Positions 1 to 64,000 of a stretch of DNA of 64,000 nucleotides are shown here, one piece after another. How positions within the stretch are numbered: the first letter of the stretch is position 1; every line of letters starts with the position of its first letter. Position numbers and translations under genes: made by a program. This stretch comes from Macrostomum lignano. Its lineage: Eukaryota. Under the pieces are notes generated by a model that made no database searches, was not told the origin of the DNA, and worked only from the letters and a program-made list of their open reading frames with translations. The stretch spans positions 399,693 through 463,692 of the forward strand of contig NIVC01000181.1 of the NCBI GenBank assembly GCA_002269645.1, given 5' to 3'.

Positions 1-3000
1 ACTGTTGCCGAAGCCACACGGCTGCTTCCAGGATAGGCGGGACTATGCCCTGTACTTGCTGCATCCGGAGAACAGGTTTGAATACGTTTGCTAGCAAGCT
101 ATTCCATTTTGCATTAAACACCTAGCCGAAAGACGTCTCGTATTTGTTTTCCACAAATATCAAATTTGCAGATTTCGCGTCCTCTGCCAGACGATGATTT
201 CTAAGAAATGTTTCGACTATACGGTTCTGTTCTTCATCGCTCTCAACTGCATCACTCTGGCCATGGAACGACCATCGATACCTCCTGATAGCATCGTGAG
301 CGAACACTTTTTTTAGTAGTACTAGTTAAATAAGGGAGTCGCTCTGAATTGAGTAAAGGCAATTTTGACACCAGAACAGCCCCGCTCCACAGTCAGGTAG
401 TGGAGTTTCCAGCCACATCATCCATCTGGCTTCTCTTAACAAAAGATTAATTTCTACTTTAAATCCCATTAAATCACGTATATTTCCTTTGCAGGAGCGG
501 CAATTCCTCAGTATTAGCAACAATATATTCACACTGATCTTCGCGATCGAGATGTTGGTAAAAGTACTGGCCAAGGGCCTGATCATCGGGGATCACACCT
601 ATCTGCGAAGCGGCTGGAACGTCATGGACGGTTCTCTGGTCGCAGTGTCTCTGACAGACGCATTTGTCACTCTGTTGATGGGCAGCTCCAGCCGGATATT
701 TGGCATCCTGAGAGTGTTTCGTTTGTTGCGGACTCTGCGACCGCTGCGCGTTATCAGTCGAGCTCCGGGATTGAAACTGGTAGTGCAGACGTTGTTGTCA
801 TCGCTGCGGCCAATTGGAAATATAGTGCTCATCTGCTGTACTTTCTTCATCATCTTTGGGATTCTTGGTAAGTTATTGGGTTTTTTGTACATTATGTTTG
901 TCTACTTACCTCTAGAAATTTGAATGTTCACAATAGAGTACGCTCGTACATTAACTTGTTCAAAGTAATATTGCGCTCAATTGGAGGATTAAAAATGTGA
1001 CCTTGTAGTCAGGTAAACTAAAAAGGTAAATTTTTTGTAAGGATAGAAATATAGACTCATTAAAAACTTCCGATAGCCTTCTAGTCTATCCCAATTTTTC
1101 AGGTGTACAACTGTTTAAAGGAAAGTTCTACTATTGCGAAGGTCCCGACGTGAAGAACGTCGTTAACAAGACCGACTGTTTGGCCGACAAACGAAATGAC
1201 TGGAAGAAGCACAAGTACAACTTCGACAATTTGGGCCAAGCTCTCATGGCACTTTTCGTGCTATCGACGAAGGACGGCTGGGTGCAGATTATGTACACAG
1301 GATTGGACGCGGTTGGAGAAGACATGCAGCCTCAGGAAAACTACAACGAATTTCTATTGGTGTACTTTATCTCGTTTCTACTGCTGGTGGGATTCTTCGT
1401 GCTAAACATGTTCGTCGGCGTTGTGGTAGAGAATTTTCACAAGTGCCGCGCCAGCCAGGAGAAGGAGGAGAAGGCGCGACGGGCGGCCAAACGGGCTCGT
1501 CGAATGGAGAAGAAGCGGAAGCGTAAGTTGCACGCAGACCTGACAGCACTTGGGAAGCCCACGTTGAATGGGAGAGGCTGCTCGGGATAGTCAGTTACTG
1601 GATCAAAATTGAACATCTATACGACTTATAAGATAGCCAGAAAGATTTTTCCCACAGGCATTCGCGAGATCCCGTACTGGGCTGGGTACTCACGTTGGCG
1701 GCACACAATACACAGCTTTGTGGACAGCAAGTACTTCGACCTGGTGATAGCTACCATCATTGGTTTGAACGTTATTACAATGGCTATGGAGTTTTATCTC
1801 ATGCCGAAGGTAAGAAAAACGTTGAATAAATTCATTTTCCACATTTATTTGGGGTTGTGCACGAAGAGTTGGCCGAGCGTTTTTCGTCCGATTCACACCT
1901 CTGAAAGGTAACCTCTAAGGCACAGAGTGTGTACATGCCTGACGATTAGAAAGTCAGGGCCGCTGTACTCCTGTGTGAGGGTGAGAATGACTGTACACTC
2001 GTATTAAAATGTGCTCAGCGGAATGAATAGAATTGATTTAGAGCTGGTGAAGAGTTTAGGAGTGGTGATCAATCACTCGAAAACTCCCACTTCTAGATAC
2101 TGGGGAACAAGTGCCTAGGTGTATGCAAAATCGAATAGCTCTACTGCAGCGGATCCTTTAGTAGCTTGTATAGACGTCTGGGTTTGGAGTAGTGACTCGT
2201 TACATGTACCTCTGTGAGTCGTTGACTTTATCTGTGGGTCGACCAAAAGCGAGAGCGAATCAGAATTTCTTGACGGTCCTCGAGTTTGGAATTAGCAATA
2301 AAACATGCGCCTTATTGAACAATTAAATTCTGTGTTTCTGTAATAGGTCCTCCTAAAGGGCCTACTTAATCTTAGAGTATTACTTTAAGTAGGGAATTAC
2401 GGTATGGTTTTAATAGCTCTCTACACTGGTTGGGAGAAGATGCCACCGAAGGCGTTGCTCCCGCAGCCCTCTTGCAAATATGTATTATATATTTTTTGAC
2501 ATTAATTGTAACCCCAACCTGATATGCCTTCTAAAAAATACAGGAACTTGACTACGCGCTAAAGACTGCAAATTACATATTCACATCCGTCTTCATTATC
2601 GAGGCAGTGTGCAAAGTGGTCGCCCTTGGCGCTAAGAGATACTTTAAAGACAGGTAGGTAGAATGACTGCTCTCACCCGTACTATTTTCTAGTTCAGTAG
2701 TTGCAGTTGACTGTCTGAAAATGTTGCAAAAGGTCTTAAATTAAAACTGCATCATGGTAGCAACAAAAGACTCAAGCGCACTAATTATTTAATAATGCTA
2801 AAATTATCAGCACTAGAAAGCAATCTTGACAGTATATTTGTATTGACCGTGGCTACCTGGCTCATCACTTTCTATTTTGTTCCCGTCATTTACAGCAGGT
2901 GAGTTGACAAATTGCTCGCGAGCACGGAATGTCATAGCTGAGAATTGATTATGCCTTTTATCGTTGATTTTATTTTCGCTGCTTTGTCTGGAGTTTTTTG

Positions 3001-6000
3001 TTTTTATTCTGTTTCGCCTCTTTTGTAAAATATTTTCTTAAGAAGTTTATGAGCTTTAATATGCTCCTGCCTGCAGCAGATACTCAGTGTGTTGCTTTTA
3101 TTCTAGAATAGTCAGCTCTGCAAAGCGTGTGCATTTTTTGAGCACTGCATATACGAGCGTCGTATTTATAGCTTTCGCCGATTCTGCAGATACTTTGTAG
3201 AGGTTTGATGAAATGAAGAGCTAGGCGGTGCTTCTTTTTGTTTTATTAGCATATTAGGAAGTAAGAAAATGGAAATAGTGAGAAGTTGGCAATGCGCCTG
3301 CCGTATATTTATAGATGTGATTTGGTTTCCAAAAATTTCTAGTAATATTTCTTACATTATAACAAATTTAAAGTGCAGATAAATTACGGATAATTTTACC
3401 GATATTGACTATGCTATTTTAATATAATAAGTAAATTAATAATCATTAATAAATTCTTGAAATTAGAATATCATTAAGCAAAGAGAAATTTCTGAAAAGA
3501 TCGCGACATTTGGATTTGTGCTTCCTACGAGCTAGAATTATCGATCAATACGGTAAATGGAAGTTTCTCGAATGAAGGGCGCCACCGCTTTTTGAATTTA
3601 GAAAAACATTTTTGATATTCCAGAACATCAATGGTACTCTGAATATGATTATTCCGCGGTGTATTTTGATTGATTTTTCGCCAAAATCAGTTGATTTTTT
3701 TGTTCAAAATGCGAGCGCGTTGTTTCGGTTTGAAACCGCCAAAAGCACAGAAGACGATAATATTAAATGAAAAGTTGAATTGACGATAGTGAAGTGTAGA
3801 AGGTTTTAAAAATAAATTTTATATTAAATATATTTTTTCGAATTTCTTTGTCACTTTGAATCTGTAAAAGTGGATTACGGGTGGTACCGTTTGGGTTGTG
3901 TTTCATGAAAACTTTAAATATTATGCGACGAATATACATTTTTTAACCACAACGTAATAGCTATTTTGCCAAAAGTATGTATTTTAAAAACGTAATATAA
4001 CTACGTCAGTCTTAGATTATTGTTATACTGTTGCATGTAAACCCAGTTTCACTAACTTAGCCAGGCAATTTATTTTGTGCTGAAAGCGCTTGAACTTCTC
4101 AATTTTTTAATAACAGATGGAACCAGCTGGATGTACTCATCGTTGTACTATCGGTCAGCGGTATTGTGCTGGAGGAGATGGAGGCAAAAATTATACCAAT
4201 TAATCCGACTATTATTCGGGTGATGCGAGTGCTGAGGATTGCTCGAGGTGAGTGGCTCTTCATTTCCAATTCACGTGGGTCTACACGATTGGAAATTTAA
4301 ATTAACACAATAAAACAAAAAATGCATTGACAGTTTTGAAGCTCCTGAAGATGGCCAAGGGCATCAGAGCGTTGCTGGACACGGTGATACAGGCCCTGCC
4401 GCAGGTCGGCAACCTGGGCCTTCTGTTTTTTCTTCTATTCTTTATCTTCGCCGCGCTGGGTGTCGAACTGTTTGGAAGGCTGGGTGAGTGGCAAGATCTC
4501 TGCTGATATCCCACCGATTCCACCAGCTTGTCTATATTTTCCATATCCAAATATCTCATGTATGTTTGCATGCGTGCAATGCGTAACCAAGTGCCCCTAG
4601 AGTAACAGGACGAAACGTTTTAAATCCACTGTAAACATTTGTACGTCCAAAGTCCTTCAAAATACATAAGCAGAACGTGTATAAATTTGGTAAGAGGTGG
4701 TTTCACAAGTTTATGGGCACATTGCAACTTAATTTAACTTTACTGAGTATTCGATTAACTTCCTGATACCCGAAGTTTTAAGTCCTCTTTCTACTGGAGG
4801 TCAATACGCATAACCTACTTTTATACTCGTTTAATGATTAGAAACAACTCTCTGCAACAGAGCTTTAGTTAAGCTGGAATTTGACACGAATTCTCTAGCT
4901 TAGTCTTTGCAAAAAAACCGTAGCTGAAACCATGATTTTAAACATGCGGCTATTTCAGAGTGCTCGCTCGACAATCCCTGCGTGGGTCTGAATCGGCACG
5001 CCCACTTTGAAAATTTCGGAATGGCTTTCTTGACTCTGTTCCGCATAGCAACGGGCGACAACTGGAACGGTATTATGAAGGACACGTTGCGTAAAAAGTG
5101 CGACGCCAGCGATCAGTGTGTAAAGAACTGCTGCGTATCTCACGTGATCGCGCCGATTTACTTTGTTGTGTTTGTACTAATGGCTCAGTTCGTTCTCGTC
5201 AACGTAGTCGTCGCTGTCCTTATGAAGCACCTTGAGGTAAGTGGAAGCTGGGAGCCGGGTGCGATATGTACCTATCTAGCGGTTTGGCAAAGTATAGTAG
5301 AGTACAAGGGGTACAACCGGTAGCAAACTACGATACAACATGATGAGAGTGAGCTAGTTGCGGTCTAATTCTTGCCTAAGCCACAATCACACACCGGAAA
5401 ATCTTCAGGAGTCGCACAAGATGATGTCAGACGATGACGAATTGGAGAAGGAGATTCGACGCGAGCTCGAGGAAGAGAATCGAGAGAACCAACGGCAGAG
5501 GGATCGGCGAGAACGAGAGAGAAAGGAGGTGAGCACTTCATGTTCGTAAATAAAAACCGAATTGAAACTTCATGGGTGCTCTAAGAGGATTTTACCTGTG
5601 CCCCATCGACCCAATGACAATAAACTATACATGTACTTGAGAAAGGTAAGATATCTCTCTAATTTTCTGTTGCACCCGTTCCGCCAGCAGCTGACCCGCA
5701 AATCGGCGACAGCAGGCAACAAGACGACTCTAGCCGTTGCCAAAACTGTGGTTGTCGATGTGAACGCATCCGCCTCAGACTTCGTTGTTGAGGACGGCAG
5801 TACCGCCAGGACTGGCGCTGCGGCTGCTTCCGCTGCTACCGCAGAAGTTACTGACGAAGACATCGCCAATGGCAACGACGAAGAAGAAGATCTGCTGCTC
5901 CAGGAGGCTGAGCTCGAAGCCGTGGCTGCTTGCCGCAAAGCCTCACTGCCAGCCTCGGAAGCTGCGGCAGTGTCTCTGACTGGCGCATCTGTCGCTGCAG

Positions 6001-6038
6001 TCCAAAGTCTGCAGCCGTGTCTTGTAGAAGAGCGATGA
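1..6038 (+). CDS. Cav3: T-type voltage-gated calcium channel alpha-1 subunit (Cav3 family), 5'-partial; domains III, IV and C-terminus
   Basis: Phase-consistent GT-AG exons: <1-75, 172-295, 495-867, 1103-1522, 1658-1809, 2544-2653, 4117-4247, 4334-4483, 4959-5236, 5409-5528, 5688-6038(stop). The translation has S4 segments ([22 protein letters not shown]; [20 protein letters not shown]) and pore loops FVLSTKDGW (III) and FRIATGDNW (IV). Asp in both loops is the EEDD filter of T-type channels. The last exon (Ala-rich tail) is less certain. Confidence 0.95.
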
Positions 6039-7020
6039 GATTCCTCGTCGATAACTTATTCTAGTCTGCGAAGTGGCAGAGTGACTCAGGAAGATGAGGT
6101 GCGACCATGTGCACGGACAATCTAAGCATCTTATGACGCTTGAAATTCCATTCCGAGACCTTCCCTCGTAGCAACCTGAATTTTGGGCAGAGAATCCTCT
6201 TACAGAAGAGACCAAACGTACTTCTGATTCACAAAGCCATCAAATCAAAGGACTGAGAAACAAAACTGCACCAACTTTGGTCTCAGGTAATGGCGGTGGC
6301 GTGAAGAGGTTGGATTGCACATATCAATGGCGTGGAGTTGAGACGGGGATCTACTGGGAAAAGTACGCTAGCTACGAATGCATTGATTTTTATTTCGACT
6401 TGAAAATAATTGTTTGTATTTTTTAAACATTGTACTCGTAAAAAGCCACTTGCGAACTTTTTTTATCGTACATGTACGAGTATTGCCCTGAAAGGAACAA
6501 CAATTTCATGCGATAAAAATGCGTTTTCTTCAAAACTCGAACCAGTTACCAGAGCTAGATTGTCTGTTTCACTTTCTCGCATAGTTTTAGCATGCTCAGA
6601 TTTCTTCTAATGTTTGCCTGTTTTTTATTGACGCGATACAACATGCTCTACTGGCTATTGCTGGCAGTAGCAGTGTTCAAATTCGACATTCGAAGCAATC
6701 ATGTCAACAGTTCCCTCCACTGCTACCTTGCGTCTGTTTGCGTCAGCCAAACATTTTTTATAGAAAGATAGGCTCCATCTTTTGATAGATAAGTTTCAAT
6801 TCCTGGTGTTTATGAGTAATGATCTTTTTGATTTGTAGACAAAGCACATGACGGCATCCCGCGACATCAACTAGCGCGCCTGAATCAAAACAGAGACCTT
6901 TGTTTGTTTTTGCATTTCATTTCATTTTTGATCTCGCCTTTTCTTCTCTGAATATAGTTTTCTACCCGAGGTAGTTGCAGGGCAAAGCTTCTCAGAACCA
7001 CTGTCCAAAATGATACAGGT

Positions 7021-7465
7021 GTCACTGGCGAGTAGCTAGTGTCACTGGTGAGCAGCTAGTGTCACTAGTGAGTAGCTAGTGTCACTAGTGAGTAGCTAGT
7101 GTCACTAGTGAGTAGCTAGTGTCCCTGGTGAGTAGCTAGTGTCACTAGTGAGTAGCTAGTGTCACTGGTGAGTAGGTAGTGTCACTGGTGAGTAGCTAGT
7201 GTCACTGGTGAGTAGCTAGTGTCACTGGTGAGTAGCTAGTGTCACTGGTGAGTAGGTAGTGTCACTGGTGAGTAGCTAGTGTCCCTGGTGAGTAGCTAGT
7301 GTCTCTAGTGAGCAGGTAGTGTCACTGGTGAGTAGCTAATGTCACTGGTGAGTAGCTAGTGTCACTGGTGAGTAGCTAGTGTCACTGGTGAGTAGCTAGT
7401 GTCACTGGTGAGTAGGTAGTGTCACTGGTGAATAGCTAGTGTCACTGGTGAGTAGGTAGTGTCAC
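7021..7465. repeat. 20-bp minisatellite, about 22 copies (GTCACTGGTGAGTAGCTAGT)
   Basis: Tandem units read directly from the sequence, with few substitutions. Confidence 0.97.
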
Positions 7466-8329
7466 CAAATTGTATTACCGGTGTTTCCATAGCAACTCTT
7501 CAAAAACAACTAGACTCCCTATCAATTCAAATTTATTCTTAAACTACTAGCTAGATTGTCACTTTTCTCGATTGCATCTAGTTTTGAAGTTTTTGCAAAC
7601 GTATTTTGCACCTTTGGTCTCCTCCATTCTTACAAGTAACTTAAGTAAATCCCATTCTTTAACTATATTAGCATACTTGTTTCTCTGTCGTCATCTGTCT
7701 TTCCCTGTTACTATGCTAGTTTTCAATGCGCCCGTTATTTATTGTGCAGAGTCTTGTGTCGAGTCAGTAACTGTAATTTGCGAAAATTAATCAAACTCAA
7801 ATACAAACGCGGTTTGGTTTGCAGCACAATTGACTCAATCTGGTAGCCATGACGAAGCCAAAATGATGAGTACACTCTTGTTTCTTGAGGCGTCTCTCAG
7901 CAGATTTACAATGCACTTCAATAATAGTAACATTTTATAATCACAAAAACGGGACAACGAACATAAAAGGGGGGTGGCTAAAGACTCACTCGTAACTGCC
8001 AACGACAAAGAGTGACGCACAGAAAACCGTAGCATAATTATATGTTGAGACCGAACTTAAAGCATGAATGAAATCTGGTGGCAAGATTTTTCTAGCTGGG
8101 AGATTTAATCGCATTTTCACATTTCAAAATTCAGCTTTGGGTATGACAGAGCGGCTGGTCATTTGGCCAATGGTTACGGTGAGTTTTGACGAGCATGAAA
8201 AGTACTCCGAATCGGGTGAATCCTGTGGGGAATCCTACTCGTATACAAGCCACCAAAGATAAAATCCCAAGCAATCTCAAAAAATCCCTGAATTCCAGTC
8301 AAGTTCTTTTAGACAATGTTATCACAATC

Positions 8330-8500
8330 AGGGGAATCCCAGGCAAGGGAATCCAATCAATGGGAGGCCCAGGCACGGCAATTCAATCAGTCAGGAGACT
8401 CCCAGGAGAGGGAATCAATCAATCAAGGGAATCCCAGGCAAGGAAATTCAATCAGGGGAATCCCCGGCAAGGGAATATAATCAATCAAGGGAAATTTAAA
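8330..8500. repeat. Degenerate GGGAATC(C/AATC)-rich tandem repeat
   Basis: Recurrent ggggaatcccaggcaag / gggaatcaatcaatca units of variable length. Confidence 0.6.
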
Positions 8501-8626
8501 AGATCGACTTCAATTCGATTCTCAGAGACCCTCTGAGAATGGGAGATCGCAGCAGAGCAAAAAGAATAACAAATCTCACAGAACCCCTGATTAACCGATA
8601 AGTCACAAATTATCGAGCACTCCGGC

Positions 8627-24856
<16,230 letters not shown>

Positions 24857-26250
24857 CAGGTCAGGGATCGCCTCAGGTCTAGGATTCCTTCAGGTCTATG
24901 ATCGCTTCAGGTCACCGCTTCAGGTGAGGGATGGTTTTTATTTGTAAAGAGCTTACAAACAAATATTGCACTCATTTACCCTAAATGACTACTTTCAGTA
25001 AGCGTATTTCGATTCCGATAAATGTTTTCAATGTAACTTCTAGCATGCAGGGCTTGAACGGCTTTGTATAACTAATATGATTCTCTGATTTAGACAAAAT
25101 AATATAGAGGCTGCTTAACATACACGCGTTCATGCATACATATATAGAGTCATTAAAAAGTTAACAGATTACTGGTAGACATGGCAGGCAACCGGCAGAT
25201 CAGATGCCAGAATTGCCGATCCTGCTCAGTTCCCAATGCAGGCTCTCAACTCAATGCGGTACAGTTTCCGGGTCTCAGACAGGTCACAATTGATATGAAA
25301 TCAGGTATCGGATGAGAACTGAGGGGAGAAGCGGGACAGGAAGATGGAGTGGTTATTTATATTGCTGGTGCCGGGATGCCTGCCACCTCCGCGCAGTGAA
25401 GGCTTTTCAGAGTGGCGTACACAACCGGGGTGCTATTTGTTTTTCTGGAGTTGACATGGTCGCTCAACCAGATAATATGGTTCGCACAGATCCCATTTTT
25501 ATTGTTTGGTGTAGCTACACATATTGGGTGCTACAACTAAGAAAAACAGTGAAAGCTAGGCTTGCCTGCATTGGGACTAGCCAATGACTGGACTGGAATG
25601 GGGCAGGAGCGGTTTTACCGGTGCCTGAGTGCCTGAGTGACGGGCTTCGACCATAGACAAATTATGAGAGTTAGCTGAATGCTATGCAGAAACAGAGGGA
25701 TACAACATACGAGCGTAACTTTACTTCCCTCTTGCCAGTTACCAGCTTTGCTTTTGCATCAAATTTAACTCATCTGGAGATATTGGTATTTGAGTTTTCG
25801 CTTTTGAAAATTAGTACACGGTTTGCGAGTGTTGCGTTTTTCTTCTGAAGGTGTCTATGGCCTATGGATTTATTATCCGTGCTTATTATTAAATATCAAT
25901 ACCAGCCGTACAGACGAACTTCATCGATGCTCATATCAGGGTTTGATTTTTAAATCTAGAAATCGTAATCCAGACTTGATGGAAGAGCAGCTAGCAGCTA
26001 GGAATGGCCTCGAAGCAGACTCTCCGAACATTCAAAGAGCAACTTTTCTCATTTTATCAGGTCCATGGTGCCATCCTAAATCACTAAGTGATAGCGCAAG
26101 CGTTAAAGCGAATATAATGTCGACTTCTTTGTGCTGCAACCTAAACTGCTAGAGACTGTTTAAACATTACTGTGTATGCGACTATAAGGTCAAATGGACC
26201 GCACTGAATTGAATACACTTGCACGGAGAAGCTCTCGAGATTTATCTGCT

Positions 26251-26400
26251 TGATTGACAGCTGTCGTCAAGCAAACAAAAGCTGCATCATTTTTGTGGGA
26301 AAGCAAGACAGTCTGCTCCGCTCTGACATGTGAAATCAGAAAAGTCAAACAACGTCACTCTTTCGACCGGAAACACGTGCCAATCCGATGTACATAAATT
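26251..26400 (+). promoter_or_regulatory. Conserved promoter cassette of the peptide gene family (representative copy; present upstream of all 12 intact genes)
   Basis: TGA(T/C)TGACAGCTGTC(G/A)TCAA lies about 240 nt upstream of the ATG. CCGGAAA-CACGTG-CCAAT-CCGATG(C/T)GCATAAAT lies about 125-90 nt upstream. Both recur with few changes in every copy while the flanks diverge. Confidence 0.7.
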
Positions 26401-26490
26401 CGTAACTCCCAACTGCTCAAGAACTCAACTTTAAAATCGACTCAATCTACACACAGCTCGGAGACTCGACTCAACTCGACTCAAGCAATC

Positions 26491-26685
26491 ATGAAGTGGC
26501 AACTCGCTCTCGGACTTTTGCTGTTCGCAGCCCTGGCCGTCGCCATGCCCAGCCAGGAGGAGAAGGCCATGGCCGAACGCGTGCTGGAGGAGACTCTGTC
26601 CAACCTGGACGAGTCCAGCGTGTCGGAGGAGCAGATTCCGAAGCTGAAGAAGAAGATCTTCCGTGTTCATGTTAGGTTCGGTTAG
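26491..26685 (+). CDS. Secreted prepropeptide copy 1 (64 aa; tail KLKKK-IFRVHVRF-G)
   Basis: MKWQLALGLLLFAALAVA signal-like N-terminus, acidic spacer, Lys cluster and terminal Gly before the stop; intronless; one of 12 paralogs. Confidence 0.9.
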   Translation: MKWQLALGLLLFAALAVAMPSQEEKAMAERVLEETLSNLDESSVSEEQIPKLKKKIFRVHVRFG

Positions 26686-28249
26686 ATAAGCTCACAGATA
26701 CGCCTGAGATTGAAGACGCTTCATCGAAGATGATCTGGCCCTGACAACTGACCTGACTCTGAACTTTTACTCGTTTGCGAATAATCCTTAAGCGTTGACA
26801 GTAAAGTCAGTGATTACAGTTGAACTAAATATACAAACGAAACACCGACAATACTCAGTTTAAGCACCCCATGTAACTAAAAGCTCTTCCTTCTTAATTA
26901 TAGTTTTTTTATTTCTCAAAGTCGCAATTCGATTTGGCCATAGTAGAGGAGTCATTAATTTATCATATTGCTTTTCTTTCCTTTAAAGGTCTAAGGTTTT
27001 GACTCCTTATTTTGACTTCTTATCCCTGAGATAGGAAAATGAAACACAAAGCCAAATGAAGCAGTCGTTTTTATACGAGATCACCTACTTAAGAATAGTA
27101 AGATAAGATTATGAACCGAATCATTTTATAGTGTGTGACTGCGCACCGATAGTTTAATAGAACTTCAAACTTCAACGTGTGTGTTCACCAGTAAGGTTTT
27201 GGATTTGTGGTTTAGCTGTCTAAAAGTAAGGACTCAGAAGCTGGTCCTGACCTATCACGAAATTGAATCTTACTTTTACTCGTAAACACCCACATGGAGG
27301 CTCAATCTTGTACCTACTTTGTAGCAATCTACAGCCAGTTTACTGAATTTCACATATAAGTCCGTAATTTAATCGTCTTTGCTGTTTCCCTCAACGCATT
27401 GATAAGTTATTTAAGCGGAAATTTACAATGAGAAGGACTGTAATCTAACCTATTCATGTCGCAGATCTTTTCTAAGATTTTTTGAGATCAATATGCCTTT
27501 TTCTAATTTCAATTTTTTCAGAGAATGTGTCGTCGAAGATACCGCTAGGCATGTGTCTTTAGGTATGGTTCATTGGAAGTATGGTTGATGAAACTGTCCA
27601 TGAGAATGTGTATAATATGAGTTTCATTTGTCTCCCTACTAATATCTTATTCGCTCGATCCCTACCTCGATGAACATATCGAGGACAGGCGAAATCTGTC
27701 TTTAGCTGAAGTTGGTTTTTGTCGTTATCCTGAATTTTTTTCAATTTTAAATCTGTTATGCGACCAAAGCAGTCGTCCATCTATTATTTAATGATATGCA
27801 ACTAGTCACTGAAAAGTCAAGTAATATTAATTAAATTAGTACAATAATTAAACTCTACCCTCAGTCGTTAAAATTCGCTTAGGGAACACACTGTAGGACT
27901 GCCGGTATTTGCTAGCTCATTTGGTGCGTGAACCTCGTCTGGGGGCACATCGCGTCACTTGAATTTTACTTGACGCGATTTCCCAGTATTGTACTTGAAC
28001 AAGTGGGAGAAAATTCCATACTCGAATCCCCCATCGTCACAGAATGGAGCTGCCAAAGCACACAGAGGCCTGAAATAATTGCACGCGATAACTACTTGAA
28101 ATATCTTCACTCGGGTATCTGCATTAGACTTTGAAACGGACATCGCTGTCTATTGGATACCGAACTTTTGAGAACTTCTTGCCAGTCTTAGTCAATAGCC
28201 TTCCAGTGCACCAATGTTATTTGGTTGAACTTGTACTGACACAGCATTA

Positions 28250-28425
28250 GAGCAGTACTTGACTTGTTTGATTGTCAAGATGTCATCAAACAAAAAGTAC
28301 TGCATGATACTCGCAGACAGCAAGCCAGTCACTGCTCCGCTCTTCTCACGTGAAAGCCTTCAACTCAAACAGCGCCGCTCCTCGGACCGGAAAACGTGCC
28401 AATCTGATACGCATAAATTCGCAGC
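28250..28425 (+). pseudogene. Promoter-only remnant of the peptide gene family (no CDS follows)
   Basis: ctcacgtgaaagcc..ggaccggaaaacgtgccaatctgatacgcataaattcg matches the family core promoter, but the downstream sequence is unrelated. Confidence 0.7.
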
Positions 28426-29709
28426 CAGTGTTTTCATCAAAATCGTGGTGTCTGCAGTCACAGATAGTAAATTTTAGTGTTGAAGATGTCGAAATTATAT
28501 TTGAACTGCTCGTGAACATGATTGCAACAATATCTTTTCATTAGACACTTTTTAGAGAGACAATTAAAAAACTATCCAATAAAATCGCGGCCCATGATCC
28601 AGCCGGCGTCCATGTCATCAAGAAGATATCGCGGCAAAATATTTTTGCTGAAAAACATCAATCACGCGCTCGTAGCTGCTGACCGCTTAAGACAACTTCA
28701 GAATCAGAATCGACCAGAGAGCGACCAAAATGAATCAGACAACTGGTTGGATTATTGCGAGCTAGTCTTCGCGGAAAAGCCAAGCTTGAACCGAGCCCAT
28801 TCGAGGCCTGATAGAAATACAAATGCTCGCACTCTGTTCCGAGAAGGTACTGAGGTAGCAGCTCTGCAGATGTACTCACTCGAGATTTATCTGGCTTCTG
28901 CGCCATTCAATGTGTCCCTCAATTCTTGTTCTCAAGCCCTGGAATCATTGTACTGCACAAGTGCGGAAAAGGCTGAGCGGTAAGTACATGTATGATCTCT
29001 ACCAAATCAGCTAGAAAAAATTATATGGCACCCTCAGCAGCTTTGGCACCTTTTCCTTGAGGGTCATGTTAACGAGGTTTACAGTGGCCGAATCGTGGAC
29101 TAGGGAACAGATTGCCATTGCACTGCCTCAAGTTCCAGTACTAGCAGCAATGCATTAAACTGATGGGCACCTAGGCTCTCTCAGACAATGCTACACATCA
29201 CTTGAGGGAAGGCTGCTTTGGAGGTATTTTAATGTTCTGAAACAATCATAAATAGCTATTTGATGAGCCCTCCTAATCGTAAGTTCAACTGTGTTAATTC
29301 AGGAAAGCATTCCTCAAGCATGGGCTCGAATCGCCATTCTATCTATACACTTTCCTGAGCCGAGGAATTACTCGTACCTCTGCTGCAAGCGGCTGTCAAT
29401 TAACTTTACAGTGCAGCTGGCCAAGAGTAAAATAGAAAGCGGCAAGTCGAATACACTTGCATAGAAAGAGTTCCTGTGAGTTACCTGCTTGATTGACGGC
29501 TTTCATCAAACAAATATATTCTGCGAGATATGCGAGCTCTGCTCACGTGAAAGCCTATAACTCAAACATCATCGCAGCTGCCAGACCGGAAACACGTGCC
29601 AATCCGATGCGCATAAATACATACCTCTCAACTGCTCAAGAACTCAACTTCAAACTCGACTCAATCTACACACAGCTCGAAGACTCGACTCGACTCGACT
29701 CAAACAATC

Positions 29710-29928
29710 ATGAAGTGGCAACTCGCTCTCGGACTTTTGCTGTGCGCAGCCCTGGCCGTCGCCGAGCCCTCACGAGAGGAGAAGGCTGAGGCCATGGCCG
29801 CTCTGGAGGCTCTGTCCAACGTTGACGAGTCCAGCATGTCGGAGGAGGCCGTGGACACCGCCAAGAAGTGGCTCAGAGTTAGGGCCAGGGTTAGGGTCGG
29901 ATCCAGGAGGAGGTCTAGGTCCGGTTAG
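29710..29928 (+). CDS. Secreted prepropeptide copy 2 (72 aa, type II; tail KK-WLRVRARVRVGSRRRSRS-G)
   Basis: Same signal peptide and promoter core as the family, a divergent acidic spacer and an Arg-rich tail. Confidence 0.9.
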   Translation: MKWQLALGLLLCAALAVAEPSREEKAEAMAALEALSNVDESSMSEEAVDTAKKWLRVRARVRVGSRRRSRSG

Positions 29929-30297
29929 ATGCGCCTTGCACTGCATCTGAGACCGACGTCATTTGGCTGGCATTGACAACTCAGCTGATTTGACTCTGAA
30001 CTTTGTCTCGCGACCGCAAAGTTCTCAAATTTTGAAACCTACCCAGCTCCTATTCACTGATAAAGTTTACCAAATATAACGACAGTAAAAGCTGAAGTGC
30101 TACGCAAAAGTACCTGCATTGACTTTTCGATCTTTTTTAACTTTTCCAAGGCGCAACTAGTAATTATATGCACGGGAACTGCTGTTGGATACGAATTGTA
30201 CCATGACCTTTGTGCCCGCTGGGCACTTATTCTTGCCTTTTAATCCCATAGACTACATTTAAGCCCGCTTGCAGGAGTCAAACTTACTTTAATGCAA

Positions 30298-30501
30298 ATT
30301 AGCGGGCAGTTAATGTCATTAACTGCCCGCTAATTTTGTCCCACTTTGTCAAGGACACAAATGTCTATGGCACAATAATAGTAATACCCATGCTTTAGGG
30401 GCGTTAATGAGAAATCCTCGGGAGCCTAACGGCGCCCTCTGATTTTCCCATTAACGCCCTTAAAGCATGGGTACTAATGTACTATTAGCGGGCAGTTAAT
30501 G
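30298..30501. mobile_element. Small nested-hairpin (MITE-like) element
   Basis: CATTAACTGCCCGCTAAT at 30317-30334 has inverted copies at 30298-30315 and 30484-30501. There is an internal inverted repeat at 30381-30409 / 30449-30474. Confidence 0.55.
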
Positions 30502-30829
30502 ATATATTCTTCTGCACTATTTTTGAGTGTTTTTTGAGTATTTTTTGAGTATTTGAGTATTTTTGAGTATTTTTGAGCTCGTGACTGCAATAGACAAAGT
30601 ATTTTTCGTCTCGTTTTCGTTTTCGTTCTCCTCTGAAAGGTATGTTCCAGAATAGTACGAGCTCGCAGCAAAATATGCTTTCAGCCAATAGGAAGGAACG
30701 GGGGGGAAGGGATGTTAAAAGCGAAAATCGAGCGAGATAAAAATAACTGGCTCAGATTAGCACTCCATTCTATTCTTTCCTCTTTCCTCTTTCCTAGGCA
30801 AGCCTAGCGCAAACCGCAGCCGATACTCT

Positions 30830-30910
30830 TAGACAGCAAGCCAACTCTTCTCACGTGCAAGCCTTTAACTCCTCGGACCGGAAGACTTGCCATCCGATAC
30901 GCATAATTTT
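30830..30910 (+). pseudogene. Second promoter-only remnant of the peptide family
   Basis: ctcacgtgcaagcc..ggaccggaagacttgccatccgatacgcataat, a degenerate direct repeat of 28350-28420. Confidence 0.6.
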
Positions 30911-31862
30911 TTGGGGTTTTAAGTGTCCAATTAGGGTTTTAACTACATATGTAGATGATTGCAAAAATATTACGTCTGTCATTAGCTATTTTCTAAATGT
31001 TTTCGAAAAAACTACTTCGAACGTTGGGGACAAATGGAAAGTGGATAATGGCTAATTATTGACAATCTACTTCAGTATTGTCAAATTTTGCATGTATATT
31101 TCATGTCCAATGATGCAGGCAAAATAAGCCTTCAGCCTTAGCCTTTAGCCTTCATTGGTGGCTCATCAAATGAGCGTAGACTCGCAGATGAAGACTGTGA
31201 GATGATGAGGGACGGAGAGGAAGAAATGCGACGCAGAGAGGTAGAGGCAGTGGTAGGGAGTTTGGTAATGAGTTTCTGAATCAGAAGTGATCTCACTCGA
31301 TCAATGTATCGAGGAGGTGTCAAGGCTTAATGGGAAAGGGGTTTCGAAGGAGCCCTAGAGTAAATCGGGAGTTGTTGGTTGGACAAGAATCAAAGGGAGA
31401 GTAAGTGTTAACGTCAGCCATGATTTTGATTTCGAAGCTCAAAAGGGATACTGATATCTTAGTCAAGATAGCTAGCTGACTTTCAGGGCAAATTTTTATT
31501 TACTTTAAATGATTTTCGTAAGTAACTAACAATATTGAATGCAGGGACTACTCAAACAGTGTTTTAGCAGTCCCTGAGTGTATGTACGCTTTTCACGTTC
31601 TTTGTTGCCTCCTGAAAGGGGGCGAAGGTGGCTAGTCACAGGCTGCAATTTTAAGTAGAAATGAATTGCACTTGTTTTTGAGCTACAATAAAAACAGAAA
31701 AAACAGTCTTACAACGACTGGTTGGAGCGTTTTTCACTAAGAAGAGCTGACTAAAGAAGATTACCTTTGGAATTTGGAATAATGTCAGGAAAAGGCGGAA
31801 TAAAATACAGAAAGAAACAACTTTTTAAGCACTGATAAATCATATTCGAATAAATCCAACCC

Positions 31863-32708
31863 TTAACTATTTGGAAGCCAAAGGCCTGCACTGCAGGCCA
31901 TACCGAAACGGCCCAGAAACCCAGAGATTTAAAAATGTCTATAGCATCAAAAACCATCTCCCAATCACTAAAGCAAGTGCCCAGTATGGCCTGCTGTGCA
32001 GGCCATGACTGATTTAAAGACGTCCATTATGCATTTCCATTGTGTTTTCACTCAAATGGGAAATGTTAAAGGGGAAATAAAGCGTGGATGAATTAGCATG
32101 GATCTGGACAGAGACCAGGATTTCCGGGACATTGGCTGCAGCAAAATACTGTCTTCTTAGCTGGAACGTCAGGTTTCAAATTCGGAATCGTTTGCTTGGG
32201 CGAGTCTGGGCTTCCGTTGCTGGGAGTCGTCCGTGTATATGTGGTATCCTTCGCCCAGCACTTCGCGACTAAGCTCAGCAACAACTCTCGCTCTCTTCCT
32301 CGCCATTTTCTGCACTCTCCTGCTGGAACTCCCTGACTGCCAACCACATTCGCTCATTGGTCCATGTGACAAGACTGTGGTGAGAAACTCTTCAGTCAGG
32401 AAGATTGATAAAAAACTCAAAAACCGTCGAATCATTGCTTGATAAAGCGTCTTCCGAATCGGAATCGAGTCCCAGTCTACGCAAGGCGTCACTTTTAGCT
32501 GTCCTATTCGGCGGCGTAGAAGCCATTTGTGGGTAGGAAGGTTTGAACAGGAGCTAGCTGAAAAACTATGTGATATACTTTACTTCTGGGCTTCTAGGGT
32601 GTGCACTCGATTCAGCAAAAAAGACAAATTTGTCTATGGACTGCTCTGCAGGCGTTTGGGCTTTTAAGCCATCTTACAGAACCAAGCTTGGGCGCGAAGT
32701 GGTTTTAA
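31863..32708 (-). mobile_element. Degenerate piggyBac-like insertion with TTAA target duplication
   Basis: TTAA at 31863-31866 and 32705-32708; right end AAGTGGTT-TTAA. The internal minus-strand reading VVAELSREVLGEGYHIYTD resembles the piggyBac catalytic-Asp region. The mirror arm (about 55640-55665) has the empty site. Confidence 0.65.
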
Positions 32709-33090
32709 GCACGTAGTACCGATGAATACCGTCTGGTAAAAGTCACTGATTTCACTAATGGGAAGTCAATAAATAATTGAATGTGGCATTAATCGAACCG
32801 ATAGACGATGAAAAATAACAATTTTCTTTGCAAATGCTTTCCTTTCACGGTCGATAGCTAACAATATTTTGAATTAGTATAAGAAATCGATGAAGTCTGT
32901 TTTGTGCTCAGTGATTATTTAACTGATTGCGTTTGTCTTATTATTTGGTAAAACTGATCAGCGAACAAGCTTCGTATATTTCACCAATAGTGTTTAGGAC
33001 TGTGCTGTCATAGTCAGAGTTCAGAGTCCGGTCAGCTTGTGAGTCGTCAGTGCCAGTTAGCCTTAAACTTCAGTGTGGCGACAGACATAT

Positions 33091-33285
33091 CTAACCGATG
33101 CGGACCCTAACCCTGAAGATCTTCTTCTTCAGGTCCATGGCCTTCTCCTCCGACACGTTGGGCTCGTCCAGGTTGGACAGAGTCTCCTCCAGCACACGTT
33201 CGGCCATGGCCTTCTCCTCCTGGCTGGGCACGGCGACGGCCAGGGCTGCGCACAGCAAAAGTCCGAGAGCGAGTTGCCACTTCAT
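33091..33285 (-). CDS. Secreted prepropeptide copy 3 (64 aa; tail DLKKK-IFRVRVRI-G)
   Basis: Intact paralog with the promoter cassette at about 33395-33500. Confidence 0.9.
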   Translation of the reverse strand: MKWQLALGLLLCAALAVAVPSQEEKAMAERVLEETLSNLDEPNVSEEKAMDLKKKIFRVRVRIG

Positions 33286-34062
33286 GATTGCTTGAGTCGA
33301 GTTGAGTCGAGTCTTCGAGCTGTGTGTAGATTGAGTCGAGTTTGAAGTTGAATTCTTGAGCAGTTGGGAGTTACGAATTTATGCACATCGGATTGGCACG
33401 TGTTTCCGGTCGGAGGAGCGACGCTGTTTGACCTGTCTTCTTTTAACGGAGCAGAGTCTGGGTGACTGAGCAGTAATTGCTCTTTTGATGACAGTGAGCA
33501 ATTAAACAATTAACGCGAGAATGAATTTCAAGTAGAAGTGTATTCGCCTAGTTTAAAGCTCATCAATTAAGTTTATTGACAGATTCTAATGGTTAAGGTT
33601 CGTTGGTATTTGTCCCCTTCATTTTTTCTCGGGGTATTTCCTAATATTTTTAAAGGCTACATAACCGAAATAGAAGAAATTTAAATTATCTAATTAACTA
33701 TATTATCTTAGTAAAGGCAGCGGAGCTGTGTGAAATTTAAGCGACACAGGCAAGTGACAGAAATCTAATTGCAGAGACAGATTTATTATATATTTTCAGG
33801 AATGGCATTTCCGTGTGCTAAATTAGACTTGGACTTCTAGCGTTCTCGTAAGTAGTCAGTGAATCGAAAAAAAGAATGCCCTTGTCATGAAATAGGAAAA
33901 CATTACAAATTCTGAGTCTAAACTCTTTATGAGGCTCATACTCATATACCTAAAACAAGGTGAACTAAAACGGTAAACGGCAGTAACAAGTGAAGGTGGC
34001 TAATCGATCATTATTGACTATCTACTTCAGTATTATCAATAGTTACATATATCTTGTCTAGC

Positions 34063-36996
34063 TGTTGTGTTCTAGTGACACAGAGAGTTTCGTTTGATTG
34101 TAGCTTTTTGAGCTCAGAGATACACATCTCGCTCACAATATATTTATAGAGATCAAACTCCTACTTGCACGTTGCACGTTGCACGTTGCAATCTCCTACT
34201 CATTCTAGTATGAGTACAGTATACACCCACGCATTCAATAAGGCCAATAGTTCATTGTCAGTAGTCAGTTCATTGCGCGAGCATTGTCAATCACAACATT
34301 CTTTCCCCTTCCGGAAGAGGATAACACGCCGGTTGCCGTCGAGCTCGAGTCGACCTTCGGAGCGCCGCCTCGGGTAGTGGCTCGCCAGGCGGTGGTGGCG
34401 GCACCGTCGCCGCCCTGGCCACCGGCTCAGGCAGCAGGAGCGCCTCGAACAGCTCGTCCGCTCGGTCTTTGCTTCGCCTTCGCTTGTTGGTGTAGTCGGC
34501 ATTCTTAGCTCGCCTCTGTGCGATGCTGTCGCGCAGGTCGTCGTCGCTCGGCAGTTGCTCTTGAGTCGGCCTGAGTAGTTTGCCTGAGGAGCCGCCGCGA
34601 CCTCGCGGAAGATGTCGATTTCGATCTTGTCCCATGGACCTGCTGGCCACTCGTCTGTTGAGGCTTGCCAGACTCCTCCCCCAGAGTGCAGGCCGTGCAG
34701 TTCTCGACGTAGTCCTCCACCTGCCGGTCAATTCCAGGAAACCAGACCGTGTCGCGGCACCGCTGCATAGACCGAAAGACACCCGGATGCCCTTCGTGGG
34801 CCTCCTCGATGACTTGAAGTCGCAGGCTCGTCGGGATGATCGCGCGTTCACCACGACCGAGGCACTGACCGTACTTCCAGCAGAACAGCTCGTCCCGGAC
34901 GTTGAAGTACGGCTTCAGAGAGCTGTCCACCTTCGTCGGCCAGCCACCCGAGATGTACCGCAGAACCGGCTGCAGCACTTCGTCCTCCTTGGTCGCCGTT
35001 GCCAGTGCGTCTGCCGTCAGCGTTGTCTTCGAGTTGACGACTGCGTAGACGTAACCTCCTCATCAGTCTCCTCGGCTGGAACACGCTCCTTCGTGGCCCA
35101 TCTGGACAGCATGTCCGCGCACACTTGTTGTCAGCGCCAGGGATGTGCTCAAACCGGACGTCGTAGCCGCGAAGTCTCGACCCATCGATGATGTGCCCCA
35201 TGCCTTTCGAGTCGAGCAGAGTTGTCAGGGCCTTGTGGTCGGTGCGCAGCGTTACTCGTCTGCCGTATAGATAGTAGTGCCAGCGTTCGATGCTTCATAC
35301 ACAGGCCAGGGCTTGTCGCTCTCCGGCTGAGTATCGCTTTTCCGCTGGGCTGAGTGCTCTCGATGCGAACGCGATTGGCACCTCTTTTCCGTTTTGTACT
35401 TGGCTGAGTACCACCCCAGTCCGTCTAGACTTGCATCGCAGGTGACGTACGTCTCAGCTTGGCAGTCAAAATGAACTAACACTGGGCTGCTGGTTACGGC
35501 TGACTTGAGTGTACGGAAGGCTGTACGTTCTCGCTCACCCCAGTGCCAGTCCGCGTCCTTTTTGAGCAGTTGTCTCAGAGGCTCGGCGATCGCTGAGTAA
35601 TGCGGTATGAACTTGTGCAAAAAGTTCACTGCGCCGAGGAACGATTAAATTTGCGCGACCGTTTTTGGCTCAGGAATTCTTAGAATTGCGTCGATGTTGG
35701 ACTTGGTCGGTTTGAGGCCGTCTGCAGAGATGACCAATCCGAAGAAATCCACGCTCGCCTGCCGGAATTTGCACTTCTCTCGATTGAGTGTAAAGCCTTC
35801 GCGGTGAATTCGCCCTAAGACTTCTCGGAGGTTCTTGTCGTGCTCAGTCTCGTGCTTGCCGTGCACCAGGATGTCGTCCACGATGTTGATGGCGCCTGGA
35901 GCTCCTCGAAGCACCGTCTGCAGGGCTCGCTGGAAGGCAGCTCCGGAGCTGGATAGCCCGAATGTCACCACAGTGAACTGGTACAGGCCGGCATCGGTGA
36001 TGAAGCACGTTAGTCCTCGAGAGTCTGGATGCAGTGGAATCTGCTGGTAGCCTTGACGTAGGTCCAGCTTGCTGAAGCACTTCGAGCCGTTGATGCTGGC
36101 CGATAGGTCCTCGATTGACGGTACCGGATAGCTGTCCGCGATCACCGCCCGTTGACCTGCCGCAGATCCACGCAGAGACGAACCTTGTTGGACTCCTTCT
36201 TGCGCGTCACGACTACGTTGCTGACCCACTCGGACGCGTCGACTTTCTCAATGATGCCCTGTTGCTCCATCCGGCTGATCTCTGACGTCACTTCGTCCTT
36301 CAGGCCGATCGGCAGCTTCCGCATTGGCTCAGACACTGGCTTGACCGAGGCGTCGATCTTTGTCCGGTTAATGAAGCTCTTGGACCGGCCCAGACCGTCG
36401 AAGATTCCGGAGAAGTCGCGCTCGATCGTAGTCTCGCTGATGCTCATCACTCTTTTCGCCTTGGAAGATTCTGAATCCGAGGGCCTAAAACAGGTCGCGG
36501 CCCAGGATCTTCGCTCTTTTGTCGGCGACATAGAATGTGGCTTCTGTCCAGATGTCGTTAAACGTCACTGGAAGCTCGACCTTGCCGATGGTTTTGATCG
36601 CAAATCCGCCGTATGCCTCCAGTCTTGTGCTCGTCGGGAGCAGCGGGTGCCTAGCGAAGGATTTCTTGAACGTCTCCGTGTTGAGCAATGAGACGGCAGC
36701 ACCGCAGTCGATTTGTAGTCGGATCATTTGTAGTCGCAGAATAAGTTGTCGATGCTCCTGTTGTTCACTGCCAAGACCGCAAGGCTAGACTTTGATTGTA
36801 GCTTTTTGAGCTCAGCGATACACATCTCGCTCACAATATATTTATAGAGATCAAACTCCTACTTGCACGTTGCGCGTTGCACGTTGCAATCACCTACTCA
36901 TTCTAGGATGAGTACAGTATACGCCCACGCATTCAATAAGGCCAATAGTTCATTGTCAGTAGTCAGTTCATTGCGCGAGCATTGTCAATCACAACA
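34063..36996 (-). mobile_element. Internally deleted Ty3/Gypsy LTR retrotransposon (K02A2.6/Mag-like pol)
   Basis: 3' LTR 34063-34298 (TGTTG..CAACA); 5' LTR 36791-36996, missing its U5 end; polypurine tract GGAAGGGGAAAGAA at 34299-34312; 5-bp TSD CTAGC (34058-62 and 36997-37001). Frameshifted pol: protease LQIDCGA, RT SKLDLRQGYQQI..IVDDILV, RNase H TCDAS..RTDHKAL, integrase zinc finger HEGHPG..CTAC. Gag, PBS and the integrase core are missing. Confidence 0.93.
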
Positions 36997-38103
36997 CTAG
37001 CAATGCAGGGAAAATAAGTCGGGATCATGAAAACGGGAGCATTGTGTGAGAGCGTCAGATTAAGAAAATGAGCGGCGCTAGGGGAGAAGGAGAGGGAAGA
37101 GGTTGAGTGCGAAGCAGGGAGGTAGAGACAGTGGTAGGGAGAAAGAGTTACGGAAAGCATAGAAAGAAGAAATGGTTCGAGAAATTCAGTAGCTACAGTA
37201 GTAGTTTCACAGCTAAATGCCCGAAAGTTGATGAGTGTATTAGCTCTGCTTCCGTCTGTCTCCATCTGAGTTTCTACGCATATCTGATAAGCCCTAACGC
37301 AGGCTAGCGTCACAAGTCGAAAGACAAGTCAAGGCGTATTTGAGCCTGATATAAAATTTACCCAAGCAACAGGCTTGCTTGCTTTGAGAGTTTTAACCGT
37401 TTCGTTTGACCTGAAGCTACCAGTCTAAGCGTGCAATTTGGACTCCGAGGAGGTGCTACTTTTCTCCAACAAGGCCGTCGGCTGTTTTGAAGCTGCCGAT
37501 TTGACTAAAAACATCACTGTTACAGTCAATTAGTCCGCATGCGGGGTGTCAACCCTGACTTTTAGGCGGCCGACAGACAAAGACTACTGGCAGGCACTAC
37601 TCGATGCAAATAGTGCTCGTGCTCAGCGACTCAGCACTCACGAGTGCGACCTCGGCACCAGCGCCTCCCTCCCACAAAATCTGATTCTATCTTGGCAAGT
37701 GAAGAATCGATCTGGACATCAAGATCTATTTAAACAAAGCAGTTTCAATGATGAATTTTTAGTTATTAAATTCGTATCCTTGACTGAATGGAAGTTAGGC
37801 CGGATGATCTATTACAAGCAGCCAATCATTAGCTACGAGTTATATGCATTTAGGTACCAGTCCTCCACACAGCGACTTTCGAATTGCAAATTGAAACTAA
37901 AATAGCTCAACGATACGACTTTTAACTTTTAGTTTTGCTGAGTGCTTGAACGGGTTGTGATTGTTGTTATATTTGGTAGAACTAATCAGTAAACAAGTGC
38001 TTTTAAAATTTCACTCTGAATACCGGTCACAAGTCAGGGTTCAGAGTCAAGCCAGTCATATACGGTGAAGGGACTTCAATCTCAGGTGTATCTGAGAGCT
38101 CAT

Positions 38104-38298
38104 CTAACCAATCCTGACACGAAGACGGACGAACTTCTTCTTCAGCTTCGGAAACTGCTCCTCCGACACGCTGGACTCGTCCAGGTTGGACAGAGTCTCC
38201 TCCAGCACACGTTCGGCCATGGCCTTCTCCTCCTGGCTGGGCACGGCGACGGCCAGGGCTGCGCACAGCAAAAGTCCGAGAGCGAGTTGCCACTTCAT
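38104..38298 (-). CDS. Secreted prepropeptide copy 4 (64 aa; tail KLKKK-FVRLRVRI-G)
   Basis: The true start is taken as the conserved MKWQ ATG at 38298, not the upstream ATG of the ORF track. Confidence 0.9.
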   Translation of the reverse strand: MKWQLALGLLLCAALAVAVPSQEEKAMAERVLEETLSNLDESSVSEEQFPKLKKKFVRLRVRIG

Positions 38299-39599
38299 GA
38301 TTGCTTGAGTCGAGTCTTCGAGCTGTATGTAGATTGAGTCGAGTTTGAAGTTGACTTCTTGAGCAGTTGGGAGTTCCGAATTTATGCGCATCGGATTGGC
38401 ACGTGTTTCTGGTCGGAGGAGCGACGCTGTTTGACCTGTGTTCTTTCACGTGAGAATAGCGGAACAGAGACTGTCTTGCTTTCCTACAAGAAATGATGCA
38501 GCTTTTGTTTGCTTGACGACAGCTGTCAGTCAAACAGATAACTCTTGAGAATTTTCTCTCTGAAACTGGTCTATAGACCATTCGGATTAAGCTATTTGAC
38601 TTTTAGTTGCATAGTAGAGTTTACCGTCAGTCTCTTACAGCTGACTTGTAATTGTTTGCGCAGAATAGATTGATGTTTGAAATGACCACTCGTACTTCAC
38701 TAGTGGAAATCAGCAGTGAAAATTTCTTTGCAATGTGTCATATAGCAGTCATCAAATAGGCATTGGTGATAGCCTCAGAGAAGTATTAAAATTTGCAAAT
38801 CCAAAATTAAGGATTGATTAATTTTGGCCAAGGTGCCCTGCATTACAATGCGTGTGCCTGACTGTTCAGGCACAGAGCTCAGAAGATAGGGTCAAGGAGC
38901 AACTCCACACTTGAATAATATACATGTTAGATCCAGTAGAATAAAACAGTCTTTAATAGACTGGTTTGAGTTGCTTTCCTGCCAAGGTTTTTTGCGTCTA
39001 AATGACAGCTCGTAAGACGTTGTCAATACGTATCGGAGATTGACCCACTGCATGCTACTTTTGTACCTAGTTGATGCGGGACTCAGGGTCTGATCGGCAG
39101 ATGGAAAGCAGATATCAGCAAGCAGCAGAGCCAACCTGCTCATTCTCTCCGGGACAGGGGCAAACACGTTTTCATGACCTTGCTATTATTATTGCAGATT
39201 TTCTTCCTTTACTCAGCCTCAGCGATGGCTGAATAATGCGGTTAAAACAGAGACAGAAGTCACATGACAAATGCACGCAACCTTCTAATTCATTCTGCGT
39301 TCTAAATTTCCTATCAATCCATCTTAAGCCTTTGTGATTTTCAATGAGATTCGACTGGTTTGTGCCGAGGCATTTGTGGATGATGCTGAGTACCGATCAG
39401 TCTGACCTCCTCCATGGTCAAGCTGATGGAGGTACCGTTGCTCTGGCGCCTTCTTTTCAGTGGATCTGAAAAATGACTCCACCGAAAGCACGCTGCACGT
39501 CCTGGTTGATAAACTACTAGCATCTCACCAGGTGGATCATGTACATGATCAGCCATCGCACGGCCATAACCAGCTTGCTGGGCCACAAGAGGACGGTCC

Positions 39600-40870
39600 C
39601 CGACTGCAAAGGTAAGCCCACAAGGTGGGATGATGTCTTTTCAAGTCTCTGGAATATAGTTATCGATGAGCTCTTTCGGAGGCCCGGCCTGACCCCTTTC
39701 TTAAAGTAGGTTACTCGGACGATGTCACCGCCGTGGCGTCTGAACCGTCCACTCAGGGACTTTCTTCAGATTTTTTTATCTACACCGCTGAGCAATGGGC
39801 GGATCGCTGTTGTCTAAAGCTTTCCGAGACTACGACGGCAGCGATCATTTTCACCAGCAGGACAAAGTGGCAGATTCGACCGCTCACGCTTTACGGAAGG
39901 GAAATCTTCTTCTAAATGTCCAGGGATTACCTTGGACCACAGGCTGAACTGGTCACCCCACGTTCAGACAAAAGCCAAGAGCGCCCTCGCAGTCCTTGCG
40001 CAGCTGCACAGGGCCGTCGGCACCACCTGGGGGCTCACTCCAAAACGTCTCTGGTGGATCTGCACTGCAATGGTTAGGTTGCTATCTCGTATGGCGGCCT
40101 GATCTGGGCTAGCGCCCTGCTGATGAAGATCTGCCTTGAGACTCTCAGGAGTACGCGTCTACTCCTTATGATTGCCTCAACGCTTTCCTTAACATTCCCC
40201 TACTGAACATCTTTGTTGGCAGGGAAGCCGCCAAGACTGTCCGCCGTTTGATTAGCGCTGGCATTTGTTTCCTGTCCCATCGAGCCATGGCTAAGCGCAA
40301 GCTCCTGCCTCACGCCGACCTCTACCTCAAAGACTTGAGAGACGGTGGCGGGCTCCACGTTTGATCTGCTGGTGAACCTCGAACTCTAAAACAGTTTCAG
40401 CGCTACAAAGTCACCATCACCTCTGTCCGCCACTGTCCGCTGGAATTTCCAGGAGGTCCTTTGTTACACGGACGACTTTCATCAAAGACGGCTACGGCGG
40501 CTTTGGGGTCTGCATCAGCATCAACGGCCGCGTCATTGCCACGCATGTCCAGCACACTGGCAGGTTCACTTTGACAGCCAAGCAGCCTTACAGGCCCTTT
40601 ACCACACCACAATGAAATACCAGACAGTCGCTGACTGCAACCGGCAGCTCAACCTTCTGGCCAGCAGCACTACTGTCAGGCTGAAGTGGATCCAAGGGCA
40701 CGCAAGCGTTTCCAGAAAAAGAGTTGACAGGCACCCTCGCCAAGACGGCGAGAAGCGGACCACCTGACCGGCCCCACGCCTCTGCCTGTCTGTGGCCTTC
40801 GGGGGCTAGCGGAATGGGCGACCCTCCCTCCCCGCTGTGCCTACGGACCATCCTGCAGTCAAGTAAAGTC
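39600..40870 (+). mobile_element. Degenerate non-LTR retrotransposon (LINE, RT plus RNase H; R1/LOA/I-like)
   Basis: Frameshifted motifs PQGG..LWNIVIDEL, KVGYSDDV, LNWSPHVQTK..RAVGTTWGLTPK and the RNase H-like VRLKWIQGH. Confidence 0.8.
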
Positions 40871-41507
40871 GAGTAATATTGGAATCATAGGACAGTATCT
40901 CATTTTTTAAATGTCTCACAATCCTAACAGAGCTAAAAAATCTGTGAGACTTTGGATATTATTTACTTCATCAGTCCAGATAGATTTATAGTTAATTCTG
41001 AAACAAGAGTTAATCATCAGACTGGGCTTTATAAAGCTTGAAGAATTCCTTATGACGCATGACATCGATCGGTGTGTCATTCTGGAGTAAAATGCCTGAA
41101 CCGCACAGAAGAGCAGCAATACAGCTACTCGCTGAATCCTGTCCTAAATCTGGCTTAGGGATTATTACCTCTGCCTCTAGGGACTGTTTAAACTGTGAAC
41201 AGCGACCAAGAGACAAATCGGCCGCAATGAATTGCATACACCTGGACTGAGAAACTCTCGAGTCTTACCTGTTTGACTGACAGCTGTCGTCAAGCAAACG
41301 AAAGCCGCATCATTTCTTGTAGGAAAACAAGCATGTCACTGCTCTGTTCTGTTTACATGAAAGCAGAAAAGTTAAACAGCGTCGCTCCTCCGACCGGAAA
41401 CACGTGCCAATCCGATGTGCATAAATTCGTAACTGCCAACTGCTCAAGAATTCAACTTCAAACTCGACTCAATCTACACACAGCTCGAAGACTCGACTCA
41501 AACAATC

Positions 41508-41726
41508 ATGAAGTGGCAGATCGCTCTCGGACTTCTGCTGTGCGCAGCCCTGGCCGTCGCCGAGCCCTCACGAGAGGAGAAGGCTGAGGCCATGGCCGTT
41601 CTGGAGGCTCTGTCCAACGTTGACGAGTCCAGCATGTCGGAGGAGGCCGTGGACACCGCTAAGAAGTGGCTCAGAGTTAGGGCCAGGGTTAGGGTCGGAT
41701 CCAGGAGGAGGTCTAGGTCCGGTTAG
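41508..41726 (+). CDS. Secreted prepropeptide copy 5 (72 aa, type II; tail KK-WLRVRARVRVGSRRRSRS-G)
   Basis: Near-identical to copy 2 in CDS and 3' flank, with a different upstream promoter region. Confidence 0.9.
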   Translation: MKWQIALGLLLCAALAVAEPSREEKAEAMAVLEALSNVDESSMSEEAVDTAKKWLRVRARVRVGSRRRSRSG

Positions 41727-44474
41727 ATGCGCCTTGCGCTGTATCTGAGACCGACTTCATTTGGCTAGCACTGGCAGCTCAGCTGATTTGACTCTGAACT
41801 CTGACTCGTGGTCACAAAGTTTGAAACCCACCCAGCTCCTATTCACTGATAAAGTTTACCAAATATAACTACAGTAAAAGCTGAAGTGCTTCGCAAAAGT
41901 ACCTGCATTGACTTTTCGATCTTTTTTAACTTTTTCAAGGCGCAACTAGTAATTAAATGCACGTGAACTGCTGTTGGATACGAATTGCAGGGAATTTTAT
42001 GCGTGCTAAATTAAAGCATGGACTTCTAAAGTGTCCACCAAAGCATTAGGTGGATCGAAAAATGAAAAGAATGCTTTTCTGAGGAAATAGGAAAATCTGA
42101 CAAACTCTGAGTCTGATTGGGTCTAAATTGAGCATATGGATTTGTATGAAATTGTAAGGGCCTTTACTAAATAGCTCGTATTGATTATTGAACTTTTCGC
42201 TTGATTTTTTCCCTCATCTGGAGATTCTACGCTTCTAATCATACAATTTTACCCAATGAAACGATATAAAAATGGTAGTCTTGCTACTACTGGTAGAGTC
42301 TCCAGGCATATCCAGGCAAAAGTCATATTTTGAGACGCGATTGAGGACCACTTTTCCAAGCCTTTGAGGTAATTCATTGGATTTTCAAAATTGAATAAAT
42401 AATTGACTCAAACTGTCTAAATATTAGGAGCCTGTAATAGCACGCTAATGTACCCACTCTACCGTTTCCTAATTCTACCAAACTTTTCTTGTTTGTTTGC
42501 AAAAATACACTCCTTCATCGAACTGAGCAGTGTTTGGTGGTGCTCAGTTGACTATAATACATAATTGGGACAAATTCCAGCAATTGAAGGAAGATGGTCC
42601 TGCTATACTGCTGGAAAAGGCTTTTCATATTTATCTACGAGACGCGGCTCGCCTTTAGTGATAAACAAGAGGGAGTAAAAGGAACAGAAATTGAGAGAGA
42701 TGAAGAGGGAGAGAAGAAAAAAGTGAGATGGGAATAATGAGAGGAATGTGCGAGAAATCGATGGGGACAGAGTCAGATTATTATCGAAAAGAAGAGTCAG
42801 AGTGAGAGTGACTGAAGATATGTGGAGAGGAGAGACGGAGAGCGGACAGGAGTGAAACTATATTCGTGTGTGACTTCCTATAAAACAAGGATAAAAGGTG
42901 TTTGCAGCAGCATAGTTGAGATCCTCACACTTTCCTTGTCTGACATTCAACAATATATTTGCGCTTGCACAAATCTATCTGATTTTATCATGGAAGCATT
43001 GAAAATGGATGTTCGGAACGGGCCTGATTTTCGTATTCCACCCCAAACCCGGAATTATCCTTGAAAACTTAAACTTTATAAGTGAGGATTCGAAGACATG
43101 CTCAAGAAGTTATTGTAGGTAACAGTTTTAATTTTAATGACATTGGTAAGTTGCAGGAGGCTTGTAGGGTCCCTGGCGTAATGCCTTTGGGACACTGCCT
43201 CACAACCAGCGCTGAGGCGATTCTGTCCATCCCGCAGACTCCTGAGCACGCAAGGCGCCAATACTGTACGCAGGCACGCACTCATGCACACGCTCACCAG
43301 GGTGTACAAAACGGTCCTGGATTTCCAATCCTCATGCATGTGCACTACCTGTGCTTTGGGGGTTGGCCGACGTCATGAGGGTGTTTCGCACATCCATCCA
43401 CCCAGCACATCCATGAGCCTAATTATCAGAAAATTTAACGGTCTAAGTGAAGTACACTTTAGTAACAACAAACTTATGCTGTCGCACATACTGCTAATAA
43501 ATAAACGCGAATTGGCCTGTTGCTTTCCAATATCAATGGGGTAAAGTTCTGTTCTTCGCCGATTATTTTATGTACTTAAAGACACTTTCTCAAAGACGAT
43601 TTGAGAGACATTCTCAGAAAAAAGTACTGTGTTTATACGCGCGTAATTAAGAATATGCAGACTCAGCGTTTTACCTTATAAAGCTATAAAATTTATTCAT
43701 TTTTTATGCCCGTATACTCAGTAATAACAACTTCATAATTTTCAGCATGATTTTCACAAGGAACGCTAGAAATTAGCGTTGTATCAGGACTTAGCACTCG
43801 CGTTCAATGCAAACTTAGTCGAAGGCCCGTGTTGTGAACTTTGCAGTTAGACTTTAATATAAGTACCTTTTTCCTTACTACAATATTAATATATTTAAAA
43901 TTAAATCTTGAATATTAAATCTTATTAAACACATATCTTTAAGTCTAAAGTTTAACTGCACTAATCTTTCGGATCTGTTGCATGTAGAGACATTTTTCAC
44001 TAATTTGTTGACAATTTTGTTTATCATTCTTATAAAGCACAAATTAACTCGCTCGCGTTCGAAAGACTTTGGAGTCTTTGAATTTATTAGTGCATAATTT
44101 TAAGGATCGCATTAATAATAAGCCAAAATATGCCGAAAGCTGATCAGTGCTTTAATTCGCACTTTATTCAATAAACAAACTTTGAAATAGCAACTTATCA
44201 AAAAAAAGTTGTCTAAAATGAATATCTTGCACCACTATATGTTCTAATTTATCGCTTTTGAGTTGCGTCGCAGAAATAAAATAATTTCAACCTAACGAAG
44301 CATTGCTGAGTGCTTAAACTTATTGTGCTTGCTGTTTATATTTGGTAAAACTGATCAGCAAAGAGAGCTGTGTAAATTTCACCCTCAACACTAAACAACA
44401 ATGTGGTCAAGAGTCAGAGTTCAGAATCCGGTCAGTCATTTTCTATATGAAGCGACATGCAGCGGAGAGCTCAT

Positions 44475-44663
44475 CTAACCGAAATGAATATGGATGAACT
44501 TCTTCTTCAGCTTCGGGCTCTGCTCCTGCGACAGGCTGGATTCGTCCAGGTTGGACAGAGTCTCCTCCAGCACACGTTCGGCCTGGGCCTTCTCTTCTTG
44601 GGTGGGCATGGCGACGGCCATGGCTGCGAACAGCAAAAGTCCGAGAGCGAGTTGCCACTTCAT
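44475..44663 (-). CDS. Secreted prepropeptide copy 6 (62 aa; tail KLKKK-FIHIHF-G)
   Basis: Conserved MKWQ ATG at 44663; lies in the palindrome spacer. Confidence 0.9.
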   Translation of the reverse strand: MKWQLALGLLLFAAMAVAMPTQEEKAQAERVLEETLSNLDESSLSQEQSPKLKKKFIHIHFG

Positions 44664-45854
44664 GATTGCTTGAGTCGAGTCGAGTCTTCGAGCTGTGTAG
44701 ATTGAGTCGAATGTGAGATTGTTGTGTTGAGCAGTCGGGAGTTCCGAATTTATGCACATCAGATTGGCACGTGTTTCCGTTCCGAGGAGAAACGTTTGAC
44801 TTGTCTGCATTCACGAGAGCAGAGTCTGAGTGACATCTCTTTATTTGATGACAGCTGTCAGTCAACTAGTTACATCAAAAGAGCATTTTCAGTGTAATTG
44901 CATTCAGCTCACTGCAGTGTATTTGACCTTAGTTATTTTCGAAGTTACATTTGATGAAGCCTCTATTGGTTGAAGTACGCTCGTGTCTGTTGACCTACGA
45001 GCTACCCTTGAATTACTGTCAAGGTCTTTCTAAATATTTTAAAAAGCACGTCAAATAAAGAACAAATCGATTTAGACGTGATTTGCTCTACGTCTAATCA
45101 CTAATTAACCAGTGGGGCTCCTGGATCATGAGACCGGTAGAGATGGAGAAAGTGAGAAAAGTAGGCTGAGGATGAAGAGAAATGATTGAGATGAAGAGAG
45201 AGGCCTGTAGTGATAGAGGAAGACGGATTAATAGTTGATAGTAGAGGAAAGGAGACACTCGGGTGTATATCAAAAAACGTTAAAAGTATTTTAACAGCTG
45301 GTTACGATCCATGATGTACTATACGGAAGTTATTATACTGAGTCTCTTGATAAAAGTTTCTTAAATAAGTGTATATTGTTACACTCCCTCTCATCGGATA
45401 AGTTCAAAACTCAATAGTTCAGTCGTCTGCTCGTAAACTGTCTGTAAAGTTTCAGCAACACCTAATACTGCTATGCCGTACTAGAAGGGCACGGCTTGAG
45501 AGTGCAATAATGTCTAGACTACGAGAGCGCGTTAGTGTAAAGTTAATATTTAACAGCAGAAAAAAGTCGACCATATACATCCAGACCGTCCGTTCCGTTC
45601 CGTTCCGTCGATAATGGCCACTTAATGGCCACTCAATCAAATACTTAAATTGTCTATGGCTAAATTTGATGCTCCTCCCCATACCCAGTCTTTTCACGTC
45701 CAGTAAAATTAAGTTGAAATGAATTCCGGCAGTTATTAACTCCATAAAAGATAAAGTACGCTTTTCCAGACACTATTTTTAGTGCTCATATCGAGCGTGA
45801 TCATATCTCATATCAGGACAGGGCCATAGACAAAAATAACAATAATTAAAGCCG

Positions 45855-46935
<1,081 letters not shown>

Positions 46936-47519
46936 GTAGACTTTATATTTAAAATGGCGGGCACTATGAGAGTTGTATCATACTCTATCGCACAATAAAA
47001 GTGGTTTAAAATATATATGCCATAGCCTTGAGGTCAGTATGAGTTTAAATCCCGAGATCCTTCTTTTCAGCTCTTGTTTAACAGCCCAAGTTAGCAATTA
47101 AAAAATTGAGCAAAACCACGAAGCTTACGTAGGAAAAAATAGAAGCAATTTAGGCAGCGAGGTATGTTCAAAGCAAAGAGTATCAAGCTAACAATTTGCA
47201 CGGAACTCTGAGTATTTTTGGCAAACATTGTCCATGACAAGTACAGTAAAGAAACTTAGCAAAATAAGACGCTGTTAGAAATGAAAACAAAACGCAACGC
47301 GCATGCAAGAGCAGAAGACAAATTAGTTTTGCGTAACCAGTTGGCGCTAAAAATTCGAAATAGAATCGTCGAGTACGATCGAGAGCTACCCGGAATCCAT
47401 AGCTTGACGGACTTCTTCATTGCAGTCATGATGGCTCAATGATGTCCTTGTTCTCTGGAGTCAGCGCATTTAGCCACAGCGTTGTGTCTTTAAGCTGAGC
47501 TCCCACAACGAGTACTCGT

Positions 47520-47741
47520 CGGCCTAGGCGAAAAATATCCGAGCGTATCTTCAGCATGGAAGTGTTCCTGACAAATTCTTGCCACTTTCGTGACTTTCAC
47601 TTCTCCTCGAAGTTTGATTTAGATTTTTTTCGCTAGCAATTTTGCTAGCAAACGTTGCCTCCATGAAAGAAAAGCAAAGAAAAAAGCTGCCGGCGTGCTT
47701 GACGAGTTGCAGCAGCCTTCGACTGCACATTTTACTGGCAT
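47520..47741 (-). pseudogene. THAP-domain relic (probably from a DNA transposon) with an in-frame stop
   Basis: MPVKCAVEGCCNSSSTPAAFFFAF..(TAA at 47619-21)..ARICQEHF in one frame gives the THAP C2CH pattern. Confidence 0.6.
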
Positions 47742-48409
47742 CTTGTCATGATTAGATCTTGTCCTGCCGTATAGCAGTAGTGTAACTAAATTTAGTTGTT
47801 TATGAACGTGCACAAATAATTTTAGTCAAAATTTAGCTTCGGACATAGCTATGGTTTCGTTTTATGGTTAAAAAGTAGGGACCCGTGGATTGGCTCTCTC
47901 TGCTAGCTCGGTAATCTTTGGCTTCTACTTATCGCCCCAATGACTTTAGATCATAGATTAGTTTTTGGGCACAAATACGAGTACGAGGTAAAAAGAGATA
48001 AAAAGCCAACTTTTGAGTTGAAGCACTGATAAATCAGAAATCAACCCTTAGAAATCCTAAGAAGAATGAAGAATGAGGAATCATTCAGTGATTGATTACA
48101 GATGTTATTGAATCGATCGACGCTGATACCTAAACATCTATTATGCGTAAATTCTTTCCTCTATCAGTCGGCCGCCAACAGGATTTCGACTTGGAAAAGA
48201 AATCTAAAAGTTCAACAAAACCTTTTTTGCGCTTAGTGGTTTGACAGTGCGTTTATGTATTTATGTGGTAAAACTGATCCGCGAACAAGCTTCGAATATT
48301 TCACCGAAACGCTTAATATTGTGCTGTCGTAGTCAGAGTTCAAAGTCCGGTCAGCTTGTGAGTCGTCAGTGCCAGTTAGCCTTAAACTTCAGTGTCGCGA
48401 CAGACATAT

Positions 48410-48604
48410 CTAACCGATGTGGACCCTAACCCTGAAGATCTTCTTCTTCAGATCCATGGCCTTCTCCTCCGACACGTTGGGCTCGTCCAGGTTGGACAGA
48501 GTCTCCTCCAGCACACGTTCGGCCATGGCCTTCTCCTCCTGGCTGGGCACGGCGACGGCCAGGGCTGCGCACAGCAAAAGTCCGAGAGCGATCTGCCACT
48601 TCAT
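48410..48604 (-). CDS. Secreted prepropeptide copy 7 (64 aa; MKWQIAL; tail DLKKK-IFRVRVHI-G), chimeric
   Basis: The 5' region mirrors copy 5; the body and 3' flank match copies 3 and 9. Confidence 0.9.
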   Translation of the reverse strand: MKWQIALGLLLCAALAVAVPSQEEKAMAERVLEETLSNLDEPNVSEEKAMDLKKKIFRVRVHIG

Positions 48605-49229
48605 GATTGTTTGAGTCGAGTCTTCGAGCTGTGTGTAGATTGAGTCGAGTTTGAAGTTGAATTCTTGAGCAGTTGGAAGTTGCTCATTTATGCGCATCGG
48701 ATTGGCACGTGTTTCCGGTCGGAGGAGCGACGCTGTTTAACTTTTCTGCTTTCATGTAAACAGAACAGAGCAGTGAAATGCTTGTTTTCCTACAAGAAAT
48801 GATGCGGCTTTCGTTTGCTTGACGACAGCTGTCAGTCAAACAGGTAAGACTCGAGAGTTTCTCAGTCCAGGTGTATGCAATTCATTGCGGCCGATTTGTC
48901 TCTTGGTCGCTGTTCACAGTTTAAACAGTTCCTAGAGGCAGAGGTAATAATCCCTAAGCCAGATTTAGGACAGGATTCAGCGAGTAGCTGTATTGCTGCT
49001 CTTCTGTGCGGTTCAGGCATTTTACTCCAGAATGACACACCGATCGATGTCATGCGTCATAAGGAATTCTTCAAGCTTTATAAAGCCCAGTCTGATGATT
49101 AACTCTTGTTTCAGAATTAACCATAAATCTATCTGGACTGATGAAGTAAATAATATCCAAAGTCTCACAGATTTTTTAGCTCTGCTAGGATTGTCAGACA
49201 TTAAAAAATGAGATACTGTCCTATGATTC

Positions 49230-50157
49230 CAATATTACTCGACTTTACTTGACTGCAGGATGGTCTGTAGGCACAGCGGGGAGGCGAGGGTCGCCCATTC
49301 CGCTAGCCCCCGAAGGCCACAGACAGGCAGAGGCGTGGGGCCGGTCAGGGTGGTCCGCTTCTCGCCGTCTTGGCGAGGGTGCCTGTCAACTCTTTTCCTG
49401 GAAACGCTTGCGTGCCCTTGGATCCACTTCAGCCTGACAGTAGTGCTGCTGGCCAGAAGGTTGAGCTGCCGGTTGCAGTCAGCGACTGTCTGGTATTTCA
49501 TTGTGGTGTGGTAAAGGGCCTGTAAGGCTGCTTGGCTGTCAAAGTGAACCTACCAGTGTGCTGGACATGCGTGGCAATGACGCGGCCGTTGATGATGATG
49601 CAGACCCCAAAGCCGCCGTAGCCGTCTTTGATGGAATTCGTCCGTGTAACAAAGGACCTCCTGGAAATTCCAGCGGACAGTGGCGGACAGAGGTGATGGT
49701 GACTTTGTAGCGCTGAAACTGTTTTAGAGTTCGAGGTTCACCAGCAGATCAAACGTGGAGCCCGCCACCGTCTCTCAAGTCTTTGAGGTAGAGGTCGGCG
49801 TGAGGCAGGAGCTTGCGCTTAGCCATGGCTCGATGGGACAGGAAACAAATGCCAGCGCTAATCAAACGGCGGCAGTCTTGGCGGCTTCCCTGCCAACAAA
49901 GATGTTCAGTAGGGAATGTTAAGGAAAGCGTTGAGGCAATCATAAGGAGTAGACGCGTACTCCTGAGAGTCTCAAGGCAGATCTTCATCAGCAGGGCGCT
50001 AGCCCAGATCAGGCCGCCATACGAGATAGCAGGCCTAACCATTGCAGTGCAGATCCACCAGAGACGTTTTGGAGTGAGCCCCCAGGTGGTGCCGACGGCC
50101 CTGTGCAGCCGCGCGAGGACTGCGAGGGCGCTCTTGGATTTGTCTGAACGTGGGCCC
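49230..50157 (-). mobile_element. Mirror copy of the LINE relic (39955-40870)
   Basis: Reverse complement of the left-arm LINE segment. Confidence 0.8.
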
Positions 50158-51900
50158 AGTCTCTTGCAGCTGACTTGTAATTGTTTGCGCAGAATAGATA
50201 GATGTTTAAAATGACCACTCGTACTTCACTAGTGGAATGTGTCATATAGCAGTCATCAAATAGGCATTGGTGATAGCCTCAGAGAAGGATTAAAATTTGC
50301 AAATTCAAACTTATGGATTTATTAATTTTGGCCAAGGTGCCCTGCATTACAATGCGTGTGCCTGACTGTTCAGGCACAGAGCTCAGAAGATAGGGTCAAG
50401 GAGCAACTCCACACTTGAATAATATACATATAAGATCCAGTAGAATAAAACAGTCTTTAATAGACTTGTTTGAGTTGCTTTCCTGCCAAGGTTTTTTTGC
50501 GTCTAAATGAAGCTGTAGACTGTCATACGATCGGAGATTGACCCACTTGCTACTTGACCAGGATGCGGGACAGGGGAGGCGATGGGCGATTCAGCAAGCA
50601 CAGAGCCGCCTGCTCATTCTCTCGGGACGAGGCAACACTTTTCATGGCCTTGCTTTGGATCCCTTCAGCCTCAGTAGTGCTGCTGGCCAGAAGGGTTGAG
50701 CTGCCTGCAGTCAGCGACTGTCTGGTATTTCATTGTGGTGTGGTAAAGGGCCTGTAAGGCTGCTTGGCTGTCAAAGTGAACCTACCAGTGTGCTGGACAT
50801 GCGTGGCAATGACGCGGCCGTTGATGATGATGCAGACCCCAAAGCCGCCGTAGCCGTCTTTGATGGAATTCGTCCGTGTAACAAAGGACCTCCTGGAAAT
50901 TCCAGCGGACAGTGGCGGACAGAGGTGATGGTGACTTTGTAGCGCTGAAACTGTTTTAGAGTTCGAGGTTCACCAGCAGATCAAACGTGGAGCCCGCCAC
51001 CGTCTCTCAAGTCTTTGAGGTAGAGGTCGGCGTGAGGCAGGAGCTTGCGCTTAGCCATGGCTCGATGGGACAGGAAACAAATGCCAGCGCTAATCAAACG
51101 GCGGGCAGTCTTGGCGGCTTCCCTGCCAACAAAGATGTTCAGTAGGGGAATGTTAAGGAAAGCGTTGAGGCAATCATAAGGAGTAGACGCGTACTCCTGA
51201 GAGTCTCAAGGCAGATCTTCATCAGCAGGGCGCTAGCCCAGATCAGGCCGCCGTACGAGATAGCAGGCCTAACCATTGCAGTGCAGATCCACCAGAGACG
51301 TTTTGGAGTGAGCCCCCAGGTGGTGCCGACGGCCCTGTGCAGCCGCGCGAGGACTGCGAGGGCGCTCTTGGATTTGTCTGAACGTGGGCCCAGTCTCTTG
51401 CAGCTGACTTGTAATTGTTTGCGCAGAATAGATAGATGTTTAAAATGACCACTCGTACTTCACTAGTGGAATGTGTCATATAGCAGTCATCAAATAGGCA
51501 TTGGTGATAGCCTCAGAGAAGGATTAAAATTTGCAAATTCAAACTTATGGATTTATTAATTTTGGCCAAGGTGCCCTGCATTACAATGCGTGTGCCTGAC
51601 TGTTCAGGCACAGAGCTCAGAAGATAGGGTCAAGGAGCAACTCCACACTTGAATAATATACATATAAGATCCAGTAGAATAAAACAGTCTTTAATAGACT
51701 TGTTTGTTTTCCTGAAGCTTTTTTTTCTAATGACAGCTCGTAAGACGTTGTCAATACGTATCGGAGATTGACCCACTGCATGCTACTTTTGTACCTAGTT
51801 GATGCGGGACTCAGGGTCTGATCGGCAGATGGAAAGCAGATATCAGCAAGCAGCAGAGCCAACCTGCTCATTCTCTCCGGGACAGAGGCAAACACGTTTT
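49430..51900. repeat. About 1.23-kb tandem duplication in the right arm (second LINE relic copy at about 50620-51390)
   Basis: Identical ORF pairs are offset by 1232-1234 nt (49501/50733; 50009/51243). Confidence 0.85.
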
Positions 51901-52668
51901 CATGACCTTGCTATTATTTTTGCAGATTTTCTTCCTTTTCTCAGCCTCAGCGATGGCTGAATAATGCGGTTAAAACAGAGACAGAAGTCACATGACAAAT
52001 GCACGCAACCTTCTAATTCATTCTGCGTTCTAAATTTCCTATCAATCCATCTTGAGCCTTTGTAATTTTCAATGAGATTCGACTGGTTTGTGCTGAGGCA
52101 TTTGTGGATGATGCTGAGTACCGATCAGTCTGACCTCCTCCATGGTCAAGCTGATGGAGGTACCGTTGCTTTGGCGCCTTCTTTTCAGTGGATCTGAAAA
52201 ATGACTCCACCAAAAGCACGCTGCACGTCCTGGTTGATAAACTACTAGCATCTCACCAGGTGGATCATGTACATGATCAGCCATCGCACGGCCATAACCA
52301 GCTTGCTGGCAACAATTACAAGTCAGCTGCAAGAGACTGACGGTAAACTCTACTATGCAACTAAAAGTCAAATAGCTTAATCTGAATGGTCTATAGACCA
52401 GTTTCAGAGAGAAAATTCTCAAGAGTTATCTGTTTGACTGACAGCTGTCGTCAAGCAAACAAAAGCTGCATCATTTCTTGTAGGAAAGCAAGACAGTCTC
52501 TGTTCCGCTATTCTCACGTGAAAGAAGACAGGTCAAACAGCGTCGCTCCTCCGACCGGAAACACGTGCCAATCCGATGCGCATAAATTCGGAACTCCCAA
52601 CTGCTCAAGAAGTCAACTTCAAACTCGACTCAATCTACATACAGCTCGAAGACTCGACTCAAGCAATC

Positions 52669-52863
52669 ATGAAGTGGCAACTCGCTCTCGGACTTTTGCT
52701 GTGCGCAGCCCTGGCCGTCGCCGTGCCCAGCCAGGAGGAGAAGGCCATGGCCGAACGTGTGCTGGAGGAGACTCTGTCCAACCTGGACGAGTCCAGCGTG
52801 TCGGAGGAGCAGTTTCCGAAGCTGAAGAAGAAGTTCGTCCGTCTTCGTGTCAGGATTGGTTAG
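52669..52863 (+). CDS. Secreted prepropeptide copy 8 (64 aa; protein identical to copy 4)
   Basis: Conserved ATG at 52669; mirror partner of 38104-38298. Confidence 0.9.
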   Translation: MKWQLALGLLLCAALAVAVPSQEEKAMAERVLEETLSNLDESSVSEEQFPKLKKKFVRLRVRIG

Positions 52864-53479
52864 ATGAGTTCTCAGATACACCTGAGATTGAAGTCCCTTC
52901 ATCTTATATGACTGGCTTGACTCTGAACCCTGACTTGTGACCGGTATTCAGAGTGAAATTTTAAAAGCACTTGTTTACTGATCAGTTCTACCAAATATAA
53001 CAACAATCACAATCCGTTCAAGCACTTAGCGCAACTAAAAGTTAAAAGTCGTCTTGTTGAGCTATTTTAGTTTCAATTTGAAATTCGAAAGTCGCTGTGT
53101 GGAGTACTGGTACCTAAATGCATATAACTCGTAGCTAATGATTGGCTGCTGTAATAGATCATCCGGCCTAAATTCCATTCAGTCAAGGATACGAATTTAA
53201 TAACTAAAAATTCATCATTGAAACTGCTTTGTTTAAATAGATCTTGATGTCCAGATCGATTCTTCACTTGGCAAGATAGAATCAGATTTTGTGGGAGGGA
53301 TAGCGTAGAAGAGTATGGGTAGGTCAGACGCGTATTAAATGAAAAATGAAAGCCTGACATCTTTCTAGTTCATTTTTGCCATTACTGAAACTCTGCCAAG
53401 TACGAGTTATTTTCGGAAGAGATTCCAAGTTTTGTTCGAAAGCTCTGTGTGAATTTGAATTGCAGCTTTCATGGTTATA

Positions 53480-54150
53480 ACTACGAGCGTAGTTTGAATG
53501 TTTTGCGGATAACAAACATAGACGGTATTGATCTATTGCGAGATCGAGAGAACTTAGCGACTAAATCTTGGCCAGGGCTGCCACCTTGTCCAGATTCGGC
53601 CGGTGTCCTTCCCCGGCTGACGATTTTGCCCAGGTACTTCACGCTGGACTGACTTGTCCTTGATGAGATCTGGTCCCGCAACTCGCAGCCGGTGCAGACT
53701 GGCCAGATGCCTTTCGAAGCTTCGACCTGCTGTATGATGTCGTACTCCAGCATGTCGTCGATTTTCTGGTCGACCTGCTTTCGAACCGGCAACGGAATCG
53801 GTCGCTGGCACTGCTCGTAGGGCTGCGTGTGGGGCTGAAACTCGATGAGATGCTTCAGCAATGCGCTGGTGCTGAGGTCGCACTCGTGAGTGCTGAGTCG
53901 CTGAGCGCGAGCACTATTTGCATTGAGTAGTGCCAGTAGTCTTTGTCTGTCGGCCGCCTAAAAGTCAGGGTTGACATCCCCGCACTCGGACTAATTGGCT
54001 GTACCAGTGATGTTTTTAGTCAAATCAGCAGCTTCAAAACAGCCAACTGCCTTGTTTGCGAAGAGTAACACCTCCTCGGAGTCCAAATTGCGCGCTTAGA
54101 CTGGTAGCTTCAGGTCAAACAAAACGGTTAAAACTCTCAAAGCAAGCAAG
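53480..54150 (-). mobile_element. Old Ty3/Gypsy RT relic (partly retained at about 37330-37660 in the left arm)
   Basis: QRPIPLPVRKQVDQKIDDMLEYDIIQQVEAS..VKYLGKIVS resembles the RT N-terminus and C-terminus with an internal deletion. Confidence 0.65.
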
Positions 54151-55071
54151 CCAGTTGCTTAGGTAAATCTTCCTCTGCACATCTACGCTTTTCTGATAAG
54201 CCCCAATGTAGTTTAAAGTAACCACATGCTAATTTTTTTTGTTTTCATGATAACGACTTATTTTCCCTGCATTGGCTAGACATGATATATGTAACTATTG
54301 ATAGTACCGAAGTAGATAGTCAATAATTAGCCATTACCCACCTTCCACTTCTTCCTGCCTATTACCGCTTAAGTAAAGGGCCTTTACCTTGTTTTAGGTA
54401 TATGAGTAGGAGCCTCATAAAGAGTTTTGACTCATTTGGATTCAGAGTTTGTTATGTTTTCCTATTTCATCAGAAGAGCAGTCTTTTCATTTTCTGATTC
54501 ACTGACTATTTACATGAACGCTAGAAGTCTAAGTCTAATTTAGCAGGCAAAAGATATCAAAAGATGTCACAGATCCGTCTCTGCAAATCGATTTCTCCCG
54601 CTTGCCTCAGTCGCTTAAATTTCACACAGCTCCCCTGCCTTTAATAAAGATAATATGGTTAATTCGATAATTAAAATGTCTTCTATTTAGGGTATGTAGA
54701 ATAAAAAAAAATTAGGAAAAACCCTGAGAGAAATATGAATGGGACGAATACGAACGAACCTTAACCATTATAGTCTGTCAATAAACTTAACTGATGAGCT
54801 TTAAACTAGGCGAATACACTTCTACTTGAAATTCATTCTCGCGTTAATTGTTTAATTGCTCACTGTCATCAAAAGAGCAATTACTGCTCAGTCACCCAGA
54901 CTCTGCTCCGTTAAAAGAAGACAGATCAAACAGCGTCGCTCCTCCGACCGGAAACACGTGCCAATCCGATGTGCATAAATTGGGAACTGCCAACTGCTCA
55001 AGAATTCAACTTCAAACTCGACTCAATCTACACACAGCTCGAAGACTCGACTCGACTCGACTCAAGCAATC

Positions 55072-55266
55072 ATGAAGTGGCAACTCGCTCTTGGACTTTT
55101 GCTGTGCGCAGCCCTGGCCGTCGCCGTGCCCAGCCAGGAGGAGAAGGCCATGGCCGAACGTGTGCTGGAGGAGACTCTGTCCAACCTGGACGAGCCCAAC
55201 GTGTCGGAGGAGAAGGCCATGGACCTGAAGAAGAAGATCTTCAGGGTTAGGGTCCACATCGGTTAG
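55072..55266 (+). CDS. Secreted prepropeptide copy 9 (64 aa; tail DLKKK-IFRVRVHI-G)
   Basis: Mirror partner of copy 3; one R>H change in the tail. Confidence 0.9.
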   Translation: MKWQLALGLLLCAALAVAVPSQEEKAMAERVLEETLSNLDEPNVSEEKAMDLKKKIFRVRVHIG

Positions 55267-56719
55267 ATATGTCTGCCGCCACACTGAAGTTTAAGGCTAA
55301 CTGGCACTGACGACTCACAAGCTGACCGGACTCTGAACTCTGACTATGACAGCACAATCTTAAACACTATTGGTGAAATATACGAAGCTTGTTCGCTGAT
55401 CAGTTTTATCAAATAATAAGACAAACGCAATCAGTTAAATAATCACTGAGCACAAAACAGACTTTATCGATTTCTTCTTCTAATTCTAAATCTTGTTGTC
55501 TATCGACTGTGAAAGGAATGCATTTACAAAGATAATTATTATTTTTCATCGTCTATCGGTTTGATTAATGCCATATTTAATTTTTTATTAACTCCTTCCG
55601 ATTAACTCCTCATCAGCAACTTTTACCAGACGGTATTCATCGGTACTACGAGCGTAAGGGTTGGATTTCTGGTTTATCAGTTCTTTAAAAGTTGTTTCTT
55701 TCTGTATTTTATTCTGCCTTTTCCCGACATTATTCGAAAGTATAAAGCTAATCTTCTTTAAGTCAGCTCTTCTTAGTGAAAAATGCTCCAACCAGTCGTT
55801 GTAGGACTGTTTTTTCTGTTTTTTATTGTAGCTCAAAAACAAGTGCAATTCATTTCTATTTAAAATTGCTGCCTGTGACTAGCCACCTTCGCCCCTGTTC
55901 AGGAGGCAACAAAGAAACGAATAGAAATAGTCTAAATTCACTCAGGGACTGCTCATACACTGTTTGAGTAGTACCTTCATTCACTATTGTCAGTTACTCA
56001 CGAAAAATTGTTTAAAGTAAATAAGAATATGCCCGGAAATCAGCTATCTTGACTAAGATATAAGTATCCCTTTTGAGCTTCGAAATCAAAGTCATGGCTT
56101 ACGTTAACACTTACTCTCCCTTTGCTGCTTGGCCTACTAAAAACTCCCAGTTGACTCTAGGGCTCCTTCGAAACCCCTCTCCCATTAAACCTTGACACCT
56201 CCTCGATAATTGATCGAGTGAGATCACTACTGATTCTCTCGGGCCATTTTTTCTTACTATGCTTACAGAAACTCATTTCCAAACTCCCTACCACTGCCTC
56301 TACATCTCTGCGTCGCATTTCTTCCTCTCCGTCCCTCATCATCTCACTGTCTTTCTCTGTGAGTCTACGCTTATTTGATGAGCCCCCAATGAAGGATAAA
56401 GTAACCACACGATAAAGTTTGTTGTTTTCATGATCCTGACTTATTTTGCCTTCATCATTGGACATGAAATATCCGAGCTCGCATATGCATCATTTGACAA
56501 TACTAAGGTAGATTGTCAATAATTAGCCATTATCTACATTCCATTTGTCCCCACGATTTACCATTTACGTTCAAAGTAATTTTTTGGAAAGCTTAGAAAA
56601 TAGCTAATGATAGACGTAATATTTTTGCAATCATGTACATAGGCAGTTAAAACCCTAATTGTACACTTTGAACCCAAAAATTTACTATGTGTGACTGAAG
56701 GCACCACGATTTTGATGAA

Positions 56720-56885
56720 AACACTGGCTGCGAATTTATGCGTATCGGATTGGCACGTTTTCCGGTCCGAGGAGCGGCGCTGTTTGAGTTAAAGGCTTTC
56801 ACGTGAGAAGAGAGGAGCAGTGACTGGCATGCTGTCTGCGAGTCTGCAGTACTTTTTGTTTGATGACATGTTGACAATCAAACAA
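56720..56885 (-). pseudogene. Promoter-only remnant (mirror of 28250-28425)
   Basis: Reverse-complement match; no CDS follows. Confidence 0.7.
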
Positions 56886-57436
56886 GTCAAGTACTACTCT
56901 AATGCTGTGTCAGTACAAGTTCAACCAAATAACATTGGTGCGCTGGTAGGCCATTGACTAAGACTGGCAAGAAGTTCTCAAAATTTCGGTATCCAATAGA
57001 CGGCGAAGTTTATTTCAAAACCCAATGCAGATACCCGACTGAAAATATTTTAAGTGAGTGACTTAAAAAGTAAAAGTAAAAACCAAATAAGTCATTTTAG
57101 GAGAAGTCACACTCTAGGAGTCAAAAACTTGGACCTTTGAAGAAAAGAAAAGCAATATGATGAATTAATGACCCCTCAACTATGGCCAAACCGAATCACG
57201 ACTTTGAGAAATAAAAAACAATAATTAAAAAGGAAGAGCTTTTAGTTACATGGGTTGCTTAAACTGAGTATTGTTGGTGTTTTGCTCATATATTTTGTTC
57301 AAGTGTAATCACTAATTTTACTGTTAACGCCTAAGGATTATTCGCAAACGAGTAAGAGTTCAGAGTCAGGTCAGTTGTAAGGGCTAGATAATCTTCGATG
57401 AAGTGTCGTCAATCTCAGGTGTATCTGAGAACTCAT

Positions 57437-57631
57437 CTAACCGAACCTAACATGAACACGGACGAACTTCTTCTTCAGCTTCGGAATCTGCTCCTCCGAC
57501 ACGTTGGGCTCGTCCAGGTTGGACAGAGTCTCCTCCAGCACACGTTCGGCCATGGCCTTCTCCTCCTGGCTGGGCATGGCGACGGCCAGGGCTGCGCACA
57601 GCAAAAGTCCGAGAGCGAGTTGCCACTTCAT
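57437..57631 (-). CDS. Secreted prepropeptide copy 10 (64 aa; tail KLKKK-FVRVHVRF-G)
   Basis: Mirror partner of copy 1 by 5' and 3' flanks. Confidence 0.9.
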   Translation of the reverse strand: MKWQLALGLLLCAALAVAMPSQEEKAMAERVLEETLSNLDEPNVSEEQIPKLKKKFVRVHVRFG

Positions 57632-59353
57632 GATTGCTTGAGTCGAGTCTTCGAGCTGTGTGTAGATTGAATCGAGTTTGAAGTTGAATTCTTGAGACGC
57701 TGGGAGTTACGAATTTATGCACATTGGATTGGCACATGTTTCCGTTCGAAGGAGCGACTCTACTTAACTTGTCTGCTTTCATGTAAAAAGAGTCAAGCAG
57801 TGACATGCTTGTTTTTCTACAAAAATGATGCAGCTTTTGTTTGCTTGACGACAGCTGTCAGTCAAACAGATAACTCTTGAGAGTTCTCTCAGAGCAAGTG
57901 TATTCAATTCAACGCGGTCGATTTGACTCTTAGCCGCTGGAGACTGTTTAAACTTTACTGTGTACTCGAAAGCGAAAGTTCAACAATGCGGGAACAATTT
58001 CTCATAGTAGGGTAACTAAATAACTCTGTTTTATTCCTTTTTGACTGCAAGAAATATTGCACATAGGCATTACTCTATTATCCCACGCGTAGATTTGAGT
58101 ATAGGGCCAAACGTTGTGTCATCTTGAAGAGAGCAAAATTTCCAACAACAGAGCGAAAAAAATATCTTTGCAAATGCAACAAATTCAGAGGTAGACTTTA
58201 AGAGCATTTAAAGTTCAGCTGCAATGCAAACAAGCTGGCCTTCAAATAATTTTGAGATAATTACGAACATTAAGCCCTGATACAATTCAACTTCTATTGG
58301 TCCTTGGGTAGATCTTCAATACGTATAGTTAATAGTTTATCATTTAGATGTACGAACTAAAGACATGTGCAGGAAAGCAACTGAAACAAGTGTCCATTAA
58401 AATAACTGCTACAAACACTGCCGGGTTGCTGAATTGTAGTGAAAATATTGGGTCAGGTGCGATGTATTAATTGTTTAAAAACATTGGTGATATTTTGAGT
58501 TGTAGAAGATGACAAGTTGTGACTTTAAAAAACTTATTTTGGGTGCATATTAGGACCGGAAGCTTCCTGACGACTACTAGTCGATAAGACGGTGAGTCGA
58601 TATGACTGAATTCTTAGAAACAGGGAAAATGATCGCAGAAATTGAACCAAATAAAGCACACAGCTAAATAGAGACTCTGTGTGCACATTGATCTTTGTGT
58701 AGCAGCTTATACGGGGGCTTGTGGACAACCTTCTTAAACTGGCTGGCTTGCACATAACAATCACATTTCAATCATTAAGAATCACTCCAGAAAGTGCAAA
58801 AAATTCCAAAATTTTGAGCTCGTACATTAACCGAAATGAATAAGAGCGTGAAGTCGCATCTTATAGAATTAATACAAAAGCTTGTAGAATAGTTGGTTGC
58901 GTATATAGTCAAAATATAGACATGTGTAATACCGTATTAGCTTTCGTTTCAGTGTGAGAGCCTCGACCGGCTTCCGAACTCTTCCCGAACCCACCATACT
59001 CCATGACATGGGCCAAATTGATCAACCGCCATAGGCTCTCGTAAACGTAACTTCGAAACTGACTAAATTCAAATAGACCAAACTGAAATACAAACATTTA
59101 CACTAAAAAACGCTCGAGTCGAGGGTTACCTGTTTGATAGACAGCTTTCATCAAACAAGCAAAGGCTGCAGCATATTCGCAGTCTGTGCTCCACCCCGCT
59201 CACGTGACATCAATTCCAACGACTTTTCTCCTAGGACCGGAAACACGTGCCAATCTGATGTGCATAAATTCGGAACTCCCGACTGCTCAACACAACAATC
59301 TCACATTCGACTCAACCTACACAGCTCGAAGACTCGACTCGACTCAAGCAATC

Positions 59354-59542
59354 ATGAAGTGGCAACTCGCTCTCGGACTTTTGCTGTTCGCAGCCATGGC
59401 CGTCGCCATGCCCACCCAGGAGGAGAAGGCCCACGCCGAACGTGTGCTGGAGGAGACTCTGTCCAACCTGGATGAATCCAGCCTGTCGCAGGAGCAGAGC
59501 CCGAAGCTGAAGAAGAAGTTCATCCATATTCATTTCGGTTAG
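59354..59542 (+). CDS. Secreted prepropeptide copy 11 (62 aa; tail KLKKK-FIHIHF-G)
   Basis: Conserved ATG at 59354. Confidence 0.9.
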   Translation: MKWQLALGLLLFAAMAVAMPTQEEKAHAERVLEETLSNLDESSLSQEQSPKLKKKFIHIHFG

Positions 59543-60694
59543 ATGAGCTCTCTGCTATATCTAAGATCAAAGTCGTTTCATGAAACATTGAGTCTGACTG
59601 ACACTGACAACTGACAACTGACCTGATTCTGAACTCCGACTCTGACCACCTAATTATTAGCTGGTAACTGCTCCATTCTAGTGAGCAGTTTTACTAAATA
59701 TAACGAAAATTCAAATCTTGCTTTAGCATAAACTACATCTAAAAACTTCGTGTTGTTTGCATTTGTATTAATTAAAGTCGCCAAATCGAAAGGCAATGTG
59801 TGTTGAACTATTTTAGAAATTTATATGACAATACTTATCACTTTTAAAGACTCTGGAGAGTAGCAACGATGCATGTTTATCGCCAAGCTGCAAATGAAGA
59901 ATGATTTTACACTTGTATATCATTCAAAACTTTTAACTGCTTTCATTTATTACCGACGGGAACAGGCTTTAAAGGCATAAAATAGCTTGTAGCTGCTGCT
60001 GTCTAGGGATACTTGTTTTTTAGATTAGCTCGTAGTGTCGGATAATTTCTTCGGATGCGTGCATGCTACAAAAGGTCTCGCATTATTTTGCCATTTCAAA
60101 GGTTTGTGTTTTAAAATTCGGTATAAAAAGCACTTTTGTGAGGGCCGATTTGTTCTCTGGCAGATTCCGTGAACATTTTTTTAACACAAGATGAATAGCC
60201 GTGTACGAGCTAGAAATGTAACTTTAGTCTTGCATTTTGAGCAAAACATTCTCGAACGACACTTTTTGTTTGTCTTCTCTTCAGCCGAGCGCCGTGCTTT
60301 TGAATTTGAGAAGACTGCCTTTGAATATTCCTGCATGGTTATGTGACGGTTTTTCGACTTTTAATCAAACAGTCTAATTCTTAAACAAACAGTATCTCAT
60401 GCAGACAAATTCTAACGAAAGAGGCCGTAGAGGTGCTATTAGCTCTGATCTCCCTATCCCCATTGCTGCTTCAGGTCGACAACCGGCTTTGCAAGTTTGC
60501 AGCCAAATTGGTCACTTGTTCTGCACGTCCGTGCCGCCCCTACCTAAACGAGTATCACCCTGATTAGAGTCACCCCTCTGACTGACTTTCAGTGTTAGCT
60601 AAAACTGGCTGCGGCACAAAGTGACACAAATCATCTTAGTAAGCTGAATAAACTCCCTCATCAATCCGACAATGCTCCCTCATCAATTTTCTGA

Positions 60695-60925
60695 GAGACA
60701 GTTGTCATCAAAAAGCATATCCTCCATTGCTGCAAGGAAATCACGTAAAAATTTCTCAGTCTGTGTTCACCGTGAAAGACTTCTAACCAAAAAGCGTCGC
60801 TAGTCGGACCGGGAACAGCGGAACCTTCCGACTGCTCAGAAACTTAACAATACAGCTACACACAGAAGGCCGTCGACAACGCTAAGAAGTGGCTAAGGGT
60901 TAGGGCTAGGGTTAGGATCGGTTAA
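60695..60925 (+). pseudogene. Internally deleted type II peptide pseudogene (retains KAVDNAKKWLRVRARVRIG*)
   Basis: A degenerate promoter (gacagttgtcatcaaa, ggaccggg) and 5' UTR end (ctacacacag) are fused directly to the last 19 codons (60866-60925). The ATG, signal peptide and most of the spacer are deleted; the family 3' motif follows. Confidence 0.85.
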
Positions 60926-61179
60926 ATCTGTCTGTCGCACAACATCTGTGATCAAACTCGCTTCATCGAAAGGCCAAGGCTCGTGGTCACTAAGAGCTCA
61001 CAGACAGCTGACACTACTCTGAACTCTGACCCGTGACCGCTTTATTATTGACTGATCAGAATTAACAAAGCAAGGACAGTCTGTCCAAGCTATCAGCACC
61101 TTTAAACGGTTTTTTGAAGTTATTATTTACTCTGATTTACAAGTTATACGACATTGGATTGGTACTTGAGTTTATACAG

Positions 61180-61970
61180 TAGCAATGCACTTCGGCAACG
61201 GCTGGCGGTTCAATGCGTCAGCGGTCAGCAAGGAGGAACCCTTCTGGTAAACTACGAGTAGCTTGTAATGGTAGGCCAACGGGCGACAACAGGAACCCCA
61301 GCGTTCCACTCATCCCGACGCCAGGGCTGGGATGCTTCATCGTCCAACGAGAACTGTAGAAATGCCTAGCTGAGATAAATATTCGAGAAATTCTTGCCGC
61401 TGACAGTCGTGAAAAGAGCTAGTCAATTTTAGGCAGCGGGTAGCCGTCCAGTTCCACGAGAGCGTTCACGGTCTGCTAGAAGTCGGCGCACACCTGGAGC
61501 CTGCCGTCGGACATCATCGCGGGAACGGTCTGAAATGCCAGGTCGGACGACTTTACCCCTGGCTGACCTCCTTGCGTAGCTTTTGCTCCACTTTTTCTTT
61601 TAATGTGAGGGGCACGGAGCTGGCTTTAAAAAACCGAGAACAGTCTCCCTCCTTGACGCCGATGGATAGAGGTGCGCCGTTGAATGTGCCCAGTTCCTGG
61701 AACACCTGGGGGAACTCGCCCGAACTTTTTCAATGTCGGAAGCCGTTGAAGACAGTCGTTTAACTGAGCGCCAGTTCAGTCACATGCTGTGCAGCCAGTT
61801 CCAGCCGAAGATATTTGGTCCGCTGTCCGCCACAAATAGCAGCAGTTGCAAAGTGGCTGTCCTGCGCCGTTTCTTGATTGGGATGACCAGTCTACCGAGC
61901 ATCTCGACGGCCTGGTCAGAATATGTGTTAAGACGGATTTCGGTTGATTTCAGCTGGAGCTAGCTCAGAT
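61180..61970 (-). mobile_element. Degenerate Ty3/Gypsy protease-RT relic
   Basis: The minus strand reads DGRLQVCADF*QTVNALVELDGYPLPKID*LF, with an upstream STEIRLNTYS..VEMLG. Confidence 0.65.
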
Positions 61971-61974
61971 TCGT

Positions 61975-62200
61975 TGGAACATTGTCATGAGCGAGCTGCT
62001 CGGCAGCCCCAATTCGGCCCCGGTACAGAAGGTCGGCTACGCGGACGATTTTATCGCCACTGTGGCTGGACCATCACCCGCGGTCCTAAGAGACCTACGA
62101 GTATTTGAGGCTTTCATTCACCGTGCCGAACGCTAAGCACACAGCTGCGGTCTCAAGCTCTCTGAGCCTAAAAGCGTGGCTATTACGCGTATGTACAGCC
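61975..62200 (+). mobile_element. LINE RT fragment
   Basis: WNIVMSELL..QKVGYADDFIATVAG..CGLKLSE, same family pattern as 39600-39900. Confidence 0.7.
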
Positions 62201-63187
62201 ACCGAAACTGGAGAACCGAACCGCTCTCCCTGGAAAGCAGAAGCGGTCGCAAAATTCGTTAAGAAGATCATCAACATGCGATCGAATCTTCCTTCGCAAG
62301 GTGCTACCGCTAGACTCTGGAGACCTAACCAGTGGGCATCAAAGGTAGCCAAACGAAACCTACCCAACAGAGGACCAGGACAAACAAGTCACTAATGATT
62401 TCAATTCCGTGTCAAGCATACACGACACAAAGTTGTTTCGGCAACGCGCAAGAGCAGGAGGGAGGGAGGGATCAGAATTTGTTGATTTATATCTTATTAA
62501 GTTATGGCAGGCTCAATTTAAACAGTAGACCCATCAAAAAGGTAGATCTGACGGTTCCTACCTGCAGCGCTATCAGGCTACTGCCAAGAATGCCCTTCAT
62601 GCCGTTTTTGGTGTTAGGCCGGATGCCAGATGGAACTCGGCTTGGCAGTTTTGCTTCGTGGCTATGTAGGCACCTAGTCATTAATTTCTGGGAAACTATC
62701 TTAGCATGACTTAGAATAAAAATGAATCAATTTGTCGGGAAACCCAAAGCCTAAATAGATAAATAAAATATCCATTCAGCGCTTATTCAAGTCAAAGACA
62801 AAACCCCACGTCGCCGCTTCACCGATTTCCCAGTTTCGTGCAGTTTACTACCTGAGAAAATATCTCAAGAAATAATGGACAACTGACTAAGAGTAACTGA
62901 ACGCAGCGAGTTTTCTACATTTGCACTGAGAAATACCTTAAGAGGTACTGGTTTGATTGACAGCTGCCATCCAACAAGCATATGTGTATGCTGCATAATA
63001 TTCTTAGACAACCAAGCGTGCATTCTTTACTCACGTAAAGCCAGAAAAATCAACAACTTTGCTCCTAGTACCGGAAACACGTGCCAATCTGATGTGCATA
63101 AATTCGGAACTGCCGACTGCTCAACACAACAATCTCACATTCGACTCAATCTACACAGCTCGAAGACTCGACTCGACTCAAGCAATC

Positions 63188-63376
63188 ATGAAGTGGCAAC
63201 TCGCTCTCGGACTTTTGCTGTTCGCAGCCATGGCCGTCGCCATGCCCACCCAGGAGGAGAAGGCCCACGCCGAACGTGTGCTGGAGGAGACTCTGTCCAA
63301 CCTGGACGAGTCCAGCCTGTCGCAGGAGCAGAGCCCGAAGCTGAAGAAGAAGTTCATCCATATTCATTTCGGTTAG
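63188..63376 (+). CDS. Secreted prepropeptide copy 12 (62 aa; protein identical to copy 11)
   Basis: Direct duplicate: about 59130-59850 matches about 62950-63670. Confidence 0.9.
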   Translation: MKWQLALGLLLFAAMAVAMPTQEEKAHAERVLEETLSNLDESSLSQEQSPKLKKKFIHIHFG

Positions 63377-64000
63377 ATGAGCTCTCCGCTGCATCTGAGA
63401 TCGAAGTCGCTTCATGAAATATTGAGGCTGACTGACACTGACAACTGACAACTCACCTGACTCTAAACTCCGACTCTGACCATCTAGTTATTAGCTGGTA
63501 ACTGTTCCTATCTAGTGAGCAGTTTTACTAAATATAACGAAAACTCAAATTTTGTTTTAGCATCAACTACAAAAGCTTTGTCTTGCTTGCATTGGTATTT
63601 ATTCAAGTCGCCAAATCGAAAGGCAATGCGTGTCGGACTTTAAATTTATATGACAGTAGTTATCAGTGATAATTTTGTAGAGATAAATAAGTTCCATCAC
63701 CTGTTTTTGTTGAATAGTTTTCTTTATCAACTATGGTATTTTATTGGAGAAAATTTCATTTATGACATAGTTGATCAATTAGTGATCACGTTTCAGAGTT
63801 GTAACGACGCATTTTAATCGCCAAACTGTTGCAGTACAAAAGAAAAATGATTTAACTCTCATTTATTTCAAAATTATTAACTTATTTCATTTATTACCAA
63901 AGGGAACTCGTTTTGAATGCATAGCATGTGCAAAATTGCTTAAACTGGTAAATAAATGGCATATAAATTAGGCATGAACCGTTATAGGATAATGTACAGT

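Follow-up and report, generated by a model that had tools for sequence, protein, structure and literature searches.

What is encoded by the short, alternating stretch that closes the open reading frame at 26491-26685 (+) of the window, that is, of the whole 64,000-nucleotide stretch of Macrostomum lignano DNA considered here? The stretch holds the 3' end of a gene for a secreted prepropeptide, one belonging to a large family whose members are intronless and TATA-driven. An earlier reading of the letters alone, referred to here as the sequence-only reading, had placed the feature at 26641-26685, and those coordinates are exact. These positions (+) read AAG CTG AAG AAG AAG ATC TTC CGT GTT CAT GTT AGG TTC GGT TAG and translate as KLKKK-IFRVHVRF-G-stop, covering codons 51-64 of the focal reading frame together with its stop.

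The encoded precursor, of 64 aa, opens with a signal peptide, which is followed by an acidic pro-region and, after a KK(K) site, by the alternating tail (Table 1). Its signal, MKWQLALGLLL[FC]AALAVA, is near-invariant in all copies, with a core that is hydrophobic and with positions -3 and -1 taken by small residues. The signal peptide was judged as such by inspection, with its cleavage site predicted from the -3/-1 small-residue rule.

Table 1. Positions, within the window, of the parts of the focal gene and of its intact paralogs
Feature	Positions	Strand	Remarks
Promoter block GGAAACACGTGCCAATCCGATGTACATAAAT	26369-26399	+	about 95-120 nt upstream of focal ATG
Signal peptide MKWQLALGLLLFAALAVA, codons 1-18	26491-26544	+	predicted cut after A-V-A
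Acidic pro-region MPSQEEKAMAERVLEETLSNLDESSVSEEQIPKL	26545-26646	+	net charge -6; -7 without trailing KL
KKK, putative prohormone-convertase-type basic cleavage site	26647-26655	+	KK conserved in all subfamilies
Predicted mature peptide IFRVHVRF, 8 aa	26656-26679	+	hydrophobic/basic alternation from residue 2
GGT TAG, C-terminal Gly (putative amidation donor) and stop	26680-26685	+	GGTTAGAT invariant in 12/12 window copies
Paralog KK-WLRVRARVRV-GSRRRSRSG	29710-29928	+	promoter block 29588-29618
Paralog KKK-IFRVRVRI-G	33091-33285	-	promoter block 33377-33407
Paralog KKK-FVRLRVRI-G	38104-38298	-	promoter block 38380-38410; inverted duplicate of 52669 copy
Paralog KK-WLRVRARVRV-GSRRRSRSG	41508-41726	+	promoter block 41396-41426
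Paralog KKK-FIHIHF-G	44475-44663	-	promoter block 44748-44778
Paralog KKK-IFRVRVHI-G	48410-48604	-	promoter block 48686-48716
Paralog KKK-FVRLRVRI-G	52669-52863	+	promoter block 52557-52587
Paralog KKK-IFRVRVHI-G	55072-55266	+	promoter block 54950-54980
Paralog KKK-FVRVHVRF-G	57437-57631	-	promoter block 57713-57743
Paralog KKK-FIHIHF-G	59354-59542	+	promoter block 59239-59269
Paralog KKK-FIHIHF-G	63188-63376	+	promoter block 63073-63103

The window holds twelve such intact genes, the focal gene along with 11 further paralogs. All four of the tails that the sequence-only reading had quoted are found among them (IFRVHVRF, FVRLRVRI, WLRVRARVRV and FIHIHF), as too are IFRVRVHI, IFRVRVRI and FVRVHVRF. 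Within the gene cluster there sits as well a Gypsy-like fragment. The promoter-block pattern, which contains an ACGTG/E-box, CCAAT and the TATA-like CATAAAT, has exactly 12 matches in the window, versus 0 expected, with one found upstream of each of the 12 reading frames. The same module, CGGAAA[AC]ACGTGCC...GCATAAAT, occurs in distant paralogs as well as in an other-species contig (L071), at -64 to -124 and mostly at about -90 to -105; it can be designated also as the CGGAAACACGTGCC block.

The alternation of the tails is real. In each of the 14 distinct short tails, hydrophobic and basic residues switch as often as the composition permits, with runs of 5-9. Strict alternation, as had been claimed, holds in this sense but not from the very beginning of the tail, where the first two residues are both hydrophobic, the alternation starting with residue 2, a detail that the sequence-only reading does not give. 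As single-peptide shuffle tests are weak taken alone (P = 0.02-0.2), substitutions between paralogs were tested instead. Tail columns display at least 21 amino-acid state changes, 19 of which are within class, against a null in which random non-synonymous changes fall within class 44% of the time (binomial P = 1.3e-5). The claim that paralog substitutions keep the binary pattern is upheld by these 19 of 21 class-preserving changes, and the pattern is selectively maintained.

What conformation might these tails adopt? The short tails are amphipathic only if extended, with the hydrophobic moment peaking at 180 degrees (1.0-1.35) versus 0.2-0.8 at the helical 100 degrees, and their hydrophobic positions hold strong beta-formers (mean Chou-Fasman P-beta of 1.25 vs P-alpha of 1.06). 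Among longer tails, helix-type moments (100-110 degrees) are seen in 8 of 17, i.e., in about half. AlphaFold2, as run on a 12-sequence alignment, returns three helices (pLDDT 63.5, pTM 0.27), one at residues 22-38 of the focal precursor at low confidence and with the tail too as a helix at pLDDT of about 60; this low-confidence, all-helix model is judged to be uninformative for an 8-residue tail. The tails may assemble as beta-strands, may act on membranes, and may be inhibited by the pro-region, as the sequence-only reading proposed.

At the nucleotide level each short Arg tail is an (AGG-GYY)n repeat whose codon usage is both homogeneous and distinct, and the steps between tail lengths of 6, 8 and 10 are made up of whole (AGG-GYY) hexamers. 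His-type and long tails retain the architecture without this repeat. The (AGG GTT)n tail and the GGT-TAG resemble the telomere-like TTAGGG repeat, though no origin is claimed on that basis.

Where the precursor would be cut is suggested by what is conserved just ahead of the tail. The KK found directly before the tail is the only cleavage motif that is conserved in all subfamilies, while the residues which precede it differ (KLKKK, DTAKK, DNAKK, KLRKK, ELQKK, KLEKK). Among the ten gapless 64-aa copies the KKK codons do not vary at all, and of 54 unique proteins 53 have a basic pair ahead of the tail, KK in nearly all of them, with one reading RK. As a convertase site, KK is less canonical than KR or RR. 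Of the two mature forms which had been entertained, an 8-mer or a 13-mer that includes the lysines, the 8-mer is favored, as an amide; the 13-mer is unlikely since residues upstream of KK vary and only KK is conserved.

Following the tail is a Gly whose codon, GGT, has undergone neither synonymous nor non-synonymous change among the window copies. Gly-stop always comes after the tail, an observation that is absent from the sequence-only reading. An ending in G, GK or GKR is shared by most relatives and is missing from a few long members. A C-terminal Gly is the standard amidation donor. Given this invariant Gly, or instead the G, GK or GKR of relatives, the product is therefore expected to be amidated, e.g., IFRVHVRF-NH2 (predicted monoisotopic mass of 1071.645), with 1056.703, 811.449 and 878.430 among the other masses predicted for amidated products. 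The released product most likely is a 6-10-residue, C-terminally amidated peptide of alternating hydrophobic and basic residues. Genome domain matches over cut-off, taken at the domain level only, number 37 for PF01483 (proprotein-convertase P domain) and 46 for PF01082 (Cu2_monooxygen). These are candidates for PC2/furin and PHM orthologs, respectively, with the latter matches being potentially either true amidating enzymes or dopamine-beta-hydroxylase-like paralogs.

The pro-region is 30-47 aa long across the family, has a net charge of -4 or -5 to -12, and is helix-prone (P-alpha of 1.15 vs P-beta of 0.79), with a LEAL(S/A)N(L/V)(D/E)ES-type motif, itself helix-prone, common to most subfamilies. 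The charge arithmetic of the sequence-only reading is correct, with KLKKKIFRVHVRF at +6 and the spacer MPSQ...EEQIP at -7 (His excluded). Its more general assertion, that tails are charge-matched to the acidic pro-region, stands in part. Among 53 unique family members pro-region acidity and tail charge co-vary (raw r = -0.74), and independent contrasts, i.e., with correction for the tree, give r of -0.43 to -0.77 depending on the branch-length floor, with 22 of 34 informative contrasts opposite in sign; co-variation after tree correction thereby has moderate support. The assertion fails, however, for His-type tails, which are not charge-matched (pro-region of about -7 vs tail of +3). Balance indeed is only partial, with long tails overshooting (net of about +3) and His tails undershooting (net of about -4).

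How large is this family, and how widely is it distributed? Six-frame matching against the 764 Mb M. lignano genome (5269 contigs) yields at least 145 copies, 143 of them without a stop, a count that is inflated by the known redundancy of the assembly (PMC5730564). As published, that assembly, Mlig_3_7, spans 764 Mb in 5270 scaffolds, and the GenBank gene models are RNA-seq-guided transcripts to which an RPKM filter was applied (PMC5730564). From these RNA-seq-based gene models it can be inferred that annotated members, which include Mlig015779, Mlig031167, Mlig015087, Mlig010060, Mlig004045, Mlig010443, Mlig010792 and Mlig025003, are transcribed. Exact-sequence look-ups of transcript contigs for three family members gave no match, among records from which those of the window's own genome may be missing, and so have no bearing on expression. 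The architecture of signal, acidic pro-region, KK and cationic tail, and then G, GK or GKR, is found in 53 unique proteins. Tails range across the family from 6 to 34 aa and from +2 to +18 in charge (KK site counted); distant paralogs have cationic tails of 13-34 aa whose last residues are G, GK or GKR.

Beyond M. lignano, neither profile searching of 1.84 billion representatives nor a word-index search turned up anything credible except for one 929-bp contig, and the same searches found no homolog in any other flatworm. That contig, from run SRR31628392, matches the genome at 77-78% and over the prepro-coding part only, and for these reasons is attributed to another taxon. Two weak matches were to repeat proteins of 2589 and 197 aa. 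Database matches carry no label other than that of M. lignano hypothetical proteins, and a Pfam scan gave no match above gathering score; a match of PF22991 (Gag1-like lock domain) to the acidic helix, at 19 bits versus a cut-off of 27, is judged to be spurious. Full-text searching with tail strings and six BOX15 gene identifiers retrieved no paper, nor did searches of the literature on Macrostomum antimicrobial, neuropeptide, cationic or prohormone peptides turn up a description of the family. The gene family is so far known only from M. lignano and one sequencing run.

The region-wise comparison of dN/dS across copies that had been proposed earlier was carried out, with values of 0.15-0.35 for the signal (pooled, 0.35), 0.15 for KK, and 1.35-1.77 for the pro-region, where acidity nonetheless is kept, and with Gly invariant. 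The tail has a dS of 0.67 and a dN of 0.56, about threefold those of the rest of the gene, and a gapless subset gives the same pattern. As a divergence hotspot the tail shows a pS of 0.355 and a pN of 0.258 versus 0.04-0.11 and 0.02-0.07, respectively, for the prepro part, and thus values 3-15 times as high. Local duplications are present, both direct and inverted. Between the copies that start at 41508 and 48410, the 1.5 kb upstream, the 5'UTR and the signal codons are 95-100% identical, the pro-region is 72% identical, and the site plus tail only 37%; a recombination breakpoint lies inside the coding sequence. The prepro part is both conserved and subject to exchange by recombination, the tail being hypervariable, and the contrast in divergence between them is at least partly due to recombination homogenizing the 5' module.

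The best overall explanation, held with somewhat better than even confidence, is that these genes encode amidated, secreted, membrane-active defense peptides, whether antimicrobial or more broadly cytolytic. After loss of the signal peptide by a cut following AVA, the precursor would enter the regulated secretory pathway, where the acidic, helix-prone pro-region would neutralize the cationic tail. A subtilisin-like convertase would then cleave after the conserved KK, a carboxypeptidase would remove the basic residues that follow Gly in GK and GKR members, and a peptidylglycine alpha-amidating enzyme would turn the terminal Gly into a C-terminal amide. Products of the window presumably would be IFRVHVRF-NH2, FVRVHVRF-NH2, FVRLRVRI-NH2, IFRVRVHI-NH2, IFRVRVRI-NH2 and FIHIHF-NH2, together with a WLRVRARVRV peptide. 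Such 6-10-mers stand at the short end of a superfamily in which the longer members resemble ordinary linear, cationic host-defense peptides. Diversification proceeds via local direct and inverted duplication, via recombination which keeps promoter and signal homogeneous while tail cassettes are old and divergent, and via the gain or loss of whole AGG-GYY hexamers within the tail. Standing against a defense role, a length of six or eight residues is very short for a membrane-disrupting peptide, and FIHIHF, GFHVHFH and FHLHLP, as nearly uncharged at seawater pH and with acidic pro-regions that are not charge-matched, are a poor fit to cationic antimicrobials; the less canonical KK site and the helix that AlphaFold2 assigns, at low confidence, to the tail count against it as well.

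In its layout the family resembles the antimicrobial-peptide precursor families of other animals. Frog-skin precursors of the preprodermaseptin type (dermaseptins, temporins) likewise combine a signal, an acidic spacer, a dibasic site and one cationic peptide, often with a C-terminal Gly, and they too display a conserved prepro part, a hypervariable mature part and many paralogs. The Macrostomum family differs from these in having neither sequence similarity to them nor a Pfam match, in using KK rather than KR, in its intronless genes with a shared TATA promoter, and in window tails of 6-10 aa that are strand-amphipathic rather than helical; we know of no natural class shorter than the temporins, at 10-14 aa. 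The anionic pro-pieces of alpha-defensins and of similar cationic defense peptides, Hydra arminins included, resemble the family in that the charge of the mature, cationic peptide is roughly offset by that of an acidic pro-segment. Charge co-variation is an argument originally made for defensins. The Macrostomum peptides, by contrast to alpha-defensins, are linear and mostly without Cys, with charge balance that is only partial.

A more specific possibility, one that is unlikely, is that the short tails are gene-encoded equivalents of designed self-assembling peptides, that the Arg-type octa- and decamers form cationic cross-beta assemblies on membranes or in secreted mucus, and that the His-type hexa- and heptamers (FIHIHF-NH2, FHLHLP-NH2, GFHVHFH-NH2) form amyloid-like fibrils which are switched by pH or Zn2+. 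The acidic pro-peptide would prevent all of them from assembling inside the granule, holding them in solution, and they would have evolved by expansion and contraction of the coding (AGG-GYY)n repeat. Designed (X1Y1X2Y2)n octamers such as IRIKIRIK (IK8L) form beta-sheets, disrupt membranes and have broad antibacterial action (PMC4330034), which counts in favor of the main, defense-peptide explanation. The window octamers share with these (X1Y1X2Y2)n-NH2 designs an alternation of hydrophobic (I/V/F/L) and cationic (R/K) residues, with FVRLRVRI and IFRVRVRI differing from IRIKIRIK mainly by a second N-terminal hydrophobic residue, though the designs are synthetic whereas the Macrostomum peptides are predicted from genes only. 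The designed acetyl-IHIHIQI-amide, acetyl-LHLHLRL-amide and acetyl-IHVHLQI-amide form cross-beta fibrils in which His on one face binds Zn2+ (PMC10008563). Like these catalytic-amyloid heptapeptides, FIHIHF, FHLHLP and GFHVHFH have alternating aliphatic/His cores (IHIH, HLHL, HVH) and a predicted C-terminal amide, but with a length of 6-7 aa they differ in their end residues, and their N-termini are predicted to be free. If such assembly takes place, then no shorter functional amyloid or antimicrobial peptides of ribosomal origin would be known, and a binary-patterned peptide would be written directly by a microsatellite, which is rare.

The same architecture could serve other ends. Its products might be cytolytic or toxin-like peptides directed against eukaryotes (predators, competitors, prey protists), or seminal-fluid peptides acting on mating partners, rather than against bacteria, which is considered fairly unlikely. 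The structural evidence is identical to that for defense peptides. Tandem clusters with a conserved prepro and a hypervariable mature part are typical also of venom peptide genes, such as the conotoxin and scorpion venom superfamilies and the ant venom peptide genes that are the subject of PMC10800049, where raised divergence is confined to the mature part. Conotoxins, however, are Cys-rich and multi-exonic, and the Macrostomum contrast stems at least partly from recombination of the 5' module. A pro-region dN/dS above 1 and fast tail divergence are what antagonistic coevolution would give, but no sequence feature points to a particular target. Neuropeptide or hormone precursors, with amidated tails acting on receptors or on peptide-gated channels, are improbable, even though signal, dibasic site and C-terminal Gly are the standard prohormone layout and convertases and amidating-type enzymes have domain-level matches in the genome. 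RFamides and I/L-amides are found among flatworm neuropeptides, and precursors of the FMRFamide-like and I/L-amide kinds share with this family dibasic processing, Gly amidation and, in some copies, an RF-, RI- or RL-amide; IFRVHVRF-NH2, from the focal copy, and FVRVHVRF-NH2 end in RFamide, with other copies giving I-, L-, F- and H-amides. Here, though, it is the mature part that is least conserved and the prepro part that is conserved, the reverse of neuropeptide genes. Mature lengths run from 6 to 34 aa with F, I, L, V, H, P, C and others as the C-terminal residue, and there is no conserved C-terminal motif (VRF, VRI, VHI, IHF, VRL, IHI, HFH, HLP, and long unrelated tails). There is also but one peptide per precursor in a huge family of 145 or more copies, long paralogs are highly cationic and amphipathic (+7 to +18), and no homolog was found in other flatworms.

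It may be asked as well whether the tail is the product at all. The acidic pro-peptide might instead be functional, e.g., as the negatively charged releasing factor of M. lignano duo-gland adhesion, with the basic tail a counter-ion or sorting partner within the granule. Detachment of the Lys/Arg-rich adhesive protein Mlig-ap1 has been predicted to depend on a so far hypothetical secreted molecule, small and negatively charged (PMC6410801), and every family member would release a 30-47-aa peptide of net -4 to -12 bearing, in most subfamilies, the shared helix-prone motif. With the pro-region dN/dS above 1, with purifying selection on tail pattern and a strict amidation signal that would be needless for a mere counter-ion, and with the link to adhesion speculative, this is very improbable. 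Most improbable, and largely refuted, is that these are chance or non-functional reading frames on a repeated element, with alternation a by-product of a coding-neutral hexanucleotide repeat. The homogeneous (AGG-GYY)n codons of short Arg tails would be in keeping with that, as would the Gypsy-like fragment and a genome that is repeat-rich and partly redundant (PMC5730564). Yet 143 of 145 copies are open; subfamilies with less than 50% identity to one another have kept start codon, signal, KK, Gly and stop; substitutions preserve residue class; the promoter is conserved; gene models are transcript-based; and where AGG-GYY is absent, in His-type and long tails, the architecture is there all the same.

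Returning to the defense-peptide explanation, a 2023 survey of helminth genomes found flatworms to be without the classical lophotrochozoan antimicrobial-peptide groups and the flatworm repertoire to be undescribed, with Macrostomum unmentioned (PMC10414684). If defense is what these genes are for, then this would be the first large, genomically defined defense-peptide family in a free-living flatworm. The predicted panel of natural, amidated, binary peptides of 6-10 residues would mirror laboratory designs of beta-sheet antimicrobials and catalytic amyloids, and the acidic pro-peptides are speculative candidates for the negatively charged releasing factor in flatworm temporary adhesion. Within an intronless gene there would be, in addition, a clear instance of modular evolution, with a recombining prepro module joined to old tail cassettes. 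The compact, conserved promoter module should drive cell-type-specific secretory expression. As M. lignano is a transgenic, RNAi-amenable regeneration model, the prediction therefore is directly testable in the animal itself.

The stretch flagged by the sequence-only reading closes a 64-codon ORF, of which it spans the final 14 codons and the stop. The predicted product consists of a signal (MKWQLALGLLLFAALAVA), an acidic pro-region (MPSQEEKAMAERVLEETLSNLDESSVSEEQIPKL), KKK, IFRVHVRF, and a final G. Here the term 'tail' describes the predicted mature peptide following KK(K), while 'prepro part' describes signal plus acidic pro-region. A six-frame scan shows the window to contain 12 paralogs, all intact, of which seven lie on the plus and five on the minus strand; their tails are IFRVHVRF, FVRVHVRF, and IFRVRVRI (one copy each), FVRLRVRI and IFRVRVHI (two each), FIHIHF (three), and WLRVRARVRV-GSRRRSRSG (two). 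All 12 terminate with GGT-TAG. Upon DNA alignment the GGTTAGAT block is invariant, the preceding 24 bases are the gene's most variable part, and the Gly codon displays no changes, synonymous ones included. Peptide amidation normally takes its amide from a C-terminal Gly. Ahead of the tail KK is the sole conserved element, with the residues before it varying by subfamily. Of the two mature forms previously suggested, an 8-mer or a 13-mer, the 8-mer thus is favored, as would result from cleavage after KK, and the 13-mer is disfavored.

The window has exactly 12 occurrences of a 31-base block, GGAAACACGTGCCAATCYGATGYGCATAAAT, where zero are expected, and each precedes one of the 12 ATGs by approximately 90-120 nt. 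The promoter core, CGGAAA[A/C]ACGTGCC and then, some 10 nt on, GCATAAAT, is found as well upstream of distant paralogs. From these motifs the genes look to be both real and co-regulated and, as their ORFs are uninterrupted, they appear to be intronless. The family's GenBank gene models, furthermore, come from RNA-seq-guided transcript assemblies that were filtered for expression (PMC5730564), and annotated members therefore are transcribed. The window, C181:399693-463692, otherwise is 45% G+C, with few long ORFs and with microsatellites and a retrotransposon fragment present, which marks it as eukaryotic. Three ORFs of 154-184 aa cross peptide genes in another frame, over promoter, 5'UTR, and CDS, and most likely are read-through artefacts of stop-poor sequence. 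A 369-aa Ser/Val 'ORF' is merely a CTA array in frame.

Coordinates of features (window positions unless a contig is named)
Feature	Coordinates	Strand
Focal ORF	26491-26685	+
Flagged 3' end of focal ORF	26641-26685	+
Examples of Arg-type (AGG GTT/GTC/GCC)n tail sites	29866-29889, 55240-55251, 26671-26685	
Segments compared for paralogs 41508(+) and 48410(-)	39957-41645 / 48464-50154	+ / -
Local duplication pairs	32705-34062/54275-55657, 37666-38663/52306-53300, 49418-50654/50655-51912	
Gypsy-like LTR retrotransposon fragment	34291-36229	-
ORFs of 154-184 aa (probable artefacts)	38027-38581, 52386-52940, 62953-63417	-, +, +
Large simple repeats	45855-46934, 9791-10016, 7019-7465, 10585-10984, 15705-16048	
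Ser/Val 'ORF' (rejected)	45855-46964	
Second cluster set, M. lignano genome (G000)	C181:580-650 kb, C570:349-426 kb, C619:154-202 kb, C4264:21-52 kb	
Degenerate or rearranged member L047	G000:C618:509181-509363	
Gene on contig L071 (other taxon)	541-813	
PF01082 clusters (others exist)	C861:376-426 kb, C757:32-66 kb, C4862:6-32 kb	

The genome holds 145 six-frame matches to the family, 143 of them without an internal stop. The window, 40 further fetched regions, and 30 genome-search loci together yield 53 unique precursors, all with the layout of signal, acidic pro-region, and KK; these most likely are, as judged from sequence, secreted prepropeptides. Their tails are very different, i.e., His-type 6-7-mers (GFHVHFH-G, FHLHLP-GK), Arg-type 8-10-mers, tails of 13-34 residues (e.g., GIRIRKVVRVIRNIKKVAHAIAN, FRIRIRWGRVARTMLRLI-GK, WRIRLRRIRWRKVYRYARAAYRIYRHLH-GK), and hyper-basic tails (e.g., ...FFRRRRRRHYFVYHSRRRYYRRRYHRRHHVHIVAYH-G). 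A second set of dense clusters contains the His-type subfamily (GFHVHFH-G, FHLHLP-GK), with a different, Ser/Asp-rich acidic pro-region (AESESKEDPSDSDDSK...). Degenerate or rearranged members are few (L047; L026/L027 on contigs C12 and C1113; proteins P0033, P0034, and P0036), including a frameshifted copy retaining only ...KKKFVRLRVRIG and copies with a scrambled N-terminal half. Among odd gene models, some carry a duplicated pro segment or a fusion of two signal peptides, and an older one is wrongly labelled 'SERPIN domain-containing'. Protein searches match only M. lignano 'hypothetical proteins', a Pfam scan gives no family match, and sequence searches find no relatives outside of M. lignano besides one 929-bp contig (L071; Logan run SRR31628392). 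The gene on that contig, from another taxon, possesses the same promoter core and module, signal, and acidic pro-region, but aligns over the prepro-coding part only (77-78%); its tail, FLRVRLPRVRMPRVRLPRVRLPRLRVRFRWSKK, is a Pro/Arg-rich pentapeptide repeat, (LPRVR)n, and lacks the terminal Gly.

That tails alternate between hydrophobic and basic residues, as had been noted from sequence alone, is indeed the case, with each short tail at the maximum number of switches for its composition. The alternation of single tails nevertheless is weakly significant (P 0.02-0.2 versus shuffles), and paralogs are non-independent. Changes between paralogs therefore carry more weight. In 40 short-tail coding sequences, taken both from the window and from elsewhere in the genome, tail columns display at least 21 amino-acid state changes, 19 of which stay within class, i.e., R/H on one face and V/I/L/F/A/W on the other. 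Were single-base non-synonymous changes to strike these codons at random, 44% would be expected to stay within class (P = 1.3e-5), and paralog substitutions thus keep the pattern, as claimed. Class is broken twice, by Gly at the N-terminus of GFHVHFH and by Pro at the C-terminus of FHLHLP. The hydrophobic moment of short tails is maximal at 160-180 degrees (180 in 13 of 14), where Arg-type tails reach 1.0-1.35 and His-type tails about 0.6, versus 0.2-0.8 at 100 degrees. Among 17 longer tails the peak is at approximately 100-110 degrees (helical) in eight, 180 in six, 145 in two, and 160 in one. AlphaFold2, given the family alignment, returns a low-confidence all-helix model, which is uninformative.

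The charges previously counted for the focal copy, +6 versus -7, are correct. Mean charges of pro-region and of KK site plus tail are, respectively, -7.2 and +2.8 (His-short), -6.6 and +5.3 (Arg-short), -8.5 and +8.7 (mid-length), and -10.6 and +13.6 (long), for a raw correlation of -0.74 (n = 53). With a tree of upstream plus signal DNA, independent contrasts give -0.43 to -0.77, varying with the branch-length floor, with opposite sign in 22 of 34 informative contrasts. More acidic pro-regions, that is, do tend to pair with more basic tails, a real but partial tendency. The claim of charge matching holds to that extent, but fails with His-type genes, which are clearly unmatched unless His is protonated.

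Region-wise dN/dS, a check proposed by the sequence-only reading, was obtained as pooled Nei-Gojobori estimates over the 40 short-tail genes: 0.35 for the signal, 1.35 for the pro-region, 0.15 for the KK site, and 0.84 for the tail, where dS, at 0.67, is about three times that of other regions. In ten gapless 64-codon genes, tail pS is 0.355 and pN 0.258, versus 0.04-0.11 and 0.02-0.07 for the prepro part, with KKK and Gly codons invariant. Part of this contrast, as paralog alignments indicate, is due to recombination. Paralogs 41508(+) and 48410(-) are 95-100% identical across 1.5 kb upstream, 5'UTR, and signal codons. Thereafter the pro-region is at 72%, site plus tail at 37%, and the 3' flank at about 45%, which is background. 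This marks a breakpoint, of recombination or duplication, near the signal/pro boundary, inside an intronless CDS. The cluster contains both inverted and direct duplications (1-1.7 kb, 90-98% identity), the pairs tabulated above being of 1-1.4 kb. Together these indicate a promoter/signal module that is kept homogeneous, joined to old, divergent tail cassettes. Near-identical cluster copies on contigs C619 and C618 fit the known redundancy of the M. lignano assembly. Within the cluster lies also a Gypsy-like fragment (reverse transcriptase PF00078, 5.5e-24; integrase zinc-binding PF17921, 1.1e-16), and the window's large simple repeats are (CTA) x 360, (GATA) x 57, and several 20-51-bp minisatellites.

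Arg-type short tails are, at the DNA level, imperfect tandem hexamers, (AGG-GYY)n, and entire hexamers separate the variants of 6, 8, and 10 residues, keeping the register. Their codon usage differs from that of the remaining family (AGG encodes 46 of 54 Arg residues, GTG none of 49 Val residues, versus 43% and 39% in long tails). This fits coding-microsatellite slippage as a possible source of tail-length variation. AGGGTT and the Gly-stop GGTTAG both are rotations of the telomere hexamer TTAGGG. The tails might be viewed instead as a repeat artefact. What excludes this is that frames are open, that start, KK, Gly, and stop are conserved, that changes preserve class, and that there are a promoter and gene models based on transcripts.

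The most likely course of processing would be as follows. The signal peptide would be removed, the tail would be transported while neutralised by an acidic, helix-prone pro-region, and a cut would follow KK. Basic residues following Gly, where present, would then be trimmed, with amidation at Gly releasing IFRVHVRF-NH2 and paralog peptides. At the domain level, the genome has many matches to the proprotein-convertase P domain and 46 six-frame matches to Cu2_monooxygen (PF01082), a domain found in amidating enzymes. The latter often are in tandem clusters, with open frames of 490-673 aa, and a PHM/DBH-like copper monooxygenase family apparently is expanded in M. lignano.

In frog-skin peptide, defensin, and venom peptide families the prepro part is conserved, the mature part is hypervariable, cationic, and amphipathic, paralogs are many and clustered, and charges are compensated, a feature set which the M. 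lignano family shares. A neuropeptide role, by comparison, is unlikely, as conservation is lowest in the mature part and the family has a very large membership. The tails may instead be eukaryote-directed toxins or reproductive peptides, sequence alone being compatible with this as well as with an antimicrobial role. More speculatively, the acidic pro-peptide itself could be the product, since M. lignano is predicted to secrete a small negatively charged factor that releases a Lys/Arg-rich adhesive (PMC6410801).

The literature searched holds no mention of the tail peptides or gene identifiers. Arg-type octamers resemble the pattern of designed (X1Y1X2Y2)n peptides, e.g., IRIKIRIK, described as beta-sheet-forming, membrane-disrupting antibacterials (PMC4330034), and His-type peptides share a core with designed amyloid heptapeptides that bind Zn2+ (PMC10008563). 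By this analogy, a more unusual possibility is that of natural ultrashort self-assembling peptides. According to a 2023 survey, flatworms are without the classical lophotrochozoan antimicrobial-peptide groups, their own repertoire being undescribed (PMC10414684), and we class the present family, with its function putative, as one of cationic defence-type prepropeptides.

Follow-up and report, generated by a model that had tools for sequence, protein, structure and literature searches.

The 64,000-nucleotide stretch of DNA from the flatworm Macrostomum lignano analyzed here (the window) raises the question of whether a cluster of very short open reading frames (ORFs) represents a genuine gene family and, if so, what its products may do for the worm.

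Gene copies, precursor layout, and flanking motifs

The window contains exactly 12 intact ORFs of the gene family, each of 62, 64, or 72 aa, and the 12 intact ORFs of 62–72 aa in the original prediction were thereby recovered exactly, position by position. Their coding sequences (CDS), which lack introns, are listed below with the associated motifs and related features.

26491..26685 (+): gene 1, 64 aa, tail IFRVHVRF-G; upstream motif block 26369-26390 (+), 3'UTR motif 26755..26771 (+)
29710..29928 (+): gene 2, 72 aa, tail WLRVRARVRVGSRRRSRS-G; upstream motif block 29588-29609 (+), 3'UTR motif 29992-30008 (+)
33091..33285 (-): gene 3, 64 aa, tail IFRVRVRI-G; upstream motif block 33386-33407 (-), 3'UTR motif 33012-33028 (-)
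38104..38298 (-): gene 4, 64 aa, tail FVRLRVRI-G; upstream motif block 38389-38410 (-), 3'UTR motif 38032-38048 (-)
41508..41726 (+): gene 5, 72 aa, tail WLRVRARVRVGSRRRSRS-G, same as gene 2; upstream motif block 41396-41417 (+), 3'UTR motif 41790-41806 (+)
44475..44663 (-): gene 6, 62 aa, tail FIHIHF-G; upstream motif block 44757-44778 (-), 3'UTR motif 44412-44428 (-)
48410..48604 (-): gene 7, 64 aa, tail IFRVRVHI-G; upstream motif block 48695-48716 (-), 3'UTR motif 48331-48347 (-)
52669..52863 (+): gene 8, 64 aa, tail FVRLRVRI-G; upstream motif block 52557-52578 (+), 3'UTR motif 52919-52935 (+)
55072..55266 (+): gene 9, 64 aa, tail IFRVRVHI-G; upstream motif block 54950-54971 (+), 3'UTR motif 55329-55345 (+)
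57437..57631 (-): gene 10, 64 aa, tail FVRVHVRF-G; upstream motif block 57722-57743 (-), 3'UTR motif 57351-57367 (-)
59354..59542 (+): gene 11, 62 aa, tail FIHIHF-G; upstream motif block 59239-59260 (+), 3'UTR motif 59625-59641 (+)
63188..63376 (+): gene 12, 62 aa, tail FIHIHF-G; upstream motif block 63073-63094 (+), 3'UTR motif 63459-63475 (+)
60790..61060 (+): 5'-deleted pseudogene, an upstream-block remnant fused to ...EKAVDNAKKWLRVRARVRIG and then a TAA stop; 3'UTR motif 61015-61031
28270..28470 (+): relic upstream block (GGACCGGAAAACGTGCCAATCTGATACGCATAAAT) with no CDS behind it
56680..56880 (-): relic upstream block without a CDS, an inverted duplicate of 28270-28470
26185..57953: large imperfect palindrome bearing genes 1–10

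A tblastn search of the window yielded no 13th full copy, the sole extra one being truncated (60854-60922).

Each gene encodes a signal peptide of the classic type (M-K, a hydrophobic 14-residue core, and A-V-A), and the N-terminus of the copies is the near-invariant MKWQ[L/I]ALGLLL[C/F]AA[L/M]AVA. This is followed by an acidic pro-region of 33–34 aa with a net charge of -5 to -8, an invariant Lys-Lys(-Lys), and a tail of 6–18 aa in which hydrophobic residues alternate with Arg or His ahead of the Gly-stop. Seven different tails occur (IFRVHVRF, IFRVRVRI, IFRVRVHI, FVRLRVRI, FVRVHVRF, FIHIHF, and WLRVRARVRVGSRRRSRS), and the CDS ends with GGT TAG in 12/12 copies. All of the elements initially described, namely the near-invariant N-terminus, acidic spacer, KK/KKK cluster, seven tails, and Gly-stop, were recovered, whereas the supposed absence of cysteines holds for the pro-region and tail but not for the signal peptide, which has one Cys in 8 of the 12 copies.

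The conserved promoter-like and 3' motifs that had been described are present at all copies as an upstream block and a 3'UTR motif. The upstream block is about 270 nt long and, in gene 1, occupies 26221..26490 (+) and contains TGACAGCTGTCGTCAA (26255-26270) and GGAAACACGTGCCAATCCGATG (26369-26390), the latter with a GGAA core, a CACGTG E-box, and CCAAT. We infer that this block acts as the promoter. Downstream of GGAAACACGTGCCAATCCGATG, the sequence (G/A)CATAAAT is located approximately 95 nt ahead of the ATG, but it may not be the TATA box because the distance from annotated 5' ends to the start codon ranges from 45 to at least 153 nt. A conserved motif of the 3'UTR, GACTCTGAACTCTGACT, is found 70–90 nt past the stop, and in 8/12 copies a putative poly(A) signal region resembling TTTACCAAATATAA lies about 60–80 nt beyond it.

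Evolution and coding constraint

The palindrome arms are 88% (genes 1/10), 90% (genes 3/9), 98% (genes 4/8), and 97% (39957-41645/50154-48464) identical, and its center, at about 42–48 kb, contains gene 6 and a (CTA)n array. The surroundings of the cluster are palindromic and transposon-rich. Genes 4 and 8 encode identical proteins, and gene 5, whose 5' half shares 97% identity with gene 7, is a recombinant. Local duplications, both inverted and tandem, have shaped the family, together with gene loss and with recombination that moves the conserved 5' half between tails.

Conservation drops along the gene, synonymous divergence rising from 0.045 (signal) through 0.18 (pro-region) to 0.39 (tail); frog-skin antimicrobial peptide (AMP) precursors likewise combine a conserved prepro part with a hypervariable mature part. 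Because pN/pS is 0.66–0.90 in all three regions, with dN/dS never above 1, there is no signal of positive selection, which counts against the host-defense role discussed below. The original prediction of a recently amplified, diversifying family thus needs qualification: the tails do differ, but without a sign of positive selection, and some pairs are recent (palindrome arms 88–98% identical) while the tail classes are older (synonymous divergence 0.39).

The recurrence of the units 12–15 times in a palindromic, transposon-rich region, and the overlapping open ORFs in other frames, could be taken to mean that these are not real genes but chance ORFs within a repeated or mobile DNA unit. However, indels in the CDS are all multiples of 3, with many lengths in the flanks, and distant paralogues have a nonsynonymous deficit in the MKWQ frame only (pN/pS 0.25–0.40 versus 0.6–1.0 in the other five frames). 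Moreover, 18/18 minimum substitution events in the tails stay within the hydrophobic or basic class (41% expected, P ~1e-7). These three observations and the lack of a further full copy indicate that the units are more than repeated DNA. In addition, the antisense ORF is not intact in genes 2 and 5, neither a transposon protein domain nor a terminal repeat was assigned to the unit, and RNA-seq-based gene models exist. With coding constraint, a Gly-stop kept in every copy, gene models, and no transposon parts, the chance-ORF explanation is effectively refuted and retains next to no probability.

Transcription, relatives, and tail diversity

The cluster genes are transcribed, as their homologues are RNA-seq-derived BOX15_Mlig gene models, which were built from RNA-seq data assembled with StringTie/TACO and have an RPKM of 0.5 or more (PMC5730564). 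Assembly GCA_002269645.1 carries them as RNA-seq-based “hypothetical protein BOX15_Mlig…” entries, mostly 5'-partial, and these partial models run colinear with the genomic sequence between 5'UTR and stop codon. The genes were therefore not missed by annotation, as had been suspected, and the models also dispose of an absence of transcripts, which had been named as grounds for rejecting the family.

When 1.84 and 5.8 billion proteins were searched by profile, all relatives came from M. lignano, apart from one further sequencing run. No Pfam family was matched, including FARP or any other neuropeptide family, and a literature search found no paper that names the family or gives its sequences or gene IDs; an amplified multigene family without named relatives, as proposed, is thus borne out. 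The guess of a flatworm as the source was also right. Judged from the sequences, the 12 genes form the branch with ultrashort peptides within an unnamed, Macrostomum-restricted prepropeptide superfamily. The profile searches identified more than 50 gene models in M. lignano that have the signal and acidic pro-region in common and carry very different cationic tails of up to 38 aa, including W/R-rich, Pro/Arg-rich, and Tyr/Arg/His-rich kinds. Examples are WRRRRRFRWRKAIRVAGKVAKAVL, WLLRRIRIRWRRVLRVASRVYRIYRYLPI-GK, FRIRIRWGRVARNVLRLL-GK, the Pro/Arg-rich FLRVRLPRVRMPRVRLPRVRLPRLRVRFRWS, a Tyr/Arg/His-rich 38-mer ending in G, GFHVHFH-G, and FHLHLP-GK. An amidation signature (G, GK, or GKR) ends 10 of about 13 tail classes. 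These distant paralogues strengthen the proposed layout of signal, acidic pro-region, basic site, short cationic peptide, and Gly. All that the tails have in common is a cationic and hydrophobic character, which fits membrane-active peptides rather than receptor ligands.

Some paralogues appear in a helminth screen for AMP-like peptides (Irvine et al. 2023, PMC10414684). Its S5 file includes the same signal and acidic pro-region on other tails: three distant paralogue groups (BOX15_Mlig024774g1/g2, Mlig008283g1/Mlig025063g1, and Mlig001477g4) were scored SignalP 4.1-positive and AMP-like by 73–100% of 11 predictors. The fAMP-LPs of that study include these distant paralogues of the superfamily as AMP-like, but their grouping does not reflect the common prepro cassette, as the paralogues stood apart as groups 116 and 142 and ungrouped 544, labelled ‘Same genome’ or ‘Ungrouped’. 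The pipeline discarded peptides without sequelogs and single-genome groups, the three paralogue groups with them, and its exclusion of peptides <10 aa means that the short tails of the cluster would drop out; no member of the window's subfamily is amongst the S5 matches listed. The ProP-based pipeline also gave other cut sites for the listed paralogues, which counts against a host-defense role.

Candidate functions of the peptides

On balance, the cluster products are probably secreted host-defense (antimicrobial-type) propeptides, although our confidence in this is modest. This role is favored by a balance of charges between the two parts of the precursor, the pro-region being more negative where the tail is more positive (Spearman rho of -0.84 across 12 subfamily representatives, uncorrected for phylogeny; p = 6e-4), and by the residue pattern that tail substitutions preserve. 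The beta-strand hydrophobic moment of the short tails is 1.0–1.45 (0.6 for His-only tails), compared with 0.2–0.8 when read as helix. The AlphaFold2 model is all-helix at low confidence (pLDDT 65) and, as modelled, gives no support for beta structure. Further points against host defense are that the 6–8-residue tails (net charge +1 to +4) sit at or below the usual lower limit of AMPs, that a distant subfamily with the tail AVYKPNYYKD is not AMP-like, and that Lys-Lys is a rarer convertase site than Lys-Arg.

Known systems offer partial parallels. The arminins of Hydra begin with a signal and an anionic N-terminal pro-region, from which a cationic C-terminal peptide is cut and amidated, and they are multigene with variable cationic parts; their active peptides are about 30 aa long, whereas the cluster tails are strictly alternating 6–18-mers. 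They are reportedly a taxonomically restricted AMP family (work attributed to Augustin 2009 and Franzenburg 2013). The predicted precursor layout, lineage-restricted multigene family, and variable cationic part are therefore alike, but there is no sequence similarity, as profile searches of 1.84 billion representatives gave hits in Macrostomum alone. The frog preprodermaseptin/temporin precursors (PF03032) also join a conserved signal and acidic pro-piece, through a basic site, to a hypervariable mature peptide with a C-terminal Gly that serves for amidation (predicted in the cluster), yet they process at KR instead of KK/KKK, do not match in Pfam, and differ from these intronless flatworm CDS. 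Temporin-SHf (FFFLSRIF-NH2), a natural amidated 8-mer, indicates that AMPs can be equally short, although it is helical and weakly cationic (PMC10847208), whereas the cluster tails have beta-strand periodicity and 3–4 Arg. Synthetic IRIKIRIK (IK8L), a beta-sheet-forming 8-mer, is broadly bactericidal with low cytotoxicity (PMC4330034) and follows almost one formula with FVRVRVRL, IFRVRVRI, and FVRLRVRI (8 residues, alternating hydrophobic/cationic); it uses Arg and Lys, while the cluster peptides are genome-encoded with Arg or His, and their activity is predicted only. The designed peptides IHIHIQI and IHIHIYI form Zn2+-coordinating catalytic amyloid fibrils (PMC8431744), and FIHIHF, GFHVHFH, and FHLHLP resemble them only in the pattern of hydrophobic residues alternating with His.

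A signal, a dibasic site, and a C-terminal Gly are equally the layout of neuropeptide or peptide-hormone precursors, whose amidated tails would be receptor ligands (e.g., FMRFamide-/RFamide-like) from neurons or neurosecretory cells. The two roles could also coincide, since neurons of Hydra release cationic peptides with neuropeptide-like as well as antimicrobial character. Two of the seven tails are predicted to end in the RFamide-like -HVRF-NH2, which counts against host defense, and a published alignment includes Macrostomum neuropeptides with conserved amidated C-termini (PMC3503879). A neuropeptide role is nevertheless improbable: the family-defining C-terminal residues vary (RF, RI, HI, HF, RL, RS, FH, and LP amides), each precursor holds one peptide, the FARP and other neuropeptide profiles of Pfam were not matched, and W/R-rich and Pro/Arg-rich tails, amongst more than 50 models with tails of 6–38 aa, are unlike ligands. 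The scaling of pro-region charge with tail charge noted above also speaks against it.

Alternating hydrophobic/charged 6–10-mers are a textbook design for beta-sheet self-assembly, which favors reproductive or material gland products, such as seminal-fluid, cement-, shell-, or adhesive-gland peptides or peptides that self-assemble into cationic beta-sheet fibrils in mucus or secretions, possibly by His-metal cross-linking. In addition, FIHIHF and GFHVHFH resemble the Zn-binding, amyloid-forming IHIHIQI-type heptapeptides (PMC8431744), and M. lignano has many reproductive genes, which are lineage-specific and evolve fast (PMC5977470, PMC7336406). Such an origin is unlikely but deserves the most attention after host defense, as the long W/R-rich paralogues are typical of membrane-active sequences rather than assembly motifs, and a subset of the family gene IDs had no match amongst those listed in the available part of the Macrostomum RNA-seq supplements. 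Even more doubtful than neuropeptides are toxins or deterrents directed at eukaryotes (predators, competitors, or prey) instead of microbes. Toxin families do share a conserved prepro part, a hypervariable mature peptide, and clustered duplication, but M. lignano is fed diatoms in culture, we know of no venom apparatus in this species, and the Cys-free, very short, Arg-rich tails are nearer to AMPs or cell-penetrating peptides than to neurotoxins. Planarian toxin repertoires are under study (10.1101/2025.01.09.632098). M. lignano grazes its food (PMC10024726).

For the favored host-defense role, the signal peptide would be cleaved after AVA, the acidic pro-region would neutralize the cationic tail during trafficking, and a prohormone-convertase-type enzyme would cut after KK(K). 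Peptidylglycine alpha-amidating enzymes (PHM/PAL) would then convert the terminal Gly to a C-terminal amide, giving IFRVRVRI-NH2, FVRLRVRI-NH2, IFRVHVRF-NH2, FIHIHF-NH2, WLRVRARVRVGSRRRSRS-NH2, and similar products, which, as beta-strand amphiphiles, may attach to anionic surfaces of microbes and disrupt them. Only at acidic pH, for example in the worm's gut, would the variants containing His carry a charge. According to PMC10414684, flatworms lack the traditional lophotrochozoan AMP groups sought (Big Defensin, CS-alpha-beta peptides, and Myticalin), and M. lignano has a host-shaped microbiota and an acidic gut of pH 5.2–6.8 (PMC10024726). Whereas the original prediction left antimicrobial, toxin, and gland-signal roles open, we favor, from sequence features, an antimicrobial or host-defense function for these peptides.

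Precursor layout and coding status of the 12 genes

The small genes of the cluster belong to a real, transcribed and unnamed prepropeptide superfamily that is specific to Macrostomum. All 12 intact ORFs of the original prediction (62, 64 or 72 aa; genes 1-12, numbered along the window between 26491 and 63376) were recovered at their coordinates when the ORFs in all six frames were listed and the window was scanned with a regular expression, and tblastn with five family members as queries identified one truncated copy (60854-60922) and no further complete copy in the window. The predicted architecture was recovered as well. Each precursor begins with the near-invariant N-terminus MKWQ[L/I]ALGLLL[C/F]AA[L/M]AVA (12/12), followed by an acidic spacer of 33-34 aa with a net charge of -5 to -8, a basic cluster in which KK is invariant (genes 2 and 5 have KK, the others KKK), and one of seven different tails (IFRVHVRF, IFRVRVRI, IFRVRVHI, FVRLRVRI, FVRVHVRF, FIHIHF, and WLRVRARVRVGSRRRSRS), the tail being the predicted mature peptide. 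A Gly codon directly precedes the stop codon in every gene (GGT TAG in 12/12). The statement that the precursors are free of cysteine holds for the pro-region and not for the signal peptide, which has one Cys in 8 of the 12 genes.

By inspection, the N-terminus has the features of a signal peptide: M-K forms the n-region, the hydrophobic core spans 14 residues, and A-V-A places Ala at -3 and -1. Among the entries listed in the supplement of a helminth-wide AMP screen, paralogues with nearly the same N-terminus are SignalP 4.1-positive (Irvine et al., 2023; PMC10414684). We infer that the signal would be cleaved after AVA and that the tails would be released by proteolysis after KK(K) and amidated at the C-terminus; a terminal G, GK or GKR is present in 12/12 window genes and in approximately 10 of the 13 superfamily tail classes. 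The predicted amidated products would have monoisotopic masses of 1056.703 Da (IFRVRVRI-NH2 and FVRLRVRI-NH2), 1071.645 Da (IFRVHVRF-NH2), 1057.630 Da (FVRVHVRF-NH2), 1037.661 Da (IFRVRVHI-NH2), 811.449 Da (FIHIHF-NH2), and 2251.359 Da (WLRVRARVRVGSRRRSRS-NH2). AlphaFold2 with a 15-sequence alignment returned a low-confidence three-helix model (pLDDT 65, pTM 0.25).

When the 12 units and their flanks were aligned, the conserved unit, which includes an upstream block and a 3'UTR motif, extended from approximately -270 nt to approximately 200 nt past the stop codon. The ORF indels are 3, 3, 6, and 24 nt, all multiples of three, and the flank indels are of many lengths. In the signal-peptide codons of distant paralogues, pN/pS is 0.25-0.40 in the coding (MKWQ) frame compared to 0.6-1.0 in the five other frames. 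In the tails, 18 of 18 minimum substitution events preserve the residue class, hydrophobic (IFVLWMA) or basic (RKH), while 41% of random nonsynonymous changes would be expected to do so (P ~1e-7). Moreover, the Arg residues of the same tail pattern are often encoded by different codons (CGT, AGG, and CGC), which indicates that the pattern is kept and not the nucleotide sequence. Antisense ORFs overlap most copies and were ruled out as true genes by the frame-specific constraint and by breaks in genes 2 and 5. A splice donor at GGT/TAG, which would prolong the ORF, was also ruled out because the RNA-seq-based models stop there. An origin of the genes as mobile-element fragments found no support, as the unit contains neither transposon protein domains nor terminal repeats of its own, and the ORFs for RT, RNase H, and integrase (34.5-36.2 kb) are part of a separate inserted element outside the peptide unit.

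An initial protein search returned matches only in Macrostomum lignano, named 'hypothetical protein BOX15_Mlig…' and in many cases 'partial'. The contigs of the annotated family models are those of assembly GCA_002269645.1 (Mlig_3_7), whose annotation is a genome-guided RNA-seq assembly (StringTie and TACO) from which novel transcripts below RPKM 0.5 were dropped (PMC5730564); accordingly, transcripts underlie the family gene models. Those proteins named 'partial' contain 5'UTR read in frame and are colinear with the genome through the stop codon, and thus the 5'UTR-CDS span of those models is without an intron. Based on the N-terminal extensions, the models start upstream of the ATG, at distances that range from 45 nt to at least 153 nt. 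The interpretation of a conserved (G/A)CATAAAT at approximately -95 as a TATA box was withdrawn because annotated models reach or pass this motif. The conserved upstream motifs may have a regulatory role; they comprise TGACAGCTGTC as well as a GGAA core with CACGTG and CCAAT after it.

In UniProt, the older ML2 model A0A1I8ID49 (1047 aa, 'Neur_chan_LBD domain-containing protein') holds a full prepropeptide and, further along, an antisense translation of the same prepropeptide. Another ML2 model, A0A1I8G6Q8 (73 aa, 'SERPIN domain-containing protein'), is a mis-spliced gene 2-type copy and the only 'spliced' version. An exact-protein look-up of one window gene returned no record. In supplements of four Macrostomum papers, on ageing (PMC5946080), germline/neoblast re-analysis (PMC5816591), ploidy (PMC12896417), and three-species RNA-seq (PMC7336406), family gene IDs are absent among the entries listed; some of the files use other transcript IDs.

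The wider superfamily and known peptide families

A profile of 15 members was searched against 1.84 billion representative proteins and a second profile against a 5.8-billion-sequence collection. In both, the matches came from M. lignano alone, apart from a single genomic contig of 929 nt (run SRR31628392), and no cross-phylum homologue was found in either collection. Common to the matches are the signal peptide M[KR]W[QE][LFI][AV]LGLL…, an acidic pro-region, and a basic site; the tails are unrelated and mutually unalignable.

Superfamily tails from the profile searches, with C-terminal residues after the hyphen
WRRRRRFRWRKAIRVAGKVAKAVL
WRIKSACKIFRRLLHLARKCYAKK-G
WFSRWFRITYRRRGGERRYLRSYFRL-G
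WLLRRIRIRWRRVLRVASRVYRIYRYLPI-GK
FRIRIRWGRVARNVLRLL-GK
WRMRHRIHFRWRRVYGVVHRVYRGYRRIIC-GKR
FLRVRLPRVRMPRVRLPRVRLPRLRVRFRWS-KK, Pro/Arg-rich
GFHVHFH-G

A Tyr/Arg/His-rich 38-mer tail ending in G is also present among the listed supplementary entries of Irvine et al. (2023; PMC10414684). Counted as distinct BOX15 identifiers over the searches and this supplement, the superfamily has more than 50 gene models, which are spread over at least 15 contigs of an assembly known to be redundant (PMC5730564). A 20-kb locus outside the window (L002, NIVC01000181.1:602599-622781) contains five more family genes, four with GFHVHFH-G and one with FHLHLP-GK, which indicates that the His-alternating sub-branch forms its own cluster. 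The SRR31628392 contig (L001), the only match outside the Mlig_3_7 assembly, carries a family gene at 541-813 whose product has a 31-aa tail rich in Pro and Arg, and this distant paralogue keeps the upstream motifs GACCGGAAA and GCATAAAT.

The layout of the superfamily is of the known kind that combines a conserved anionic prepro region with a hypervariable cationic peptide. The Macrostomum family works like the frog preprodermaseptin/temporin precursors and the Hydra arminins but is a member of neither. An hmmscan of three members against Pfam-A (E up to 10) did not match PF03032 (preprodermaseptin/temporin) and gave only sub-threshold chance matches (Lock_Gag1-like, TPR_TTI1_N, and Apo-CIII), and the profile searches of 1.84 billion representatives and 5.8 billion sequences detected no arminin homology. 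Cathelicidins have a cathelin-like pro-domain containing four Cys; membership in this group was rejected since the pro-region here is 33-34 aa without Cys and Pfam gave no match. The FMRFamide-like/RFamide neuropeptides are defined by a conserved RF-amide C-terminus, usually with several copies per precursor, whereas only two of the seven tails end in RF-G and the others end in RI, HI, HF or RS. Each window precursor contains a single peptide without a Pfam FARP match, and membership in this family was ruled out on the basis of these three features.

The nearest prior record of the superfamily, as far as its listed entries extend, can be found in the supplement of Irvine et al. (2023), where three paralogue groups stand separately as 'Same genome' or 'Ungrouped' and no member of the window subfamily is among the entries listed (PMC10414684). 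The pipeline of that study dropped peptides without sequelogs, single-genome groups, and peptides shorter than 10 aa (PMC10414684). A family like this one would be jointly hidden by 5'-partial models, tails shorter than 10 aa, and the removal of single-genome groups, a blind spot of such screening. Searches of the literature, including peptide strings and gene IDs, found no description of the superfamily as such, in agreement with the original prediction that the genes belong to no named family and with the lack of a Pfam match.

Genomic surroundings and evolution of the cluster

On its upstream side, the cluster appears to have a voltage-gated cation channel gene as its neighbour, and the window contains the following features besides the 12 genes.

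Features of the window (strand where assigned)
489-5323, plus strand: voltage-gated cation channel exons; three ORFs match Pfam Ion_trans (E 1e-16 to 1e-29)
7019-7465: minisatellite, 20 nt
9791-10016: minisatellite, 4 nt (GATA)
10585-10984: minisatellite, 20/80 nt
15705-16048: minisatellite, 51 nt
16724-16909: minisatellite, 28 nt
18611-18775: minisatellite, 23 nt
19890-20131: minisatellite, 33 nt
28270-28470, plus strand: relic upstream block without CDS
34505-36229, minus strand: degraded LTR-retrotransposon pol region between genes 3 and 4, split over several ORFs
34505-34978, minus strand: Integrase_H2C2 of the pol region
35252-35629, minus strand: RT_RNaseH_2 of the pol region
35645-36229, minus strand: RVT_1 of the pol region
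38628-41200 and 49235-52315: unclassified repeat of 1.2-1.7 kb between peptide genes
45855-46934: (CTA)n trinucleotide array adjoining gene 6, approximately 360 copies, 94% matches
56680-56880, minus strand: relic upstream block without CDS
approximately 60790-61060, plus strand: 5'-deleted pseudogene of the family, with the signal peptide lost along with most of the pro-region

The minisatellites of the first 20 kb give long spurious repeat-peptide ORFs, and the GC content rises to 0.56 at the pol region (34505-36229). The unclassified repeat includes a tandem pair (49418-50654 and 50655-51912, 95% identity), and one of its ORFs (49235-49501) has no Pfam match. The (CTA)n array lies near the palindrome centre and is the source of a strong GC-skew dip at 46-48 kb.

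Self-BLAST revealed a large imperfect palindrome that carries genes 1-10 and pairs genes 1 and 10 (88%), 3 and 9 (90%), and 4 and 8 (98%). Genes 2 and 5 are 90% identical in direct orientation, and genes 6, 11, and 12 constitute the FIHIHF group. The segments 39957-41645 and 50154-48464 are 97% identical, a match that covers 137 nt of the CDS and no more. As a result, genes 5 and 7 have the upstream region, the signal, and half of the pro-region in common and carry unrelated tails (WLRVRARV… and IFRVRVHI), a clear recombination product. The breakpoint, by recombination or duplication, is inside the pro-region. Together, the duplications and their decay products look like birth-and-death evolution.

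Synonymous and nonsynonymous divergence are 0.045 and 0.030 in the signal, 0.177 and 0.159 in the pro-region, and 0.389 and 0.303 in the tail, which points to a homogenised or constrained 5' half and to old, pattern-constrained tails. Nei-Gojobori pN/pS by region is 0.66-0.90, and with no region above 1 a claim of positive or diversifying selection was dropped.

Candidate function and significance

The reading that we favour, with some reserve, is that the genes encode candidate host-defence (antimicrobial or membrane-active) propeptides. The only property common to tails of 6-38 residues is their cationic and hydrophobic character, which fits membrane-active peptides and not receptor ligands. 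As in host-defence precursors, a conserved prepro region is joined to a hypervariable mature region, and the anionic pro-region balances the cationic mature peptide (phylogeny uncorrected). Among subfamily representatives, the pro-region charge ranges from -4 to -16 and that of the tail plus basic site from +3 to +16; the two are inversely correlated over 12 representatives (Spearman rho -0.84, p = 6e-4) and over 22 sequences (rho -0.83), both without correction for phylogeny. Charge-balancing pro-pieces occur in other cationic defence peptides, such as the defensins. Furthermore, three distant paralogue groups among the supplementary entries listed are AMP-like by 73-100% of 11 predictors and SignalP 4.1-positive (PMC10414684).

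The hydrophobic moment of the short tails at 180 degrees per residue is 1.0-1.45 for those containing Arg and 0.6 for the His-only tails, compared to 0.2-0.8 as a helix (100 degrees), and accordingly the short tails are beta-strand amphiphiles. They match the formula of IRIKIRIK, a synthetic bactericidal beta-sheet octapeptide (PMC4330034), and a natural amidated 8-mer AMP exists in temporin-SHf (PMC10847208), both of which favour host defence. In M. lignano the microbiota is host-shaped and the gut is acidic (pH 5.2-6.8, vs 7.4-9.0 in sea water; PMC10024726), and in such a gut His-containing tails would gain charge. On the other hand, KK is less usual as a processing site, two tails have RFamide-like ends, one distant subfamily is not AMP-like, and the peptides are of very short length, in some cases combined with a low charge. 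In their alternation of hydrophobic residues with Arg or His, the natural tails come close to the designed peptides IRIKIRIK and IHIHIQI. A further reading, which we consider improbable, is that the genes specify naturally occurring equivalents of designer self-assembling peptides and that these would form extracellular cationic beta-sheet, amyloid-like assemblies. The products would be amidated (hydrophobic-Arg)n and (hydrophobic-His)n peptides of 6-10 residues. Among them, the His versions FIHIHF-NH2, GFHVHFH-NH2, and FHLHLP-NH2 would be activated on becoming protonated or binding metal under the acidic conditions of the gut, and they might then function not as soluble monomeric AMPs but as a material with antimicrobial, or even catalytic, activity. 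In that case, the products would rank among the shortest bioactive peptides that are gene-encoded and have a precursor dedicated to one peptide.

Within the superfamily, the branch in the window is unusual in being ultrashort and of the beta-strand type, and its tails are cheap to synthesize and could be minimal antimicrobial or self-assembling scaffolds. RNAi works in M. lignano, for which our literature searches found no host-defence peptide. Stable transgenesis (PMC5730564) and a gnotobiotic microbiome system (PMC10024726) are available for this species, and flatworms are reported to lack the traditional lophotrochozoan AMP groups that the 2023 helminth-wide screen searched for, namely Big Defensin, CS-alpha-beta peptides, and Myticalin (PMC10414684). 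As host-defence genes, the family would be another convergent case of a conserved anionic prepro cassette with an interchangeable cationic tail. With more than 50 models of an arminin/frog-skin-like build, the superfamily would be the first candidate effector repertoire of M. lignano and may be of use in understanding how a simple bilaterian shapes its microbiota.
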